In this document: piece by piece, positions 1 to 64,000 of the stretch
Numbering within the stretch: the first letter of the stretch is position 1
Layout of the letters: every line of letters starts with the position of its first letter
From: an uncultured Acidobacteriota bacterium
GTDB taxonomy: Bacteria; Acidobacteriota; Terriglobia; UBA7540
Length of the DNA stretch: 64,000 bases
NCBI GenBank assembly: GCA_963804995.1
Contig: CAWDSK010000005.1
Coordinates: 704,001-768,000, forward strand
Reading direction: 5' to 3'
The notes under the pieces: model-generated
What the model saw: the letters and a program-made list of their open reading frames with translations, nothing else
Told to the model about the DNA's origin: nothing
Database searches by the model: none
Position numbers and translations under genes: made by a program

Positions 1-2
1 AC

Positions 3-1205
3 AACAAGCCCCGTGTAGCAGTCATATCACCGTTCCTTGATAAACGGCACGGGACTGAACGATGTGTGGCGGAGCAAGTGGAGTGGCTGTCGCAGAAGTA
101 CGAAATCCATCTTTACAGTGCCCAGGTTGAGGACATTGAACGCAACACGATCCGCTGGCACCGCATCCCTAATTTGCCAGGCCCTCATCTGCTGCGGTAC
201 TGCTGGTGGTTTCTTTCCAATCAACTGTTGCGGTGGTGGGATACCAACTTCCGGGGATTCCGATACGATTTGATTTACACGCCAGGCATAAATTGCTTCG
301 ATGCCGATGTCATATCAGTGCATGTTCTTTTTTCAGAGTTCTACTGCCAGGTCAAAGAGGATCTGAAGCTCCTGCGGAATCCCATCTCGAGTTGGGCCCG
401 GCTAATCCATCGTCGGCTTTACTATAGACTGATCATTTGGCTAGAGCAGCTTATTTACCCGAGGAAAAGGTCTCTGTTGACGGCGATTTCAAAAAGAACA
501 GCCGAAAACATGACTTGGTTTGGTAGATCCGAAATCCCCGTGATCTATTACGGGGTCAGCTCGAAACGCTTCAATCCCGAAACTCAGAAGCGCTTGCGCG
601 ATAAGAGCCGAGGCTCCTTGGGTCTTCCCCCCTCAGCCTTCTGCTTGCTCTTGGTTGGGAACGGTTGGAAGAACAAGGGCTTGGAAACCCTAATAAGAGC
701 GGTTGGGCTAACCGGGTCCGCGGAACTTCAGTTGCTCGTTGTCGGGCAAGATGACCCTCTTCCTTATCGGAGCGAGATCGTCCACACAGGCCTTGACATG
801 CGAGTGACTTTTTTCCCCTTGAGGCCTGATGTGGAATTCTACTACGCGGCGTCAGACGTTTACGTCAGCCCCTCCTTGGAAGATGCCTTCGGGTTGCCTC
901 CCTTGGAGGCCATGGCCTGCGGCCTTCCTGTGATTGTCAGTAGCCGCGCAGGCGTCAGCGAACTCGTAACGGACGGGGTGGATGGGTTGGTTTTGAAGGA
1001 TCCGAAGGATGTTGCGCTTCTCGCTAGGATGATATCGGATCTGTGGAGTAACCCCGTCTTACGAAACAAACTCGGAGAGAATGCTGCACGAACCGCCCAT
1101 CAGTACACGTGGGAACGAAATGCGGCTCAGTTGGACGTGCTCTTCGAACAGGTTCTCGAACGGCGACGGAATCTAAGTTTCGCAAAGACCCCTGTGAAGC
1201 AATGA
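3..1205 (+). CDS. GT4 family glycosyltransferase (5' end runs off the window)
   Basis: Frame open from base 3 (NKPRVAVISPFLDKRHGTER...); GT-B C-terminal motif EDAFGLPPLEAMACGLPVI. Confidence 0.9.
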   Translation, partial: NKPRVAVISPFLDKRHGTERCVAEQVEWLSQKYEIHLYSAQVEDIERNTIRWHRIPNLPGPHLLRYCWWFLSNQLLRWWDTNFRGFRYDLIYTPGINCFDADVISVHVLFSEFYCQVKEDLKLLRNPISSWARLIHRRLYYRLIIWLEQLIYPRKRSLLTAISKRTAENMTWFGRSEIPVIYYGVSSKRFNPETQKRLRDKSRGSLGLPPSAFCLLLVGNGWKNKGLETLIRAVGLTGSAELQLLVVGQDDPLPYRSEIVHTGLDMRVTFFPLRPDVEFYYAASDVYVSPSLEDAFGLPPLEAMACGLPVIVSSRAGVSELVTDGVDGLVLKDPKDVALLARMISDLWSNPVLRNKLGENAARTAHQYTWERNAAQLDVLFEQVLERRRNLSFAKTPVKQ

Positions 1206-2390
1206 AGGTCCTCCTACTCACTCCATCGCTTGAGAGGCCCGGTGGTATCCAGCGTTACACCGTAACCCTGGCACAAGCTCTTAAGGACTTGTTGGGTGAT
1301 CAATCCGTGCGTTGCGTGGGGCCAAAAGAAGACACGGCAGGGCCGGGAAGTGCGCGACTGTCGGGACGTTCTAAATGGCGTTTTGGTTGGCATGCCGCCC
1401 GAGAAGCAGCGCGTTGGCGACCGGACTTAATTATCTGCACCCATCTTGCCTTGGGGCCGGTCGGGTGGCTGGTAAGGATGCTCGCCGGCCCTCCTTACTG
1501 GATCATTGTGCACGGCGTTCGAGGCATGGATGGGGCTTCCCAGGTGGAAGCGTGGTGCTCTGCGTTGAGCCGACCGGGTGATAGTCACTAGCGCCTTCAG
1601 TCGTGGGCAAGTTGTGAAGCGGCACAAGATTGAGGACAAGCGTATATCGAGCCTCCCCTGCACTCTTGACGAGACACTGATAGGTGCCACGCCTGCGGAA
1701 GTGGTCACTTGCGCGCGACTCTCCGACGGGCGACGGTTGGTCTTGACCGTGGCACGAATGGCAGCGTGGGAGCGGTACAAGGGGCACGATGTGGTGCTTC
1801 GAGCCCTCCCATCAGTTGTGGCGAAGATACCAAATCTCACTTACGTGATCGTCGGCGACGGGGACGATCGACCTCGACTGGAAATGCTGGCGCAGGAGTT
1901 GGGACTTATCCAGTACGTCTTTTTTACAGGCGAGGTGACGGAGTCCGAGTTGGCAGCGTTCTACCATCGGAGTGAAGTTTTTGTACTACCTGCCAGGACG
2001 GTCATAGACGAACATGACCCTAAGGGTGAAGGCTTCGGAATTGTCTTTCTTGAAGCTATGGCATTTGGGAAGCCGGTTATCGGGCCAAATTACGGGGCCC
2101 CTGCGGAGTTGATTCGACAGGGAGAGTTCGGAATCCTGGTGGACCCCGAGGATCCGGCTGCAGTTGCCAGCGCGCTCATCCACTTGCTCAATGCGCCCGA
2201 ACAAGCGAAGAGTATGGGAGAGTCAGCAAGGCGATGGGTGAGGCAGGAGTACTCGTTTGAATCCCTCTGTCGGCGGTTGGGAGGTCTACTCGTCGACTCG
2301 GGTTTCGTTAATTGTACCCTGCCGGACCAGGGCGCGGCTCTCGAATCAACTTGGGTGGGTCGTAGCAGTTCGCCTGGAGGTCATCCTTGA
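1202..2390 (+). pseudogene. GT4 glycosyltransferase, disrupted by a +1 frameshift (~1519) and an in-frame TGA (1566-1568)
   Basis: N-part MKVLLLTPSLERPGGIQRY...HGV continues in the next frame as EAWMGLPRWKRGALR*ADRVIVTSAF; C-part has YKGHD and EGFGIVFLEAMAFGKPV. Confidence 0.75.
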
Positions 2391-3325
2391 GGGATGTGAG
2401 GGCCTTGCAGAAGGCGGCCTTCCTTCAGCTTCACAAGCTGGGCATTCGTTTTGGTATCCACGTTCTCCCGGTCCACTACTACTCGCCCGTAGCAAACATC
2501 CTCGATCTTGAACGGACTAAGCCGGCTTGGGCAAGGAAGTCGGAATTGCCGGGATTAGCCATAAACCTGGATGAACAGGTAAACAACCTGCGAACCATTT
2601 GTCTGCCCTTTCAGAAGGAGTATCTGGGCAACAAGATCTATCACGAGGGCGCAAGGAACCACCGCAAAGCTTTTGGATACATCGAGGCGGAGGCCCTGCA
2701 TGCGGTGATCCGGCATTATCGGCCGCGACGCGTAATCGAAGTAGGGGGAGGGCTCTCGACTTATTGCATGCTCACCGCACTGAAAATGAATCAAGAAGAA
2801 GGAGCCGGAAGCTGGTCAATGGTATCCGTTGAGCCTTATCCCTCTCAAAGCTTAAGAGCGCTGGAGGGAATCAAGCTCATCACCGAGCATATCCAGAGAG
2901 TCCCTCTAGAGCTATTCGCCGACTTAGGCGAGAATGACTTCCTGTTCATTGACTCCTCGCATGCGATGAAACCTGGCAGTGACGTCAATCATTTGATACT
3001 GGAAGTGCTGCCTCGCTTGCGAAGTGGTGTGCTGGTTCACTTCCACGACATCCATCTTCCTTATGATTACCCGCGCGATGTGCTTGAGAATTTCCTGCAT
3101 TTCAATGAAACGTCGCTTCTGCGCGCCTTTCTTATCTTTAACAATCGGGTCAAAATTATCTTCTGTATGAGTCAGCTACACTACGAAAGGCGAGACGCTC
3201 TACAAGAAATCTTTCCGGACTACCGCCCTCAAGCCGATGTGAATGGCTTACGGAATGGGGGGCACAAACCTTTTGCGTCGATAAGTGAGCACTTCCCATC
3301 CTCCCTTTACTTCCAAGTACATTAA
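2387..3325 (+). CDS. Class I SAM-dependent methyltransferase (Methyltransf_24-like)
   Basis: VIEVGGGLST motif I, LFIDSSH and VHFHDI motifs. Confidence 0.8.
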   Translation: MRDVRALQKAAFLQLHKLGIRFGIHVLPVHYYSPVANILDLERTKPAWARKSELPGLAINLDEQVNNLRTICLPFQKEYLGNKIYHEGARNHRKAFGYIEAEALHAVIRHYRPRRVIEVGGGLSTYCMLTALKMNQEEGAGSWSMVSVEPYPSQSLRALEGIKLITEHIQRVPLELFADLGENDFLFIDSSHAMKPGSDVNHLILEVLPRLRSGVLVHFHDIHLPYDYPRDVLENFLHFNETSLLRAFLIFNNRVKIIFCMSQLHYERRDALQEIFPDYRPQADVNGLRNGGHKPFASISEHFPSSLYFQVH

Positions 3326-3358
3326 ACAGCACGGGTCCAGCCCTTCGGGAGGCGGCTT

Positions 3359-4603
3359 GTGCGAATCCTTAAGGTGACACAAGCATATTATCCCTTCCAG
3401 GAACGGGGAGGACCCGCCGTCAAGGTCCGGTCAATTGCCCGAGCGCTGAGAGGGCTGGGAAATGAGGTTACGGTCCTGACTGCGGACTTGGGTTTCGGAC
3501 CCCGAGAGATCGCGGCTGCCAAGGTGGTTGATGATCCGCAGGGCTGGCGGACCGATCTGGACCGAGTGGAAGTAATTTATCTCAGAACCCGCCTCCATTA
3601 TCGAAATCTGACCGTGAATCCAGGTGTTCTGGGGTTTTGCCGGCGCCGCCTCAAAGAGTTTGAAATTGTCCACATATATGGCCTTTACGACACCTTAGGC
3701 CCCACTGTCGCGCGGTATTGCCGAAAGTTCAGGGTCCCGTATTTTGTGGAACCGCTCGGGATGACGAGGCCAATTGACCGGGGATTTCTGCTCAAAAAGA
3801 TTTGGAGAAAATTGGCAGGGAACTATTTAGGGCGGGCCAGCAAATGGATTGCGACCTCGGAACTGGAAAGGAAGGATTTGCTAGCCGAAGGCATTCCCTC
3901 TGAAAAAGTACTGGTTCGGTTCAATGGAATCGACCGAGAGGATTTCGAGAAGCTCCCTCCGTATGGCGCCTTCCGGAAGAGGCTGGGGATTCCTGACGAC
4001 GAGCGCCTGATCCTTTTCTTGGGCCGTGTGATCCCACGCAAGGGCGCCGATCTTCTCATTGAAGCGCTGCCTCAAATCGGCTGCGGAAAGCTCAAGCTCG
4101 TTATCGCCGGTCCTGAAGGTGAGAACGGGTATTTGGCCTTCCTGCGTGACAAAGCTCGAGCGAAGGGAGTCGGCCAACGAGTTCTGTTCCCGGGGCCTCT
4201 TTATGACGATTTGCAGAAGGAGGCATACGTAGACGCGACGGTGTTTGCGTTGCCGTCGCGATACGAGAACTTTGGCAACACGGCGGCGGAAGCCATCGCT
4301 TGTGGCACTCCCGTGATTGTTTCGGATCGCTGCGGCATAGCTCCCCTCGTTGATCAGCGCGCAGGTCTCGTGACTTCTTATGATTCAAAGGCAGTCGCCC
4401 AAGCTTTGAAGCAGTTGTTAAACAACCCGACCCTTTACCAACGCCTAAAAGCGGGATGCGCACAAGTGGCGGAGGAGATTTCTTGGGAAGGCCTGGTTTG
4501 GGGAATGCAAGATTCATACGAACATGCAAGGGACGATTTTTCCAAACGACGTTCGCTCGTTTCTGCTCCGCAAGCGGACGAGATCAGATCACGCCGAATC
4601 TAA
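3359..4603 (+). CDS. GT4 family glycosyltransferase
   Basis: MRILKV...GGP start, FLGRVIPRKG, ENFGNTAAEAIACGTPV. Confidence 0.9.
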   Translation: MRILKVTQAYYPFQERGGPAVKVRSIARALRGLGNEVTVLTADLGFGPREIAAAKVVDDPQGWRTDLDRVEVIYLRTRLHYRNLTVNPGVLGFCRRRLKEFEIVHIYGLYDTLGPTVARYCRKFRVPYFVEPLGMTRPIDRGFLLKKIWRKLAGNYLGRASKWIATSELERKDLLAEGIPSEKVLVRFNGIDREDFEKLPPYGAFRKRLGIPDDERLILFLGRVIPRKGADLLIEALPQIGCGKLKLVIAGPEGENGYLAFLRDKARAKGVGQRVLFPGPLYDDLQKEAYVDATVFALPSRYENFGNTAAEAIACGTPVIVSDRCGIAPLVDQRAGLVTSYDSKAVAQALKQLLNNPTLYQRLKAGCAQVAEEISWEGLVWGMQDSYEHARDDFSKRRSLVSAPQADEIRSRRI

Positions 4604-4621
4604 TACCGCTCTGAAAGAAGG

Positions 4622-5515
4622 ATGACTACGGAAGCCTTGCTTTTAACTCAACTACAGGAAAAGGGCTCACCTGCGAACTCTCATAGATTGTTTGCCCTGG
4701 GCCAGTTTGCCACCCGGACCTTTTTGATTGCTACCCTTGCTTTATTAGTCTACGGGCTGGCCTGGAACACTTCCACGCGGAGGTACCTGAAAGGGTTCTC
4801 CGACGCCATCCTTCCTCTGGAGGGGTCGGAGCAAGAGAAGACCGAAGCCCTGTTGCGGTGGTTTCGCCACGAGCCTCAGCGGCTTGGAACCCCCGTCTCC
4901 GACTCTGCCTACAACCGTGACCCGGTGATCATTGTCAAAAATACCCGCTTGCTTAAGATCTGCGGGTCAGCGACGAACGCCTTCATTAACTTGGGCGATG
5001 CCGCTGGCCTGAAGACACGGCGTCTGTTGCTGGTCGACAAATTCGGGAATTCGATGCACGTAGTCGCGGAAGTGCAATGGGATGACCGCTGGGTGGTAGT
5101 CGATCCTCAGCAGGGACGCGTGTTCGTGGATCACTTGGGCCGCGGCCTGAGCAAGGAGGAGTTGCGTGATCCCGCGGTGTTCCGCGAGGCCGTCAGCGCT
5201 ATGCCTGGTTACAATCCCGAGTACAGTTTTCAGCACACCATACACATCCGTTTGAGAAGACTTCCCTTTGGACGCCTCTTGCGCATCAGCCTGGACCGTT
5301 TTTCCCCGGGGTGGGAGGAAGCAGCCGACTGGGGTTACATCCCAGAGAATCCCTCGCTCTGGCCGATCCTCGCCTCCATACCTCTGTTTTTCTTGGGCAT
5401 CCTTGCTCATTTATCTTTTCGTCGGTACGGCCGCAACAAACTAGGCATCGAGGCGCGAGGTCTTCGGCAGCGGCTGATACAGGCCGGGCGCGCCTTCCTT
5501 TATCGATCGGCATAA
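4622..5515 (+). CDS. Membrane-anchored transglutaminase-like domain protein
   Basis: N- and C-terminal hydrophobic helices; candidate Cys-His-Asp triad in KICGSATNAF / HVVAEV / WVVVDP. Confidence 0.7.
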   Translation: MTTEALLLTQLQEKGSPANSHRLFALGQFATRTFLIATLALLVYGLAWNTSTRRYLKGFSDAILPLEGSEQEKTEALLRWFRHEPQRLGTPVSDSAYNRDPVIIVKNTRLLKICGSATNAFINLGDAAGLKTRRLLLVDKFGNSMHVVAEVQWDDRWVVVDPQQGRVFVDHLGRGLSKEELRDPAVFREAVSAMPGYNPEYSFQHTIHIRLRRLPFGRLLRISLDRFSPGWEEAADWGYIPENPSLWPILASIPLFFLGILAHLSFRRYGRNKLGIEARGLRQRLIQAGRAFLYRSA

Positions 5516-5529
5516 AACTGGCATAACAA

Positions 5530-7452
5530 ATGTGTGGAATATGTGGGGTAGTAGGCGTCACGGATCCTGAGCCGACGCTAAGTGTTGTGCGGCGGATGAT
5601 GGGGGAGATGTGTCACCGCGGCCCGGATGATGAGGGCATGTTCGTGGATGACTCCGTCACCCTGGGGATGCGCCGGCTCAGCATTATCGATCTCAACGGT
5701 GGACACCAGCCGGTGTTCAATGGCGACCGAACTGTCGTCGTCGTGTTCAATGGAGAGATTTACAACTTCCAGGAACTCCGGCGCACCCTCGAATCCCGTG
5801 GCTACCCCTTCCGGACAGGGAGCGACACAGAGGTTATCGTCTACGCCTACGAGGAATGGGGAGAGGATTGTGTGGATCACTTCGAGGGCATGTTCGCATT
5901 CGCCCTCGCGGAGACATCGAAGTCCACTCGCCGTGGCAATCCCCGGGTCCTGATGGCGCGCGATCGCCTGGGCATCAAGCCTCTCTACTACGCCCTCGTC
6001 GATGGCAACCTGATATTTGCTTCAGAAGTCCGCTCTCTCCTGGCTTCGGGTCAAGTTGAACCGCGGCTATCGCAGACGGCATTGCGCAGTTATCTCCTGT
6101 TTGGTTCGGTCGTGGAGCCCATGACGCTGGTCGAGGGCATCTATTCCCTGCCACCTGGGCATCGGATTATCATTTCGGCGGCTGGGCGCCACACCTCGGT
6201 TCGCCCCGAGCCCTATTGGGACTTCGCGGAGTCTGCTCGCCCCACTCTTGACACCAAGAAGCGAGAGCGTTGCTCCGCGACGGCGTTCCTGCGTTCGCTC
6301 CTGGAAGAAACGGTCGAGTCCCATTTGACCGCCGATGTGCCCCTGGGAGTTTTCCTGAGCAGTGGCATCGATTCCACCGCCCTCGTCGCCCTCGCGACCC
6401 AGAAGAAAGCTGCCGTGAACACCGTAACCGTGGTCTTCCCGGAGCAGGAGTTTAGTGAGGCGGAAGTCGCTCGTCGCACCGCGCAGCGATTTGGAACGAA
6501 TCACCAGGAACTCACTTTGAGCGGCGACGACATGTTAACGCGCCTGACCGAAGCAGTGGGTGCTCTCGACCAGCCCAGCATGGATGGCATCAACACATAC
6601 TTTGTTTCCTGGGCGGCACGGCAAGCAGGCCTGAAAGTAGCCCTCTCGGGACTGGGTGGTGACGAGATTTTCGGAGGGTACAGCACCTTCCGCTCGACCC
6701 CGGATGCACAGTCCGTGGCGACTCTGGCGCAAACCGTCCCGGGGGGCCTCCGCTCCAGCCTGGCCTCCGCGGCGGAGGGAATCTTGGGGCATTTCCATAG
6801 AAAAGATTCTCACCGCAAGATGGCCGCACTGTGGCGAGACCCCAATTTTCTGCCGCACCCTTATTTCTACACCCGGCTCCTGTTTACCCCGGACCAGGTG
6901 TTGGGATTGTTGAAGGGTAATGACCTTGACTCGCCGGAACCATGGAAAGATTGGCTGGAGCAAACGGCGCGGGAATCGAAACAGCTTGATGATTTCACCG
7001 CCGTGTCTTGTCTGGAATCACGATCTTATATGGTCGACACCCTCCTCCGAGACACGGATGCCATGAGTATGGCTCACTCACTTGAGGTGCGGGTGCCGTT
7101 TCTTGACCATGCCCTGGTTGAGTTCGTAACTCGACTTCCGGGATCGATCAAGCAGACCGCCGGTGTATCCAAGTCGTTGCTGGTTGACGCCGTCGCTGAT
7201 CTGTTACCCGGGGAGGTTGTCTCGCAGCGGAAACGAACTTTCACTCTGCCGTGGGAGCACTGGCTTCGGGGCGCCCTGAGGAAGCAAGTGGAAACGGAGT
7301 TGAAGACCCTGGCGCCCGCGCTCGAGGAATGTCTCAGCGTTCGTGCTGTCGGGCGAGTCTGGTCAGATTTCCTACGCGGGCGCACGTCCTGGTCGCGCGT
7401 CTGGAGCCTTTTTGTTTTGAACCGTTGGGCTCAGCAACACCTGGGCTGCTGA
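5530..7452 (+). CDS. asnB: Asparagine synthase (glutamine-hydrolysing) family amidotransferase
   Basis: MCGICG start, RGPD, RLSIID, FNGEIYN, LSSGIDS, SGLGGDE, EVRVPFLD. Confidence 0.93.
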   Translation: MCGICGVVGVTDPEPTLSVVRRMMGEMCHRGPDDEGMFVDDSVTLGMRRLSIIDLNGGHQPVFNGDRTVVVVFNGEIYNFQELRRTLESRGYPFRTGSDTEVIVYAYEEWGEDCVDHFEGMFAFALAETSKSTRRGNPRVLMARDRLGIKPLYYALVDGNLIFASEVRSLLASGQVEPRLSQTALRSYLLFGSVVEPMTLVEGIYSLPPGHRIIISAAGRHTSVRPEPYWDFAESARPTLDTKKRERCSATAFLRSLLEETVESHLTADVPLGVFLSSGIDSTALVALATQKKAAVNTVTVVFPEQEFSEAEVARRTAQRFGTNHQELTLSGDDMLTRLTEAVGALDQPSMDGINTYFVSWAARQAGLKVALSGLGGDEIFGGYSTFRSTPDAQSVATLAQTVPGGLRSSLASAAEGILGHFHRKDSHRKMAALWRDPNFLPHPYFYTRLLFTPDQVLGLLKGNDLDSPEPWKDWLEQTARESKQLDDFTAVSCLESRSYMVDTLLRDTDAMSMAHSLEVRVPFLDHALVEFVTRLPGSIKQTAGVSKSLLVDAVADLLPGEVVSQRKRTFTLPWEHWLRGALRKQVETELKTLAPALEECLSVRAVGRVWSDFLRGRTSWSRVWSLFVLNRWAQQHLGC

Positions 7453-7500
7453 CTTGGCGGTTCTCGCCTGAACGCGGGCAAGACCCTTACGGACCCATCC

Positions 7501-9294
7501 ATGAACATTCTGGGAATTAACGCTTATCACGCCAACGCCTCTGCGGCGCTCTTGTGTGACGGGCGGCTGGTGACGGCGGTGGAGGAAGAACGCTTCAACC
7601 GCGTGAAATACGCGGCGGGCTTTCCAGCAACCGCGGTCCGGCACTGCCTTTCTGAAGCCGGACTGACCATCAAGGACATTGATCACATCGCGATTCCGCG
7701 TAACCCCTGGGCCCGGATTGCGACGAAGCTCTTCTACGCCGTCCGCATGCCGCGTTTTACTCTTGACCGCTACCGGGCCATGACCCACTTCCGTGGGATT
7801 CGAGAGGACCTTGCCGCGGCGTGTGAGGTTGACCCGCAGGCCATTCGCGCCCAGCATCATCGCGTTGAACACCACGTCGCGCACTTGGCCAGCGCCTTCT
7901 TCGTCTCACCCTTCGATCGGGCGGCCGTGCTTTCTACTGACGGATTGGGCGACTTCGCGAGCACCATGTGGGCAACGGGAGAAGGCAACCGCCTCAACGT
8001 CCACGGAGCGGTGGCGTTTCCCCATTCCCTGGGACTTTATTACACCGCACTCAGCCAGTACCTGGGATTCTGGAGATTCGGTGACGAATACAAGGTGATG
8101 GGATTGGCCGCGTACGGCGAACCGAGCCAGGTTGAGGAACTCCGTCGCATTGTCACGGCCGGCAACGGCAAAGGGTTTGCGCTTGGCCTCAAATATTTCT
8201 GCCACCACCGGACGGGGCCGGAGATGACCTGGCAGGAAGACGGCAAGACTCCCGTTCTGGGTCAGCTTTTTTCCCCTTACCTCGAGGAGCGCCTGGGAAA
8301 GACGCGCACTGCCGCCGAGCCGGTCGGCAAAAACCACAAAGACCTTGCTGCCTCGATGCAAGCGGTCCTGGAAGAAGCGTATTTTCGATTATTGAACCAC
8401 TTGCACCCCATATCCGGTCTAAGCCAGGTGTGTCTGGCAGGGGGTGTGGCTTTCAACTGTGTGGCGAATGGCAAGATTTTCGATAACACGCCGTTTTCAG
8501 AAGTTTACGTCCAGCCCGCCGCCGGTGATGCCGGACTGTCCGTGGGCGCAGCCTACTACGTCTATCATCAAATCCTCGGGCAGCCGCGCAGCTTCGTCAT
8601 GGAGCATGCGTATTGGGGACCGCAGTTTACCCCGGAGGCTATCGGACAGGCTTTGCGAGACAGCCAAGCCAAGGGTTCGAGTCTCCCTGTGCGCAGATTC
8701 TCCGACGAGGAGTTGGTGCACATCACAGCCAAACACCTCGCCGATGGCAAAATTGTGGGATGGTTTCAGGGGAGGGCAGAGTGGGGCCCGCGCGCGCTGG
8801 GAAACAGAAGCATTCTGGTTGATCCACGTCGCGCCGAAATGAAGGACATCCTCAATCAGAGGATCAAACACCGGGAACCCTTTCGCCCTTTCGCTCCTTC
8901 CATTCTGGAAGAGTCCACTGCACAATTCTTCGAGCGCTCACACCCCTCGCCTTTTATGAACCTTGCCTATTCTGTGCGCCCTGACAAGCGCGCCACGATT
9001 CCTGCTCCTACGCACGTGGATGGAACTGGCCGTCTCCAGACCGTGAGCCGCCGGACCAATCCTCTTTATTGGTCGCTGATCAAGGAATTCGAAAACCTCA
9101 CCGGCGTACCCGTCCTGCTCAACACTTCCTTCAATGAAAATGAGCCAATAGTCTTGAAGCCGCAAGAGGCCATCGACTGCTTCCTCCGAACCCGGATGGA
9201 TGTTTTAGTGCTGGGGAATTACGTGGTTGAAAAACCGCCGCAACCCCCCGCGCCCGAGGACCGTGCCGCAGCAGAGAAGATCGTGAAGGCTTGA
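7501..9294 (+). CDS. Carbamoyltransferase (NodU/CmcH family)
   Basis: EEERFNR, EHHVAH, EYKVMGLAAYG, GGVAFN, GPRALGNRS, LNTSFN. Confidence 0.93.
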   Translation: MNILGINAYHANASAALLCDGRLVTAVEEERFNRVKYAAGFPATAVRHCLSEAGLTIKDIDHIAIPRNPWARIATKLFYAVRMPRFTLDRYRAMTHFRGIREDLAAACEVDPQAIRAQHHRVEHHVAHLASAFFVSPFDRAAVLSTDGLGDFASTMWATGEGNRLNVHGAVAFPHSLGLYYTALSQYLGFWRFGDEYKVMGLAAYGEPSQVEELRRIVTAGNGKGFALGLKYFCHHRTGPEMTWQEDGKTPVLGQLFSPYLEERLGKTRTAAEPVGKNHKDLAASMQAVLEEAYFRLLNHLHPISGLSQVCLAGGVAFNCVANGKIFDNTPFSEVYVQPAAGDAGLSVGAAYYVYHQILGQPRSFVMEHAYWGPQFTPEAIGQALRDSQAKGSSLPVRRFSDEELVHITAKHLADGKIVGWFQGRAEWGPRALGNRSILVDPRRAEMKDILNQRIKHREPFRPFAPSILEESTAQFFERSHPSPFMNLAYSVRPDKRATIPAPTHVDGTGRLQTVSRRTNPLYWSLIKEFENLTGVPVLLNTSFNENEPIVLKPQEAIDCFLRTRMDVLVLGNYVVEKPPQPPAPEDRAAAEKIVKA

Positions 9295-9342
9295 TATCTC
9301 GCGTCGCGATATGCCGATCCGGTACCACACATTGATTAACAA

Positions 9343-9410
9343 CCCTCTCCGAGGGGAAGGGTGGACCGCAGCCCACGTTTTCATCGGCCGGGGCGGGACG
9401 GGTGAAGGGG
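9343..9410. repeat. REP-like element (CCCTCTCC...GGTGAGGGG family)
   Basis: Similar to sequences at ~16265-16315, 16708-16838 and 56967-57147. Confidence 0.65.
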
Positions 9411-9503
9411 TTACTCGCGGGTTCGGGGCGTTTGAAGATTCCAGGAATTCAAAACCGATTAGCCCCGGCAAACCCGTGACGCGAATTCCGCGCTAACAAC
9501 TAG

Positions 9504-10697
9504 ATGCGCATCCTTCTGCTAAACGAATATTTCCCCCCGGACACGGCGGCGACTGCCCACATGGCAGCGGCCGTGGTGGATGCGCTGGCCGAACGTCATC
9601 AAGTAACCGTGCTCTGTGGGCGGCCCTCTTACGATCCGTCCGAGAGGCACCCGTTTTACCTCTTTCGGCGTGACCAGCGGGGCGCGGCAGTGGTGGAGCG
9701 CGTGGGCTCAACCACCTTCCCACGCTTTCGCATGCTGCATCGAGTTTGGAATTATCTCACCTACGTGGTTCTCTCGGTTCCACGCGCCCTGATGGTACGG
9801 ACAGACTTGATCATGGCCATGACCGATCCTCCCTTTGAAGGGATCGTCGGTGCCTTCGTGGCCTGGCTCAAACGCAAGCCGTTCGTCTACAACATTCGCG
9901 ACCTTTATCCGGAGATGGCGCTCGCGGGCAACATCGTTCGCCCCTCCTGGTGGGTGGGGACCTGGGAGCGGCTTCACCGCTGGGCGCTCCGGCGGGCGAG
10001 GCGCGTGATCGTGCTGGGAGAAGACACTCGCGAACGCATCATTGCCAAAGGCATCGATCCTGCGCGCGTGGTCGTGGTCCGGGATGGGGCGCCCGCCACG
10101 CCGCCGGTAACGGGTCAAGACCATCCTATCGTCCAGGAGATTCGTGACGGCTTTTCTTTTGTAGTTCTGCATGCCGGCAACCTGGGCTTTTACGGAGCTT
10201 GGGAAACGGTTATCGAGGCTGCCGAAATGCTCGATCACCAAGGTGTCGGGTTCGTGTTCGTGGGCGAGGGGGCTTTACGTGCCCAAGTGGAAGCTGCAGC
10301 CCATGGGGTCGAGGGGATCAGGTTTCAGCCCTTCCGCCCTGCCGATCAAATTCCTTACGTCTTGGCTGCTGGAGACTTGCACCTGGTGACGGTCAAACGC
10401 GGGCTGGAAGGTGTCGTGGTTCCCAGCAAGCTTTATGCAATCCTGGCGGCGGGCCGTCCGGTATTAGCCCTGGCTCCCGAGGAAACTGACGCAGCCCGGG
10501 TGGTGCGCCGGATGGGTTGCGGAGTGGTTGTCGACCCGGACGATCCCGCTGCCACCGCCCGAATTATCCACGAACTTGCGCACGACCGTGAGCGCGTGGC
10601 CCGCATGGGTGAACGCGCCCTTGCGGCGTCGAAGAACTTCGGGAGAGAAGAAGAACTTCAACTCTTCCGACGGGTTATTGAGGAGGTGCCATGCTAG
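9504..10697 (+). CDS. GT4 glycosyltransferase (WbuB/WcaI-like)
   Basis: EYFPPD, RDLYPE, HAGNLG, VPSKLYAILAAGRPV. Confidence 0.88.
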   Translation: MRILLLNEYFPPDTAATAHMAAAVVDALAERHQVTVLCGRPSYDPSERHPFYLFRRDQRGAAVVERVGSTTFPRFRMLHRVWNYLTYVVLSVPRALMVRTDLIMAMTDPPFEGIVGAFVAWLKRKPFVYNIRDLYPEMALAGNIVRPSWWVGTWERLHRWALRRARRVIVLGEDTRERIIAKGIDPARVVVVRDGAPATPPVTGQDHPIVQEIRDGFSFVVLHAGNLGFYGAWETVIEAAEMLDHQGVGFVFVGEGALRAQVEAAAHGVEGIRFQPFRPADQIPYVLAAGDLHLVTVKRGLEGVVVPSKLYAILAAGRPVLALAPEETDAARVVRRMGCGVVVDPDDPAATARIIHELAHDRERVARMGERALAASKNFGREEELQLFRRVIEEVPC

Positions 10698-11758
10698 GCG
10701 GAGTGCTGACTTTCACCGTAGCCTTTGCAACCTCCTGGGGTTTGACACTTCCCATACGGCGGATGGCTCTCCACTGGGGGTTGGTTGACCACCCAAGCCC
10801 GCGCAAGATTCATCGCACCCCGATTCCGTTGTTCGGGGGAATTGCCATTTACTGCGGTACGGTCCTGGCCATCACTTTGTTTGTGGACAGCCGGGCGCGT
10901 GGCCAGATCTTTGGCATTCTTGCCGCTTCGACACTCTTGTTGATCGTGGGCATTCTCGATGACCGCAAGCTGCTGCACCATCAAATCAAGTTATTTGTCG
11001 CCATGCCCCTGGCAGCCTTGACGCTTGTGGCTTTGGGAGTCACAACGCACGTGGGATCGGCCCTTCTACCGGGGCCTGTTGGAGCGGCCCTTGACATAGC
11101 GCTTACACTGCTCTGGGTTGTTGGCATCACCGCCGCCTACAACATTTTCGATCACATGGACGGTCTCGCCAGCGGCATTGCTGCCATGGCCTCGCTGTTT
11201 TTCACGTTGCTGGCGATCCGGGAAGGTCAGGTTCTGGTAGCGACTTTGGGGGCTGCGGTTCTTGGCGCCTCGCTGGGGTTTCTGGGATGGAATTTTAACC
11301 CTGCCAAGATTTTCATGGGAGACGGCGGTGCCATGTTTCTGGGCTTCATGGTGGCAACCTTAGGGCTCAAGCTGCGCCTCGAAGACGTGCCGGAAGCCAC
11401 CAGTTGGATGATTCCGGTGCTGCTTTTGATTGTCCCCATTTTCGATACCACGCTGGTTGTGATTTCTCGATCCCGTCGCAGATTGATTCCCTTTGCTTCG
11501 CCCGGTAAGGACCACACTGCCCACCGTCTGGCGAATGTGGGCTTGGGACAGCGCGGCGCCGTCCTGGTGCTTTATGCCGTGGGAGCTGGTTCTGGTCTCG
11601 TGGCCTGGCTGGTTTGCCGTCTATCCGTGGCCGCTGCTTACGTTGTCGCAGGTGTGGTGACGTTAGCTGTTCTGGCCGCGCTTGTGGCACTTCGAGCGGT
11701 TTCCCTACGAGCCCCAAAGCAGGCCTGGGACCGCGACGTAGGGTTTGTTCGGTTGTAG
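10691..11758 (+). CDS. MraY/WecA family undecaprenyl-phosphate sugar-1-phosphate transferase
   Basis: Polytopic membrane protein; RKIHRTPIP, GILDD, NIFDHMDGL, IFMGDGG, GKDHTAHRL; possible +1 frameshift near 11691 affecting the C-terminus. Confidence 0.9.
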   Translation: MLGGVLTFTVAFATSWGLTLPIRRMALHWGLVDHPSPRKIHRTPIPLFGGIAIYCGTVLAITLFVDSRARGQIFGILAASTLLLIVGILDDRKLLHHQIKLFVAMPLAALTLVALGVTTHVGSALLPGPVGAALDIALTLLWVVGITAAYNIFDHMDGLASGIAAMASLFFTLLAIREGQVLVATLGAAVLGASLGFLGWNFNPAKIFMGDGGAMFLGFMVATLGLKLRLEDVPEATSWMIPVLLLIVPIFDTTLVVISRSRRRLIPFASPGKDHTAHRLANVGLGQRGAVLVLYAVGAGSGLVAWLVCRLSVAAAYVVAGVVTLAVLAALVALRAVSLRAPKQAWDRDVGFVRL

Positions 11759-11892
11759 CGATAGTCTCCCTAGCACCCCCAAGAGTGGGGTATACTGTGG
11801 CGGCTAAATTGCCCCCGGGATAGGAAATTGGATGGCAAATGATTTCGAACTTGGCCGCTCATCTGACGGCGGACATTTTTGCATGAGGATGC

Positions 11893-13071
11893 GTGGCTAG
11901 GCTCCAACGAACCCCTCACCAAATTGCGATTGTTGGCGGATCGGCTGCTGGCCTTTTTACCGCCTATTTGCTGGCCCGCGCCGGACGCGAGGTGCAGGTC
12001 TTTGAGGGCCAGGACCAGCTCGATTCGGCCTCGCGCACTCTGATTGTTACCGATCGAATGCGCGAGACCCTGGGTGGGCTGGGCGAAAAGGCAGTCGTCA
12101 ACGAGATCCGGCAATTTGAGTTATTCACGGACGGACGAGCGGCCCAAATCGCGCTCCGCCGCCCTGATCTTGTTATTGAGCGCAGCACGCTTATCAATGA
12201 ACTGGCCGGCGCGGCCCAAGGGGCGGGAGCCCGCGTTTTGTTCGGCCGAAAACTCCTCTCTCTCCACGGACAAGACCACAGTTTGACGCTGCGCATGGGC
12301 CGCAGCCAGGGTGGCGGCACGGAGGAGGCGCAGTTCCGCATCGTGGTGGGCGCAGACGGAGCTGGCAGCCGAGTGGCTCAGGCAGCGGGCTGGCGCAAAC
12401 AGCGTACAGTCCCGTTGGTACAGACGGTTGTTGACTTACCCCCCGGAATGCCCCCCAGCACAGTTCGGGTTTGGTTTGTTCCCGATGACACGCCTTATTT
12501 CTACTGGCTCATTCCCCACTCACCCACGCAGGCCGTAGTAGGTCTCATCGGTGAACACGCGTCGGAGACAAGGTTGGCGCTGGAACGCTTCATGGAGAAG
12601 CACCACCTCAATCCCCTGGAATACCAGGGGGCCAGGATCCCCGTCTATACCGGTTGGATTCCGGTTCGCCGTCAGTTGACGGGTGGCGACGTTTACCTGG
12701 TTGGGGATGCTGCCGGCCACGTCAAGGTCACGACGGTGGGTGGAATTGTCACCGGCTTCCGCGGAGCTATCGGAGTTTCGGAGGCCATTCTGAACGGCGG
12801 GTCCAGCCGCAAGCTCGGTGCCCTGCGACGCGAGCTGAATACCCACCTGCTGATCCGCAAGCTGATTCACGGTTTCAATCAGGCTGATTACTCGCGTTTA
12901 GTAGATCTCTTGAATGCCCGCACTCGCAAGGATTTGGCCTCTCACACGCGTGATGAGCCCGGCGGCGTGCTACTGCGCCTCTGCCTCCACCAGCCGCGCT
13001 TGTTACTGCTGGGTCTGCGTGCCTTGATCAGTGGCGCCAGCTTCCCCGGCCCGTCCCCCACGGGCGTGTAA
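11893..13071 (+). CDS. FAD-dependent oxidoreductase, geranylgeranyl reductase-like
   Basis: IVGGSAAGL, GADGAGS, VGDAAG...GGI. Confidence 0.75.
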   Translation: MARLQRTPHQIAIVGGSAAGLFTAYLLARAGREVQVFEGQDQLDSASRTLIVTDRMRETLGGLGEKAVVNEIRQFELFTDGRAAQIALRRPDLVIERSTLINELAGAAQGAGARVLFGRKLLSLHGQDHSLTLRMGRSQGGGTEEAQFRIVVGADGAGSRVAQAAGWRKQRTVPLVQTVVDLPPGMPPSTVRVWFVPDDTPYFYWLIPHSPTQAVVGLIGEHASETRLALERFMEKHHLNPLEYQGARIPVYTGWIPVRRQLTGGDVYLVGDAAGHVKVTTVGGIVTGFRGAIGVSEAILNGGSSRKLGALRRELNTHLLIRKLIHGFNQADYSRLVDLLNARTRKDLASHTRDEPGGVLLRLCLHQPRLLLLGLRALISGASFPGPSPTGV

Positions 13072-13462
13072 CCCTGCCACGTTTTTTCCCATTCGCTGCC
13101 AATCAGACCACCAGGTACTTTCAGACCGGTAACTGCGGAAGTACTGTACAACCATCGTGTAGCTATGCTATATCGTGAAATGAATATCAGGGCACTTTGG
13201 GAAGTTTAGAGTCCGCAAAAAAGGTCTGTTGGAAAACTGAACATGCTGCCAGGTACACGCACTCTATTCCTGGGGGCATAGCGTCCGGCGAACCCTGAGT
13301 GGAGGAACTTGCCACGTGCGTTCACTGGGCAGCGGAGCCGTGCCGTCATTCTCTATTTCCGGCATTGGATTTCAAATTTTGGATTGAAACAGGAGGGGCT
13401 CAGTATTGATCGCGCCATTGGTTCCGCCGGAGCACTTGCGCTACGGCGCGGGCTCCACCTGA

Positions 13463-14365
13463 ATGCGGAAGATTGACCGCCTCGTGTGGGCGGAGGGACT
13501 GTGCTTCGAATCCTACGGCGTGAAGATCGGGATTCGTTCGAGCCAACCTGGCGTAATGGACCGGCTCCGACCGTTTCTGCCGCCACGCTGGGAAGCGATC
13601 GAACCGCCGCGCCGTCTCGATGCGCTCTACTCCTGGGTGGTAGGCGGTGAGCGCAAGCCCAAGGTGCGAACTTTCGACGTGATGTACGCGGGCGTGGGCC
13701 GGATCGCGCGGACGCTCAAGCCCGAGGAACTGTTCGAGACGTTTGAAGCGAACTTGCGGTTGACGGTCGCCCTGCTTTCGCGGCGCTTCGTGTTCATCCA
13801 TGCGGGTGCGGTCGGCTGGCGTGGGCGCGCCATCCTGATACCCGGGCGCAGCTTCACCGGCAAGTCGACCCTGGTCGAGGCGTTGGTGCGTGGGGGCGCT
13901 GAATACTTTTCGGACGAATATGCGATGTTGGATAGAAGCGGGCGTGTGCATCCCTTTCCCAAGCCGATTTCGGTCCGGATGCCGGTAACGCTCCGGCAGG
14001 AACCTCGCACCCTGGAAGAGGTCGGCGGCCGGGCTGCCGAATGCGCCATGAAGGTCGGCGCCATACTCGTCACCCGTCACCGTAAGGGTGCACGGTCGCG
14101 CTTTCGCAGGGCCTCACCCGCCCAAGGTGCCCTTGATCTTGTTGCGAACGCGGTGGCGGCACGCTGGGCTCCGGCGCGCGTGCTGCGTGCCACCTGCAAG
14201 GCGAGCGCAGACGCTATGGTGCTCCGCGGCCCGCGCGGCGAAGCGGAAGAAGCAGTGGAACGGTTGTTCGCGATTCTGGACTGGCGAGAAGCAGTACACA
14301 TCAAATCCCCCTCAGGATGTGTTTATGACCTCACAGAAAAATATGCCTGGGCGGCCCAAGGCTAG
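13463..14365 (+). CDS. HPr kinase-related P-loop protein
   Basis: IHAGAV, Walker A GRSFTGKSTL, YFSDE; adjacent to PqqD gene. Confidence 0.75.
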   Translation: MRKIDRLVWAEGLCFESYGVKIGIRSSQPGVMDRLRPFLPPRWEAIEPPRRLDALYSWVVGGERKPKVRTFDVMYAGVGRIARTLKPEELFETFEANLRLTVALLSRRFVFIHAGAVGWRGRAILIPGRSFTGKSTLVEALVRGGAEYFSDEYAMLDRSGRVHPFPKPISVRMPVTLRQEPRTLEEVGGRAAECAMKVGAILVTRHRKGARSRFRRASPAQGALDLVANAVAARWAPARVLRATCKASADAMVLRGPRGEAEEAVERLFAILDWREAVHIKSPSGCVYDLTEKYAWAAQG

Positions 14366-14858
14366 GACCAAGGGCCTGATCGTCGAAGAAGCTGGGAGTG
14401 AGCTGTTGGTTTATGATCGTAACAATGATCACGTCCATTCTCTGAACGGTCCTGCCGCCCGCATCTGGAGGCTCTGCACCGGCAGACGCACGGTGGAACA
14501 GATTGCCTCGGAGCTCGATATCCCTCTCGACCCCGCCGAGCGGAAGCTGGTGGTCCGCGACGCCATTACAAAATTCGAACGTCTGGGTTTGGTTGATGCC
14601 GCCGAGGGCGCGCCTGCCAATCCGTCGCGTCGGATGTGGGCTCGACGAATCAGCATTGGCGTGGCGGCGGGGGTGGCCCTGCCGCTAGTGACTTCCATCA
14701 TTGCGCCCACCTCTGCGTACGCGGCTAGCAAGCTAGGGACTGGCGCCACATGTTCTACGAGCACGCAATGCGCGTCGGGGTGCTGCTGCTCGAACAACAG
14801 TACTGGTCATCACTTCCAATGTGAGACGTCAGCGGTCTGCGGTGGTTCCTGTGAATAG
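14325..14858 (+). CDS. PqqD/RRE domain fused to an RR-containing signal-like segment and an 8-Cys peptide
   Basis: ATG 14325 after CAGGA; ELLVYD...HSLNGPAARIWRLCTG (PqqD-like), then SRR...VALPLVTSIIAPTSAYAAS, then Cys-rich tail. Confidence 0.75.
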   Translation: MTSQKNMPGRPKARTKGLIVEEAGSELLVYDRNNDHVHSLNGPAARIWRLCTGRRTVEQIASELDIPLDPAERKLVVRDAITKFERLGLVDAAEGAPANPSRRMWARRISIGVAAGVALPLVTSIIAPTSAYAASKLGTGATCSTSTQCASGCCCSNNSTGHHFQCETSAVCGGSCE

Positions 14859-14939
14859 GGATAGCTAGAGTTGGTATTTTTCCCATCCGCACTCGACGGC
14901 CTCTTGCCCTCTTGGTTCGGTCGCGCGATAAAAATGCAA

Positions 14940-14964
14940 AGGGTACGGCAAGCCGTACCCCTAC
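14940..14964. repeat. GTAG-type REP hairpin, possible terminator between convergent genes
   Basis: GGGTACGGC-AA-GCCGTACCC stem followed by CTAC. Confidence 0.55.
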
Positions 14965-15007
14965 GACTAGGGTGGCAGCGCCGATTCGGCAGATCAAAGC
15001 AGTGGAC

Positions 15008-16189
15008 TTATCCGTCTTGATCCGCGTTGATCTGCGGCCCGAACTGATTTTCGCTTGACCCTCGCCGCCTAGTCAGTTTTTCCCAGCCCGCTTGCAGCGA
15101 CCACCGCATCACGCTCCAAGCGATCCGCAACGGCCGCAGCGGGTAATAGAGGAAGAAGAGGAAACGCGGCAGGTGGATGAATCCCCAGTCCGCCAGCGTA
15201 GGCACAAACAGGCGGATAGCGGCAAAGCGCAGCCTTTCGGAAAGCGTCGGGAGCAATCGCGCCGAGAAGGCGATTTCGCTCGGTACCTGGAGAGACGCGA
15301 ACCCCTCGAGCGTCCGCGGGATTCGAGGCGCAAAGCCCGGGGGAGCGGGCGTGCCAAGTTGAGCGCTACAGGCGCCCAAGCTCAACTCGACGGCGTCGAC
15401 CCATCCCAAAGCCTGGGCCTTCTGCTTGACGATTTCCCAGTCGATTCCCCCTCGCGAGCAGAGCGCGTCCAAGTCCACTTGCCACTTCAGTTCGATCCAG
15501 CCGTGCCGGGCGGCGTGTACAGCCAGGTAAAGGAATTCCCACTCGGGGCTGAGCGCTAAGGTGGGACATCCGAAGAAGTTTACGGGGCGAGCCTCTCGCC
15601 AGACCTCACCGATCAGTTTCTCTTCGAGTCGTCCTCCCCAGACGAGGCCCCAGTGCAGTTCCAGCATAGCCTGACTTTCCTTGCCCATCAGGGTCCAGTC
15701 CTTGCCGTAGCGGAGCGTGAGGTCTTTGAAGAGGGGTGGACTCGAGTCGGGCCGGTATCCCGAAGCCCTCACGATCTCAAGGGCCTCGCGAGCGCGCTCC
15801 GGCTGAACCAGGATATCGAGGTCGCCCGTGAGGCGGAGAGAGACGTCGCCATAGAGCTCCTCGGCCAACGCGACGCCCTTGAGCGGGATTGCCGAAATTC
15901 CAGCCTTGCCCAGCAAGCGCAGCAGTCGGGCCAGCTCCTGGGCCAGCCGCAGGCTGCGGTTTCGATTGGCGTGCGAATCCCTCTGGAGCTTCAGGCGAAT
16001 CGGGTCAGGGACGCCCGGGAAACCCAAGAGATGGTGAGTGACCAGAGGCGACACCCGGTGAGCCTGCACGCGCTCGAGAAACTGGCCCCACCCGAGCGGC
16101 CCCGCCAGGATGTCGCGGGCGCGCCGCTCATCTTCCGGTGAGGGCCGCACCCGCGCCAACAGCAGGCACAACTGATCTTCCCGCGTCAT
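15008..16189 (-). CDS. Nucleotidyltransferase family protein (NTP_transf_5-like)
   Basis: LKGVALAEELYG...R..GDLDILV, ELHW, LAVHAARHGW. Confidence 0.85.
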   Translation of the reverse strand: MTREDQLCLLLARVRPSPEDERRARDILAGPLGWGQFLERVQAHRVSPLVTHHLLGFPGVPDPIRLKLQRDSHANRNRSLRLAQELARLLRLLGKAGISAIPLKGVALAEELYGDVSLRLTGDLDILVQPERAREALEIVRASGYRPDSSPPLFKDLTLRYGKDWTLMGKESQAMLELHWGLVWGGRLEEKLIGEVWREARPVNFFGCPTLALSPEWEFLYLAVHAARHGWIELKWQVDLDALCSRGGIDWEIVKQKAQALGWVDAVELSLGACSAQLGTPAPPGFAPRIPRTLEGFASLQVPSEIAFSARLLPTLSERLRFAAIRLFVPTLADWGFIHLPRFLFFLYYPLRPLRIAWSVMRWSLQAGWEKLTRRRGSSENQFGPQINADQDG

Positions 16190-16211
16190 TCTGCCTCAGC
16201 AGTCGCTAGTA

Positions 16212-16316
16212 AGGGCACGCCATCCCGATCAAAACCATCGGGACAGGTGGCGTGCCCCTAAATCCCAGCCTTCTCCCAGGGGAGAAGGTGGCCGACGTAG
16301 GAGGACGGATGAGGGG
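16212..16316. repeat. Two adjacent REP-like hairpins
   Basis: GGGCACGCCA...TGGCGTGCCC and CCTTCTCCC-AG-GGGGAGAAGG...GGATGAGGGG. Confidence 0.6.
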
Positions 16317-16545
16317 TTACTTACACGCGCGGGGCGTCGGAACAATTTTCAACTTATAAATTCAAAATCCCTAAGCCCGCCTCTACGTCAAATTGATCCA
16401 CCTAGTCACCCGCGAATAATAACGGATATTGAGCACCACCGTTCCGCGGCGCAACGGTTTATTATTGTCCTCCATAATGCGTGAGAATGAACCCGCAATT
16501 CTCACGAAATCTGGAAGGTCGATAAAAAAATCGCAGGGCCGACCT

Positions 16546-16672
16546 CTAGCAGGCTGATGAAAAACGATGTAGCGGCGGGTTTACCCCGCCATCCCTGTTG
16601 AAATCGTTGGAGATATGGCGGGGTAAACCCGCCGCTACGTCGCACTGCGAGGGTTTTTCAGCAGCCCGCTAG
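16546..16672. mobile_element. MITE with CTAG-bounded terminal inverted repeats and an internal GTAG REP hairpin
   Basis: Left CTAGCAGGCTGATGAAAAA, right TTTTTCAGCAGCCCGCTAG; internal GTAGCGGCGGGTTTACCCCGCCAT...ATGGCGGGGTAAACCCGCCGCTAC. Confidence 0.7.
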
Positions 16673-16879
16673 TGTGGTGTCCCGAGTTAGAGTTGACAAG
16701 GGGTAGAACCCCCTCACCCGTCTGGCATCGGCTGATGAGAACGCCTCGGCCAGCCACCCTCTCCCCCAAAGGGGCGAGGGCAAGAGAATTAACTCTCCCC
16801 TCGCCCCTTTGGGGGAGAGGGGCTGGGGGGTGAGGGGGTCCGACAGCCTTGTCAAATATTAACCGGGACACCACACTAG
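16669..16879. mobile_element. Second MITE with ~32-bp TIRs, sharing a CTAG with the first
   Basis: CTAGTGTGGTGTCCCGAGTTAGAGTTGACAAG versus CTTGTCAAATATTAACCGGGACACCACACTAG; inverted REP pair inside. Confidence 0.72.
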
Positions 16880-17063
16880 AGCTTGCGCTTGACAAACTCC
16901 CCCTAAGCGCTACAAGCTGCGATCAACATGTCAGAGGGCGTTCGGGCGAAGGCCGTGGGTACTCGATTGTGGAAGCGGGCATTTTGTCCCGTGGAGCGAT
17001 AAGAGGGTTCGCTCGTACTGCTGCAACAATGGAGTTTTTGACGCTTTTGGGGTATGTAAATGT

Positions 17064-17964
17064 GTGGTAATCCGCAGAATCCAAGCTGAGACTTGTCAAA
17101 TTGGATATGATCCCGAGGCTAAACTGAAGGAAAAGGCGCCGCTACTCGTACGGGCTTTCATTTTGCAGGACCGCCTGATGTCCGTGATGGTGCGCGCTTC
17201 CGCCATTATCAGAGATGAGATGCTCTGGGCCTGGACGTTGCCGGAAAGCCGTGAGCGGGCCAACCGAGCGATTTTCGGCCACGCGAGAACCTACTACCCC
17301 GGAGGCTCCACATTCGAAAGGGGCCTCTTCGACTGGGAGCGGGCCGCCATAACCTCTCCCCCTTTTCCACCTTCCGGCCGCATTCTTCTGGGTGGGGCGG
17401 GTGCCGGCCGCGAGCTGGCTGGACTCTGCAAGATGGGATACAAGGTTCTGGCCTTTGAGCCCTCAGCCGCGCTAGCCGAGGCGGCAGTCGCAGTGGCTGC
17501 TCCCTACCCGGAGAGCAAAGTCATCTGCGCCTCCTACCGGGATTCTTGTCCTGGCCGTGGAGAAGGGATCAGGCCCGCTTGTACCCCATGTTTGCCACGG
17601 GGAGTTCGACGGAGTCATTCTGGGCTGGACCAGCATTTGCTACGTGTGGAGACCTGAACGCGAGGCCCTGCTGAAGGCTCTGCGCACCATCGCCCCCCGC
17701 GCCCCGGTCCTGCTCAGCTACTGGTTGACTAGCGATCAATCGGAAGGCAGGCTCGGCAAGGTTCGGGGCTGGATCCGTCGCCTGCTACGCATTACAGGCG
17801 CCCGGACTTTGGCCGAACCCGGCGACGCGTTCTTCCCTTGGACGGGTTTTCTCCAGAGGTTGACGCCGGAGGAACTTCAATCGCTGGCGGATCGGACCGG
17901 TTATCAACCAGCTTACATGAGGAGTCAGCCTGAGCCCCACGCGATCTTTATCCCCTGCCCGTAA
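17064..17964 (+). pseudogene. Class I SAM methyltransferase with a +1 frameshift at ~17544 (possible artefact); start uncertain
   Basis: ILLGGAGAGRE, LAFEPS; ...SYRD continues in +1 frame as LVLAVEKG...FDGVILGWTSI. Confidence 0.65.
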
Positions 17965-18022
17965 CCCCGAGATGCGTCATGACAGATTGTGGACTTCATC
18001 TTGCTTGGCGTATTTCTGGCTA

Positions 18023-18201
18023 GTGGCACGGGCAACCTGCCCCGATGCATCGGGGTCTTGCCCGTGAGGAGACATGGCCAGGATGGCCATGCCACAGGAC
18101 GTGGCACGGGCAACCTGCCCCGATGCATCGGGGTTCTGCCCGTAAGGAGACATGGCCAGGATGGCCATGCCACAGGACGTGGCACGGGCATCTTGCCCGT
18201 G
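18023..18201. repeat. Tandem array, 78-bp period (~2.3 units), of REP palindromes
   Basis: Units start 18023, 18101, 18179; GTGGCACGGGC...GCCCGT and CATGGCCAGGATGGCCATG hairpins. Confidence 0.9.
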
Positions 18202-18477
18202 ACGGGGCGCCGGGGCGCCCGCAAGAAGCCTGGCGGTGCAAACTTCGGCCGTTTGAAACATTAAAATTGGAATCTTGGTTGACACCGCTCAGGGGAAGGG
18301 CTTAGCCTGCTGATAGCTTTTTCGTTTGAAATAAGGATTTCGGTGGCGCCGGAGGTCATGTTACCGTAGGTGGGGCCCGAGTCGGCTGTCCACGGCATAG
18401 TGACAGAGTACTATTTGGAGCTTGGCACGAGGATGCGGAACCTGTCCGCAGTCGAGTTGGGAATAGGGGATTTCTGA

Positions 18478-19407
18478 ATGGAAGTGCAGGACAAACATCG
18501 GCGGTATTTCCGCATTGCCGGCATTACGGTATGTGTAGAAAGCGACCTGGATTTTGACACCGTCAAGTTCAAGCCGGAATTCGCAGCCTTCGCGGTGGAG
18601 GGACCTGGCGATGACAACGTGACGCTGCGCCACGATTTCGACCTGGCCGACATGAAAGACGAAGACTTGGGAACGGAGGTGTACCGCAAAGCGCCGTGGT
18701 CTATCTCCCGCAAAGGCAATACGTGGCACTATCGCAGTATCTGGTCGCCCGAAAATGAACCCGGGCTGCACCACGTTGCGGTTTTTGATGCCCACTACAC
18801 GCACGCCACGATTCGCAGTCCAGCGCGCTGCAAAGGATTGCTTCGCCAAGTGGGTTGGCACTCGCTCTCGCTCTTCCCGACCGATCAGATTTGGCTTGCA
18901 CCCTTGCTCGCGGATCGCAGCGCGGTCTTGCTCCACTCGGCGGGGGTGATACTGAACGGACAGGGTTTGGTCTTTGCCGGTCATTCGGATGCGGGCAAGT
19001 CCACGATGGTGACTATGCTGAAGAGCGCGGCTGGGGCAGCAAATGGCCACTCGCCTTTGAAGGTGGAAATCCTCTGCGACGACCGCAACGTGGTGCGGCG
19101 CTGGAGGGAGGGTTGGCGCGTGCATGGGACTTGGAGCCACGGCGATGTGACGGAAGTGTCAGCGGCGTCCGCGCCCTTGGCGGCAATTCTATTCCTGCAA
19201 CAGGACACGCGCAATGAAGTCGTCCCCATGACTGATCGCAAGGAAATCTGGAAGCGTTTGCTCTCCACGCTCATCAAGCCCATGGTAACCGCTGAGTGGT
19301 GGCAAAAGGAGTTGGACGTACTGGAGCAGATCGTGAGAGATGTGCCGTGCTTCACGATCCACTTTGATAAGAGCGGGGCAATCGCGGAGAACTTGTTGCG
19401 CCTATGA
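18478..19407 (+). CDS. HPr kinase-related P-loop protein (ScmC-like)
   Basis: LHSAGV, Walker A GHSDAGKST, LCDDRN, GTWSHG. Confidence 0.7.
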   Translation: MEVQDKHRRYFRIAGITVCVESDLDFDTVKFKPEFAAFAVEGPGDDNVTLRHDFDLADMKDEDLGTEVYRKAPWSISRKGNTWHYRSIWSPENEPGLHHVAVFDAHYTHATIRSPARCKGLLRQVGWHSLSLFPTDQIWLAPLLADRSAVLLHSAGVILNGQGLVFAGHSDAGKSTMVTMLKSAAGAANGHSPLKVEILCDDRNVVRRWREGWRVHGTWSHGDVTEVSAASAPLAAILFLQQDTRNEVVPMTDRKEIWKRLLSTLIKPMVTAEWWQKELDVLEQIVRDVPCFTIHFDKSGAIAENLLRL

Positions 19408-20567
19408 GCCAATTCGTCCGGCGGGTTAACAAGCTGGAGAAACCTGTTGCCTCGTGCCTCGAGCAGCTCGACATTGAGCTGACCGAGCGGTGCAACAACG
19501 ATTGCATGCACTGTTGCATCAATCAGCCTGCGAACGACGAGGACGCGCGGCGGCGCGAGATGACCACGGCCCAGGTCAAGGACATCCTGGAACAAGCTGT
19601 CAGCCTCGGGTGTCTGCAGGTGCGCTATACGGGCGGCGAACCGCTCCTGCGGCCCGAATTCGAAGAGCTTTACCTGTTCGCGCGGCGGCTCGGAATGAAG
19701 GTGGTGCTGTACACGAACGCACGCCTCATCACGCCCCACCTTTCCGATTTGTTGGCGCGCATCCCTCCTTTGGAGCCAATTGAAATTACGGTGTATGGGA
19801 TGCACCAGGAAACCTATGAGGCGGTGACGCGTGCGCCCGGGTCTTTCCGACAATTCTGGCGGGGCACAAACCTGTTGTTGGAACACAAGGTGCCGTTCAT
19901 CGTCAAGGGCGCCCTTTTGCCTCCAAACAAGCATGAGATCGACGAATTCGAAGCTTGGGCGGCGACGATCCCTTGGATGAGCGAACCGCCCAGCCATGGG
20001 AAGCACTTTGACTTGCGCAACCGCCGGGACGATGTAAACAAGAACCGACTGATTGAGTCGCTGCGCGTGTCTCCCGAAGAGGGACTCGAGGTGTCTTTGC
20101 GCAACAGCGCGAAGCGTCACCCCTGGACGCCGGAGCTGGCGTCGAGATTCCTGCGCCCGCCTGGCGCCCGCCTCTTCGATTGCGGTGCCTGCGCCGGACG
20201 CCACGCCTGTATCGACGCATACGGACGCGCCCAGCCCTGCATGGGTGTCCGCGCACCGGAGTTGACGCGCAATGTTGTGGGGGCTTCAGAAGGCGACCAT
20301 TGTTCCCTGCAAGATGCGCTGGATCAATTCACCCGCTTCGGCGATCTCCGCGCGACAAATCCTGACTATCTCCAGCGCTGTGCGGCGTGTTTTATCAAAG
20401 GCATATGCAGACAGTGCCCAGCCACGTCGTGGGCGGAGAATGGCGGGCTTGATACGCCGGTGGAATACGAGTGTGAAATCGCTCACGCGTGGGCGCGCCA
20501 CTTGGGCTGGCTGGGCGAGAATGAGCACGGATGGGAAGTGATGGATGGGTGGCAGAGGGTGAAGTAG
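19404..20567 (+). CDS. Radical SAM/SPASM peptide maturase 1
   Basis: CNNDCMHC, TGGEPLL, C-terminal CAAC...CRQCP SPASM cysteines. Confidence 0.9.
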   Translation: MSQFVRRVNKLEKPVASCLEQLDIELTERCNNDCMHCCINQPANDEDARRREMTTAQVKDILEQAVSLGCLQVRYTGGEPLLRPEFEELYLFARRLGMKVVLYTNARLITPHLSDLLARIPPLEPIEITVYGMHQETYEAVTRAPGSFRQFWRGTNLLLEHKVPFIVKGALLPPNKHEIDEFEAWAATIPWMSEPPSHGKHFDLRNRRDDVNKNRLIESLRVSPEEGLEVSLRNSAKRHPWTPELASRFLRPPGARLFDCGACAGRHACIDAYGRAQPCMGVRAPELTRNVVGASEGDHCSLQDALDQFTRFGDLRATNPDYLQRCAACFIKGICRQCPATSWAENGGLDTPVEYECEIAHAWARHLGWLGENEHGWEVMDGWQRVK

Positions 20568-20688
20568 TATAATTATGGGTTGTTGACCAATAACGACCGC
20601 CGGTTAAGAATCCTTTGCCCGGCGATCTTGAGAAAGTGACCTGCTGGTCAGGATGCAGGCTGCACTTAGGGAAGAAAAAGGAGACAAA

Positions 20689-20865
20689 ATGAGCATGGAG
20701 AAGAAGCAATGGGAGAGACCGGAACTCATCGTTCTGGCCCGAAGCAACCCAGAAGAAGTAGTGTTGACAAACTGTAAGGCGAATCCATATCCCACCGCCG
20801 GCAGTGGCAGATGTAAAACCAGTGGTAATGCTTGCACGTCGAACAGTGCTGTCGGCACGAGTTAG
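20689..20865 (+). CDS. Putative RiPP precursor peptide (58 aa)
   Basis: AAGGAG RBS; leader WERPELIVL resembles the (Y/W)xxPxL RRE motif; core with 3 Cys, rich in S/T/G/N; lies between rSAM and PqqD genes. Confidence 0.82.
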   Translation: MSMEKKQWERPELIVLARSNPEEVVLTNCKANPYPTAGSGRCKTSGNACTSNSAVGTS

Positions 20866-21008
20866 CCCTTGGTCCTCTGGGTTTTGGGCGCCCGAACGCC
20901 CCGCCCTTCTGACAAACCTCCCGCGAGTTGGAGGGTGCTGACCCACGTGCGGAATCATTATGTAACTTCCCAAGGGGGTATGCCAGCCAGAGCAGAGAAT
21001 TTTCGATT

Positions 21009-21347
21009 ATGACGCAACTTGGCCTTAACGCAGTTTGTGTCCCATCCCAGGATGTGGTGGCGCGCGTGATTGAAGGCGATCTGGTTATTGTGCCGCTGGT
21101 GGCCGGCATCGGTGCTGCCGACGACGAACTGTTCACCCTCAACGATACCGGGAAGGCGATCTGGGACCGGCTCGATGGAAAAAAGACCCTGAAGGACGTG
21201 GCGGCGGAATTGGCCGCGGAGTACGAGGCGCCGATCGAGAGCATCGAGAGTGACGTCCTGGGCCTGACCACAGAGCTTTTCGAGCGGAAAATGCTCGTCA
21301 AAGTTACTCCGGAGACAGCCAGTGAGCTCCCAAACCCAACCCCGTGA
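21009..21347 (+). CDS. PqqD family RiPP recognition element
   Basis: VVARVIEGDLVIVP...LFTLNDTGKAIWDRLDG...IESDV. Confidence 0.9.
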   Translation: MTQLGLNAVCVPSQDVVARVIEGDLVIVPLVAGIGAADDELFTLNDTGKAIWDRLDGKKTLKDVAAELAAEYEAPIESIESDVLGLTTELFERKMLVKVTPETASELPNPTP

Positions 21348-21813
21348 GCTTCCGCTTTCCGGTCCGGACCTGAAGGGGCTTTTGAGCGCCGTGTTGGCCA
21401 AGGGAGCGGCCTTCCGCTTCCGGGCCAAAGGCGCCAGCATGGCGCCCTTCATCAGGGATGGAGATGTGGTTACGGTCTCACCAGTTCCTGGCACGAACCT
21501 TCGCCCTGGCGACGTGGCGGCATTCACAAATCCCCAGACGGACCGCCTGGTCATCCACCGGATTGTGGGAACCGCGGATGGCTCTTTCCTCATCAAGGGG
21601 GACTCCGTCCGCGAGGGGGATGTTCTCGTTCCGGCCTGTCAGGTCCATGGTCGCGTGACCCGAGTCGAGCGCAAGGGGCGGAACTTGCGCCTTGGCCTCG
21701 GCTCGGAGCGTATTCTAATCGCTTTCCTCAGCCGAACTGGCCTGTTGCCCATACTGCTGGCGCCGGTTCGGGGGATCTACCGATTGATTGTTCCCAGGAA
21801 CCCCTCGGCATGA
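21322..21813 (+). CDS. S24/S26 family peptidase (candidate leader peptidase)
   Basis: GASMAPFIRDGD (catalytic Ser), VIHRI, IKGD. Confidence 0.8.
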   Translation: MSSQTQPRELPLSGPDLKGLLSAVLAKGAAFRFRAKGASMAPFIRDGDVVTVSPVPGTNLRPGDVAAFTNPQTDRLVIHRIVGTADGSFLIKGDSVREGDVLVPACQVHGRVTRVERKGRNLRLGLGSERILIAFLSRTGLLPILLAPVRGIYRLIVPRNPSA

Positions 21814-22961
21814 GCGAACCGAAGACGGCATCCATCCGCATCCAGGACTTCCCCCTCTGGGACAAACTCAAGGACCGGCGGGTGCCGCTCTCATTCGATC
21901 TGGAATTGACGGCGCGCTGCAATCTCGACTGCCGTCACTGTTACATCAATCTTCCCGCCGGTGACCGTGAGGTGCAGAAGCGGGAGCTATCCCTGGAGGA
22001 GATTGGCGCCATTGCCGACCAGGCGGTTTCTCTCGGCGCCATGTGGTGCTTGATAACCGGCGGCGAGCCCCTGCTGCGCAAGGACTTCACGGATATATAT
22101 CTGCTGCTGAAGCGGAAGGGGTTGCTGGTCTCAGTATTCACAAACGCCTGCCTGGTGACCGAAGAACACGTCAAACTCTTCCGCAAATACCCTCCGCGCG
22201 ACATCGAGGTCACCGTGTACGGCGCTAGTTCGGAGACGTACGAGCGGGTGACGAGGAGGCCGGGCTCCTTTGACGCCTTCCGGCGTGGCCTGAACCGGCT
22301 GCTGGATAGCGGCGTCAAGGTGCGGCTGAAGGCCATGGCCCTGCGGTCGAACTTGGTGGAATTGCCTGAGATTACCCATTTCTGCCGCGAGCGGACCAAG
22401 GACTTCTTCCGCTTCGACCCGTTGCTCCACCTGCGATTCGATGGCGACCCGCGGCGCAACGAAGAGATCCGTGCAGAACGCTTGACGCCGGGCGAGATCG
22501 TCGCTATCGAGCAGGCTGATGAGGAGCGGGCAGAGGCGTTGCGCAAGGGTTGCGACGAGCTGATCCAGCCGGAACTGAATCATGTGGGGTGCGACCACCT
22601 GTTCCATTGCGGCGCCGGAAACGGCAGCTTCACGGTGAGCTACGATGGGCATTTCCGCCTGTGTTCCGACCTGTGCCAGCCGGATTGCACTTATGACCTT
22701 CGCCAGGGCAGCCTGGCTGACGCCTGGCAGAACTTCGTCCCCAAGGTGCGCGACATGCGGTCAGCCAAGAAGGAGTTCCTCGAAACCTGCCGAGCGTGCC
22801 CAATCGTGAACCTCTGCATGTGGTGCCCAGCCCGCGCCCACCTGGAAAGCGGCAAGATGGACAGCTTCGTACCATACTTCTGTGAGGTGGCGCACGCCCG
22901 GGCCGCAGCCATCGGGGAGAGCGCCGGCCGTCCCTTGAAGCAAACTCCTGTAGTCCGATGA
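21810..22961 (+). CDS. Radical SAM/SPASM peptide maturase 2
   Basis: CNLDCRHC, TGGEPLL, CGAG, CRAC...CMWCP; paralogue of 19404 protein. Confidence 0.9.
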   Translation: MSEPKTASIRIQDFPLWDKLKDRRVPLSFDLELTARCNLDCRHCYINLPAGDREVQKRELSLEEIGAIADQAVSLGAMWCLITGGEPLLRKDFTDIYLLLKRKGLLVSVFTNACLVTEEHVKLFRKYPPRDIEVTVYGASSETYERVTRRPGSFDAFRRGLNRLLDSGVKVRLKAMALRSNLVELPEITHFCRERTKDFFRFDPLLHLRFDGDPRRNEEIRAERLTPGEIVAIEQADEERAEALRKGCDELIQPELNHVGCDHLFHCGAGNGSFTVSYDGHFRLCSDLCQPDCTYDLRQGSLADAWQNFVPKVRDMRSAKKEFLETCRACPIVNLCMWCPARAHLESGKMDSFVPYFCEVAHARAAAIGESAGRPLKQTPVVR

Positions 22962-23519
22962 CTACTTCCCATCTACACCTTCGACGAACACAATCAGGCG
23001 TTCTTCTTCATCAGCAACCGCGACACTGACCCACTCGCGCTGATGGCCTATCCCGATTTCACGCGCTTCAACTACACGACGCTGCCTTTGGAGAAGGTCC
23101 CCGGGAATCGCCAGGTGATTCTGGACATCGACTTCGACTTCTTCGCTTGCCGGGATTCGATTCAGAATCACATTGGCTATCAGTTGGAGGTGACCCAAGA
23201 CCAGTTTGCCGCCCGGGAGGCGCTCTTGCGCGATCCGACCCTCCGGTTCAGCGGGATGGCGTTCGATTTCACGGAAAAGGATGGCAGGCGCTTTGTTCAG
23301 GTATCACCCAAGAGGGGAAAGGACGTTTCCCATCTGCCCTCAAAACCGGAGATCGTCGCTGAGATCGGGACTCTGGTGAGCACGCTGGCGGCGAAGAAGG
23401 TCAGGCCGGGGGTCGTCACCCTATGCAGGTCCTGTGTAAGCGGGTATTGCCCCAGAGAATTCGCTGAGATGATTGAAGCCGAATTGAAACCACAACTGAA
23501 GCGTCTTCTTGAGGCGTAG
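22958..23519 (+). pseudogene. UPF0489-like protein, frameshifted near its start and apparently internally shortened
   Basis: ATG overlaps rSAM stop (ATGA); extra T at ~22967, then PIYTFDEHNQAFFF...ILDIDFDFF...TLCRS..SGYCP. Confidence 0.55.
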
Positions 23520-23817
23520 GGCATAAATATCCTGCCCATCCTCCGCCGCCGACCACCGAATTAGCCCCCTCTGGGAGGCGGTAACTCTGCACGTCCAGTT
23601 TGGCGCCAGGTGAGGAAGTCGGGCTCGGCCTCGCCAGCTCTCCTTCGCTAATTCTGCAGGCCCGCGACTTTTTGTCATTGTGGGACATGTCCCAGTTGTT
23701 GCGCTCCCAGGGGCCTAGCGACCCTTGTCCCACCAACTTCTCCACATTTCGCCCTTTGACGGTTCATTTGCGGTTTAGTCGCCTTAAGCCTCCGTCCCTC
23801 TCCGGTTCAAAGAACTT

Positions 23818-25641
23818 TTGAAGCAAACCCTCCAAATCCTGATACCCCGGCTGCGCAAGGCGCTGGCGCAACTGCCTTACCTTCCGCAGACCCTGTCACT
23901 GGTGTGGACTGCCGCGCGCGGCTGGACGGTCACGTGGGGCGTGCTGCTGCTGCTCCAGGGATTGCTGCCGGTGGCCACCGTCTACGTGACGCGCTGGCTG
24001 GTGAATAGCCTGGTGGCAGCGATTCGCGCCGGAGGCTCCTGGGAAGTTCTGCGGCCGACGCTGCTCATCGTTGCCCTCATGGCGGCCATCCAACTGGCCT
24101 TGCAGATTCTGCGCAGCGCCACGGTCTACGTCCGCACGGCCCAGTCGGAACTGGTCGAGGACCATATCCGCGCGCTGATCCATCGCAAGTCCGCTGCGGC
24201 GGATCTGGCCTTCTACGATTCGGCGGAATTCTACGACCACCTGCATCGGGCACGGAGTGACGCTTCCTATCGCCCCATAGCGCTGGTCGAAAGCCTGGGC
24301 AGCCTGGTGCAGAATGCGATCACGCTGGTGGCCATGGGCGCGGTGCTGATCCCCTTCGGGGCCTGGCTGCCCGGCGCGCTTCTGATCGGCACGGCGCCGG
24401 CGCTGTACGTGGTGGTGCGCTACGCGCTGCTCCAGAACCAGTGGCGGCGCAGGGTCACTCCGGTCGAACGCCGCGCCTGGTATTTCGATTGGCTGCTCAC
24501 CACCGGCGACACGGCCTCGGAGGTCAGGCTGTTCGGTCTGGGCGAGCATTTTCAATCCGCTTACCAAATCCTGCGCCAGCGCTTGCGTGGAGAGCGTCTG
24601 GATCTGGCGCGGAAACAGGTGCTGGCGGAGTTCGGTGCGGGCAGCTTGGGGCTAACAGTCACCGGCGGCGTCATGGCCTGGATGGTGTGGAGGGCGGTGC
24701 GTGGCCTCGCAACCTTGGGAGACTTGGCGATGTTCTACCAGGCCTTCCAACAGGGCCTGGGGCTGATGCGCGGTCTGCTGGAGAATCTTGGCCAGCTTTA
24801 TGGCAACCTGCTGTTCTTGGGAAACCTGTACGAGTTCCTGGGATTGGAACCGCGCGTCGTCAGTCCGCTCCGGCCTTCGCCCGCTCCCCCGGCGGTCGCA
24901 AGCAGTATCAGGCTCGAGCGCGTGCGATTCCGCTATCCCGGAAATGCGCGGCCGGTGCTGGAAGATTTTGATCTGGAAATTCCTGCCGGGCAAATCGTTG
25001 CGGTGGTGGGGCCGAATGGGGCAGGGAAGAGCACGCTGATTAAGCTGCTCTGCCGCTTCTACGACCCGGAGGCTGGCCGCGTGGCGCTTGACGGCGTCGA
25101 CCTTTGCGAATTCAAGATCGAGGAACTGCGCAGTCGCATCACTGTCCTCTTTCAGCAGCCGGTGCATTACAACGATACGGTGCGGGAAAACATCGCCTAT
25201 GGGGATTTGCACGCCCCTGCCGATTCTTTGGAAACAGCCGCGCAGGCCGCGGGCGCGGAGGAGATCATCGCGCGCCTGCCACAGGGTTATGACAGCACAC
25301 TGGGCCGGTGGTTCGCCGACGGCACGGAACTCAGCCTGGGTGAGTGGCAGCGCATCGCTTTGGCCCGCGCTTTCCTGCGGCGTGCGCCCATCCTGATCCT
25401 CGATGAGCCTACGAGCGCCATGGATCCTTGGGCGGAAGCGGATTGGCTGGCGCGGTTCCGGACGCTGGCAACCGGCCGCACGGTTCTGATGATCACGCAT
25501 CGCTTCTCCACGGCAATGTTTGCCGATGTGATTCATGTGATGAGCGAAGGCCGCATCGTGGAATCTGGAACGCATGAGCAGTTGCTCGAAGCAGGCGGCC
25601 GCTACGCACAGGGCTGGGCTACCCTGCGGGAGAGAGCATGA
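23818..25641 (+). CDS. ABC transporter, fused permease/ATPase (peptide exporter type)
   Basis: TM domain, GPNGAGKST, LSLGEWQRIALAR, ILDEPT, THR. Confidence 0.92.
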   Translation: MKQTLQILIPRLRKALAQLPYLPQTLSLVWTAARGWTVTWGVLLLLQGLLPVATVYVTRWLVNSLVAAIRAGGSWEVLRPTLLIVALMAAIQLALQILRSATVYVRTAQSELVEDHIRALIHRKSAAADLAFYDSAEFYDHLHRARSDASYRPIALVESLGSLVQNAITLVAMGAVLIPFGAWLPGALLIGTAPALYVVVRYALLQNQWRRRVTPVERRAWYFDWLLTTGDTASEVRLFGLGEHFQSAYQILRQRLRGERLDLARKQVLAEFGAGSLGLTVTGGVMAWMVWRAVRGLATLGDLAMFYQAFQQGLGLMRGLLENLGQLYGNLLFLGNLYEFLGLEPRVVSPLRPSPAPPAVASSIRLERVRFRYPGNARPVLEDFDLEIPAGQIVAVVGPNGAGKSTLIKLLCRFYDPEAGRVALDGVDLCEFKIEELRSRITVLFQQPVHYNDTVRENIAYGDLHAPADSLETAAQAAGAEEIIARLPQGYDSTLGRWFADGTELSLGEWQRIALARAFLRRAPILILDEPTSAMDPWAEADWLARFRTLATGRTVLMITHRFSTAMFADVIHVMSEGRIVESGTHEQLLEAGGRYAQGWATLRERA

Positions 25642-26148
25642 GATTTGCCAAGGAATTTCAGCTCCTGTTGCTCTGTGCGCATCTAAGGCCCCAAAAACTC
25701 CAAATACCCTATCGCGCTTAACCGCAGACAAGAGTTCTCTGAAGTGATATCGCAGTAGCCCCCCACTCCCTTTATCCTCGCAGCTCCTCCCACCACAACA
25801 TGATGGAGCACGTCTGCTCACCCGCTTGATGGAAGCAATAACGTCGAGCAGATTCGAGCAGCGTAGGTTTTCCCGCCCCAATCCTTCCGAGCAGTCCTAG
25901 TACTTCCCCTTTACAAATCTCCAGGTTGGCGCCATTCAGAAACGTCAGGCGAAGCGCCTCGCCGGGCGGCGCTTCTGACGGGTCTCTGAGCCGTATGCCC
26001 CAGCGAGAAAGATTTCGTTATAATCGCATCTGAATAATGATCCTCTGCTATTGACCCGATCACCCAGAAGTGTGATCGCTGGCCACTCAGTCGCATATGT
26101 CGGTAGGGTTGGTTCAGGTAAACAGCCCACCTCAAAAGCTGAGGAATT

Positions 26149-26484
26149 TTAGGGTTTGGACTCGCTCGTATTCGTCAATGCAGAATTGCGGGGTGAGTCA
26201 AGGGAGTCGAAGAGGACTGAAGCCAAATGATCTGGAATCCTCTTGTAGCCCTCTTTTCTTACCCATCGGTCCAACCTTGCAATAAAGGCATACCTCCGCA
26301 ACTCTCTTTCTTCTACACCTAAAGCCCGTGCCAATGCTCTACAGATTTGTCGGGTTGGGGGATCTGTTTTCTCCTTCTCCAGTTGGCTTATGTAGGCACT
26401 AGTAAGACGGCATTTTTGGGCTAGCTCGCTTTGAGTTAATTCCGCGTGCAGTCTGAGGTCCTTTAGGTGGGGGCCGAATCTCAT
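26149..26484 (-). CDS. XRE-family HTH repressor
   Basis: LKDLRLHAELTQSELAQKCRLTSAYISQLE; divergent from recombination operon. Confidence 0.85.
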   Translation of the reverse strand: MRFGPHLKDLRLHAELTQSELAQKCRLTSAYISQLEKEKTDPPTRQICRALARALGVEERELRRYAFIARLDRWVRKEGYKRIPDHLASVLFDSLDSPRNSALTNTSESKP

Positions 26485-26519
26485 TGCACGCCGATAGTAC
26501 CACAATTGCAAAAAAGCTC

Positions 26520-26572
26520 TTGACAAGATGGGGGCGGCAATCTAGAATAAAGAAAGTAACTTACTTTCTTTA
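26520..26572 (+). promoter_or_regulatory. Sigma70 promoter with an overlapping perfect palindromic operator
   Basis: TTGACA(26520)-17 bp-TAGAAT(26543); TAAAGAAAGTAA-C-TTACTTTCTTTA at 26548-26572. Confidence 0.8.
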
Positions 26573-26587
26573 GTGAGGCGGGTACAG

Positions 26588-27142
26588 ATGTTGAGTGCCG
26601 AAAGGTTGAAACAAGCCGACAAGCTGCCGGACAGCAGTGGTGCCACAAATCCGTGCTATGTCACCCACGGAGATCTACTGGGCCTTGCCACAGAAAACCA
26701 CTGTCAAGGGATAGTGACTGAGCCAGTGCTTCCGCTGTGCCGGCCGGAAAAGAACTTCTGGGTTTTTAAAGCCACGGTTTACAAATCCTCCAAATGCCGC
26801 GGCTTTGTTGGTTACGGCGATGCTCATCCTGGCAATGTCTCTCCTTTGATTTTCAACAATGCCGAGATGCGCATGGCGGAAACGCGCGCCGTCAATCGTG
26901 CCTTGCGCAAGGCCTACGGCATTGGTCTCTGCTCGCTCGAGGAGCTTCCGCCTTGGCGTATGAGCACCGAGCAAGTCTCCGCGTTGCGCCGGACGCTGCA
27001 AATGCGCCCGGCGTTCCAGAAAGGAGCCCAGCATGCGCACCAAAATCCAAGGCCTCAGCCAGGCAACGGAACGAAGCCCTCTGGTCGAAGGCCTGTATCG
27101 AGCCCGAGTGGTTCACTTCGAGCTCCCCGGGCACGCCGCTAA
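26588..27142 (+). CDS. Phage-like protein, candidate Rad52/Sak-type single-strand annealing protein
   Basis: YVTH..LL, FKATVY...GYGDA, MAETRAVNRALRKAYGIG resembles the Rad52-like AxTxAxKRA...GIG segment; context. Confidence 0.5.
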   Translation: MLSAERLKQADKLPDSSGATNPCYVTHGDLLGLATENHCQGIVTEPVLPLCRPEKNFWVFKATVYKSSKCRGFVGYGDAHPGNVSPLIFNNAEMRMAETRAVNRALRKAYGIGLCSLEELPPWRMSTEQVSALRRTLQMRPAFQKGAQHAHQNPRPQPGNGTKPSGRRPVSSPSGSLRAPRARR

Positions 27143-27470
27143 GCCTTGTCGGAGAGTGACGTTCTTGATTCTTGACCCTCCCCAGTATGCCGGCCGCTAC
27201 GTGCGCACGCGGCTCTACTGCCATGAGCGCGCCCTTTGGAAGCTCCGTTGGTTCTTGAATGACTTCAACTACGACGCCGACCTCCTGGCCGCCGACGAGT
27301 TAGACGACCGCCGCGTGGTGGGTCTGGAAGGGGTCATTCGCGTTGCCTATTGGGGAAACGACGGTCACCGCCGTTTGGATGTCGAGGGCTTCGCTCCCAG
27401 CGAGCGTTGGGCCGATCTTTCCGTTCATCAACCATCCTGTGAAAGCCTCGCGGAGGCTGCTCAGGCTTAG
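27033..27470 (+). CDS. DUF669/SSB-like phage protein
   Basis: LVEGLYRARVV, GRYV, ALWKLRWFL pattern; sits between annealing-like and nuclease genes. Confidence 0.5.
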   Translation: MRTKIQGLSQATERSPLVEGLYRARVVHFELPGHAAKPCRRVTFLILDPPQYAGRYVRTRLYCHERALWKLRWFLNDFNYDADLLAADELDDRRVVGLEGVIRVAYWGNDGHRRLDVEGFAPSERWADLSVHQPSCESLAEAAQA

Positions 27471-27505
27471 ACTTCGGGATAGAACTATCTTGAAAGGAGG
27501 GGATC

Positions 27506-28294
27506 ATGGATCATTACAGTTACACGCAACTTTCCACCTATCTGCAGTGCCCGCTGAAGTACAAGTATCACTACCTGGAAGGCTGGCAGGAAACGGAAGA
27601 CAAAGCCAGTCTCGTCTTCGGCCGAGTGTTTCAAAGCGCCGTCGAAGCCCAATTCCTGCTGCCTGACTCCGTGCGGTTCTTCACCGAGCGCTGGACGGGA
27701 GTCAAGGAAATGCCGCTTGAGTTTACCAACGGTGATAGTTGGGAGAAGATGCTCGAGCAGGGCCAGTCGCTCCTGGAACAGTTCCGCCAGGACAAGCGGG
27801 TCCTAATTGAGGACGGCCGAACGGATTTTCAGGTCAAGTTCCGCCGTCCCCTGCCGCTCAGCCAGAAGCATTTCCTGGCCTATGTGGATGCCATCGGGTA
27901 TGTCGATGGGCGCCACAGCCTGATTGAGTGGAAGACCACTACGCAATCCTACCCGGAGAACCTGGGCCGAGTTTTAGAACTCGATCCCCAGTTGGTCTGC
28001 TACTCTTGGGCGGCGGAGAAGCAGGAGGTGTGTCTCGTAAACTTCGTACGGAAGAAGTTGCCGGAGATCCAGTACCTGCGGGCGCGCATCCGCAAGCGCC
28101 AGTGGAAGGCCTTTGAACAGACCCTGGACCTGCTGGCGAGCGAGATGGAAGCCGGGCACTTCTACCCCCGTTCGGGGATTCGTTATCCCAACAACCAGTG
28201 TTTGAACTGTGCCTATTTGGGGCTGTGCCTGAGGAAGAAGGCCCTGGTGGAAGAGAAGCTGGTCAAGGTGGAGGAGTTGGCGGTCCATGGATAA
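27506..28294 (+). CDS. PD-(D/E)XK nuclease, RecB/AddB/Cas4-like, with Fe-S cysteines
   Basis: SYTQL..Y.QCP, VDAI, IEWKT, QLVCY, CLNC...C; AAAGGAGG RBS. Confidence 0.85.
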   Translation: MDHYSYTQLSTYLQCPLKYKYHYLEGWQETEDKASLVFGRVFQSAVEAQFLLPDSVRFFTERWTGVKEMPLEFTNGDSWEKMLEQGQSLLEQFRQDKRVLIEDGRTDFQVKFRRPLPLSQKHFLAYVDAIGYVDGRHSLIEWKTTTQSYPENLGRVLELDPQLVCYSWAAEKQEVCLVNFVRKKLPEIQYLRARIRKRQWKAFEQTLDLLASEMEAGHFYPRSGIRYPNNQCLNCAYLGLCLRKKALVEEKLVKVEELAVHG

Positions 28295-28985
28295 GGCGCG
28301 GGCACAACAGGTTCTGGCCCGGATCGATGAGATCCTGCGTTGGGAGCAGCGGACGGACCAGCAAAAGGACCAGAAGTTTGCCGAGCTGGGAAAGCACCTG
28401 TGCGTGGTGAGGAAGCACGGGTACTGGCGGCTGCGGCACAAAAGCTTTGAGGCTTACCTGGAGGAGAAGTTTCCGGACTCGCGGCGGAAGGCGTATTACC
28501 TCATGTCGATTCATGACCACCTGCCGCAAATCCCGGCGCCGGAGATCGAGGAACTAGGCTGGTCAAAGGCGTTGGAACTGGCAAAAGTGGCCAGAAGTGA
28601 AGGTCGACGATTTGACAGTGCAACCTGGTTGCACAGGGCGCAGGAGTCGACGAAGCAGGAGTTGAAGGAAGCGGTTCACAAGTACTTCACGGGGGAAGAC
28701 TACGAGCCTTACGAGATGGTTTACTTCAAGCTGTTTGAGAGCCAGTTGCCGGTGGTGGAAAGGGCCCTGTACGTGGCCTCGCGGATGGTGGGGACGGAGC
28801 GGTCGCGGGGTTACTGCCTGGAACTGGTGTGCGCGGATTTTCTGGCAGGTAGGGGGGAGGAGTCGTCGCCGGACGAGATCTTGATGGTGATCCACCGCCT
28901 TGTGCATCTGCTGCCGCGCGAGTACCAGACACGGCTTGTCGGCCAGAATGGGGGCAGGGAATTGGAGACAGCCGGCAAATGCTGA
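28287..28985 (+). CDS. Conserved hypothetical protein ('gene X'); 3' part repeated downstream
   Basis: Coupled to neighbours by overlaps; C-terminal ...RGYCLELVCADFLAG recurs at ~34.7, 36.0 and 46.1 kb. Confidence 0.75.
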   Translation: MDKARAQQVLARIDEILRWEQRTDQQKDQKFAELGKHLCVVRKHGYWRLRHKSFEAYLEEKFPDSRRKAYYLMSIHDHLPQIPAPEIEELGWSKALELAKVARSEGRRFDSATWLHRAQESTKQELKEAVHKYFTGEDYEPYEMVYFKLFESQLPVVERALYVASRMVGTERSRGYCLELVCADFLAGRGEESSPDEILMVIHRLVHLLPREYQTRLVGQNGGRELETAGKC

Positions 28986-29254
28986 AGAGAGTGAAGCGGA
29001 TCAAGCTGGGGAGCCAAATCTACCGGCGTTTGATGAAGCGGGTGCTGGAGCGGGACGAATGGCGATGTCAGAAGTGCGGGTCGCTTGAGAATCTCCAGGT
29101 CCACCACAAGATCAAAAGGAGCCAAATGGGCAACGACTCGCTTGAGAATTTGGTGACGCTGTGTGCCCGCTGCCACATGGCCGAGCACGGGCAGCTTTTC
29201 TATACGGTTCAGGCGATCAGGGTATGTGCCAAGCCAAAAGCGAGGAAGAAGTAA
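28979..29254 (+). CDS. Small HNH endonuclease (master copy)
   Basis: RDEWRCQKCG...VHH...NLVTLCARCH...H. Confidence 0.9.
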   Translation: MLKRVKRIKLGSQIYRRLMKRVLERDEWRCQKCGSLENLQVHHKIKRSQMGNDSLENLVTLCARCHMAEHGQLFYTVQAIRVCAKPKARKK

Positions 29255-29422
29255 TGTCCCAGGCCATGGCGATTTCGGGCTTTGGCAATTCGGAATTGGT
29301 GTCGGACATAGGAAGATAAATCTCTGAAGTAATAGTGGGCAAAATCCTCGGCCAGCTCAGCATGGCCGATTCAGCGTGGAACTTCCCGTTTCCTATGTGA
29401 AAGACCGATGTATAATGGCGCC

Positions 29423-29989
29423 ATGGCAGTCGAAGTGATTCCCAAGCTTACCTACGAAGAGTTTCGCCAGCTTCCCGAAGACGGCAAGCGCTACGAATTG
29501 ATCCAAGGGAGGGTGCGCGTGAGTCCATCTCCGAGTGCTCGGCACCAGTCCGTTACATTAAACCTGGCGACTAGCCTTCGCCCCTTCGTCCTCAAGAACC
29601 GGCTGGGTGAAGTCTTCGTTGCCCCGCTCGATGTACGCCTGAGCGAGGATACCGCCCTCCAGCCGGACCTGATCTTTGTTGCCACTGCGCGTCTGGAAAT
29701 CGTGCAGGAGAATTTCATCGCCGGAGTCCCGGACCTGGTGGTGGAGATCCTGTCCGCCTCCACGGCGGCCCACGACCGGGCTACAAAACTGAGCCTATAT
29801 GCCCAGGCGGGCGTCCCCCACGTCTGGCTGATGGATCCCCTGCCGCGGACGGTGGAACTCCTCCAGCGCGCCGCCGACAAATACCTGGTCGAGGCGGTCT
29901 ATGCCGGTTGGCAAACCCTCACTTCCTCACTGTTTCCCGGTTGGGAAATCACCCTTGACGAACTCTTCCGCTTTCCCGCTCGCCCTTGA
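29423..29989 (+). CDS. Uma2 family endonuclease
   Basis: RYELIQG, PSPSARHQ, QPDL, PDLVVEILS, K...Y...GV..W..DP; TATAAT 6 nt before ATG. Confidence 0.88.
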   Translation: MAVEVIPKLTYEEFRQLPEDGKRYELIQGRVRVSPSPSARHQSVTLNLATSLRPFVLKNRLGEVFVAPLDVRLSEDTALQPDLIFVATARLEIVQENFIAGVPDLVVEILSASTAAHDRATKLSLYAQAGVPHVWLMDPLPRTVELLQRAADKYLVEAVYAGWQTLTSSLFPGWEITLDELFRFPARP

Positions 29990-30008
29990 AGAGAAACAAA
30001 CACGCCCA

Positions 30009-30116
30009 GTAGAGCCGCCCTTGAGGGCGGCACCATGTAGCGCCGGCCCTGAGGCCGGCACCGACGGGCCGCTCCCGCCATGCGGGACCGGCAGTGCAGG
30101 CTAAAGCCCGGCTCTA
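30009..30116. repeat. GTAG-type REP hairpin cluster
   Basis: GTAGAGCCGCCCTTGAGGGCGGC, GTAGCGCCGGCCCTGAGGCCGGC; related to 54124-54178. Confidence 0.55.
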
Positions 30117-30198
30117 AGGTGTATTCTCATTAAAATACTGGTTAGTAGTCAGGTTATCATCTCTCCCGCCACCATTGACTCAGTTGCTAATTGGATTG

Positions 30199-30258
30199 CC
30201 ACCCCAAGAGCAAAAGAAGCCAGTGGGGAAGTGATGTGCTTGCGGAACACGAACAGCT
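30199..30258 (+). repeat. HNH repeat copy 1 (very degenerate, internal deletion)
   Basis: CCACCCCAAGAGCAAAAGAAGCCAGTGGGGAAGTGATGTGCTT aligns with master CCACCACAAGATCAAAAGGAGCCAAATGGGCAACGACTCGCTT. Confidence 0.6.
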
Positions 30259-30747
30259 GACCCGAAAATGGTCCGCCGGCAACTGCTCCTGGCACGCCCG
30301 CGCCAAGCCATCAATCCAAATCGACAGGCTCTACCCCACCAGGATACGGGTATGCGGGGTGACTTGGTTCATACCTCGCCGTCCCGCAACGCCCGGTTCC
30401 GCGCCACGAGTTCCGTCGTCGCCATTCCCTTGAACGGCACCCTCTTGGTGTGCCCGCGGAAGTACCTGGCCCTGCTTACTACACGGAGGAGTGGATTGAT
30501 TGTGAACCTCAGCTATTTTCAGAACGTGATCGAGGAGGCCCCCGCAGCGAAAGTCACCGACGAGTATGGGCGGTATCTTCGCCAGCGTGTGGGCGGTTGG
30601 ATGAGGGAGCGGCAGATCTCAGCTGCTGATCGACAACTTACGAGGACGGCGTCCCGGATTGGACGCTTCGTCACAGCAGGGGCTTGACACATCGTCACAT
30701 GACCTGTAATTATCTGCTTAAAGCATGCTACATCATGGAGACACATT

Positions 30748-31035
30748 ATGATCGACCTTCGCGAAGTTCGTTCGGTCACAGAGTTTCAGCGCAATCTCAA
30801 GGGCTATGTCGGGCGGCTCAAAGCGAAGAAGATTCCCCTGGTATTGACGGTCAATGGCCGGGCGGAACTCATCGTGCAGGATGCCGGCAGCTATCAGGCG
30901 TTGCTTGACCGGTTGGAGCGTGCTGAGACAGTAGCCGCTATCCGTCAGGGGATGGAAGAGTTCGAACGCGGCGAAGGAATACACCTGAAACAGGCGGAGC
31001 GACAACTCCGGAAACGACATGGCTTTTCGCGTTGA
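30748..31035 (+). CDS. Phd/YefM family antitoxin
   Basis: SVTEFQRN, PLVLTVNGRAELIVQDA..YQ. Confidence 0.85.
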   Translation: MIDLREVRSVTEFQRNLKGYVGRLKAKKIPLVLTVNGRAELIVQDAGSYQALLDRLERAETVAAIRQGMEEFERGEGIHLKQAERQLRKRHGFSR

Positions 31036-31198
31036 GATTTCACCGGGGGCTTTCCACGACCTCGACGAAATCGCCGGGTACATCAAGCAGCAGGGAAGCT
31101 TCGAGCAGGCCGAAGTGTGGTTCAATGAGATCATGGCTGCCATCCGACGGCTATCAGACATGCGGGAAAGCTTCGTCGAGTACGGATCATCGTGCTAA
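31019..31198 (+). pseudogene. Truncated RelE/ParE toxin
   Basis: MAFRVEISPGAFHDLDEIAGYI...WFNEIMAAIRRLSDM, then unrelated sequence and stop at 59 aa. Confidence 0.7.
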
Positions 31199-31259
31199 AC
31201 TGGAAAGATAAAAGTCGGCCCGTTGGGGACAAGAGGCCACTACTGTCGAAGAGCGAACA

Positions 31260-32159
31260 ATGATTAAGAAAATGAAGTCTCCGCTATTACAAGCCGCGAA
31301 TCGCGCCAACAGTCTCAAATCAACAGGACCTCAAACAGTACTTGGTAAGGCGCAATCCAGCCGCAATGCAATGAAATATGGCGTATTTGCCGGGGTACAC
31401 GTGGCGAGCATGAAAGATCTCGGCGAGGATCCTGCCGCCTTCGGGCAGCTCGGTGAATCCCTCCGCCAAGCTTTTTGCCCCCAGGATGCATTCGAGCAGA
31501 TGTTGGTTGAAGACATGGCGGAGATTCGCTGGCGCAGGCAAAGGCTCATGCGCGCAGAAGCCGGAATATTGGCTTCCAAAAGGCGCGAGTTCATTATCCA
31601 GCGAGAATGGAAAGAAGCCAACTACGGCAGGATTTCCAACGGAGAGGCAAAGGACATACCCTATCCCAATATGGGGCTGGTGTCGCTTGGTCCCTCAGAT
31701 GAGAACATCGCTGAGATCATCGATTTGTTGGAGGATCTTAAGCATTCGATTGAAACCGAGGGCTTTGCGGAGGAGGAGTTTTGGCGCGTCAAGGCGGTTT
31801 ATGGGGAGAAGCCTAGTTACACGGGCAGGCACTTGAGGGAACTGTTTGATAGTGCTCCGAAGTGGGTGAAGGAAGATTGTGTCAGGCACTCTGAAGAAGT
31901 TGAAGAGTTCCGGGGACCCATCCTCGCAATCCTCACCAAAGAAATTGCGTTTTTCAGGAAGACGGCGGAATTGCATAACGCAGGGGACGCGAAGGTAACT
32001 GAGGCTTTGATGGATAGTCAAATGATCCCCTCACAAGAGGATCTGCGGAAGATTATGGAGTACGAGGCTGCGCTTGAAAGGCAGTTTGAAAGAAAGCTGC
32101 AACAGCTGGTGGCGTGGCGACGGTCTAAGGGAGAGGTTAGTGCGACCGATGTGCCATAA
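31260..32159 (+). CDS. Hypothetical phage/satellite-type protein with STGPxTxxGK...NAxKxG motif
   Basis: AANRANSLKSTGPQTVLGKAQSSRNAMKYG; W.R.R and YE..LER motifs. Confidence 0.65.
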   Translation: MIKKMKSPLLQAANRANSLKSTGPQTVLGKAQSSRNAMKYGVFAGVHVASMKDLGEDPAAFGQLGESLRQAFCPQDAFEQMLVEDMAEIRWRRQRLMRAEAGILASKRREFIIQREWKEANYGRISNGEAKDIPYPNMGLVSLGPSDENIAEIIDLLEDLKHSIETEGFAEEEFWRVKAVYGEKPSYTGRHLRELFDSAPKWVKEDCVRHSEEVEEFRGPILAILTKEIAFFRKTAELHNAGDAKVTEALMDSQMIPSQEDLRKIMEYEAALERQFERKLQQLVAWRRSKGEVSATDVP

Positions 32160-32511
32160 AAGATAGACAATTTGTGATATATTACATAATGTAATAATAC
32201 TGCAGTTGTATACATACGAACGGCAAGAAGTCCGAAAACGAAGCCGTTATCCCTATGAAAACAAATGGCGCGCGAAATTGGTTTTGCCAAGTCCGCGCCG
32301 AGTTGAAGTTGAACCGGCCCTCAGACAAGCGGCTGGTCAATTGACACTTTCTCTATCCGCCGTCTTTCCATCAGTGAAGGGGTCTTCTCGTGATCATGCT
32401 ATAAATTGACGAGCCAGAAAAATATTCAATTGGTAATCTGTCATGCCCAGGTATGGGTTACGCTTCGTACCATGGCTTGGCAGAACCACATTTGTGGTAT
32501 TATTTTACCAT

Positions 32512-33090
32512 ATGCTTGACTTGCGTTCCAAGGGGCGGCAGCGGCTCCTAGCCTATTACTTCACCAATCCCGGGGCCCGGTGCCATCTGCGGGACTTGGC
32601 GGAGCGCCTGAGCATTGATCCCTCCAACCTATCCCGAGAGCTGCGACGTTTGGAGCGTGAGGGACTTTTCCGGTCGGAAGTAAGCGGCCGGCAGAAGTAT
32701 TTTCAGCTCAACCGGGAGTATCCCTTATTCCGCGAGGTCCGTGGCATCGTTGCCAAAACAATCGGTGCGGCGCCTCTGATTGCAAATTCCGTCAGAGCCC
32801 TTGCGGACATCGAGGAAGCCTATCTCTACGGGTCGTTCGCGCGAAACCAACAGGATGCTGCAAGTGACATCGATTTGCTCGTGATCGGCGCGCCGCGTGG
32901 CGAAGTTCTGGCGGAAGCCATGCGGAAGCTGGAGCGGCAACTGGGGCGGGAAATCAATTATACGGTTATATCGCGCAATGAATTCCGGTCGCGCCGCGCC
33001 CGGAAAGATGCTTTCCTGGAAAGTGTCTGGAGGCATAAGCGCGTTTCGCTCGTCGCTCAACATGAAGAAGCTGAAGCCGCACACAATTGA
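32512..33090 (+). CDS. wHTH plus minimal nucleotidyltransferase (MNT) antitoxin
   Basis: N-terminal HTH; LYGSFAR...SDIDLLV. Confidence 0.85.
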   Translation: MLDLRSKGRQRLLAYYFTNPGARCHLRDLAERLSIDPSNLSRELRRLEREGLFRSEVSGRQKYFQLNREYPLFREVRGIVAKTIGAAPLIANSVRALADIEEAYLYGSFARNQQDAASDIDLLVIGAPRGEVLAEAMRKLERQLGREINYTVISRNEFRSRRARKDAFLESVWRHKRVSLVAQHEEAEAAHN

Positions 33091-33475
33091 CTGGGCGCAA
33101 ATCGAGCGCTTCCTCGCGAGCGCCGACAAGAAGTTGGCCTTGGCGCATAAAATCCTCGCGTTTGATGAGGAGGCATGCCTGCAACAAGCCTACGAAGCGA
33201 TGCTCCGGGCTTCCTTAGGGTTTATGTTCAGCCACGGCTTCCGGGCCAGGAGCCAACCCGGCCATCACATCGCCATCATCGAGTTCGTGCGGGGGCGAAT
33301 TGATCCCAAACACGCCGGTTGGCTCACCGTCTTAGACCGTCTCCGCCGAAAACGGAATATGGCTCTCTATGACGACGCAGGATTCGTCTCCCATCACGAA
33401 GCAGTGGAGGCCCTCGCCTCCGCCCTCCACTTCATAGAGGTCATCCGCACTAACGTCGCTGCAAGAAAACCTTGA
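33062..33475 (+). CDS. HEPN domain toxin
   Basis: AYEAML.A, GHH, RRKRNMALY; overlaps MNT gene. Confidence 0.8.
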   Translation: MKKLKPHTIDWAQIERFLASADKKLALAHKILAFDEEACLQQAYEAMLRASLGFMFSHGFRARSQPGHHIAIIEFVRGRIDPKHAGWLTVLDRLRRKRNMALYDDAGFVSHHEAVEALASALHFIEVIRTNVAARKP

Positions 33476-33577
33476 TTCATTCTTAGTTTCGAAATTCCCG
33501 GAAAGCTCGCGAACTCACTTTACCCGGGTTGATTTCGAGGCTCATAAAGAGCAAAGAGGTTAAAGCCCGCGTAAAAG

Positions 33578-33802
33578 ATGATAGGGCGGGTCTTGGAGCG
33601 AGACGGATGGCGATGTCAGAGGTGCGGCTCGCTGGAGAAACTCCAGGTCCATCACAAGACCAAGAGAAGCCAATTGGGCAACGACTCCCTCGATAACCTC
33701 GTCACCCTGTGTGCCTACTGCCACATGGAAGAGCATGGGCAGCTTTACTATACGGGACCAGCGGTCAGAGTGTGTAACAAGCCCAAGCCACGAAGGAGGT
33801 GA
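33578..33802 (+). CDS. HNH endonuclease, repeat copy 2 (N-terminally shortened)
   Basis: RVLERDGWRCQRCG...VHH...NLVTLCAYCHMEEHG. Confidence 0.75.
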   Translation: MIGRVLERDGWRCQRCGSLEKLQVHHKTKRSQLGNDSLDNLVTLCAYCHMEEHGQLYYTGPAVRVCNKPKPRRR

Positions 33803-33895
33803 GGACCCGGCCGGCAGTAATTTCTGGAGTCAACAGTCCGTGGTCCTTAGCAAGTAGCGAGAGACGAGCTCCAGAGGTTGAGCGGAATGAATTCC

Positions 33896-34327
33896 TTACT
33901 TCGCCGCTCGCAAAGGATTAACGACCTTCATACCGTCAAAGTCCTTTTCGTTGGCGGTGACCACGATGCAATCATTCGCTTTGGCCACGGCGGCGACGAT
34001 CATGTCGAGCGCGCTCCGCGGCGTGCCCCTCGCCCTCCCCTCGGCCATCAGCCGCGCCCAGAGGAGACCTGCTTTCTCGTCAAACGGAAGCACGCGACCG
34101 GCGAACAGTGCGAGCGGCCCTTCGGGGCCCGCGAACCATCTCTCCAACTGCCTTCGCTTCTTTCCGGCGGGCCTTTCCAGCACCCCCCGCCAGATCTCGG
34201 CGACGGTCAGGGAGGAAATGAACAGCTCCTGGTCAGCTTGTTCAGACATCCAGGTGATCAGAGATTGCGACGGCACGGGCTTGGTGGCATCGCTGATAAC
34301 ATTAGTGTCGAGGAGATAGCGAGTCAC
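33896..34327 (-). CDS. vapC: PIN domain VapC toxin
   Basis: YLLDTNVISD, LTVAEI, LDMIVAAVA, VVTANEKDF. Confidence 0.9.
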   Translation of the reverse strand: MTRYLLDTNVISDATKPVPSQSLITWMSEQADQELFISSLTVAEIWRGVLERPAGKKRRQLERWFAGPEGPLALFAGRVLPFDEKAGLLWARLMAEGRARGTPRSALDMIVAAVAKANDCIVVTANEKDFDGMKVVNPLRAAK

Positions 34328-34626
34328 AGATCAACCTTACGGCCGCCCGTGACCGAACGGCTGAAGTGGAGATTGGCACCCACCAAAGGCGACCGGCGCA
34401 AGGCCGTAAGGATGCCTCCCTTTTTCGGTGTTTCGCCGGAGATACTCCGGCGGACCGCGTCACGAACCCGCGTAGAGTCCGGCCCTTGCTCCGCGAGCCG
34501 CTTGGCCAGAGAACGAATCAGGTGACGATCCGTCTTGAGCCCCAGCACCTCGAAACGAGCCATGCCTCGGTGGTTGAGGCGTTGGCGGTAGTTCCTCAAC
34601 GCTCGTTTTTGTGATGTGTCGCTCAT
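34324..34626 (-). CDS. Putative antitoxin of adjacent VapC
   Basis: MSDTSQKRALRNYRQRL...RFEVLG; 4-nt overlap with vapC. Confidence 0.7.
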   Translation of the reverse strand: MSDTSQKRALRNYRQRLNHRGMARFEVLGLKTDRHLIRSLAKRLAEQGPDSTRVRDAVRRSISGETPKKGGILTALRRSPLVGANLHFSRSVTGGRKVDL

Positions 34627-34699
34627 CGCGTGCTCCGATATCCAGTAATATAACCATAAAATCCCCGAAGGGCAAGTCATGTTCATAGCAGACCGTCCG

Positions 34700-35203
34700 G
34701 GATCCACGAAGCAGCAGTTGCAGGGAGCGGTGCACAAGTACTTCACAGGGGAGGAGTACGAGCCCCACCAGATGGTTTACTTCAAGCTGTTTGAGAGTCA
34801 GTTGCCGGTGGTGGAAAGGGCGCTGTACGTGGCCTTGCGGATGGTGGGGACGGAGCGCTCGCGGGGGTATTGCCTGGAACTAGTATGCGCGGATTTTCTG
34901 GCGGGGAGGGGGGAGGAGTCCTCACCTGACGAAATCTTGATGGTGATCCACCGCTTCGTGCATCTGCTGTCGCGGGAGTATCAGGCGCGTCTAGCTTGCC
35001 AGGGCGAGGGCAGGGAATTGGAGACAGCCGGAAGATGCTGAAGGAATTGAAGCGGATCAAGCCGGAGAGCAGATTTACCGGTGCTTGATGAAGCAGGTTT
35101 TCGAGAGCGACGAATGGCGGTGTCAGAAGTGTGGGTCAGTAGAGTACCTGCAGGTGCACCACAAGATCAAAAGGAGCCAGTTGGGCAACGACTCCATCGA
35201 TAA
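34700..35203 (+). repeat. Gene X-HNH repeat copy 3 (5'-truncated X; frameshifted, 3'-truncated HNH)
   Basis: Aligns with ~28645-29150. Confidence 0.9.
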
Positions 35204-35399
35204 ATTCAGAACTGCTTGGGGATGCCAGCCTGCTTCAGGACTGCGTTGGCGGTATGGCGGGATAGAATCTTGTGGTCTACCGGGAATTATCGCTGAGTAG
35301 TCGGGCTGTACCAAATCTCGTGATCGCCACGTCCTGGACGCTCATAATAACATCCGTGGGCGCGAAGGATTTCCTTCAGTTTCGGCGTGTAGCTCGCCA

Positions 35400-35645
35400 T
35401 CAGGACTCGACGGACACCAAAGCAGTTTCTTCACTATGGGCGCGAACCAGAACGTTGACTACCTTTTGCCCCGGTTCCAGCCCGCCGTTTAGCTCAAAAA
35501 GCTCCGGCACTAAAACGCGAACCTTCTCAATCAAGGCATTCATTGACTCGGCTTCTGCCACCAAGCCTGGAATGTCTTCACTCTCCGCGACCCAAACCCC
35601 TGCCTCGGAATCCCAGTGCGCCTCGACTTGATAGGTTCGACTCAT
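35400..35645 (-). CDS. DUF1902/HicB-like protein (no HicA partner seen)
   Basis: VEAHWDSEAGVWVAESEDIPGLVAEAES. Confidence 0.8.
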   Translation of the reverse strand: MSRTYQVEAHWDSEAGVWVAESEDIPGLVAEAESMNALIEKVRVLVPELFELNGGLEPGQKVVNVLVRAHSEETALVSVES

Positions 35646-35969
35646 TGCCGGCCACTCCCTACTATATAGAAGACTACCATCTGCTACGGCGTATTACAAC
35701 CGCTCGCGTTCCGCGTCGCGCGAGCCTGGTGTCTTGTAGTCGATTGCTTGCTGCGCATCCCTGGCCATTTCTTCACGAGAATCCCGGAAGGACATGTGTC
35801 ACCAACCGCGCGCATAGCCGGCTGATCAGCCTCTTTGCTTGCACCTTCCAGACTTCTCGCACAACATCCTAACCGCGCACCAAAGCTCGCCCGCTCGTCG
35901 GAATGGAAAGTCCCGGCGGGAGGGCGGGGCGGGAGCCGATCCGCCATTCCCAGGTGGGAAACTCGACAC

Positions 35970-36575
35970 GAGAGCCAGATGCCGATGGTGGAAAGGGCTC
36001 TGTACGTGGCCTCGCGGATGATGGGGACGGAGCGCTCGCGCGGTTATTGTCTGGAACTGGTGTGCGCAGATTTTCTGGCGGGGAGGGGTGAGGAGTCGAC
36101 GCCAGAGGAGATCTTGATGGTGATCCACCGCCTCATGGATCTCCTGCCGCGGGAGTACCAGGCGCGTCTTGCCGGACAAACCAGGGGCAGGGAACTGGAG
36201 ACAGCCGGAAGACGCTGAAGAAAGTGGAGCGGATCAAGCTTGGAAGGCAGGTTTACCGGCGGTTGATGAAGCAGGTGCTGGAGCGAGACGGGTGGCGATG
36301 TCAGAAGTGCGGCTCGGTCGAGAATCTTCAGGTTCACCACAAGATCAAGCGGAGCAAGTTGGGCAACGATTCCCTCAATAACCTTGTGACCCTCTGCGCC
36401 CACTGCCACATGGCTGAGCATGGGCAGCTGAGCTACACCATTCCAGCCGCCAGAATCTGCAGCAAGCCTAAACCACGTACAAAGTGCCAATCCCACCCGC
36501 AATGATTTGGTAACAATTTGGAGTTGACAAACGCTATATGGTGTCCGGTAGCGTTCTAGGTATGAGTAGATGTAT
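35970..36575 (+). repeat. Gene X-HNH repeat copy 4 (HNH frame intact, start ATG changed to ACG) plus 3' tail
   Basis: Aligns with ~28737-29254; HNH ORF 36224-36505; tail shared with copy 7. Confidence 0.9.
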
Positions 36576-36694
36576 GTGCGTATTCTCGCCGGACGAAATC
36601 AAATCCAAAAAATCCCAATCGAGGTTTTTATCGCCGGACCCGTGTTGCCCACTGCCATTTCTACATGGGTTTCGAGTTAGGAGGAGTGAAAACC

Positions 36695-37177
36695 GTGAAA
36701 AATAGTAGGGATCGCACTTGCCAGAAAACCAAGGCGGACGGTAGTCGCTGCAAAGTTAGGGTAATCAATGGATCGAGTTTTTGCTACTTTCATGATCCGG
36801 CGAAAGCGCACGAGCGACAGGCGGCGCAGCGGGCGGGCGGAATAGCCCGCAGCCGCCAAGCTGCGGTTCTGCCTCTTGAAACGCCAGATTGGCAGGTTCG
36901 CAAGATTTCCGATGTCGTGGAGATTCTGGGACAAACGCTGAACCAAGTCCGCCGGGGCCAAATTGACCCAAGGGTGGCCAATTCCGTTGCGTACATTTCT
37001 GGAGTTCTGCTCAAGGCGATGGAGAGAGGACCCATGGAAGAGCGGATCACCACTCTTGAGGGGATTCTCAAGCAGCCGCCCTCACAAAGGGTGCCTTTCT
37101 TAGGTCCTTCCGCGCCGGACCGAACCTTCAGTTTCGAAACCCGAAGTACGGAGGATAACGATGGCAAAAAACAGTGA
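36695..37177 (+). CDS. Hypothetical protein with CCCH zinc-knuckle-like N-terminus (phage-type)
   Basis: GGAGGAG RBS; CQKTKADGSRCK...FCYFHDP. Confidence 0.65.
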   Translation: MKNSRDRTCQKTKADGSRCKVRVINGSSFCYFHDPAKAHERQAAQRAGGIARSRQAAVLPLETPDWQVRKISDVVEILGQTLNQVRRGQIDPRVANSVAYISGVLLKAMERGPMEERITTLEGILKQPPSQRVPFLGPSAPDRTFSFETRSTEDNDGKKQ

Positions 37178-38159
37178 CATGAGATTGAAAAGGCTAGAAA
37201 TGGCCATGACACCCAGCCAAGAGGCGATTGCCTATGTGCTGAGCTTATTGGAGCGATTCAATTCGGCGCTTGAGTGCTCAATCTGGTGCCTCGAGGATCC
37301 GGCTGGCGCGTCCGCTAATGACGAGCTAATTGAAAAAGTCCAACACAATGTCCTCAGGGCACTGAAGGATCAACGCCCCGATGAGAATGAGATCAATAAA
37401 GCAGTGATCGAAGCCTATTGGGACGTGGCGTGGCGGCTCAAGATGCTTGTCACAATCAACGAAAGTGTTGAGGGAAAAGTCAAGGATACCCTTCCGCTCT
37501 ATTTTTGGCTCCTCGGCCGGATGCAGTATAAGATTCGCGCTAGCTTTGGCGAAGAACTCCTTCATCGTTGGCTCATTTTGCCCAAGGGAGTTCCCGGTCG
37601 GATTTCCGCTAAAAGTGTGCCCTTTAGTATTAACAAAGAAGTGAGGTTAGGTAGCGGACAACAACACGAGGAGTGGAAGCAGGAAGTACGGAGGCTGCTG
37701 AAAACTCTTTATGCCCTTAGAATCGCTCACGATCAAATGGTGACAGAAGGTTTCGAGGGCCACCCCATTTTGTGGAAGGACACGGGTGAAGCTCTCGCTG
37801 ACCGGACTAGGGATGCGGAGAAACTGCTCGGAACATATACCAACGCGGTCACTATCCAGAGGGAATGCCTCAAAAAGGACGTGCCGTTCAACCTAGAGAT
37901 TTGGGCCATGGACAGCAAGTGGCTAGGCCATGTACGTCGGGAAGTTCAAATAAACCTAGACGAAATCAGGCAGGAAGCCAGATCGGTAGCATCGGAATAC
38001 GTTGCGCATTGGGCTGACATCGCAGGTGCTCAGGTTTTGGCGAGCAATGGTGACCCGAGTGGCGTCATACGTCTTATGAAGCGGAGCGCTGAAACTACGA
38101 AGGCCAGAGATCTAAAGTCAGGAAACCCGGACCTAGGCGGCTGCGATCGAAGTAAATAA
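37161..38159 (+). CDS. Hypothetical protein
   Basis: 332-aa ORF with GGAGG RBS, overlapping the upstream gene. Confidence 0.6.
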   Translation: MAKNSDMRLKRLEMAMTPSQEAIAYVLSLLERFNSALECSIWCLEDPAGASANDELIEKVQHNVLRALKDQRPDENEINKAVIEAYWDVAWRLKMLVTINESVEGKVKDTLPLYFWLLGRMQYKIRASFGEELLHRWLILPKGVPGRISAKSVPFSINKEVRLGSGQQHEEWKQEVRRLLKTLYALRIAHDQMVTEGFEGHPILWKDTGEALADRTRDAEKLLGTYTNAVTIQRECLKKDVPFNLEIWAMDSKWLGHVRREVQINLDEIRQEARSVASEYVAHWADIAGAQVLASNGDPSGVIRLMKRSAETTKARDLKSGNPDLGGCDRSK

Positions 38160-38467
38160 AGCCATGCAGGACCCGCTGGTTAATCGCGAAATTGGTTAAG
38201 GTTAGACAATGTAAATAGGCTATCCAATGATGTTGAAACAGCCAGAGGCCTTCGGGGGCCGACGGGAGCTCGGCGGGACGGACGGAATGCATTTGCGAGA
38301 CAGTCTACTTCGGGGCACCAGGATGAGGAGTGCTAACGCTTTGAATAATAGATGGATCCGAGGCAAGAGATTACCTAGCAAGACCCCCAGGGGGTGGTAA
38401 TCTCTCCGCCAGTATCAATCAATTCAGACCCATTTGATTCGTGAAGGAGGACCCAAAGAGAGACTAC

Positions 38468-38672
38468 CCAAATCCACCACAAGATAAAGAGGAGCCATCT
38501 GGGCAACGATTCCCTAGATAATCTTGTCACCCTATGTGCTTACTGCCACATGGAAGAGCACGGGCAGTTGAGTTACACCATCCCAGCCGCCAGAGTGTGC
38601 AGCAAGCCCACGCCACGAAAAAAGTGAAGATCCTGCCTGCCGGAATCTCCGGAGTTGAAGATCTGCGGTCAC
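38468..38672 (+). repeat. HNH repeat copy 5 (3' half) plus tail
   Basis: Encodes HHKIKRSHLGNDSLDNLVTLCAYCHMEEHGQ...; tail resembles that of copy 2. Confidence 0.88.
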
Positions 38673-38675
38673 TGG

Positions 38676-39485
38676 TCAATGGGGGCAGACAATCTCTTGG
38701 GGTCTTTGCAGTAGGCCTGGCCTGTAACTATACTGCCATAAGACCAGAGACCAATCCGCTCCTTCTGCTGCAACGGCCGCAACGTACCCAGCGCCTGGGG
38801 CCAGGGCGCAAAGAGACCATTGGCCGGCTTCGGTGTTGTCATTGTTGTTGATGGGCAGGTTGGTTAGTTGGCCTGGAGCGAGCGAAACTGCGAAGCTGGC
38901 AAGATCGATGCTGAGGCCTTCGCCCCGGGCTTTGATGTACGCTTCCTTGCGTGTCCAGCACTGAAAGAACGCTTCGGTTTGAGCAATCTTCGGAAGCTCG
39001 CGGAGCGCAGTGACCTCCTGGGCTGAAAAGAAGCGCTCCGCCACACGGTCGCTGTTCGGGAATGGATGGACACGCTCCAGATCAACGCCCACTTCGCGGC
39101 GCCAAGCGAACGCGAAGAGCGCAAGCCCGTGAGAATGAGAAAGGTTGAAGCGTAAGTACTCGGTTCCACTGCCGGGGACCAAGGCCGGTTTGCCGTGGGC
39201 ACCACCGCAAAATCGCAAATCACCAGGACTAGTCCGCAGATACCGAGCCAACAAAGCACGAAGGGTCCCTCGCGCGGCAATGTAACGGGCAGCGTCCGTG
39301 GGGGAGTAGAATTTCTCCGCCCTTGCCTGCTCGTCTGCTGATAGCGTCTCACGCATCTGCAGGACCGCAGTTGAACCAACATCGAGATCAGCGCGCCACA
39401 CATGCACTTCGTCATCGCGCAACGTGGCCGGCTCAAGCACAGCCTGCCATAAGGACACGGTATGTTCCATCGTTCGATTCGTCAT
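38676..39485 (-). CDS. Sfp-type 4'-phosphopantetheinyl transferase
   Basis: HGKP, FNLSHS, VGVDLE, WTRKEAYIKA. Confidence 0.93.
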   Translation of the reverse strand: MTNRTMEHTVSLWQAVLEPATLRDDEVHVWRADLDVGSTAVLQMRETLSADEQARAEKFYSPTDAARYIAARGTLRALLARYLRTSPGDLRFCGGAHGKPALVPGSGTEYLRFNLSHSHGLALFAFAWRREVGVDLERVHPFPNSDRVAERFFSAQEVTALRELPKIAQTEAFFQCWTRKEAYIKARGEGLSIDLASFAVSLAPGQLTNLPINNNDNTEAGQWSLCALAPGAGYVAAVAAEGADWSLVLWQYSYRPGLLQRPQEIVCPH

Positions 39486-42400
39486 GTGGGCCCAAGGTGA
39501 GTCTGGGTGAGTTGGCCCTCTCCCTGAAAAGCACCCAGGTAAGTTCGAATGTAGTCGGCCACCACACCGATATGCTGTGTCCGGCAGGTAACGTGATCGC
39601 CCGGCAGCTCGTGAACATCCACCTGCGAGACCAACCTCCCCCAGCCGGCCGTGGGGTCAGTCGGATATTCGTGTAGCAGGGACTTGGTCCGTAACAGCAC
39701 GATGCGGCCCTGCAAAGGTTTTGGGCGGTAGTTCATCAAGATGGCACCAAACCGTAGATCACGAAGAGACTCCAGGGGATCATCGAAAGCCGGGGAGGGG
39801 ACACCCAACTCCTCGGGCGGAGTCCCCAGCAGCCGCAGAACCTTTCTCCTCGCCGTCTGCAAAGGGAGAGCAACGAGTGCCCCCATGCCCTGGCGCAACG
39901 CGGCTTTGGCGCGTAACACATGATTGCGAACCCGGCCGTAGGCAAGATCCTGCCCATTGTCATCGACCCTGGCCAGCCAGCCCACGCTGCGGATCAACGC
40001 CTTCAGCCAGCCGAAGTGCGCCGGAACTGCAGTGTCGAGCAGAATCACCAATCCTACCTCGCGACCCTGCTGCACCATCTGCCGCGCCATCTCATAGGCT
40101 ACATTCCCGCCGTTGCAGAAGCCGCCCAGCAAATAAGGACCTTGAGGCCGAAGTGCGACCAGGTGCCGGATATTCTCCTCAGCCATCGCTTCAACACTAG
40201 GAAGTAATGGCTCGCCGCCGAACCCATTTGGCATTACGCCAAAGAACGGTTGGTCGGGGCCGAGCAACCGCGCCAATTTCCGGCAGTAGAGCCCACCCGT
40301 CGAATCGCCATGGAGGAAAAAGAAAGGCACATGAGAACCTCCGGGTTGAATGGGCACGATCGCCGACTTCATCTCTTTACTACTCTCGGCTCGCAGGCAC
40401 TCTGCCAGATGTTGAATGGTTGCCTCGGCAAACAAGGTTGAGAGCGGAAGTCGCCTGCCGCAGGCCTCCACGATCCGGCCCATCATGCGCACGGCAAGGA
40501 GAGAGTGACCGCCCAAATCGAAGAAGTCGTGCTGGATACCAATCGGGTGCACGTCGAGAAGCTCTTCCCAGATTTCTGCCAATTGCCATTCAAGCACGTC
40601 GCGGGGCTCAACGTAGCGATCCTCAACCCGTAACTGTCGGCTCTCAACGGGTAGCGCCCGGCGGTCAACCTTCCCACTCGAGGTAAGGGGCAGGGCCTTC
40701 AAGGTTGTGTAGTCGGAGGGCACCATATAGTCGGGCAGCTTTTGCTTTAGAAAATCCCGCAACGCTTTCCAGGCGGGCGCACTTTCCGGACAACGGGGCA
40801 CCACGTAAGCTACCAGGCGCTTTCCGCCCGGGCTCTCCTCCCGAACCACGACGGCCGCGGCCGATACTGCCGGGTGCTCTGCCAAGGCCGACTCGATTTC
40901 TCCCAATTCAATGCGGAAACCCCGAACCTTTACCTGATTATCAAGGCGGCCCAAGAACTCAATATTGCCGTCCGGCAAGTAGCGGCACAAGTCGCCGGTT
41001 TTGTAGAGACGAGCCCCAGGTTGGATGCTAAAGGGATCAGGAATAAATTTCTGACAGGAAACCTCGGGCCGGTTCAGGTACCCACGGGCCAGCCCATCTC
41101 CCCCGATGCATAATTCGCCGGCAACCCCGATTGGGACAGGCTGCAAATACCGGTCGAGAATGTACACGCGGGTGTTGGCGATGGGCCTGCCGATGGGAAT
41201 CGATCTGGCCAAGGGGCTTTGGTTGCGGGGAATCCGATAGCAACATGCAAAAACTGCGCTCTCCGTCGGCCCGTACCCGTTTACCAACTCCGTGTTGGGC
41301 AGCAGCGACAAGGCACGACAAATATCAGGAACGGAAAGCGCCTCCCCTCCCACGAGCAACTGCGAAACGGGTAAGAGTGCATCCGGAGCGGCATCAATCA
41401 CCGTGCTGAACAGCGAAGGCGTAAACCACAAGGTCGTCACCTTCTCTTTCTTGATTACGGCGCGGAGTTGCCCCAGATCCGGGATACGCTGCGGAATAAG
41501 CACGCAGCGCCCTCCGTGCAGGAGGGCGCCCCAAATCTCGAAGGTGCTCGCATCGAAGGAAATCGAGCCGTACTGGAGAAACACCTCATCCGGCCCGAAG
41601 TGGATGTAATCCGTTCCACACAGCAGGCGCACAATGCCGCGGTGGAGAACCTCGACTCCCTTCGGGGTTCCTGTGGACCCAGAGGTGTACAGCACGTAGG
41701 CCACATGATCGGGCTTCACTTCGAAGCGGGGATTGTGATTATCGGCCCCGGGGTCGGAATCCTCTAACCTGTCGAGCCAGACCACCCTTAGGTCCTGTTG
41801 AGGCAGCCCATGTTTCAGTCGCTCCTGGGTCAACAATACCTTAATTCCCGAATCCCCCAACATGAAAGCCAATCGTTCTTTCGGATAGGTAGGGTCCAGA
41901 GGAACAACTGTACCTCCCGCCTTGAGAACTCCCAGTAGTCCTACCACCATCTCCAGCGAGCGATCCACGAAGAGCCCCACTCGGGTATCCAATCCAACGC
42001 CCCAGCCTCGAAGTTGATGAGCTAGCCGATTGGCCTGACGGTTCAATGCTGCATAGGTCAGACGGTGCTCTTCCAAGGTAACCGCCACGGCTTCCGGCCG
42101 TCGCTCGGCCTGCGCCTCGAACAGTTCCTGAAGGGTCGAATCTCGCGGATACTCTACGTTCGTACGATTCCATTCCACCAGAATCTGATTCCGCTCGGTG
42201 GGAGTCAGCAAGGGAAGCGAGGCCAAGTGAGCGTCGGGTTCGGTGACGATGGCCCCGAGCAGCGTACGGTAGTGGCTAGCCATGCGCTCGATCGTGCCCT
42301 GATCAAAAAGATCGGCGTTGTAAACGAAAGAACACTTCAACTCCCGGCCCCTGGGGAGGATCTCAAGGGTGAGATCGCAGGGCGCAACCGGGACCTCGAA

Positions 42401-43651
42401 CTCGAACTCACTCACCTGCAGGCCGGGAATCTCGATCTTTTCCTCAGGCAGGTTTTCAAGATTAAATACCACCTGGAAAAAGGGCGTTGTGCTCAGGTTT
42501 CGATCCGGGCGCGGAGTCTCCAGTACTTGCCCAAACGGCAAATCCTGGTGGCTGTAAGCGCCGCGGCAGGTCTCGCGAACACGCCCGAGCAGTTCCCGAA
42601 ATGTGGGATTACCCGACAGGTTTGTCCGAAGAACTAGAGTGTTGAGGAAGAGCCCGATCAACTTCTCCGTCTCCACCCAATTCCGGCCTGCTGTCATCGA
42701 TGCGATGGCTATATCTTCAGATCCCGTATAACGCGAGAGCAGCACCTGGAAGGCCGCCAGGAGTGGCATGAACAGCGTGGCATTCTCCTGCCGGCCCAGT
42801 GCTTTCAGAGCATCGGCGAGCCGCTCCGGCAAGAGGACTTCGGCACATCCGCCCTGGTGCGACTGAGCGCTTAAACGGGGCCGGTCCGTCGTTAGGTCCA
42901 CGGGAACGCAGCCGCTCAATTGCTTTTTCCAGTAAAGAAGCTGGCGTTCGAGCAGTTCGCCGCCCACGCGCTGACGCTGCCAGAGAGCGAAATTCCCATA
43001 CTGGATTGGGAGCTCCGCGAGTGCAGGCGAACTCCCCGTAGTTAATGCGCCGTAGAGATTTGCGAACTCGTCGGCAAAGACCCGGGCTGACCATGCGTCA
43101 AAAGCGATGTGGTGGAATACGAGGAGCAAGACGTGCTCCTGCTCGCATAGCCGGAAGAGCGTGGCTCGCAAAAGGGGATCCTTGGCCAAATCGAAGGGCC
43201 GGAGAGCCTCCTCCGTGGCCAATCCCTTGGCATGCGACTCGCGCTCGGTGGGAGCCAGTTTAGAGAGCTCAATTAGGCGCAGGTCCAGAGCCAGGCTTGC
43301 AGATATAACCTGTGCAGGTTGACCGTCGCGGGTAAAGAAGCGCGTGCGCAGAACCTCGTGACGATCGATGATGGTTTGCAGGGCCTGCCGGAGGGCGGCC
43401 TCGTCAAGTGACCCCGTCAGACGCCGGGCGAACGGGCGATTATATGCGGGACTCCCTGGCTCCAACTGGTCGAAAAGCCAGAGCTTCTCCTGCGCGAACG
43501 AAAGCGGTAGAGAGCCCCGGTCAGCCAGCCGCGGAATAACGCGGGGAACGCGGCGGGACTGGAGCTTCTCCCGCCAACTTGCATCGAGCTGCGTGGATTC
43601 CTGCCGGGGAGTGTCCTCAGGCTCGGGCGGGATGGCATCCGTGCTTTTCAC
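39482..43651 (-). CDS. NRPS module C-A-T-TE (probable GTG start at 43651)
   Basis: LSFAQE, HHIAFDAWS, YTSGSTGTPKG, YGPTE, YKTGD, FFDLGGHSL, GGFCNGG (TE with Cys at the nucleophile position). Confidence 0.9.
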   Translation of the reverse strand: MKSTDAIPPEPEDTPRQESTQLDASWREKLQSRRVPRVIPRLADRGSLPLSFAQEKLWLFDQLEPGSPAYNRPFARRLTGSLDEAALRQALQTIIDRHEVLRTRFFTRDGQPAQVISASLALDLRLIELSKLAPTERESHAKGLATEEALRPFDLAKDPLLRATLFRLCEQEHVLLLVFHHIAFDAWSARVFADEFANLYGALTTGSSPALAELPIQYGNFALWQRQRVGGELLERQLLYWKKQLSGCVPVDLTTDRPRLSAQSHQGGCAEVLLPERLADALKALGRQENATLFMPLLAAFQVLLSRYTGSEDIAIASMTAGRNWVETEKLIGLFLNTLVLRTNLSGNPTFRELLGRVRETCRGAYSHQDLPFGQVLETPRPDRNLSTTPFFQVVFNLENLPEEKIEIPGLQVSEFEFEVPVAPCDLTLEILPRGRELKCSFVYNADLFDQGTIERMASHYRTLLGAIVTEPDAHLASLPLLTPTERNQILVEWNRTNVEYPRDSTLQELFEAQAERRPEAVAVTLEEHRLTYAALNRQANRLAHQLRGWGVGLDTRVGLFVDRSLEMVVGLLGVLKAGGTVVPLDPTYPKERLAFMLGDSGIKVLLTQERLKHGLPQQDLRVVWLDRLEDSDPGADNHNPRFEVKPDHVAYVLYTSGSTGTPKGVEVLHRGIVRLLCGTDYIHFGPDEVFLQYGSISFDASTFEIWGALLHGGRCVLIPQRIPDLGQLRAVIKKEKVTTLWFTPSLFSTVIDAAPDALLPVSQLLVGGEALSVPDICRALSLLPNTELVNGYGPTESAVFACCYRIPRNQSPLARSIPIGRPIANTRVYILDRYLQPVPIGVAGELCIGGDGLARGYLNRPEVSCQKFIPDPFSIQPGARLYKTGDLCRYLPDGNIEFLGRLDNQVKVRGFRIELGEIESALAEHPAVSAAAVVVREESPGGKRLVAYVVPRCPESAPAWKALRDFLKQKLPDYMVPSDYTTLKALPLTSSGKVDRRALPVESRQLRVEDRYVEPRDVLEWQLAEIWEELLDVHPIGIQHDFFDLGGHSLLAVRMMGRIVEACGRRLPLSTLFAEATIQHLAECLRAESSKEMKSAIVPIQPGGSHVPFFFLHGDSTGGLYCRKLARLLGPDQPFFGVMPNGFGGEPLLPSVEAMAEENIRHLVALRPQGPYLLGGFCNGGNVAYEMARQMVQQGREVGLVILLDTAVPAHFGWLKALIRSVGWLARVDDNGQDLAYGRVRNHVLRAKAALRQGMGALVALPLQTARRKVLRLLGTPPEELGVPSPAFDDPLESLRDLRFGAILMNYRPKPLQGRIVLLRTKSLLHEYPTDPTAGWGRLVSQVDVHELPGDHVTCRTQHIGVVADYIRTYLGAFQGEGQLTQTHLGPT

Positions 43652-43671
43652 AAAGATTTCAATCCTGCAAC

Positions 43672-45516
43672 CTAATTTGAGGATGGCCGCTCGGTCTCGT
43701 CGCGACTCACTCTCTCGCCTTCTAGCTGCAGCTTGGCACCCAGCACCAGAGTCTGGTCCGCAATCGTCGGTGCATCCAGGAAGTCGAGCAAAGTAATGTC
43801 CACGTCCAACTGTTGGCACACGCGAGCGACGGTCCGCGCAGCCAGCAGCGAATCACCGCCCAGGTCGAGAAAGCGCTGATGGATGCCGACGGAAGGGATC
43901 CTAAGCACCTCGCACCAGATCTCGGCAAGGAATTTCTCTGCGGGTGTGCGCGGAGCCACGCTCTCGCTTGATTGGTCGGAAACAGCCACCGCCTGCTCCA
44001 CCAAGCCCAGCTTTTCCGCCAAGCCGATTCGCTGGGGTTTGCCTGTCGGCCCCAGCGGGATGGCATTGACCGCGAGGATGCGGCGGGGGACCTTGAAGTG
44101 GGCCAGGCGTGCGGCCACGACCTGGCGGAGCTGCTTTTCAGTGACACTTGTATCGCGGAGGACAACCGCTGCCGCTACCTCCTGCCCAAGTGACTTATCT
44201 GGCATGGCAAAGACCACTGCTTGGGCGACAGCCGGGTGCTGCAATAAGACCTCTTCCACCTCGCGTGGCGAGACCTTTTCGCCCCCCCGATTGATGATCT
44301 CCTTGATGCGGCCCTCGATGTAGAGGTAGCCGTCCGCGTCCAGGCGGCCCAGGTCTCCCGTGCGGAACCAGCCATTAGTGAAGGCCTGGTCTGCAACCTG
44401 ATGGGCGTAACCGTGCATGACGTTCGGCCCACGCACAACGATCTCAGCCACTTCACCTTGTGCCAGCAGTCGCGCGCCGCCTTTTTCCATGATGGCAATT
44501 TCTGTGCCGGTCGCCACGCCCACGGAACCCGGCTTGCGGATTTTGGGCGGAAGCGGGCTGGATGCAATCTGGTGGGCGGCCTCGGTCATTCCATAAGCCT
44601 CAACAACCGGGACGCCGAACACACTCTCCAGCTCCGCCATCAGCGTGGGGGAAAGCGGAGAAGAGCAGGAGCGGATGAATCGCAAGCGCTCCCGGTGGAT
44701 GGCTTGGTGGTTCTGAGCACCGCGGGCCAGAATTGCCCGGTGCATGGTTGGCACGGCGGTATACCAGGTCGGTTGGAAAGCGGCCGCCCAGTCGAAAAAG
44801 CGTGGCGCATCAAAGCCGGGCGTCGTGACTACTCCTGCCCCGGCGCACAGTGAAGACAAGACCGATGCCACGAGACCGTGAATGTGGAAAAGCGGCATGA
44901 TGTTCAGGCACCGATCGGACGGAGTGAGTGCCAGCGCGTTGCGGATGTGGTCGGCGGAGGCGCACAGGTTCTGGTGGGTGAGCGGAACCATCTTCGGCCG
45001 TGACGTGGTTCCAGAAGTATGGAGCACAAGGGCGATGTCCTCCGCCTCAACAGTTCCGGGAGGGGACGCGGGCGTGGGGCTGACTCCCTGAAAACTGAAA
45101 AGTCCTGCCGCATCTTCCCATTTCGGGGCAATTTCGATTACACGAATTCCACGCCTTCGGGCTACTTCAATGGCGGGTGAGATCACTCCGGCTTGGACTA
45201 CTAGCGCCTTGGCCTCCAAGTCCGACAGGTAGAATTCAAATTCGGAGGCGCCATAGGCCGGATTCAGCGGGGCGGCTACGGCGCCGCAGGCAATTGAAAG
45301 AACCCCCACCGCCATCTCTGGACCGTTGGGCAGGACGATCGCCACCTTGTCGTTGCGATGGATGTCGAACGAGCTCAGGCAATTCACAACCTCATGGACC
45401 TGTGTGATCAACCGCCCGAAGGTTAACGGAGTACGCCCCGGCGCCAGGATCGCCTCTGAATCAGGCGAAAGCCGAGCGTGACTCTCGAGCAGTTGGTAGG
45501 TCGACGAAAACGTCAT
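43672..45516 (-). CDS. Acyl-CoA ligase-like adenylation domain (oxalate-CoA ligase-like) fused to a carrier protein
   Basis: LHTSGTTSRPK, PLFHIHGL, FIRSCSSPL, EAYGMTEAAHQ, RGGEK; C-terminal FLDLGGDSL. Confidence 0.85.
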   Translation of the reverse strand: MTFSSTYQLLESHARLSPDSEAILAPGRTPLTFGRLITQVHEVVNCLSSFDIHRNDKVAIVLPNGPEMAVGVLSIACGAVAAPLNPAYGASEFEFYLSDLEAKALVVQAGVISPAIEVARRRGIRVIEIAPKWEDAAGLFSFQGVSPTPASPPGTVEAEDIALVLHTSGTTSRPKMVPLTHQNLCASADHIRNALALTPSDRCLNIMPLFHIHGLVASVLSSLCAGAGVVTTPGFDAPRFFDWAAAFQPTWYTAVPTMHRAILARGAQNHQAIHRERLRFIRSCSSPLSPTLMAELESVFGVPVVEAYGMTEAAHQIASSPLPPKIRKPGSVGVATGTEIAIMEKGGARLLAQGEVAEIVVRGPNVMHGYAHQVADQAFTNGWFRTGDLGRLDADGYLYIEGRIKEIINRGGEKVSPREVEEVLLQHPAVAQAVVFAMPDKSLGQEVAAAVVLRDTSVTEKQLRQVVAARLAHFKVPRRILAVNAIPLGPTGKPQRIGLAEKLGLVEQAVAVSDQSSESVAPRTPAEKFLAEIWCEVLRIPSVGIHQRFLDLGGDSLLAARTVARVCQQLDVDITLLDFLDAPTIADQTLVLGAKLQLEGERVSRDETERPSSN

Positions 45517-45576
45517 GGGATTGTTGACCTAAATGGACGTGTGCTATTTGCTTTCTACCGTTTTGCGCCCAGAATG

Positions 45577-45759
45577 TTAAGCGAAAAGCACTGGCACGGC
45601 AAGCCAGACCTCCATGCTTCCTCCGCGCAGACCCACAGGGAACTCCGCGAGGCTCTCGATGGCATCGCACAGTCCGTCGAACCATTCCCGCGTCGCGCCC
45701 CGAGCGATCCCGTCGAGGTCCCGCTCAGCCCGCTTTCGATATAGGACGCGGTACGCCAA
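45577..45759 (-). pseudogene. Truncated RelE/ParE toxin
   Basis: MAYRVLYRKRAERDLDGI...WFDGLCDAIESLAEFP, then divergent; 60 aa. Confidence 0.65.
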
Positions 45760-46021
45760 AGTGTTTCTTTCTCAATTGTGCATGAACCTGTTTAGCAGGA
45801 CGGCCCTCCCCCTTTTCCGCCAGGGCTTCGTTCACGGCCTCGATGGTTTCGAAGCGATCTTTCCACTCTTCATAAGCTTCGGCATCGAACACGACGAAGC
45901 GCGCTTTGCCCTGCACAGTCAATACCAGGGGCCTATGGGTTTTCTTGAGCAGGCGGGCGAACCGGGCCGTTTGGCGTTTGAAGGTCGTCAGAGGATGGAT
46001 GTCCTGGGCTACGTCAATCAT
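45725..46021 (-). CDS. Phd/YefM family antitoxin
   Basis: IHPLTTFKRQ, PLVLTVQGKARFVVFDAEAYE. Confidence 0.82.
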   Translation of the reverse strand: MIDVAQDIHPLTTFKRQTARFARLLKKTHRPLVLTVQGKARFVVFDAEAYEEWKDRFETIEAVNEALAEKGEGRPAKQVHAQLRKKHFGVPRPISKAG

Positions 46022-46078
46022 TTCTACGCACCTGAAAAGCATCTTATCAAGTGCTAAGCAGGGAGGCAAGGTTTTCCA

Positions 46079-46515
46079 CGCGCTCGCGGAGGTACTGCCT
46101 GGAACTGGTGTGTGCAGATTTCCTGGCGGGGAGAGGTGAGGAGTCGACACCCGAGGAGATCTTGATGATGATCCACCACCTCGTGCATCTGCTGCCGCGG
46201 GAGTATCAGGCGCATCTTGTTGGCCAAATCGCAAGATGGAAATTGGAGACCCCCGGAAGATGTTGAATAAAGTCAAGCGGATCAAGCTGGGAAAGCAGCA
46301 GATCTACCGGCGGTTGATGAAGCAGGTCCTGGAGCGAGACAGTTGGCGATGTCAGAAGTGGGGCTCGCTGGAAAACTTCCAGGTCCACCACAAGATCAAG
46401 AGTAGCCAGCGGGGAAATGACGCGCTCGAAAGCCTCGTGACCCTCTGTGCTCACGAACATGGCAGAGCGTGGGCAGCTTTTCTACACAGTCCCGGCTGCC
46501 AGAGTGTGCAGCAAG
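46079..46515 (+). repeat. Gene X-HNH repeat copy 6 (degenerate HNH)
   Basis: Aligns with ~28797-29235; CQKC changed to CQKW; indels near the end. Confidence 0.9.
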
Positions 46516-46624
46516 GTGACCGATTCCGCCAGAACCGCGCCTTTCAGTGAAACGGTCGGGATTGGCCTTGAATGAAGGGTTACCTGCGCTCATTGAATGC
46601 GAAAGTCGGTAAGCCTGGTCATTC

Positions 46625-47017
46625 TCACCAGATCGTGTGAAGCGCTTTCGACCGACGGATATCACGATCGGCCGTAACCAGAGGTAGGGCCTCAGCCAGC
46701 GCGGTAGCCCCGATCATTCGATCCGCCGGATCACTGGGATAAGCTGCGGGGAGTCCATGGGCGCGCACACAGGCACGGCCAGTGATTGGCAGGACAACGA
46801 ATCGGCTCTCGACTTCACTCAAGAAGGATTCCAGGCTGATGTCGAGATGGATGCGTCCTTTACTCGCGAGGGTTGTCAACTCCAAGAGAGTGATATCGGA
46901 AATTGCCACGCCATCTCCCTTCGCACGCGCCTTGTCGATGGCGGTTCTTGCCTTCCTGGAGAGCTGGCTTGGATCAAACGCCAGCCAGACGACTACGTGT
47001 GTGTCGACGAGAATCAC
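46625..47017 (-). CDS. vapC: PIN domain VapC toxin
   Basis: ILVDTHVVVW, ITLLE, DPADRMIGATA, LVTAD. Confidence 0.9.
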   Translation of the reverse strand: MILVDTHVVVWLAFDPSQLSRKARTAIDKARAKGDGVAISDITLLELTTLASKGRIHLDISLESFLSEVESRFVVLPITGRACVRAHGLPAAYPSDPADRMIGATALAEALPLVTADRDIRRSKALHTIW

Positions 47018-47241
47018 TTGAGGTTCCCCCAGTCTTCGATAGCGGGCGAAATGACGTTGCCGATAACCGCCCCCTTGCCACGGAGGAAGTGGTAGATCTC
47101 GTCTGTACCTTTGCCGGCGGGGACAAGCTTCGCCACGGGCCTGCCGTGTTTAGTGATCACTACAGTCTGTCTCTTGGCCTGAACCTCGTCCATGACCGCA
47201 AGGCAATGTGCCTTGAACGAACCCGCTGCCATTGTTTTCAT
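47014..47241 (-). CDS. Phd/YefM family antitoxin
   Basis: AGSFKAHCLAVMDEV, VVITKHGRPVAKLVP. Confidence 0.9.
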   Translation of the reverse strand: MKTMAAGSFKAHCLAVMDEVQAKRQTVVITKHGRPVAKLVPAGKGTDEIYHFLRGKGAVIGNVISPAIEDWGNLK

Positions 47242-47249
47242 CCAGGACT

Positions 47250-47281
47250 CCTTATCATAGTCATTATACCATGGTCATAAT
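47250..47281 (-). promoter_or_regulatory. Promoter/operator of the phd-vapC operon
   Basis: Minus strand ATGACCATGGTATAATGACTATGATAAGGAG: extended -10, ATGACYAT repeats, RBS. Confidence 0.6.
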
Positions 47282-47610
47282 CGCGTCCGACTAAGAAACG
47301 CCCTCCTATGGCCGGGACCGTGGATGGAGCGCAGAGCCGCTGGCTCCACGCTGCCGGGGAAGTGCTGCCTCTGGACGCAAGCAACGAAGCCCAGGGGATC
47401 CGATTCGATATTAGACCCCCTCAAGACAGCCTGGCGCGTCTTGGCCTACCAAAGCTGTAAACACCGCGTTCGTGTGGGCCACCATGCGCGTCTGCTTCCA
47501 ATTTGGGCTACCCGTTCTTTAGACTCTCCCGCCTGTTTCCACGAAGCACTCATGGCAGAAGCAGGTCAGGGAAGGTTTCTCACACCAGTCCTCCTGCGAG
47601 AACAGGAATC

Positions 47611-47790
47611 TTGTGCTCACTTTCATATGGGCTGAGCATGGACAGCTTCTCTATTCAGTCCCAGCCGCCAGAGTGTGCAGCAAGCCCAAACCACGTACGA
47701 AGTGCCAATCGCAGCCGCGGTGATTTGGTGACGGTTTCGGGTTGACAACCCATACATGGTGTTCGGTACGTTCTGAGTATGCTCCCGCTC
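47611..47790 (+). repeat. HNH repeat copy 7 (3' end only) plus ~90-nt tail shared with copy 4
   Basis: GCTGAGCATGGACAGCTT...AAACCACGTACGAAGTGCCAATCGCAGCCGCGGTGATTTGGT...TTGACA...TGGTGT. Confidence 0.85.
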
Positions 47791-47920
47791 GCGTGTGTTT
47801 TAGCGGGTGAAAGGAAAAGACAAATCAGCGAGCTAAGCAATGCTAACATGGCGTTTAGGGTGAGGGCCGACACTAGAAAATGTCAATTGTTTTCAGCCTG
47901 ACGTGGTATTGGCGAACGAC

Positions 47921-47955
47921 AGGGGGCGGTGGGTAACCACCGTCGCTACCGCGAC
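47921..47955 (+). mobile_element. Possible group II intron 3'-end (domain VI) remnant
   Basis: AGGGGGCGGTGGGTAACCACCGTCGCTACCGCGAC has a DVI-like hairpin, CTAC bulge and terminal AC; domain V not seen. Confidence 0.4.
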
Positions 47956-47989
47956 CCCCGTCGGGAGGGACCTTGGCCCGCGGGAGTAT

Positions 47990-48020
47990 GCGGAGCGGAA
48001 GCCGTTCGGTGCTCCGCTCA
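47990..48020 (-). terminator. Hairpin downstream of the oxidoreductase gene
   Basis: GCGGAGC...GCTCCGC stem; no clear U-tract. Confidence 0.35.
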
Positions 48021-48047
48021 GCTTGACGGTGTTTTGTGGCGCCGGGA

Positions 48048-49430
48048 TTAGTTCGCAGCCTTCGTCCCACCCGGCCAGTGCATGTCGACCGGGCCCTTGT
48101 CGCCGGTAAGTTCGCCCTTCTCCGCGTTCCAGAACACTCGCTGCTTTTCGTGGTAAGAGATATTGGCCATATGGCATGCCACCGCGGTACCGCAGCCAAA
48201 ATCCACATTTTCGATCGGCTGCGTCCGCGTCTTGATAGCCTCGAACCAGTTGCGCATGTGATCCACGGTGCCCTCGGCGGTCTGGCGCATGGATTGCGGC
48301 TGGCGGTGCGGCTGTTTTGCATAAGTACCGACATCCGCCGTCGGGTCGTCCTTGCGCGCCGCGATGAACGCATCCTTGGTGTCCTTGGGCCAGGACTCCA
48401 GCGGATAGCTGAACTCCCATCCCTCATCGTACGGCTTGAACTCTGCGGACTCCTCGGTCAGCACCACCGTACCCTTGTCGCCCATAAAGCGCACAATCTC
48501 ACCGCCGTCCCAGTTGGAGACCAGATTCGCCGTCACCACCACCTGGAAAGTGCCATAGTCGTAAAGCGTGTTGTGGATGTCGGGCACTTCGCGGTCGCCG
48601 GTCCACTTGTAGATGCCCCCGTTCGCGACGCCGCTCAGGGGATACTGGACGTTCATCAAGTAGTGAACACGCGAGAGAAGGTGGACGTACTCGTCGCCCG
48701 CGATGCCGGTGCCGTAGTCCCACCAATTGCGGAACTGGAAGAAGCGCGCGGCGTCGAAAGGCCGCTGGGGCGCATTACCCAGGTAACGCTCCCAGTCGAC
48801 CGTCTGCGGCGTGGCGTCGGGCGGCACGGGATACTTCCACGCGCCCACGGGGTCAGGCCGATAAATCTCGCACTGCACCATGAAGACCTTGCCAATGTCG
48901 CCCGCGTCCAGGTGCTGCTTGCCCCAGGCCGTGGACTGCATGCTCAGGCTCTGGCTGCCCACCTGCACCACGCGGCCGGTCTCTTTTGACACCTTCACCA
49001 TTTCCAGCGCTTCGGGAATGGTATGCGTCATGGGCTTTTCGCAGTAAACATCCTTGCCGGCTTTCATGGCTTCGACGGCAATCGGCTTGTGCCAGTGGTC
49101 GGAAGTGGCAATCAACACGGCATCGACATCCTTGCGATCAAGCACTCGGCGATAGTCACGCGTTGTCGGGGTGTTGGCCTGGATTTCCTGCGCGCGACGG
49201 AGGTGGCCGTCGTAAAGGTCACAGACCATGGCCACATTGGCGCCCGCATCCAACAAGCTCTGCATGTTTTCGAGCCCGCGGATGCCGGCCCCGATCACGC
49301 CCACCATGATCTTATCGTTGGGCAACGTCGCACGGCCAAGTGCCGGCGCCCCGAATCCCAGGCTGGCTGCTGCCGCGCCCCCTACGGTGCGCCCGATGAA
49401 CTCACGACGGGAAATTTCCTGCTTGGACAT
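48048..49430 (-). CDS. Tat-exported Gfo/Idh/MocA family oxidoreductase
   Basis: AGGAGG RBS, SRREFI Tat motif, GVIGAGIRG, ATSDHWH, YCEKP. Confidence 0.92.
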   Translation of the reverse strand: MSKQEISRREFIGRTVGGAAAASLGFGAPALGRATLPNDKIMVGVIGAGIRGLENMQSLLDAGANVAMVCDLYDGHLRRAQEIQANTPTTRDYRRVLDRKDVDAVLIATSDHWHKPIAVEAMKAGKDVYCEKPMTHTIPEALEMVKVSKETGRVVQVGSQSLSMQSTAWGKQHLDAGDIGKVFMVQCEIYRPDPVGAWKYPVPPDATPQTVDWERYLGNAPQRPFDAARFFQFRNWWDYGTGIAGDEYVHLLSRVHYLMNVQYPLSGVANGGIYKWTGDREVPDIHNTLYDYGTFQVVVTANLVSNWDGGEIVRFMGDKGTVVLTEESAEFKPYDEGWEFSYPLESWPKDTKDAFIAARKDDPTADVGTYAKQPHRQPQSMRQTAEGTVDHMRNWFEAIKTRTQPIENVDFGCGTAVACHMANISYHEKQRVFWNAEKGELTGDKGPVDMHWPGGTKAAN

Positions 49431-49709
49431 AATTCCTCCTCGCTTAAGGGTCAGAATGCACCAGCGGATTCTAACACAGCGGTGGGTAGGGGCATTCATA
49501 ACCACACATGGACGGGAGGGTTCCCCCACTGACATCACGGTTCAACTGAGCTGACCGGGATTTTATACCGCCGCAAGCGGGAGAGTCTACCCAGGTCTGG
49601 CGCGAAACGACGGAGATGCAATTGTTGGTAAAATCGAGGACTGGCGCGGTCCGCACCGGAAAGAGGCCAACGCTTCTTCCTTTTTAGGAAGCGATTGAGT
49701 TTTGATCAA

Positions 49710-50168
49710 TCATTGATCTTGGTAGACATTCAAGAGCTGTAGCCGCGTGGCCTCAAGGCGCTCCTCGACGACATGCGCGAATCGTTTCAGGAGTTCGTAA
49801 CCCAGATCGTGGTCGCGTTCGGCTTTTTCGCGAAGACACTTTCCATCCGCGGCAAAGGCGCGAGTGCCCTCGATTGTTTGGGCGGAGAACTTCCAACGGT
49901 AAGGAGGAAAAAGCCAAGACCACCCCAGGATTTCACCGGCGTGGAGGGTTAGGATAGTTAGGGGGCCACGTCGTTCGGAATGTATCCGCAGCGCCACTTT
50001 CCCTTGGCGGATCAAGTAGAAATGATTGGCCTCTTCGCCTTCCTGGAAAATAATCTTTCCAGCCTCGAAGCGCACGTTGGAAACACAGCCGACGATGGTC
50101 TCGATGTGTCGCGCGGGCAGATCATGGAAAAACGGATGCGCACTCAGAATACCTTGTAGAGTTTCCAT
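49710..50168 (-). CDS. Cyclic nucleotide-binding domain protein (no HTH)
   Basis: IFQEGEEANHFYLIRQG, GEILGWSWL. Confidence 0.88.
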   Translation of the reverse strand: METLQGILSAHPFFHDLPARHIETIVGCVSNVRFEAGKIIFQEGEEANHFYLIRQGKVALRIHSERRGPLTILTLHAGEILGWSWLFPPYRWKFSAQTIEGTRAFAADGKCLREKAERDHDLGYELLKRFAHVVEERLEATRLQLLNVYQDQ

Positions 50169-50377
50169 GATGCCCCTCCTCCATCGATGGGATCAGATTG
50201 GGTTTTGGTTCTTCCCCCGACCTTGGCGCCACGGCTGGATGCGACTTCCGCCCGTACGCGCCTTTCCTGGGAGGAGGCGGATTTTGTTACGCCCCGCACT
50301 GCGCCCACCCACCTGTTTTAATCCGGTTGCGGCGTAACGCGCCCACACAGAATGGGACTTCGGGTTACCCGAGCCCG

Positions 50378-50836
50378 CTACTTTTCGACCGCCACAAGGT
50401 GCACTGAAAGTGCCTCTACGCGATTCTCGATAATTTGCGCAAATCGTTTCATGAGTTCGTACCCAAGGTCGTGGTCTTCGTCACATCTGGCACAAACGCT
50501 CCTTCCGTCCAAGGAGATGGCCCGTGTGACATCGAGCGCTTTGGCCGTGAATTTCCAGCGGTAGGGCGGAAAAAGCCACGACCATCCGATGATGTCTCCT
50601 TCTTCGAGGGTCATCAGCGTCAAGGGTTCGACACGGTAGGAAACAAGTTGCAATGCCACCCTGCCGTTCCGAATCAGATAACAACGCTGCGCCGGTTCAC
50701 CCTCTTCGAAGATTAAGTCTCCGGGCTCGAACCTCACGACGGTTGCGCTCTCGACGAGGGTTCGGAGATGTTGTTCCTTCATACCCCTAAGCAATGGATT
50801 TTCGCCCAACACCTTCTCTAAAGTTATAGTCTCCAT
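50378..50836 (-). CDS. Cyclic nucleotide-binding domain protein, paralogue of neighbour
   Basis: IFEEGEPA..CYLIRNG, GWSWLFPPYRWKF. Confidence 0.88.
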   Translation of the reverse strand: METITLEKVLGENPLLRGMKEQHLRTLVESATVVRFEPGDLIFEEGEPAQRCYLIRNGRVALQLVSYRVEPLTLMTLEEGDIIGWSWLFPPYRWKFTAKALDVTRAISLDGRSVCARCDEDHDLGYELMKRFAQIIENRVEALSVHLVAVEK

Positions 50837-50849
50837 GGTTCTCCTCCCC

Positions 50850-51368
50850 TTAAGATTCTTTGTCGACACACTTACCCGTGACGATGGATTTACCGCACGC
50901 TAACTCTTCGAGGGTCTCCTGATACAGCTTTTCCTCGGTAACTTTCTTGGGCGCCAACCCCAAGGCAACCGCCACCCCGTAAAGGATGGCCTCGGGTCGT
51001 GGCGGACACCCGGGAACGTAAAAATCAACCGGAATAACCTTGTCTGCGCCTCCCATCACGTTATAGGTGTCGAACCAGCAGCCGCCTCCCGTCGCACAGG
51101 AGCCGATAGCGAACGTAAGCTTCGGATTGGGAACGGCCTCTACCAACCTCTTGAGCGCCGGCGCAACCTGTCGTGTGACGGGGCCGCTAACCAAGAGGAC
51201 ATCCGCGTGCCGGGGAGAGCCCACGAGCTTGATCCCGAAACGCTCGGCATCATAATAAGGAGTGAGAACATTGATAACTTCGATATCACACCCGTTGCAC
51301 GCCCCGCAGTTGGCGTGGTACACCCAAAGCGCTTTGGGAAACGCCTTCTTGCAGAGACCTTTTAGCAT
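50850..51368 (-). CDS. hyfI: Group 4 [NiFe]-hydrogenase small subunit (NuoB-like)
   Basis: CNGCDIE, SPRHAD, GSCA, VPGCPPRP. Confidence 0.88.
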   Translation of the reverse strand: MLKGLCKKAFPKALWVYHANCGACNGCDIEVINVLTPYYDAERFGIKLVGSPRHADVLLVSGPVTRQVAPALKRLVEAVPNPKLTFAIGSCATGGGCWFDTYNVMGGADKVIPVDFYVPGCPPRPEAILYGVAVALGLAPKKVTEEKLYQETLEELACGKSIVTGKCVDKES

Positions 51369-51427
51369 GCTCGCACCTCATGCAAATAGATCAACCACGA
51401 TCGGCTGACGGGAGGCAGAGAATCGCG

Positions 51428-52939
51428 TCACCTTCGCAGGGTAGCCAGCACTGCCGCCGCGCGGTCCAGCAGCGGGTATGGCATTTGGGGGTAAATTCCA
51501 AGCAATCCGCACATTCCCGCCAAAAACACCATGGGGAACCACATTCGCGCCGGCACTTCCCTTACCACCGAGGCGGAGTTACTGCTCGATCCTGGGTCAC
51601 CCCAAAACACTCTGTACGCTGCTCGAACCATCACGACCATGGTCAAAATACTCACCAGGACGGCGATGACTGCCGCCCACCACAACCCGGCTCTGGCGAG
51701 GGCCAAATACACGGTCAGTTTGCTCCAGAATCCATTGAGTGGCGGAAAGCCCGCAATCGCCAGTGCCCCTAGAAAGAAACAGGCGCTCGTGATCGGCATC
51801 TGCTTTCTGAGCCCGCCCAGCTCGCTGATTCGCCGAGCGCCCGTGGCATACATCACTGCGCCCACGCACATGAACAACAGTGACTTGTAAAGCGCATGGT
51901 TGAGTAAGTGAAAAAGGCCGCCATAACATCCCAGGTAAGTCCCAAGCCCGATGCCGACCAGCACATAGCCCATCTGGCTTACGGATGAATACGCCAGGAG
52001 CCGCTTGAGGTCGTTTTGGGGCAAAGCCAGGATGATGCCCAGCAGCATGGTGAACGTGCCCAGCGCCACGAGGAAGATCGTGACCTGAGGCCAGGCGGGG
52101 TAGAAGATGCTCACCGTGCGGGCCAGGGCATACAGCGCCATCTTGATCATCACGCCTGACAGCAGCACGCTAATCGGCGTCGGCGCCTCGGCGTGCGCGT
52201 CTGGGAGCCAGGGATGAAACGGCGCAATGCCCGCTTTGGTCCCAAATCCAATCACGAGAAACGCGATGGCAATCGCCGCCGTGCCGCTGGGTATGAATTG
52301 CACCACGTTGCGGATGTTGCTGATCAGCAGGGCGCTCGCTCCTCCCAGCTTATCCGTGGCCGCCGCACCGGCGTAGAGCAACACGCAACCGAACAGGGCG
52401 AAGGTAATCCCAATGGTGAGCAACATGAGGTACTTGTAGCCCGCTTCCAGCGCGCGGCGGTCCCAATAGAAGGCCACCAGCAGGCCTGAGGTGAGTGTGG
52501 TGGCTTCAATGGCGACGTAGAGCATGATCACGTTGTTGGTGACGCATCCCCATAACATGGTCCCGAGAAACCACATCAGCAGACCATAGAATATGCGAAG
52601 GCGGCGCGCGGTCGTGTCCTTGGCCAGGTGCTCCTCGAGGTATCGTACGGAGTAAATCGAGGTGAGCAGTCCGACCCCGCCGATGATGACCACCATTAAG
52701 GCACTCAAGGCATCGACGCGGAGTTCGCCGCTCCAGGTTGTCAGGACCGCCCCCTGCATGATCCGGTAGGCCATCCAAGCGCTCAACCCGGTGACAAGCG
52801 CCGCTGTACTAACGGATAACCATTGTTGAAAAGCGCGACCCAGGCGCGTTGCCGAGAATATGATTGCGCCCGTCGCTAGCGGCAAGAGGAATATAATCGC
52901 GGGTAGGACGGATGTTTCGTTGAGCGGCTCGCTCGCCAT
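51428..52939 (-). CDS. hyfF: Proton-translocating antiporter-like subunit (HyfF-like)
   Basis: IEATTL, ALEAGYKY, GTKAGIAPFHPWLPDAHAEAP, KRLLAYSS. Confidence 0.8.
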   Translation of the reverse strand: MASEPLNETSVLPAIIFLLPLATGAIIFSATRLGRAFQQWLSVSTAALVTGLSAWMAYRIMQGAVLTTWSGELRVDALSALMVVIIGGVGLLTSIYSVRYLEEHLAKDTTARRLRIFYGLLMWFLGTMLWGCVTNNVIMLYVAIEATTLTSGLLVAFYWDRRALEAGYKYLMLLTIGITFALFGCVLLYAGAAATDKLGGASALLISNIRNVVQFIPSGTAAIAIAFLVIGFGTKAGIAPFHPWLPDAHAEAPTPISVLLSGVMIKMALYALARTVSIFYPAWPQVTIFLVALGTFTMLLGIILALPQNDLKRLLAYSSVSQMGYVLVGIGLGTYLGCYGGLFHLLNHALYKSLLFMCVGAVMYATGARRISELGGLRKQMPITSACFFLGALAIAGFPPLNGFWSKLTVYLALARAGLWWAAVIAVLVSILTMVVMVRAAYRVFWGDPGSSSNSASVVREVPARMWFPMVFLAGMCGLLGIYPQMPYPLLDRAAAVLATLRR

Positions 52940-52974
52940 AGGGTCGTCCCTCTGCACTTACCGTTTGACCGCGA

Positions 52975-53649
52975 TTACCACCTTAGTTCCCGCAGCCGAA
53001 ACGTATCCGTGGATCCAAATGCCATTCGTACTCCGCCTATCACGTACAGGAGAAGGAATACGGTCACCACCACTTCCGTCGCGACGCCGAAGAGCGCGGT
53101 TTCCGGCAACCCGGGAGCTAGGCTCACCAGACTCAGGTGTACGCCGTTTTCAAGCAGGCAGAGCCCGATCACCGTTTTGATTGCGTCGCGACGTGTCAGC
53201 ACTGCGTACAGGCCCAGCGCGAAAACCGTGGACGCCACCGCCAGATTCGTTCGGAACACATCGAGTTGCCCCAATGCGGTGGGCGCGAGAAGCGTGGTTC
53301 GAGCGTGGGTGAGATGGAAGAAGCCTAACATCAGCAAGGCGGCGATCACGGCGGAGGGGCCAAAGCCAATCACCGGCTTTAATTCCTTGTCATCCACATC
53401 ACGAATCGCCCGGAACAGGAACCAGGGTGTAAGGATCGCCTTCGTGACCAGGGCGGTGGCAGCCCACCAGTAGAGGGCGTGGTTGACCGCCGCAAAGCTC
53501 AGGAGCAGACCCACAATCAGGAGCGCCTGACAGAGGTAGGCGACAATCGAAAACTTGAGCCGCCGCATCTCCACCGCCGCCACCGAAGTAATCACCAGGG
53601 TCAGGCTCAGGGTCTCGATTAAACTTGCGTGCAGCGCCTCCGGGTTCAT
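52975..53649 (-). CDS. hyfE: Hydrogenase-4 membrane subunit (HyfE-like)
   Basis: Hydrophobic; TKA...P, LLENGVHL. Confidence 0.78.
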   Translation of the reverse strand: MNPEALHASLIETLSLTLVITSVAAVEMRRLKFSIVAYLCQALLIVGLLLSFAAVNHALYWWAATALVTKAILTPWFLFRAIRDVDDKELKPVIGFGPSAVIAALLMLGFFHLTHARTTLLAPTALGQLDVFRTNLAVASTVFALGLYAVLTRRDAIKTVIGLCLLENGVHLSLVSLAPGLPETALFGVATEVVVTVFLLLYVIGGVRMAFGSTDTFRLRELRW

Positions 53650-54098
53650 GCCCTTCCTCCGTCCTCGCCACCCCTGAAACCGGTTTTCATCATCCGGTCA
53701 AGCGCCGTGGGGGGCGGGAAGCACCGGCCGCATCTTTGGCAGGGCCCCATGAAAACCTCCAGCCGCATGTACATGTCCTGGGGAGCGTTGGTGGCGGTTT
53801 CGAATTGTTGGCTGAGGCGGATTGCCTTTTCGGGGCAGACTTCTTCGCACCTGCCGCAATACGTGCACCGGCGCCAGAAAAACTCCAGCACCCTTTTGTA
53901 CTGTTCCGCGTCCGACAGCACAATCACGCCGGCCGGGCAGACGTTTGCGCATCCGCCGCATCCGAAGCAGAGATCGGCATCGAGCGTGATCTTGCCGCGG
54001 AACCCGGGTTTGGGATCGTGGGGCGCAAACGGGTATCCGAGGGTCACCCGTCCGGCCTTCAAGCAAATCAGCGCTTCTCGCAGCTTGCTGAGGAACAC
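53646..54098 (-). CDS. 2x[4Fe-4S] ferredoxin subunit (HyfH/NuoI-like)
   Basis: CFGCGGCANVCP, CTYCGRCEEVCP. Confidence 0.88.
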   Translation of the reverse strand: MFLSKLREALICLKAGRVTLGYPFAPHDPKPGFRGKITLDADLCFGCGGCANVCPAGVIVLSDAEQYKRVLEFFWRRCTYCGRCEEVCPEKAIRLSQQFETATNAPQDMYMRLEVFMGPCQRCGRCFPPPTALDRMMKTGFRGGEDGGRA

Positions 54099-54123
54099 CG
54101 TAACCTCCTGCCAGTCTCAGTTG

Positions 54124-54178
54124 ATGTAGCGCCGACCTTCAGGCCGGCATGTGCTGACCTCAAGGTCAGCGCTACATC
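54124..54178. repeat. GTAG-type REP hairpin inside the operon
   Basis: ATGTAGCGCCGACCTT...AAGGTCAGCGCTACAT. Confidence 0.7.
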
Positions 54179-54196
54179 CGACGGCCGCGTTCGGCC

Positions 54197-55114
54197 CTAC
54201 TTCCCAATCACCGCAAAGGCCAGGGCGGCCAGCGACGATACCCCGACCCGCATGAAATAACCCATGGCCTGATCGATGCGCAGCCGCGGATTTACGACAT
54301 CGACCAATGTCACCAGCGCCAGCACCACGAGCACCTTCACGATGGTCGTGACGAGATCGATCAGATAGATTCCAGAGTGCGGCCAAGGGAAGAACACTTC
54401 CACCAGCAAGAAAGCGAGCACGAGTTGCTTCACCCACATCGCCCAGCGGAAGAGCGCCAGGCGTGGACCGCTTTGCTCGACCAATGGACCGCCCATGATT
54501 TCCTGGTCGGCCTCGGCAATGTCGAATGGCAACTTGCCAGCCACGGCTTGCAGCGCCAGGAAAAACGCCACGCCCCCTATCGCCATACTGATGCTGGGTC
54601 CGTCCTGCACCTGCCAGTCGGCGATGCCGCCCAGCGCCAAGGTTCTGGCCTTGAACGCCCCCACCGTGAGAGCGATGGCCAGGATGGGTTCAACCGATAG
54701 AAGCATCATCATCTCGCGCGAACTGCCGATCGACGCATAAGGGCTAGCACTGGCAAACCCTGCCAACATAATCGCGACACTGCTCATCGCCGCGACATAG
54801 AGCACCACAATCAAATCGCCGGCGAAGGCGAGCGGCGCGACCGTTCCCATGGGAACCAAGGCGGCAAGCAGCAGCACTGATCCCAGCGTGAAAGCCGGCA
54901 GGCTCGCGTAAACGATTCCACCCGTACTTCGCAGGTCCTCCTTGCCCAGGAGTTTCAAGAGGTCCCAATAGGGTTGCGTGATGGGGGGCCCGATTCGCGA
55001 ATGGATTGTGGCGCGAAGCTTGCGCATAAGGCCTTCCGCAAGTGGCGACAACAACAGAGCGGCCGCCACGTTCAGCAAGCAGAGCAGAAGAATCTTAGCG
55101 AGCCAAACGATCAT
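54197..55114 (-). CDS. hyfC: NuoH-like membrane subunit (HyfC/HycD)
   Basis: RIGPPITQPYWDLLKLLGKE, GSSRE, PFDIAEADQE. Confidence 0.85.
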   Translation of the reverse strand: MIVWLAKILLLCLLNVAAALLLSPLAEGLMRKLRATIHSRIGPPITQPYWDLLKLLGKEDLRSTGGIVYASLPAFTLGSVLLLAALVPMGTVAPLAFAGDLIVVLYVAAMSSVAIMLAGFASASPYASIGSSREMMMLLSVEPILAIALTVGAFKARTLALGGIADWQVQDGPSISMAIGGVAFFLALQAVAGKLPFDIAEADQEIMGGPLVEQSGPRLALFRWAMWVKQLVLAFLLVEVFFPWPHSGIYLIDLVTTIVKVLVVLALVTLVDVVNPRLRIDQAMGYFMRVGVSSLAALAFAVIGK

Positions 55115-56823
55115 CGCCGTCCTCCGCCGCGAGGATTCTTTCTGGACATCTCCAGAATCTCCGCGCGGGAATACACCTTGACCTCATTCGTTCTTCGATC
55201 CACTGTCTCCAGGCGTTCCGTGCAGGAAAAACAGGGGTCGAGACTCCCCAGCGTGATCGGCACGTCCGCGATGTTTCCATCGGTGACCATTGCCGGCAGA
55301 GCCTGCAAGTTGGGATAAGTTGGGGCACGTACTCTCCAGCGATACGGCCGATTATCACCGCCCGTCAGCACAAAGTGGACGGCCTCGCCCCGCGGCGCCT
55401 CGACCACCGACACCCCAATTCTCCCCGGCGGTATCGCCTCCTTGATCTCCGTGCAAATTGGCCCCTCGGGGATTGCCGACAGAGCCTCGCGCACCAGGCG
55501 AATGGATTCCATCAACTCGGTGATGCGCACCAGCACGCGCGCCCAGGTATCACCCGCCACCTCGGTGGCAATCCGGGGGGGGAGTTCGTCATACGCCGCG
55601 TAGGGGTGATCGAGCCGCGCGTCGATGGCCACCGCCGAAGCTCTGGCCGGCGGGCCCACGGCACAGGTTTTTTTCGCCCAGTCGTTCGTGAGCACGCCCA
55701 CTCCCTTGGTGCGGGCATGCAGCGTGGTGTCTCCCACCACCGCGTCGCGAACTGCCACGGATTGCTTTTCCACCTCGGCCAGTATCTCCAGGAGCTTGGG
55801 CTTCATTTCATTTGAGAGATCGCGCCGCAGCCCGCCGATGGTATTCATCCCATAGGTTTTGCGGTTTCCGGAGATCTCTTCACAAAGCCACATCACAGGC
55901 TCGCGAATCCGCCAGGTCTGCATGAGCACCGTTTCAAAGCCGATGATGTGCCCGGCAATACCCAACCAGAGCAGATGGGAATGGATACGTTCCAACTCCA
56001 GCATGATCGTGCGGATGAACCGGGCCCGGCGCGGCGCCTCGATGCCCGCTGCCTTCTCCACCGCCTGGCAATAGGCGGTGGAATGAATGAAGCCGCAAAT
56101 CCCGCATATTCTCTCGGCCAGATACGGGATTTCGTTGTAGGTCAAAACGCTGTCACCGAGTTTTTCAATTCCCCGGTGGTTATAGAAGAGGCGGGTGTCG
56201 CATCCCACCACCGTTTCACCTTCGACGAACATGCGCCAGTAGGAAGGTTCCTCCAGGACCGGGAAGAACGGCCCCAGTGGCAACACACTGGCGCCAGCGG
56301 GAGGGTCACGCAGTTGCGGAGCTACATTTTCAGCGCGCGGAGGCCGGTAGTTATAAGGAAAATCCTTGCGCAATGGATAGACGCCCTCCGGCCAGTCGTC
56401 GGCCAGGAGCAGGCGGCGGGGATCGGGATGGCCTTCGGGATGCACTCCGATGGCATCGCGGAATTCCCGCTCCGCCCAATTGGCCCCCGGGATGATCTCG
56501 GTAATCGATTCAATCTTGAGGTCCGTTTCGGACACGGGAGATTCCAGCAGAACGTAGAGATGCGCACGGTCCAGGGAGAAGAGGTGTAAAACTGCGAAGT
56601 TGCCGGTAAGGGATCGGGTATCCGTGCCCACCGAAATCATGAAGCGCGCACCCAACTCGTTGACCAGCGCGTCCACCACCGCTCGCATGGCCTTCTTATC
56701 GATCACGAAGTGAAGGGTATCGGCGTGAGGTTGCGTCCCTGACAGGAAAGCCTCGTCGCTGCGTGCGGCGACTGTTTCCTCAACCTGCGTAACCGTCCGC
56801 TGCTCGGTAATAATCATGCCCAT
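55111..56823 (-). CDS. hyfG: Group 4 [NiFe]-hydrogenase large subunit (NuoC+NuoD-like, HycE/HyfG)
   Basis: L1 ERICGIC and L2 DPCFSC Ni-binding motifs; C-terminal extension; GAGGAG RBS before 56823. Confidence 0.9.
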   Translation of the reverse strand: MGMIITEQRTVTQVEETVAARSDEAFLSGTQPHADTLHFVIDKKAMRAVVDALVNELGARFMISVGTDTRSLTGNFAVLHLFSLDRAHLYVLLESPVSETDLKIESITEIIPGANWAEREFRDAIGVHPEGHPDPRRLLLADDWPEGVYPLRKDFPYNYRPPRAENVAPQLRDPPAGASVLPLGPFFPVLEEPSYWRMFVEGETVVGCDTRLFYNHRGIEKLGDSVLTYNEIPYLAERICGICGFIHSTAYCQAVEKAAGIEAPRRARFIRTIMLELERIHSHLLWLGIAGHIIGFETVLMQTWRIREPVMWLCEEISGNRKTYGMNTIGGLRRDLSNEMKPKLLEILAEVEKQSVAVRDAVVGDTTLHARTKGVGVLTNDWAKKTCAVGPPARASAVAIDARLDHPYAAYDELPPRIATEVAGDTWARVLVRITELMESIRLVREALSAIPEGPICTEIKEAIPPGRIGVSVVEAPRGEAVHFVLTGGDNRPYRWRVRAPTYPNLQALPAMVTDGNIADVPITLGSLDPCFSCTERLETVDRRTNEVKVYSRAEILEMSRKNPRGGGRR

Positions 56824-56966
56824 CTCCTCAGCGCCTGTGCAAAAACGTCGGACTGGAGCAGCAGTCTCTGCGGCTCTGCCGCCCCGCTGTGCGGAAAGGC
56901 TTCGCCTTTCCGGACCACATGTGCCCGAACCAACCTCCTTCGTGCGGAGGTCCATTTGAATCTACT

Positions 56967-57147
56967 TCCCTCGCCCCCTTGGGGGAGAGGGTGGCCCGCT
57001 GCCGGCGCTTTCATCAGCCGGGGCGGGACGGGTGAGGGGGTCTAAACCGTAGGGCCTAATTCCGAATTGGCCCAGTGCATTCATGTCGGTACTAACCCCC
57101 TCACCCACCGCCTTGCGGTTCCCCCTCTCCCCCAAAGGGGCGAGGGC
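56967..57147. repeat. Inverted pair of CCCTCTCCCC REP elements
   Basis: CCCTCGCCCCCTTGGGGGAGAGGG...GGTGAGGGGG and ACCCCCTCACC...CCCTCTCCCCCAAAGGGGCGAGGG. Confidence 0.75.
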
Positions 57148-57181
57148 AGTAATTTCAAAATAATGCGCCCAGTCCGCACAC

Positions 57182-57437
57182 CGCCCGGCACAGCCGCCCT
57201 CGGACCAGGTTTTGACATGGTAAATCAGCACCACCCCGGCGCTCGGCGCGCCACCCCTCCTCATCTGAGGAGGGGAGCATTTTCGTGATAGCGCCCGGCA
57301 CAGCCGCCCTCGGACCAGGTTTTGACATGGTAAATCAGCACCACCCCGGCGCTCGGCGCGCCACCCCTCCTCATCTGAGGAGGGGAGCATTTTCGTGACA
57401 GCGCCCGGCATAGCCACCCTCGGACCAGGTTTTGACA
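57182..57437. repeat. Tandem direct repeat, 110-bp period (~2.3 units)
   Basis: Units start 57182, 57292, 57402; internal CCCCTCCTCA-TC-TGAGGAGGGG hairpin. Confidence 0.92.
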
Positions 57438-57445
57438 CAGGCTCC

Positions 57446-59440
57446 TCACCCCCTCACCAGCAGGAGGATCGTCGTCACAATGACGGCGCCAATCACGATC
57501 CACAGAAGATAGATCTGCGGGGTTCCCACGTGCGTTCTGCTCACGCGGTCTGCGGCCCTATCGATAAGTTTGACGACCGGCGTATACAGCCACCGGTCAA
57601 AATCGAGCGCGCGGCGAAGGGGAGCCGGAAACTTCGGTACATGGACTTGTCCGCTGGGATAGATTCCCTGGAACGCGTGTTTGAAGGGCAAGTAAAAACT
57701 GCTGGCGGGATAGCGGACCGTAGCCGGAACGTGTTCTTCTCCGCAGTACCAGACCGGCGCCGACCGCACTTCGGCTCCACCCGCGCGCTGAATGCCATAG
57801 GAAATCAATGCCAGGATTGCCAACGCTGCCAGCATGGCGAGGGGTGACCAGAATCCGGATCCATCCGTGAGTGACAGGCCACCCCATAACCGGCTCGCAT
57901 CCACACCCACTGCTGCCATGCCCGTAACACCCTCGATAGCATTCCCGACGAAACGCAACATAAGCTGGGGAAAGATGCCGAGCAGAACGCAGAGGGCGGC
58001 AAGCACCACCTGCGGCACGACCATGGATATCGGCACTTCCTTAATTGCCCGGCGCTCATCACCGTTGCCGAAAAAGACGGAGCCGAGCACCTTCAGGAAG
58101 GAAGCGAGCGTGGCGAGCGAAATGAAAAGCGCTACCAGACCCAGCACGAGGAATAAGGGAAATCGCATTCCGGCCAAGAGGCACCCGGCGACGATCAGCC
58201 ACTTGCTCGAGAACCCGTTGAAGGGTGGCACCCCCGCGATGCTCAAGGAGGCGATGGTGGTCGTGCCGGCGGTGTACGGCATGAAACTCCCCAGGCCCCC
58301 CAGCTTGTCCATGTCGCGCAGGCCGGTGCGGTAAAGGACTGAACCCGCTCCCAGGAACAAGCATGACTTGAAGCAGGCATGGTTTATCGCGTGCAAAATT
58401 GCACCCGCGAGAGCAATCGAGGCCAGGGCCGGGTACATCTCCAGACAATAGGCGCCCACACCTAACCCGAGGCAGATATAACCGATTTGTCCGATGGTGT
58501 GGAAGGCCATCAGCCGCTTGGTGTCGGTCTGCCGCAGTGCGGTCAACGTCCCTACGAAAAGCGATCCGGTGCCCGCGAGGGCCAGAATAATTCCCCAGAT
58601 CCGGAGCGACGGTGACGCCGCGAGAAATGAGCAGAAGAGGCGAACCAGGCCATAAATTCCCAGTTTGACGAGTGCACCGGAAAGCGTGGCGCTCATCCCG
58701 GAAGGTGCAACGGGATGGGCGTCGGGGAGCCAATCACCCATGGGCAGGATTCCTGCTTTGGTGGCAAATCCCAAGAAGAAAAGGAAGACGACGGAGTGAG
58801 CGAGGTACGGCCGGGTGTCGAGCAGCGCGGTCAACGTTTGCCGGATGGAGTCGAAAGAAAATGACCCGGACGTCCTCCAGAGCAACAGTGCCGCGGCCAC
58901 CATGCACAGCGTGGCGCCGTGGGTGATGATGAAATACTTCAAGCCCGCCCGCTGGCTCGCCGGGTTCTCGCTCTCAAACGTCACCAGGAAATAGGAGGTC
59001 AGCGTCATGGACTCCCAGAAGATGAGGAAAAACAGGAAATCCGTACACACCAGGACTCCGGTCATGCTGGCCACGCAGAGAAGAAGCAGCGGGAAGAACT
59101 TTGCGACCTTATCGTGCTTGTAGTGCTCCATGTACCGCACGGAGTAGAGCGTGCTCAGCAGAGCAATCACGGCCACGATGGTAAGGAAAATGGCGCTCAG
59201 TGGATCAACCCGCAGGGTGAAGCGGGCGCCCAGTTGGGGTAGCGAAAGAAGCGAATGTTCGTCTGAGGCCACCGTCGAGGCCCCTACCACCGCGAGCCCC
59301 GTAAACACCGTGGAGGCGCTAACGAAAGCGAAGCTGACCCAGCCACACACTTTCCGGTTGCGCGCAAAGAGCAGGCTCACCAGTGACCCTAGGACCAAGA
59401 TCACAATACTGGCTTCGATGTTGCGAACGGCATTCATCAT
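57446..59440 (-). CDS. hyfB: Antiporter-like subunit (HyfB/NuoL-like)
   Basis: FWESMTLTSY, WLPDAHPVAP, KRLMAFHT, PFNGFSSKW. Confidence 0.82.
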   Translation of the reverse strand: MMNAVRNIEASIVILVLGSLVSLLFARNRKVCGWVSFAFVSASTVFTGLAVVGASTVASDEHSLLSLPQLGARFTLRVDPLSAIFLTIVAVIALLSTLYSVRYMEHYKHDKVAKFFPLLLLCVASMTGVLVCTDFLFFLIFWESMTLTSYFLVTFESENPASQRAGLKYFIITHGATLCMVAAALLLWRTSGSFSFDSIRQTLTALLDTRPYLAHSVVFLFFLGFATKAGILPMGDWLPDAHPVAPSGMSATLSGALVKLGIYGLVRLFCSFLAASPSLRIWGIILALAGTGSLFVGTLTALRQTDTKRLMAFHTIGQIGYICLGLGVGAYCLEMYPALASIALAGAILHAINHACFKSCLFLGAGSVLYRTGLRDMDKLGGLGSFMPYTAGTTTIASLSIAGVPPFNGFSSKWLIVAGCLLAGMRFPLFLVLGLVALFISLATLASFLKVLGSVFFGNGDERRAIKEVPISMVVPQVVLAALCVLLGIFPQLMLRFVGNAIEGVTGMAAVGVDASRLWGGLSLTDGSGFWSPLAMLAALAILALISYGIQRAGGAEVRSAPVWYCGEEHVPATVRYPASSFYLPFKHAFQGIYPSGQVHVPKFPAPLRRALDFDRWLYTPVVKLIDRAADRVSRTHVGTPQIYLLWIVIGAVIVTTILLLVRG

Positions 59441-59441
59441 G

Positions 59442-60908
59442 CTATTTCCCCATTAACTGCACTAAGGGCATGCCCACCAGCGGGGCTACCACGCAGCCGA
59501 TCATCAGGATGACCAAAGTGGAATCCATGGGCCACGGTGGATCAACCGGGACTTCCACCGGCACCAGGGGCGCCCCCAGGAAGATTTTTTGGGCGATGTA
59601 AAGCATCCATCCGAAGGAGACCAGCGTTTCGACAAGGATGAAAATAACGATGAGCGGTCCGAGGGGGCCGGGAAGACGCATGGCGCCCGAGAGAATCATG
59701 AACTTGCTCCAGAAGCAGGCGAGCGGAGGAACTCCGGTAACACTCAGGAGCCCCACGAAAAATGCCGTAGCCGTGAGGGGCAAGATTTTTCCCAGGCCGC
59801 GCAGCGCTGATATTTTGCGCGTTCCGGTGACATAGGCGATGCTACCCGCGCAGAAGAAGAGGGTCGCCTTGCTGTAACCGTGACAGATGATGTGCAGTAC
59901 AGCGCCCCGGAAACCCAGGGTTGACCCCATCGCTCCGATGGCGATGCCCAGGAACACGTACCCGAGATGAGCAATGGTTGAATAGGCAAGCAACCGCTTC
60001 AGATCATCCTGAACGAAATAGAAGGAGAGAGCGACGAAAATGGTGAGCAGCGCCATGCCGGCCATGAGCAATGCTATCTTCGGTGGAATGTCCCACCCGC
60101 TACTCACCGTCCTGGCCATAAGGAAGACGCCGGCTTTGACCATCGCTGCGGCGTGGAGGTAGGCGCTGATGGGAGTCGGCGCCTCCATAGCATCCGGCAA
60201 CCAGGTATGCAGGGGCACCTGCGCTGCCTTGGCCCAGGCTGCAATCAGGATAAAGAGCAAAACCCAGGATTTGAGACCCTCGGGCAGCCGGCTGAGAGCA
60301 GAGAACTCAAAGGAATTGGTATGAGCAAAAATAATAAGAATGGCCAGCAGCAGGAAGGCGCTACCGACATGCGTCATCAAAAGGGCTTTGAATCCGGCCC
60401 GTAAGCTGCGCTCGTTCTGGTGAAAAGAGATCAGGGCCCACGAACACAAAGTGGTCATTTCCCAGAAGACGAGGAACTGAAGGAAATTAGGCGAAACCGC
60501 CACACCCGCCATGCTGGTGATGAACAACAGGAGCCAGAAATAGTACCGGCCGTAATGCTCACTCCCTACCGGGTGCTCCCGGTTCTTGTCGGTAAGGTAG
60601 GAAGTGGAATAGAGGACGGTCAGCAATCCGATGGGCACCGCCACCAGCAGCATCAAGCAAGCCAGGGGATCGATCAGAATCCCCAAAAGGGGCGCATCGA
60701 CGATGCCATGCAGCCAGGGAAGGCTTCCCAACATTTGGGTGGAAGCGGCGCCGAAGGTGGAAACTGCCAGCCATGCCGCAAGGCCGGTGACTATGGCGGC
60801 AATTGTTACCGCCGCGGGGCGGGCGCGTTCTTTCAGAATCACGCACAGCAGGGCTCCCGCCGCGGGCAGGATCAGCATGAGGACGGCAATTGAGGTGGTC
60901 AGGTCCAT
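59442..60908 (-). CDS. hyfD: Antiporter-like subunit (HyfD-like)
   Basis: FWEMTTLCSW, KAAQVPLHTWLPDAMEAPTP, KRLLAYST. Confidence 0.78.
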   Translation of the reverse strand: MDLTTSIAVLMLILPAAGALLCVILKERARPAAVTIAAIVTGLAAWLAVSTFGAASTQMLGSLPWLHGIVDAPLLGILIDPLACLMLLVAVPIGLLTVLYSTSYLTDKNREHPVGSEHYGRYYFWLLLFITSMAGVAVSPNFLQFLVFWEMTTLCSWALISFHQNERSLRAGFKALLMTHVGSAFLLLAILIIFAHTNSFEFSALSRLPEGLKSWVLLFILIAAWAKAAQVPLHTWLPDAMEAPTPISAYLHAAAMVKAGVFLMARTVSSGWDIPPKIALLMAGMALLTIFVALSFYFVQDDLKRLLAYSTIAHLGYVFLGIAIGAMGSTLGFRGAVLHIICHGYSKATLFFCAGSIAYVTGTRKISALRGLGKILPLTATAFFVGLLSVTGVPPLACFWSKFMILSGAMRLPGPLGPLIVIFILVETLVSFGWMLYIAQKIFLGAPLVPVEVPVDPPWPMDSTLVILMIGCVVAPLVGMPLVQLMGK

Positions 60909-60936
60909 ACCTTTTTTCTCATCGGCGCGAGGCGCC

Positions 60937-61025
60937 TTGGAGTGCGGTAGCAGCAGCTACCGCCTTTCCACATTTGCCGTATGAACCGAAGGCGGAAGGC
61001 GGTAGCTGCTGCTACCGCACTCCAA
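60937..61025. repeat. TTGGAGTGCGG-type REP inverted repeat
   Basis: TTGGAGTGCGGTAGCAGCAGCTACCGCCTT...AAGGCGGTAGCTGCTGCTACCGCACTCCAA. Confidence 0.85.
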
Positions 61026-61508
61026 AGCTCGCCTGCGGCGAGCCGCCTCAAAAACTTCGTTCAACACCTCGGCAATGCTCGCCACGCTCGAGTGCACCTC
61101 GCCGCTCATCGGTTGCATAAAAGCCGTGTGCCGCGGCTGAATCGCAATCAGACAGAGGTGCGCGTGCGTTTCCCGCTCGAGGTAGTCCATGAGCAGGGTT
61201 ATGGGGACGCGGTGCGTGCTCGGCCAGTAACCCGCCACTTGCTCCTTATCCAAAAGCGCTACGGAGCCAGGGGCGGAATTCAAATCGACGGAGTCAATCA
61301 GCACCACGGTGTCGGGCCGCTCGTCTACCACTTGGCGAAAGTAATTTTCGGGAACCTCCTGGGCATCGATCACACGCACTCCGGGGGCGTCGCTGAGCAG
61401 TTGGGCCAACAGGCTGCCGGCGGCGTCATCGCCACGGCAGGGATTGCCTATGCCCATGATTACGACGTTGCCTTGAATTGCGGCGGCGAGTTGTTCTTGT
61501 AAGTCCAT
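60957..61508 (-). CDS. hycI: Hydrogenase maturation protease (HycI-like)
   Basis: GIGNPCRGDDAAG, VPEN, LIDSVD, STH. Confidence 0.88.
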   Translation of the reverse strand: MDLQEQLAAAIQGNVVIMGIGNPCRGDDAAGSLLAQLLSDAPGVRVIDAQEVPENYFRQVVDERPDTVVLIDSVDLNSAPGSVALLDKEQVAGYWPSTHRVPITLLMDYLERETHAHLCLIAIQPRHTAFMQPMSGEVHSSVASIAEVLNEVFEAARRRRALECGSSSYRLPPSVHTANVERR

Positions 61509-61546
61509 ATTGCCGACTCGTGCGAACTCCTGCGCGAATGCGAACC

Positions 61547-61675
61547 TTTGGAGTGCGGCAGCTCGCTGCCGCTTTCCTCCCCGCGAGCTTGCTCGCGGGA
61601 ATTGCAACAGAGAACGTAAATGTCAGCCAACAACCTGGCTGGTGCAAAAGCGGCAGCGAGCTGCCGCACTCCAAA
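61547..61675. repeat. TTGGAGTGCGG-type REP inverted repeat
   Basis: TTTGGAGTGCGGCAGCTCGCTGCCGCTTT...AAAGCGGCAGCGAGCTGCCGCACTCCAAA. Confidence 0.85.
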
Positions 61676-61679
61676 ATCC

Positions 61680-62501
61680 CTACTCCACCAACCCCGCGAT
61701 CTCGCGATAATTGAAAACCGGCCCATCGCGGCATACGTAGCGATGGCCGATGGCGCAGTGATTGCACTTGCCGATGCCGCACTGCATCATGCGTTCCAGG
61801 GTGGAGATGACCGCCTCTTCCTTAAACCCGCGCGTAAGGAGGTCACGGACCACGAACCGGATCATGATGGGCGGGCCGCAAACATAGGCCAGAGTGGATT
61901 CCGGATGCAGGGTGACCTTCTGGAACAAAACGGGGACCACCCCCACATTTCCCGTCCAATCGGGCTCGGCCACGTCCACCGTCACGAGGAGTTTCACATC
62001 GGAGCGCTTTCCCCACACTTCCAATTCATCCTTGTAAACCAGGTCATGGGGCGTCCGGGCGCCGTAGAGAATGGTCACCTTGCCGAAGCGGTCGCGCTCA
62101 TCCAGGACGTTCCAAATCAGGCTGCGCAGCGGGGGCAATCCAATGCCGCCGGCCACAAAGAGCATGTCCTTGCCGCGCGCCGCCTGCACGTCGAAGCCAT
62201 TGCCGAAGGGACCTCGGATGCCCACCTCGTCACCATTTCCCAGCTTGTGCAACTGATCGGTCAACTGCCCCGTGCGCCGCACCGTCGTTTCCAAGGCCCC
62301 GGGCCGCGTGGGGCTGGAGGCAATGCAAAACGGCGCCTCGCCGCAGCCGAACACGGAAAGTTCCAGAAACTGTCCGGGAAGGAAATGAAAATGATTCCCA
62401 TTCTCGTGGTCCCGGAAGCGCAAAGTGAAGGTCTTGGTGTCGGGCGTCTCATCCCGGACCTTCTCAAGGCAGGCAATCTCCGGAAGGAAAACGTCATTCA
62501 T
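61680..62501 (-). CDS. FAD/NAD(P)-binding [2Fe-2S] subunit (AsrB / sulfhydrogenase gamma-like)
   Basis: PGQF, RGPFGNGF, AGGIGLPP, CGPP, CGIGKCNHC...C. Confidence 0.88.
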   Translation of the reverse strand: MNDVFLPEIACLEKVRDETPDTKTFTLRFRDHENGNHFHFLPGQFLELSVFGCGEAPFCIASSPTRPGALETTVRRTGQLTDQLHKLGNGDEVGIRGPFGNGFDVQAARGKDMLFVAGGIGLPPLRSLIWNVLDERDRFGKVTILYGARTPHDLVYKDELEVWGKRSDVKLLVTVDVAEPDWTGNVGVVPVLFQKVTLHPESTLAYVCGPPIMIRFVVRDLLTRGFKEEAVISTLERMMQCGIGKCNHCAIGHRYVCRDGPVFNYREIAGLVE

Positions 62502-63534
62502 GCCATTTCCCCTTCCTGATGGCGGCCACCACCGCCGGCATGTGGGTCGTGCCTAAGCACGTCTTGATGCATCTCCCGCAACCCACACAGCCCACCGTGC
62601 TGTCGCGGGTGAAATACTGCGCACTCACTTTGTGGAAGAAACGGCGCTTCATCCGCTCCTTGCGATTTGCCCGCGGATTGTGTCCGGAAGCTTCGAGAGT
62701 GAAGGCGGTGTACTGGCAGGAATCCCACGTGCGGCAACGAACCCATGTGCCATTCTGGCGGAGATCCTTCACGCTGAAGCAGTAGCAGGTGGGGCACACA
62801 AAGTTGCATCCGCCACACTCGAGACACCAGTCCGCCATCTTCTCCCACAGCGCATCTGGCACACGGCCGGTTGAGATGCGCCTCATAGCCGAGGCGAAAT
62901 GGCAGGTCTCTGGCCCAAAACGGGCTTTCGCCGCTACCTCCAGTGCCTGACGCTGGGCGATTGCATATTCGCTGGCTTTCCGGAAGAGGTCCGGCGCCTT
63001 GGCCATCCCCGCCTCACCCTTTGCGCTGCCTACCTCGACGAGAAAGAGCCCGCCTAGATCCGTCAATTGCAGGTCGTAACTGTTACTCAAGAAGGGTCCT
63101 GAATCCGTACAGACACAGAAACCCGGAGGGCACGGAGTGGTGCAGGCCAGGCTGATGATCGTGAGGTTGTGGGCACGGCGAAGGTAGGAAGCGTCCGCGG
63201 GCTCCGCTTCGTGCATGCGCGTGAGGAAGGCGATTCCCTTCACATCACAGCTACGCACGTTGAAGAGGGTGCGGGGGGCGTTGTCGTAAACGGGCTCGAC
63301 TTCGTGGCGTTGACCGTTGAGCTTGATTTTAACCAGGGGGTCGGTCTGAGGCAGGACAAATTGCTTCGGTGGGTGAAGGGGGTTCTCAAAATCCCACAGG
63401 ACCTGACTGGGGGAACTGAGCGTCGAAAAGATAACATCCCCGCAGGGGCCACGCACCGGAGCGATGACCTCTCCAGCCTCTAGCAGCTTTGCAAGCCATC
63501 TGGTTGTGCCTTCTCTTGGTATCGTGAAGACCAT
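62494..63534 (-). CDS. 4Fe-4S dicluster subunit (AsrA / sulfhydrogenase beta-like)
   Basis: RSCD, CLECGGCNFVCPTCYC, WDSC, CVGCGRCIKTC. Confidence 0.88.
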   Translation of the reverse strand: MVFTIPREGTTRWLAKLLEAGEVIAPVRGPCGDVIFSTLSSPSQVLWDFENPLHPPKQFVLPQTDPLVKIKLNGQRHEVEPVYDNAPRTLFNVRSCDVKGIAFLTRMHEAEPADASYLRRAHNLTIISLACTTPCPPGFCVCTDSGPFLSNSYDLQLTDLGGLFLVEVGSAKGEAGMAKAPDLFRKASEYAIAQRQALEVAAKARFGPETCHFASAMRRISTGRVPDALWEKMADWCLECGGCNFVCPTCYCFSVKDLRQNGTWVRCRTWDSCQYTAFTLEASGHNPRANRKERMKRRFFHKVSAQYFTRDSTVGCVGCGRCIKTCLGTTHMPAVVAAIRKGKWHE

Positions 63535-63544
63535 TGCTGGCCTC

Positions 63545-64000
63545 TTAGGCCTGTTCTACCTTAACGGCCGTGACACTGTGCGTTCCCAACACGTCGACAA
63601 GATAATCGCGAAAAGCATAAGGCACATGTAGCACGCCGGGCTGGATATCCGACCTAACTCGAATCGGAACCACCGCACTTCCATGGAGGGAGGTCAACCT
63701 GACCGGCCGTCCCGGGTGCACACCGATTCCGTCAGCATCCTGCTTCGAGACCTCGACAAAACCCTTGGGGAAGAGCTTTCGCTCGGATTGGGAGTCACGA
63801 CATAATGTCGGCGAAAACGAGACAAGTGGGTCGCGACCCCAATCATAAGCGCAATCACGGACGAGCACATGCTGGCCCTCAGTAGGATTTAGACACAGTG
63901 GTTCCGCGACATGGAGTCTGAACTTTTCGCCATTTGAGCTTTTTGCCGCACCTCTGAGGTCCCACTTATCGTCCCACTTGTTCGCCTCCGAGCGTCTTAG
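63545..64000 (-). CDS. C-terminal molybdopterin-dinucleotide-binding domain of an FdhF/NuoG-like protein (5' part outside window)
   Basis: Frame open to window end; VEVSKQDADGIGV..G..VRLTSLHG...IQPGVLHVP. Confidence 0.7.
   Translation of the reverse strand, partial: LRRSEANKWDDKWDLRGAAKSSNGEKFRLHVAEPLCLNPTEGQHVLVRDCAYDWGRDPLVSFSPTLCRDSQSERKLFPKGFVEVSKQDADGIGVHPGRPVRLTSLHGSAVVPIRVRSDIQPGVLHVPYAFRDYLVDVLGTHSVTAVKVEQA

Follow-up and report, generated by a model that had tools for sequence, protein, structure and literature searches.

The window, i.e. the whole stretch of 64,000 nucleotides analysed here, carries a gene whose product, P0001, is an RRE domain, an internal twin-arginine signal-like stretch and a tail with eight cysteines joined in one polypeptide (table 1). 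The translation is identical to the sequence quoted in the first-pass annotation of this DNA, the start methionine is that of the homologues, and no in-frame start codon is found between L89 and R102, so that the twin-arginine signal is internal and does not open a nested product. This three-part anatomy is not a matter of chance, since 1,987 clusters (50% identity) match the family profile at E ≤ 1e-30. As judged from sequence features, the product is quite probably exported, cleaved and rich in disulfides.

Table 1. Features of the fusion locus in the window (positions counted from its first letter).
Feature	Position	Strand	Basis or remark
RRE-signal-tail fusion gene (P0001)	14325..14858	+	open 177-aa frame
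RRE/PqqD domain, residues 9-92, three strands and three helices	14349..14600	+	PF05402, AlphaFold, lasso B1 matches with Z 10-11
Twin-arginine motif S-R-R-M-W-A, residues 101-106	14625..14642	+	R102 in 228/230, R103 in 227/230
Candidate RRE-binding motif V117-x-x-P120-L-V-T-S-I-x-x-P128, inside the hydrophobic region	14673..14708	+	conservation and predicted strand 122-126
Predicted signal peptidase I site A131-Y-A133	14715..14723	+	A133 in 215/230; small-x-small in 211/230
Predicted mature peptide, residues 134-177, 44 aa, 8 Cys, C-C-CCC-C-C-C	14724..14855	+	sequence
Ser135, +2 of the predicted mature peptide, candidate phospho-acceptor	14727..14729	+	S/T conserved
HprK-related kinase, 300 aa	13463..14365	+	TIGR04352 53.9 bits (cut-off 200); Walker A and SDE motifs intact
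NTP_transf_5 nucleotidyltransferase (NTase), 393 aa, convergent	15008..16189	-	PF14907 196.7 bits; KG and GDLD intact
Terminator-like hairpin (10 pairs) and T run, between the converging genes	14939..14962	-	sequence scan
AsnB, full glutamine amidotransferase in the polysaccharide cluster	5530-7452		near only 2/55 other loci

The RRE domain and the family it belongs to

The N-terminal part of P0001 scores 30.8 bits against PF05402 (PqqD; cut-off 23.4) and, in the AlphaFold model, has the RRE fold, with strands at residues 18-23, 26-31 and 36-40, helices at 42-50, 57-63 and 70-87, and pLDDT values of 89-94 over residues 11-90. The nearest structures found by Foldseek are those of the lasso B1 proteins TbiB1 and 6JX3 (E 1.5e-4), the latter superposing on P0001 with a Z of 11.0 and an rmsd of 1.8 over 83 residues. 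The PqqD domain that had been read from the letters, followed by twin arginines (SRR, 101-103), a hydrophobic stretch and an AxA (AYA, 131-133), is thus borne out.

The family profile was built from 26 homologues and, at the looser threshold of 1e-10, matches 6,364 clusters, the weaker of which will include plain RREs. The named loci are mostly from Acidobacteriota, with others from Methylomirabilis, Nitrospinota, Dormiibacterota, Acidimicrobiales, Vulcanimicrobiota and a Gemmatirosa plasmid. In a sample of 201 genomes of the host phylum, 31 were matched at E ≤ 1e-10, of which 12 (the host included) across both the RRE and the signal; no match was found in 36 genomes of the host's own family (completeness 58-98%), so that P0001 appears to be patchily distributed and probably arrived with the polysaccharide locus that it ends. 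No NCBIfam model scores above its cut-off for the family, and three of the four Atlas clusters among the matches listed, with 57-74 members, are named 'hypothetical' or 'PqqD family'.

Conservation was assessed in an alignment of 230 sequences (175 database proteins and 55 from loci). Compared with its 12 closest homologues, P0001 is 50-77% identical in the RRE, 66-80% in the signal region and 3-32% in the tail outside the cysteines, i.e. the signal region is as conserved as the RRE or more so, and the expected combination of a conserved N-terminal part with a hypervariable tail is indeed found. The 230 sequences had been chosen with profiles and patterns covering signal and tail; therefore, a control set of 59 proteins was drawn on the RRE alone. 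RR-x-φ-φ is present in 55 of them and the strict proline motif described below in 47, the latter including 45 with an even cysteine count of at least 4 and 42 whose predicted mature peptide carries S/T at +2. The 12 uncounted proteins mostly show variant motifs when inspected by eye, two stop just past the RRE and one is apparently frameshifted. When stand-alone RREs and unfused precursors belonging to this subfamily were looked for, 19 proteins of 30-75 aa were returned, all of them resembling fragments or late starts.

In the openly accessible full texts that were searched, no description was found of an RRE joined to a precursor that carries a signal. Such an architecture is likewise absent from the searched text of the two RRE-Finder papers, one of which reports 21% of PF05402 proteins as long and otherwise unannotated. 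As precursor and RRE would form one 'PqqD family protein', RiPP mining would overlook these precursors.

Internal signal and cysteine-rich tail

The general Tat motif is given in a 2026 review as Z-R-R-x-φ-φ together with an AXA-like site (PMC13673990). Strict agreement with Z-RR-x-φ-φ is seen in 164 of the 230 family members, a number that rises to 222 if alanine is counted; P0001, with W-A in the φ-φ positions, fits with alanine allowed only. The members share a hydrophobic core and a spacing of 28-33 residues from RR to A133. TIGR01409 matches 19 of 150 members at E ≤ 0.01, and the Tat-signal models give no match to P0001 itself. Furthermore, the family profile detects four unrelated proteins of the host genome by their RR signals at the N-terminus, and weakly matches the signal peptide region of AioB; TatC is encoded in the host genome. 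Of the features of class I Tat substrates, motif, h-region and AxA are thus present in P0001, and the N-terminal placement is absent (RR at 102-103). Of those of class V, represented by FecR, with its folded cytoplasmic domain ahead of an internal and uncleaved signal (PMC13673990), P0001 has the folded domain preceding an internal signal, whereas its conserved AxA suggests cleavage. An internal yet cleaved signal fits none of the five substrate classes of that review, according to which small unfolded substrates are tolerated by Tat (PMC13673990).

Within the hydrophobic region, P120 is found in 226, P128 in 230 and S124 in 194 of the 230 aligned members, and the pattern P-x-[VI]-x-[ST]-φ-x-x-P in 217 of them, versus none of 44 Tat-like signals of the host genome. 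A hydrophobic residue stands three positions before P120 in 201 members, which fits the W/Y/LxxP class of sequences recognized by B1- and PqqD-type RREs (PMC12710340). Residues 122-126 form a strand in two AlphaFold models, one of the full-length protein and one with the tail removed; pLDDT values are 46-55 for residues 100-120 and 59-72 for 121-130 in both, the output giving no contacts. As the strand is kept without the tail, when the RRE sheet is the sole remaining pairing partner, docking on the RRE is suggested. The RRE is, therefore, predicted to bind strand 122-126 of its own signal in cis, and structure prediction, which the first-pass annotation had proposed as a check, suggests docking of the middle segment as a strand on the RRE, as far as models go. 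In a structure search, both models also matched 4WD9 chain A, from the complex of NisB and the NisA leader, with Z 7.1-7.2 and rmsd 5.2-5.4; the aligned range extends to residue 129 of the models and to residue 1020 of 4WD9. Since only the ends of the aligned ranges are given, the match is no more than suggestive. NisB comprises 993 aa, and residue 1020, lying past its end, probably belongs to the bound NisA leader. The mass of 117.5 kDa given for NisB (PMC4341554) agrees with this assignment. Prediction of a complex between the RRE (residues 1-95) and segment 99-136 supplied in trans gave a score of 0.03, which counts neither for nor against, and the pairs found by mean-field coevolution across the 230 sequences, i.e. 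N41-P120, ranked third among the top pairs but resting on 2 sequences, and the weak H38-S124, are not used as support for cis binding. That a chaperone placed ahead of a Tat signal can bind it in cis is known from an engineered NapD fusion (PMC3712460, PMC4159696); the NapD fold is, however, a different one and binds the signal as a helix, whereas a strand is predicted here.

The eight cysteines announced for the tail are confirmed by count in residues 134-177 (C143, C149, C153, C154, C155, C166, C172 and C176); two histidines are also present and the last residue is Glu. Among the 230 tails the number of cysteines is even and at least 4 in 210, odd in 8 and two or fewer in 12, C136 being found in 184 members and C143 in 218. 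The commonest framework is C-C-CC-C-C (88/230), which we take to be the ICK framework of knottins. The framework of P0001 differs and occurs in only 5 of the 230, so that in its spacing this copy departs from the knottin type. The family profile matches spider ICK peptides weakly (E 0.06-0.6, not significant), and one member matches UPF0506; as for the fold of the tail, the Atlas yielded no usable match, fold searches with the fusion protein were filled by the RRE, and sequence matches to PDB knottins were not significant. A cysteine tail is, as anticipated, kept in most homologues, the exceptions being 8 of 230 tails that are free of cysteine, several of them collagen-like Gly-x-Thr repeats. 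Some members have long domains as tails (e.g. L047, 370 aa, and P0104), and in some, predicted self-cleaving C-terminal domains (S74, Hint-like) are appended, such domains being typical of released products. MauE(-thioredoxin) genes adjoin the fusion in L078, L080 and L087, i.e. at 2 of 55 loci and on the Gemmatirosa plasmid. Between the two options left by the first-pass annotation, a disulfide-rich or a metal-binding peptide, the even cysteine counts and the MauE/thioredoxin neighbours favour the former, and the 44-residue peptide likely forms four disulfides outside the cytoplasm.

At position 135, S/T is found in 218 of the 230 members by alignment column and in 211 by an ungapped count from the cleavage site; the latter figure compares with 18% S/T in the remaining tail residues and with 6 of 18 control signals. 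Since S/T135 is the sole conserved hydroxyl residue past the cleavage site, modification of a generally Ser/Thr-rich core, as had been put forward, is not indicated.

Neighbouring enzymes and related systems

The neighbourhood was compared at 56 loci, namely that of the window and 55 others (35 from named MAGs), with the proviso that related genomes are non-independent and several contigs are short. An HprK-like kinase, the 3' end of which overlaps the start of the fusion gene by 41 nt in the window, is present at 35 loci, at 28 of them directly upstream and co-directional, in keeping with its earlier designation as a partner. NTP_transf_5 is found at 27 loci, at 22 directly downstream and co-directional (L044 has an additional, divergent NTase). 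Both enzymes occur at 21 loci and, by profiles, neither at 15; they stay adjacent to the fusion across several phyla while the flanking genes vary. The flanking NTase had likewise been proposed as a partner, which holds for the family, whereas the window copy may or may not be cognate to the fusion. It is convergent, belongs to another subfamily, with 22-28% identity to the co-directional NTases (which share 38-62% identity with one another), and is separated from the fusion gene by a hairpin at its end, and is thus possibly not the cognate enzyme; on the other hand, no other NTP_transf_5 was found in the host genome and the Gemmatirosa locus shares the convergent layout, so that it may still be. 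The hairpin is not significant alone, 5 terminator-like sites having been found versus 3.9 expected in shuffles, and the intergenic region as a whole folds no better than shuffles (z 0.2). A C25 peptidase was also considered as an obligatory part of the system and was discarded, no C25 domain being found in the host genome; C25 domains with His and Cys retained lie near 14 of the 55 other loci.

Each part of the locus has known relatives, and the RRE-kinase-NTase trio resembles both the HPr-rel-A and the lasso tailoring sets, yet it fails membership of both. HPr-rel-A (TIGR04352 kinase, TIGR04353 PqqD-family chaperone, NTP_transf_5) has the trio in common with the fusion loci, and adjacency of kinase, RRE and NTase is found in the window, with the NTase convergent, and at the 21 of 56 loci with both enzymes. 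The window, however, scores below the cut-offs for TIGR04352 (table 1) and TIGR04353 (24.6 versus 35 bits), and HPr-rel-A has a discrete RRE and a separate precursor gene where the fusion family has one polypeptide. In the lasso clusters, a Ser of the peptide receives phosphate and hexose through the joint action of an HprK-like kinase and an uncharacterised nucleotidyltransferase, as described for PsmK/PsmN of pseudomycoidin (PMC6993621; cf. PMC8498205), and the characterised kinases of this kind modify a C-terminal Ser (PMC8498205, PMC6993621). The systems of paeninodin (PadeK) and pseudomycoidin (PsmK/PsmN, compared by description) resemble the fusion loci in the B1-type RRE fold, the HprK-like kinase and the nucleotidyltransferase. 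They differ in that neither a lasso core nor a B2 protease was found among the scanned neighbours, P0001 has no C-terminal Ser, an export signal replaces the leader and the RRE is fused to the precursor.

HPr-rel-A loci, reached via the kinase, provide a split version of this architecture. In Sphingomonas a hypothetical gene is followed by a discrete RRE, the kinase and the NTase, and the order precursor-RRE-kinase-NTase recurs at 65 of 82 loci. For 67 of 70 such loci the unannotated upstream gene encodes an N-terminal twin-arginine signal with [ST]-I-[RK]-P-A-x-A at its end; the median distance of the signal from a Met is 16 residues, and position +2 is S/T in 61 of the 67. The P-x7-P register is shared by the Vibrio precursor, although its +2 residue is Gly. 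The mature parts are longer, conserved and Cys-poor, unlike the tails of the fusions. On the family signal profile the split precursors, a set made of one close clade and one Vibrio, have a median of 1.2 bits versus 7.2 bits for generic Tat-like signals; as these scores do not set the split signals apart, the parallel is architectural and homology of the signals is unsupported. The upstream gene is, nonetheless, a candidate for the substrate gene of HPr-rel-A, a system not found by name in the literature searched.

A possible route to a secreted peptide and its alternatives

In the route that we propose, the RRE would hold the precursor by binding in cis to the strand at Pro120, masking the signal and retaining the protein in the cytoplasm, much as NapD does with the signal of NapA. 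The upstream kinase would phosphorylate the precursor, probably at Ser135, and the phosphate may then receive a sugar (hexose) or a nucleotide from an NTP_transf_5 enzyme, just as PsmN acts after PsmK. TatC would engage the twin arginines, with the RRE remaining cytoplasmic like the N-terminal domain of FecR, and signal peptidase would cut after A133 to free the 44-residue peptide, in which four disulfides would form. To the whole chain, i.e. a cis-bound and self-chaperoned precursor that is phosphorylated, exported by Tat, cleaved and converted into a disulfide peptide, we give an even chance. Counted against it are the use of a C-terminal Ser by kinases of this kind, when the family tails mostly end otherwise, the 15 of 56 loci that lack both enzymes, the Gly at +2 of the Vibrio split precursor, and the fact that no step accounts for freeing the signal from the RRE. 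The hypervariable disulfide frameworks and tandem paralogues point to a secreted binding or antagonistic peptide, and the polysaccharide-locus setting points to a role at the cell surface.

A bolder formulation, which is conceivable but doubtful, would see here a sixth class of Tat substrates and a new RiPP logic, in which a built-in RRE proofreading chaperone masks an internal cleavable signal until the Ser/Thr at +2 is phospho-glycosylated, and one of thousands of hypervariable knottin-like or collagen-like peptides is then freed; its split form would explain HPr-rel-A. If these proposals are true, soil bacteria would secrete disulfide mini-proteins in very great and so far uncharted variety, many of them with the cysteine spacing of knottins, the Tat substrate classes would be extended by an internal yet cleaved signal, and the RRE would serve as a Tat proofreading chaperone. 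The locus would also offer a three-gene test bed for NTP_transf_5 chemistry and a candidate substrate gene for HPr-rel-A, and an RRE-signal cassette that accepts any tail could become a tool for the modification and export of peptides.

Export and cleavage could also proceed as proposed while the kinase and the NTase have other targets, namely envelope polysaccharide or its precursors, or else other surface proteins, the RRE being only a signal-masking or scaffolding chaperone. The window locus lies at the end of a cluster of glycosyltransferase genes, genes for WecA-like proteins, Wzc, Wza and O-antigen ligase are met repeatedly in the neighbourhood of homologues, and such a division of tasks would suit both the loci without either enzyme and the separate convergent unit of the window NTase. 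We consider it unlikely, given that kinase and NTase adjoin the fusion in several phyla despite changing flanks, that the precursor-RRE-kinase-NTase order prevails at the HPr-rel-A loci, two annotated records of which lie beside phosphate or phosphonate transport genes and not polysaccharide genes, and that homologous enzyme types act on peptides in lasso clusters. Less probable still is that the RR segment is a RiPP leader that resembles a Tat signal, with a dedicated protease (C25, or a neighbouring S24/S26 peptidase with an ABC transporter) cutting and exporting the core. The conservation of RR, h-region length and AxA altogether argues against it, as do the C25-free host genome and the hydrophobic signal-like N-termini with which, by eye, several C25 proteins start, even if C25 domains occur near other loci and the signal, at residue 101, is away from the N-terminus. 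An S24/S26 peptidase and an ABC exporter do lie 6-9 kb off in the window, but these genes possess a precursor and RRE of their own, and neither an ABC nor an S24 gene is recurrent at the family loci (1 ABC match in 55).

The same low probability is assigned to a protein of the FecR type that crosses the membrane once and stays uncleaved, i.e. a sensor or anchor with a cytoplasmic RRE bound to another partner and a periplasmic Cys domain. Its topology would be exactly that of class V (PMC13673990), and some tails are long domains. Nevertheless, A133 and the small-x-small pattern resemble a peptidase site that has been kept, and two invariant prolines with Thr-Ser in the hydrophobic stretch are ill-suited to a permanent helix. 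The S74 and Hint-like domains of some members are, moreover, of the kind typical of released products. Finally, the tail might never leave the cytoplasm and there bind metal, like a metallothionein, or serve as a thioether substrate, a reading suggested by 8 Cys and 2 His within 44 residues and by two radical SAM enzymes 4.5-8 kb off in the window; it is highly improbable, since a radical SAM gene lies near only 1 of the 55 other loci, the export signal is conserved, Cys-free collagen-like tails occur, and even cysteine counts predominate, with knottin-type spacing the commonest.

Conserved cysteines, tails and paralogues in the fusion family

Two cysteines are kept in the RRE (PqqD) domain of the family, C39 in 209 and C51 in 219 of the 230 aligned sequences, and residue 39 is Ser in the fusion gene of the window, where the family has C39. 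The tail is extended in some members (proteins P0144 and P0152, and L047:1102-2211), the kinds of extension found being a Hint-like domain (a weak assignment), a Peptidase_S74 chaperone domain and a long Gly-rich domain. At three loci (L061, L062 and L076), the fusion gene occurs as two or three neighbouring paralogues, the Cys tails of which differ, and a copy split by a frameshift is found in genome G069.

Genes adjoining the module and its split version

At 14 loci, the module of the fusion gene is adjoined by large proteins that end in a C25 peptidase domain with retained His and Cys; no such domain was found in the genome of the window. Surface proteins of the PEP-CTERM type are also encoded near the module, one at L061:4936-5691 (+), assigned by Pfam, and one in the Gemmatirosa locus at L087:4914-6254 (-), assigned by eye, in which a long Gly-Thr-Pro repeat was also recognized by eye. 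In the loci of the split version, HPr-rel-A (L086, L089 and L091-L170), an unannotated gene with a twin-Arg signal at the N-terminus of its product is found upstream, and this gene, for which no Pfam match was obtained in the two instances tested, likely encodes a substrate of the system.

Gene clusters of the window

A polysaccharide cluster, a second RiPP cluster (17064-25641), distinct from the fusion-gene locus, and a mobile-element-like region followed by a small NRPS (26152-45516) are listed in the table. ORFs 17064-17657 (+) and 17557-17964 (+), which overlap in different frames and match nothing in Pfam or NCBIfam, look like a single methyltransferase-like gene carrying a frameshift. 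An intergenic element in tandem repeats, visible as recurring peptides of spurious ORFs, occupies approximately 17990-18260.

Features of the window and of fusion-family loci
Feature	Position	Strand	Context
Group 1 glycosyltransferases (several)	within 1-13071	+	polysaccharide cluster
Methyltransferase	within 1-13071	+	polysaccharide cluster
AsnB amidotransferase	within 1-13071	+	polysaccharide cluster
Carbamoyltransferase	within 1-13071	+	polysaccharide cluster
WecA-like transferase	within 1-13071	+	polysaccharide cluster
Geranylgeranyl-reductase-family gene	within 1-13071	+	polysaccharide cluster
RRE residues 39 and 51	14439-14477	+	Cys conserved in family alignment
ScmC-like kinase	18478-19407	+	second RiPP cluster
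Radical SAM/SPASM enzyme, first of two	19404-20567	+	second RiPP cluster
Precursor, 57-70 aa, leader W-x-x-P-x-L, 3 Cys	20653-20865	+	second RiPP cluster
PqqD, discrete	20928-21347	+	second RiPP cluster
Radical SAM/SPASM enzyme, second of two	21810-22961	+	second RiPP cluster
FlmR/OhkR-type peptide arginase, C-terminal half only	23043-23519	+	second RiPP cluster
S24/S26 peptidase	within 17064-25641	+	second RiPP cluster
ABC exporter	within 17064-25641	+	second RiPP cluster
HTH, PD-(D/E)XK, HNH, Uma2, small nucleotidyltransferase	within 26152-45516		mobile-element-like part
Small NRPS with phosphopantetheinyl transferase	within 26152-45516		after mobile-element-like part
C25-domain proteins	L031, L042, L043, L051-L055, L057, L058, L060, L061, L072, L082		beside module

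Follow-up and report, generated by a model that had tools for sequence, protein, structure and literature searches.

Truncated operon ends alternate with toxin-antitoxin-rich cargo behind an operon encoding candidate recombination enzymes in an uncultured acidobacterium

Results

Operon and regulator

The locus lies in a 64,000-nucleotide stretch of DNA from an uncultured Acidobacteriota bacterium, referred to here as the window, and its anchor is an intact five-gene operon, A-B-C-X-HNH, located at 26594-29297 by self-BLASTN and a DNA profile. Purifying selection acts on each of its genes (dN/dS 0.08-0.12). A divergent gene (26149..26526, - strand, likely ATG at 26484) resembles HTH repressors (HTH_31, E 2e-12; phrog_3 repressor, E 4e-10) and may control the operon; other operon copies have a different regulator or none. 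A sigma-70-like promoter is predicted at 26520..26548 (+ strand) from its consensus match, with 11 of 12 positions matched and a 17-nt spacer.

Gene A (26588..27142, + strand; at least 8000 homologues; dN/dS 0.089) is a candidate Rad52/Sak-type annealing protein. It fell into a Sak cluster of the Atlas (0.86, 122 shared features), which is a weak lead, and gave no significant match to single-strand annealing protein families in Pfam, PDB sequences or NCBIfam. Its structural model (pLDDT 62) aligned with RAD52 (8tkq) at Z 6.1 and rmsd 4.9 over 101 residues, the longest alignment among the matches listed, yet RAD52 was tied with uS5/dsRBD folds, one of which, the ribosomal uS5/dsRBD fold, had the top Z of 6.7; there was no Foldseek match at E<=1e-3. 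The description of A as annealing-like in the first-pass annotation thus survives as a weak lead, and its description of gene B (27033..27470, + strand) as SSB-like found no support: B is conserved (252 homologues among 298 candidates; dN/dS 0.115) and had no Pfam match in 28 members and none in PDB sequences.

Gene C (27506..28294, + strand) encodes, as had been proposed, a PD-(D/E)XK nuclease of Cas4/AddB-like type (PDDEXK_1, E 7e-18; PHROG exonuclease, E 6e-16) with four conserved cysteines, an arrangement through which it probably binds an Fe-S cluster. The cysteine motifs occur in 22 of 22 operons and the catalytic pattern in 17; the gene is broken in 3 of the 22, including L185, the owner of a long array. 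Gene X (28287..28985, + strand; 2258 representatives) is a phage-related protein (phrog_17202, E 4e-18; DUF3102, E 4e-4, below the cut-off) whose phage homologues sit in DNA repair or recombination modules. The HNH endonuclease gene (28979..29254, + strand; HNH, E 2e-12; dN/dS 0.079) overlaps the stop codon of X, and its motifs are present in 20-22 of the 22 operons. It is followed by a non-coding tail (29255..29297, + strand) common to many copies and 40-130 nt long in relatives.

Array of X/HNH pieces and cargo

We confirmed that seven further X/HNH copies, all on the + strand, follow the intact operon with different cargo between each. Six are clear, being found both by self-BLASTN and by a profile made from 10 full or partial operon copies (cut-off E<=0.01; profile E-values of 6e-153 to 6e-16), and are 64-85% identical to the intact copy. 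Profile matches in the entire 7.55-Mb genome (G000) number seven on contig C5, which carries the window array, two on C6 and no others, so chance is excluded. The seventh piece, near 30199, is degenerate and is not detected by the profile at E<=0.01; it was recognized by its likeness to a copy of the same junction type in another genome (G042; 76.7% over 73 nt, E 8e-8). The copies had been noted to start at different 5' points, which holds, and their 3' ends vary as well: two window pieces stop within HNH, and the one at 30.2 kb is an internal scrap.

The first cargo gene is a Uma2 family nuclease (29408..29989, + strand; PF05685, E 2e-38), followed by the degenerate piece (30174..30246, + strand), of the tail-to-HNH nt 123 junction type. 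The next interval holds a phd antitoxin with a truncated parE-like stub (30748..31198, + strand; PhdYeFM, E 6e-6), a hypothetical gene of family F3 (31260..32159, + strand) that recurs beside the operon in relatives, and a nucleotidyltransferase with a putative HEPN partner (32512..33475, + strand; NTP_transf_2, E 2e-8). This last pair is 82% identical over 964 nt to a cassette that sits directly behind an X-HNH copy in G014. Piece 2 (33580..33842, + strand) runs from HNH nt 54 to the tail and precedes a vapC (PIN) gene with an upstream antitoxin-sized gene (33896..34563, - strand; PIN, E 7e-14), a cassette also found in run X1 with a different HNH 5' half. Piece 3 (34700..35207, + strand; X nt 358 to HNH nt 174) has the window's own intact copy as its nearest among 63 intact copies (84.7%).

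Beyond it lie a DUF1902 gene (35400..35645, - strand; E 1e-21), piece 4 (35968..36513, + strand; X nt 449 to the tail), which is a mosaic, and two hypothetical genes without a family above the cut-off (36665..38159, + strand). A 90-nt leader, 84% identical to a G007 sequence, precedes piece 5 (leader and piece together 38376..38668, + strand), whose body, from 38466, runs from HNH nt 115 to the tail. The sixth cargo, 38676..46021 on the - strand, comprises a PPTase, an NRPS (C-A-T-TE), an A-T protein, a parE-like stub and a phd gene. Piece 6 (46080..46517, + strand; X nt 513 to HNH nt 257) has a broken HNH reading frame, a phd-vapC pair follows (46625..47241, - strand; PIN, E 6e-20; Phd, E 3e-8), and piece 7 (47611..47781, + strand) runs from HNH nt 183 to the tail; its profile match extends to 47730 and its likeness to piece 4 continues as far as 47781. 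Pfam bore out the cargo identities assigned earlier for Uma2, Phd (three genes), the nucleotidyltransferase, PIN (two genes), DUF1902, PPTase and NRPS, but the two parE-like stubs and the HEPN partner had no Pfam match at E<=1e-4 and are so named from their position and motifs.

No tyrosine recombinase was found in the window; of 11 PF00589 matches elsewhere in the genome, the one nearest to the array on C5 is more than 400 kb away. A pattern scan of our own, built on an R-box consensus as a surrogate for IntegronFinder, gave no attC-like site in 29255-47800; 30 random stretches each gave 0-6. The array is thus without integrase or attC in cis, as had been claimed. Pfam, PHROG and further domain searches found no transposase domain.

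Arrays in relatives

The same layout recurs behind homologous operons in other genomes, which supports the earlier interpretation, but many homologous operons have no array (the 12 in G200, six other class members, G028 and G027), which speaks partly against it. Among 80 metagenome loci selected for a full X, 35 X/HNH pieces lie downstream and 4 upstream, with a further 4 A-only pieces upstream, and all 43 are on the same strand, with none inverted. Where at least 5 kb of downstream sequence was available, 9 of 14 loci carry pieces. The 35 downstream pieces, which reduce to 31 copies in 22 classes without 8 duplicate loci, never begin in A, B or C, though these genes make up about 63% of the operon. 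In 47 inter-copy intervals (median 1569 bp), toxin-antitoxin (TA) cassettes predominate, with pairs in 27 by our own tally; there is one serine recombinase and no tyrosine integrase in this set, which omits intervals above 9 kb, a G041 gap of that size containing integrases.

Grouped by junction, the 111 truncated copies form 74 classes that span about 950 nt of X and HNH; 12 classes are shared, and no common motif was found at the junctions. At the 3' side, 65 pieces extend to the end of HNH, 30 terminate in X and 20 within HNH. Different genomes have cargo families and cargo-to-X junctions in common, in different order and at different array positions, in agreement with the proposal that cargo is shuffled among related elements.

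Descent and recombination of the copies

At first, second and third codon positions, 14, 10 and 37% of sites differ between window pieces and the intact copy, and 17, 13 and 39% between intact copies. The window pieces therefore descend from other functional copies, and the pieces in general are pseudogenes that mostly arose in this way.

Recombination between diverged copies, also anticipated by the first-pass annotation, is seen as crossovers within X and HNH. Triplet breakpoints at about X nt 620 on contig C82 of G007 (p 3e-4) and at about HNH nt 200 in L117 (p 7e-4) are in line with flank sharing. In the distant relative G200, which has 12 dispersed operons and no arrays, four operons show a clean crossover within HNH between types about 65% identical: 111 quartet-informative sites form two unbroken runs that switch inside HNH (p 1e-5), with the core 94-95% identical and the ends 53-77%. 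The operon can therefore itself be a dispersed multi-copy element, a point absent from the earlier note. The idea of X-HNH as a homology arm is supported by these crossovers, but the signal extends beyond X-HNH (z -4.6) into A-B-C (z -3.6), single genes not being significant. A global test of whether junction-sharing pieces are closer at the 5' side and cargo-sharing pieces at the 3' side was not clean, and the junction and cargo classes yielded no closed cycle of the kind that would exclude a deletion-only history.

Discussion

On our best reading, A-B-C-X-HNH is patchily spread across Terriglobia and its copies recombine with one another. We consider it fairly probable that it constitutes a recombination unit of phage origin that has no integrase: incoming DNA would be anchored at its X-HNH end, and the old end, once displaced, would stay behind. 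DNA of another copy, with its X-HNH and following genes, would enter the cell, pair with the resident operon and cross over with it, the lead operon remaining whole; crossovers inside X and HNH are observed, and we infer their role in capture. Illegitimate joining would link the far end of the new DNA to the resident X or HNH, as the variable, motif-free junctions suggest, and the previous 3' end would be displaced downstream, together with its cargo, as a 5'-truncated relic. Two crossovers could then move, add or remove cargo that lies between two pieces, with the junction retained; reordered cassettes with shared junctions are observed, and such exchange may explain them. The dominance of TA cassettes may reflect a penalty on losing them between direct repeats, or a role in defence against phage, and the process may account for the way in which TA pairs that lack a mobility gene accumulate at hypervariable loci in soil Acidobacteria. 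Because exchange spans sequences 65-85% identical, we see about an even chance that the catalyst is the operon's own candidate A and C proteins rather than RecA. Precedents exist for the displacement mechanism (PMC5361080, PMC2935791) and for the divergence tolerance of Rad52-like recombinases (PMC3945230). Against this reading, gene C is broken in some operons, one of them at the head of a long array, G200 has no arrays despite its 12 operons, the recombination signal reaches into A-B-C, and one cargo, the phd gene at 30748, has an 86% copy elsewhere in the genome that stands there with no X-HNH.

A bolder reading, which we hold only tentatively, is that the operon represents a new class of mobile element with neither integrase nor transposase, which would spread, homogenise its copies and capture defence or addiction cassettes by self-encoded relaxed homologous recombination. 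A candidate Rad52-like annealase and Fe-S exonuclease would act on ends primed by X-HNH nicking, the 3' genes serving as attachment arm, in a recombineering-driven counterpart of the integron.

A serious rival, although we judge it unlikely, is serial insertion and decay. Whole operon-plus-cargo units would insert in tandem through a trans-acting or otherwise unspecified mechanism, and deletions would afterwards strip the regulator and A-B-C, leaving them in the lead copy only; long repeats would be purged while TA pairs pin the short remains. The many sites reached by whole units in G200 feed this account, as do two full operons on one G041 contig, a decayed second operon 9.5 kb behind the first in G034 and the occurrence of A-only pieces. 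Secondary deletion does shorten 5' ends: the leader of piece 5, joined to HNH nt 115 in the window, is fused to X nt 611 in G007. Yet this history sits poorly with the absence of downstream metagenome pieces that begin in A, B or C, and with shared junctions at different array positions. Nor was anything found that could drive insertion in tandem, be it an integrase, a target duplication or a shared terminus.

It is quite improbable that a tyrosine integrase acting in trans inserts circles site-specifically into X or HNH, each circle bringing a replacement 3' end and displacing the old one, the pattern of e14 at icd. The genome does encode tyrosine recombinases outside the window, and such integrases adjoin some X pieces at tRNA genes in other genomes; the junction at X nt 474, mostly behind gene F4, occurs in 10 copies, several of them shortly upstream of a tRNA-adjacent tyrosine integrase. 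Against this, integrase-linked pieces mostly stop inside X and so could not restore the operon, the junction classes are scattered with no common motif, and no attC-like site was found in the array. Local duplication, in which a break close to the end of the operon is patched with cargo and the resident X-HNH is partly copied as a long target duplication that then decays, is disfavoured and still less probable. Compared with chance, pieces do lie nearer to the intact copy of the same genome (mean relative rank 0.24) and carry a surplus of private first- and second-position changes (about 3% vs 0.5-0.6%), but that copy is the nearest for only 15 of 53, third positions hold most of the divergence, just as they do between functional genes, and the body of piece 5 is 68.5% identical to its own operon vs 85% to a G007 copy. 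Transposition that copies the 3' end first, target-primed or rolling-circle, would yield 5'-truncated insertions with variable 5' ends and uniform orientation, but is largely refuted by 3' ends that are not fixed, by the absence of a reverse transcriptase or HUH domain in the operon, and by G200 copies with no shared termini (longest word common to left and right flanks, 7-11 nt). An assembly artefact is negligible as an explanation, since the copies are only 64-85% identical, their cargo is unique and the layout recurs in many independent assemblies, even if the two read runs found contain only 0.06 of the genome's words.

The displacement reading that we prefer has relatives among known systems. 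CDI/Rhs orphan modules are said to be a related displaced-end system. The first-pass annotation missed that a comparable architecture is already published for rhs C-terminal displacement arrays and Vibrio cholerae T6SS orphan-immunity arrays. In these (PMC2935791, PMC5361080), displaced truncated ends likewise lie behind an intact lead locus, separated by foreign DNA and with no integrase, and homologous recombination with circles or homology-facilitated illegitimate recombination is invoked. Recombination within the repeated segment and truncated same-strand ends behind an intact lead are found here too. There the variable portion is the lead gene's toxin tip and immunity gene, whereas here HNH is conserved and its stop codon is followed by unrelated cargo in either orientation (type II and IV TA, MNT-HEPN and NRPS genes). 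No secreted toxin with a polymorphic C-terminus and cognate immunity genes was seen, the cargo being TA and metabolic genes, and the lead genes have no Rhs or secretion domains. The anchor locus instead encodes candidate recombination enzymes, so that, if our reading is right, it offers a natural case of the proposed displacement mechanism beside candidate enzymes that can be cloned and tested.

Integrons, superintegrons and CALINs are polar arrays of short TA-rich cassettes. The arrays described here share their polarity, their short TA-rich cassettes between related repeats and the reordering of shared cassettes, and include orphan clusters with no lead locus, as CALINs do; unlike integrons they lack IntI and attC-like sites, their repeats are pseudogene pieces of 60-900 nt with variable ends, and their cargo is often inverted. 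A comparison with integrons is also drawn in PMC5361080. If our reading holds, ordered polar cassette arrays are possible with neither integrase nor attC, in parallel to the integron, and would be invisible to integron finders and integrase-based island finders.

Phage Rad52-like (Sak/Erf/Red-beta) modules (PMC3945230) resemble the operon in exchanging diverged sequences; the operon combines a candidate annealase, a small gene and an exonuclease as they do, and X has homologues in phage repair modules. In contrast to phage modules, neither the window nor the genes called near the 12 G200 copies showed an integrase, att sites, or structural or replication genes; the apparent substrate is the end of the operon itself, and A is only a candidate Rad52-like protein. 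Were it borne out, a compact annealase-exonuclease set crossing over at 65-85% identity would be a candidate recombineering tool, of use in a phylum with few genetic tools. Grounded (cryptic) prophages (PMC6379469) are likewise integrase-less phage-derived DNA that accumulates foreign genes; unlike them, the five genes here form a fixed unit under purifying selection, a genome can carry as many as 12 copies of it, and cargo and X/HNH pieces alternate almost one for one.

Results

The array of X and HNH ends behind an intact operon is a real, recurrent and unusual feature. The source genome (7.55 Mb in nine contigs, the window lying on contig C5) has a single intact copy of the five-gene operon, made up of A, B, C (a PD-(D/E)XK nuclease), X and HNH, at 26594-29297 on the + strand; upstream lie a divergently oriented HTH gene and a promoter close to the consensus (11/12 matches). 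Self-BLASTN and a DNA profile built from 10 full or partial operon copies recovered six extra pieces in the window, all on the + strand, which bears out the array described in the first-pass annotation: piece 2 from 33580 (5' start at HNH nt 54), piece 3 from 34700 (X nt 358), piece 4 from 35968 (X nt 449), piece 5 from 38466 (HNH nt 115), piece 6 from 46080 (X nt 513) and piece 7 from 47611 (HNH nt 183). A seventh extra copy, which the annotation had placed near 30199, proved to be a 73-nt scrap on the same strand (piece 1, 30174-30246) that matches a junction-type copy in the relative G042 at 76.7% (E 8e-8). The 3' ends of the window pieces vary as well as the 5' ends, and no age gradient is evident along the array. 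The genes between the pieces (cargo) were those originally listed, except that the labels parE' and HEPN found no Pfam support. As had been proposed, the array has neither an integrase nor an attC-like site: none of the 11 tyrosine recombinase hits in the genome falls in the window, and an attC-like pattern was matched 0 times in the array against 0-6 times in 30 random stretches. The window also lacks tRNA and tmRNA genes, and no Rfam match at E<=0.5 was obtained in the array or the window. No empty site emerged, as the two flanks were not linked in five congeners, the left flank being present in one of the five. Two DNA read runs contained just 0.06 of the words.

Elsewhere in the source genome there are just two X pieces, both on contig C6, on either side of a TacA-GNAT pair (G000:C6:361917-363337, L093:16917-18337) that lies beside an IS, a long way from the single intact operon. 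At G000:C5:365683-366049 (L113), where X-HNH is absent nearby, there is an 86% copy of the window's phd that includes the first bases of the parE-like gene. The gene family F3, for which no PHROG or Pfam family was matched, is cargo in the window (31260-32159); in distant relatives (L024, L027, L238, L241, L247-L249) it is found upstream of the operon in divergent orientation. To the left of the array (18478-25641 and 1-15000) there are an S24 peptidase, an ABC exporter, two radical SAM genes and what we take to be a PqqD-like gene, next to genes apparently for surface polysaccharides. The operon has comparable neighbours in the relatives G043, G042 and G041, and in several distant relatives it is flanked by sugar-biosynthesis genes. 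Short direct and inverted repeats in intergenic DNA, which form a family of their own, and a short tandem repeat were seen at 9353-9411, 16669-16879, 56955-57437 and 18023-18198. Ordinary host genes lie to the right (49710-63456), among them two cNMP-binding genes and a membrane-bound hydrogenase-like cluster.

Similar arrays were found elsewhere. Counting the source genome each time, DNA matches to X-HNH were present at genus level in 6 of 25 genomes and at family level, where only three candidates were scored per genome, in 25 of 118; at class level, 21 of 161 genomes had X profile matches. From metagenomes we took the best 80 of 217 confirmed stretches, a set that is unbiased as to what follows the operon because it was picked for a full X. 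The pieces are polar: all 43 extra hits in these loci were on the same strand as the operon, with 35 X/HNH pieces in 190.7 kb downstream of it and four X/HNH plus four A-only pieces in 131.8 kb upstream. Pieces occurred in 9 of the 14 loci having at least 5 kb downstream, and after removal of eight duplicate loci 31 copies in 22 junction classes remained, a junction being the point where cargo or flank meets the 5' end of a piece. The clearest array, L185, consists of a lead operon and five pieces; four of its five intervals carry toxin-antitoxin (TA) modules. Overall, of 129 truncated copies whose 5' end is internal, 120 start in X or HNH, a count that leaves out seven distant sets and includes genome loci picked by X/HNH hits. 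The operons of G028, G027 and six other members of the class have no pieces nearby, which counts against generality; G034 has only scraps, among TA genes. In L181, L185, L191, L047 and L048 the region upstream of the operon shows a mirror arrangement: a 3'-truncated A piece is followed by the same small genes, two or three in number, and these by the intact operon. This suggests that capture also takes place at the left end.

In the relatives, 47 intervals of 0.3-9 kb between successive copies (median 1569 bp, longer gaps left out) contained a TA pair in 27 cases by a tally of Pfam results, a tyrosine integrase in none and a serine recombinase in one, and five had no called gene. One gap beyond 9 kb, in G041, is full of integrases.

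With the frame read at a 4-nt offset, the window pieces differ from the intact copy at 14, 10 and 37% of first, second and third codon positions, and intact copies differ from one another at 17, 13 and 39%. Because the two profiles are alike, the pieces diverged mainly as working genes elsewhere and decayed afterwards; private changes at first and second positions amount to ~3% in pieces and 0.5-0.6% in intact copies. Most pieces are of foreign origin: after removal of a single self-comparison, the closest of 63 intact copies was that of the same genome for 15 of 53 pieces, which is above chance yet a minority. Piece 5 matches a copy in the relative G007 at 85% and its own operon at 68.5%, and its 90-nt leader is common to a G007 piece.

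Junctions are both shared and reordered. Among 111 truncated copies we counted 74 junction classes, of which 12 were shared, and different DNA follows the X nt 687 junction in six copies. In keeping with the earlier suggestion that cargo from related elements is captured or shuffled, the window's MNT cassette was found in G014 directly 3' of an X-HNH copy (82%), and a VapBC cassette with the X nt 447 junction directly follows the lead operon in L181 and stands behind a truncated piece in L143. The read run X1 lends supporting weight: on a single contig at 80% likeness, another HNH 5' half precedes the HNH-end-vapBC cassette of the window (29 differences over 805 nt). Where a donor state could be seen, microhomology at junctions was mostly 0-4 nt; two longer stretches may represent additional decayed pieces.

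A PHI-type test on 22 operons gave z -8.7 overall and -4.6 for X-HNH; it was not significant within single genes (p 0.39 for an HNH-only set of all copies). Crossovers occur within X and HNH: in triplets chosen after the profiles were viewed, the copy on G007 contig C82 resembles its junction-sharers up to about X nt 620 and then the operon of its own genome (p 3e-4), and in L117 the resemblance passes from the junction-sharer to the cargo-sharer near HNH nt 200 (p 7e-4). A breakpoint scan placed 22 of 33 long pieces (three of the 33 being contig-edge leads) and 23 of 25 intact copies above every one of 40 column-shuffled nulls, which ignore rate variation along the sequence. A global flank-sharing test (5'-half against 3'-half identity) was confounded by a background gradient.

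The strongest recombination evidence comes from G200, a distant relative of another family with a 2-contig genome and 12 dispersed operons (L230-L241). It has two HNH 5' types and two 3' types in all four combinations, and the 111 informative sites of one quartet form two uninterrupted runs, no site showing the third pattern (p 1e-5), so crossovers do take place inside HNH between types ~65% identical. The first-pass idea of recombination between diverged X-HNH ends gains from these crossovers, with the qualification that the PHI-type signal extends to A-B-C (z -3.6). Across the G200 copies the operon core is 94-95% identical, against 53% for the A 5' end, 64% for the X end and 77% for the HNH halves; flanks, promoters and A 5' ends are unrelated, and the 12 copies share no terminus and have no target duplication. 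The unit thus reaches new sites without an integrase of its own. X/HNH arrays are absent from G200. A second kind of array, L242 (G200:C1:4076001-4094000), is made up of some seven copies of a 130-340-nt repeat at a spacing of 1.4-7 kb; between them lie X/HNH scraps and small genes, one of which is PemK-like. The repeat resembles sequence ~3-4 kb upstream of several G200 operons. Three G200 operons have tRNA genes ~0.2-1.6 kb downstream.

Purifying selection acts on each of the five genes (dN/dS 0.08-0.12 in 22 operon copies). The five frames are open in 14 of the 22; of the rest, four are cut by contig ends, one has incomplete A and B genes, and in three C is broken. Gene C has a PDDEXK_1 domain and keeps its Cys motifs in 22/22 copies, and the HNH motifs are kept in 20-22 of 22. 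Gene A, labelled annealing-like at first, has at least 8000 homologues, no significant family match and a weak Sak lead in Atlas (0.86). Its single-sequence fold was too poor to use (pLDDT 42); an alignment-based model (pLDDT 62) aligned with RAD52 over 101 residues (Z 6.1), the longest among the alignments listed, tied with uS5/dsRBD folds (up to Z 6.7), and Foldseek returned nothing at E<=1e-3. Because of this tie, the empty Foldseek search and the weakness of the Sak lead, a role for A as annealase is plausible but unproven. PDB-sequence searches with A, B and X profiles were empty or at chance level, and the SSB-like label for B found no support, B having matched nothing in these or the family searches. 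Gene X has 2258 representatives; its close relatives (76-91% identical) are titled Terriglobia or Acidobacteriota, and weak matches occur in one plasmid and 28 phage records, among recombination or repair genes in both phage contexts examined. The idea of a packaging module (HNH then terminase) did not hold for the single phage locus inspected: its X-HNH lies among SbcCD, SSB and primase genes. A relation to DUF222-HNH/REP13E12 was dropped, with no Pfam match and no relevant paper found.

Discussion

Our data fit capture by anchoring and displacement, and we lean towards homology-anchored displacement as the mechanism of the array. Incoming DNA from another operon copy would cross over in the conserved operon, its far end being joined illegitimately, in a single step of capture, to the recipient's X or HNH at no fixed position, so that the old 3' end and its cargo would be displaced downstream; cassettes flanked by pieces could then move by two crossovers. 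The enzymes A, C and HNH may have a role in capture, and an element catalysed entirely by its own operon is possible, if rather doubtful. TA retention may act as a filter, by analogy with superintegrons. For T6SS immunity arrays, Kirchberger et al. put forward the same logic under the name of homology-facilitated illegitimate recombination, which they call rare (PMC5361080). Jackson et al. propose that rhs tips are displaced by recombination with circles (PMC2935791), and De Paepe et al. describe Rad52-like recombinases as RecA-independent and more tolerant of divergence (PMC3945230).

The main rival is that whole units arrive in tandem and lose A-B-C later, as the presence of whole units at many sites in G200 might lead one to expect. 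This reading has to account for the fact that none of the downstream pieces in the unbiased metagenome set starts in A-C, for which the purging of long repeats would be one possible reason. The X nt 474 pieces close to tRNA-linked integrases suggest a trans-acting integrase, on the pattern of e14/icd; the 74 junction classes do not sit easily with that.

The operon array is like rhs/T6SS displacement arrays in its way of working and like an integron in appearance, but by their defining tests it belongs with neither, nor with IS elements or intact prophages. Grounded prophages (PMC6379469) are a further point of comparison. The first-pass annotation knew of no such system, and we found no description of the operon or its arrays in the full-text literature searched, whose coverage leaves out most subscription papers and supplements; a reading of the array as categorically new is credible.

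Small elements with the order gene F4, X piece from nt 474 and tyrosine integrase were seen in L103, L115, L116, L126 and L095, and in four of the five a tRNA gene (Arg, Gln, Ala, Arg) lies beside the integrase.
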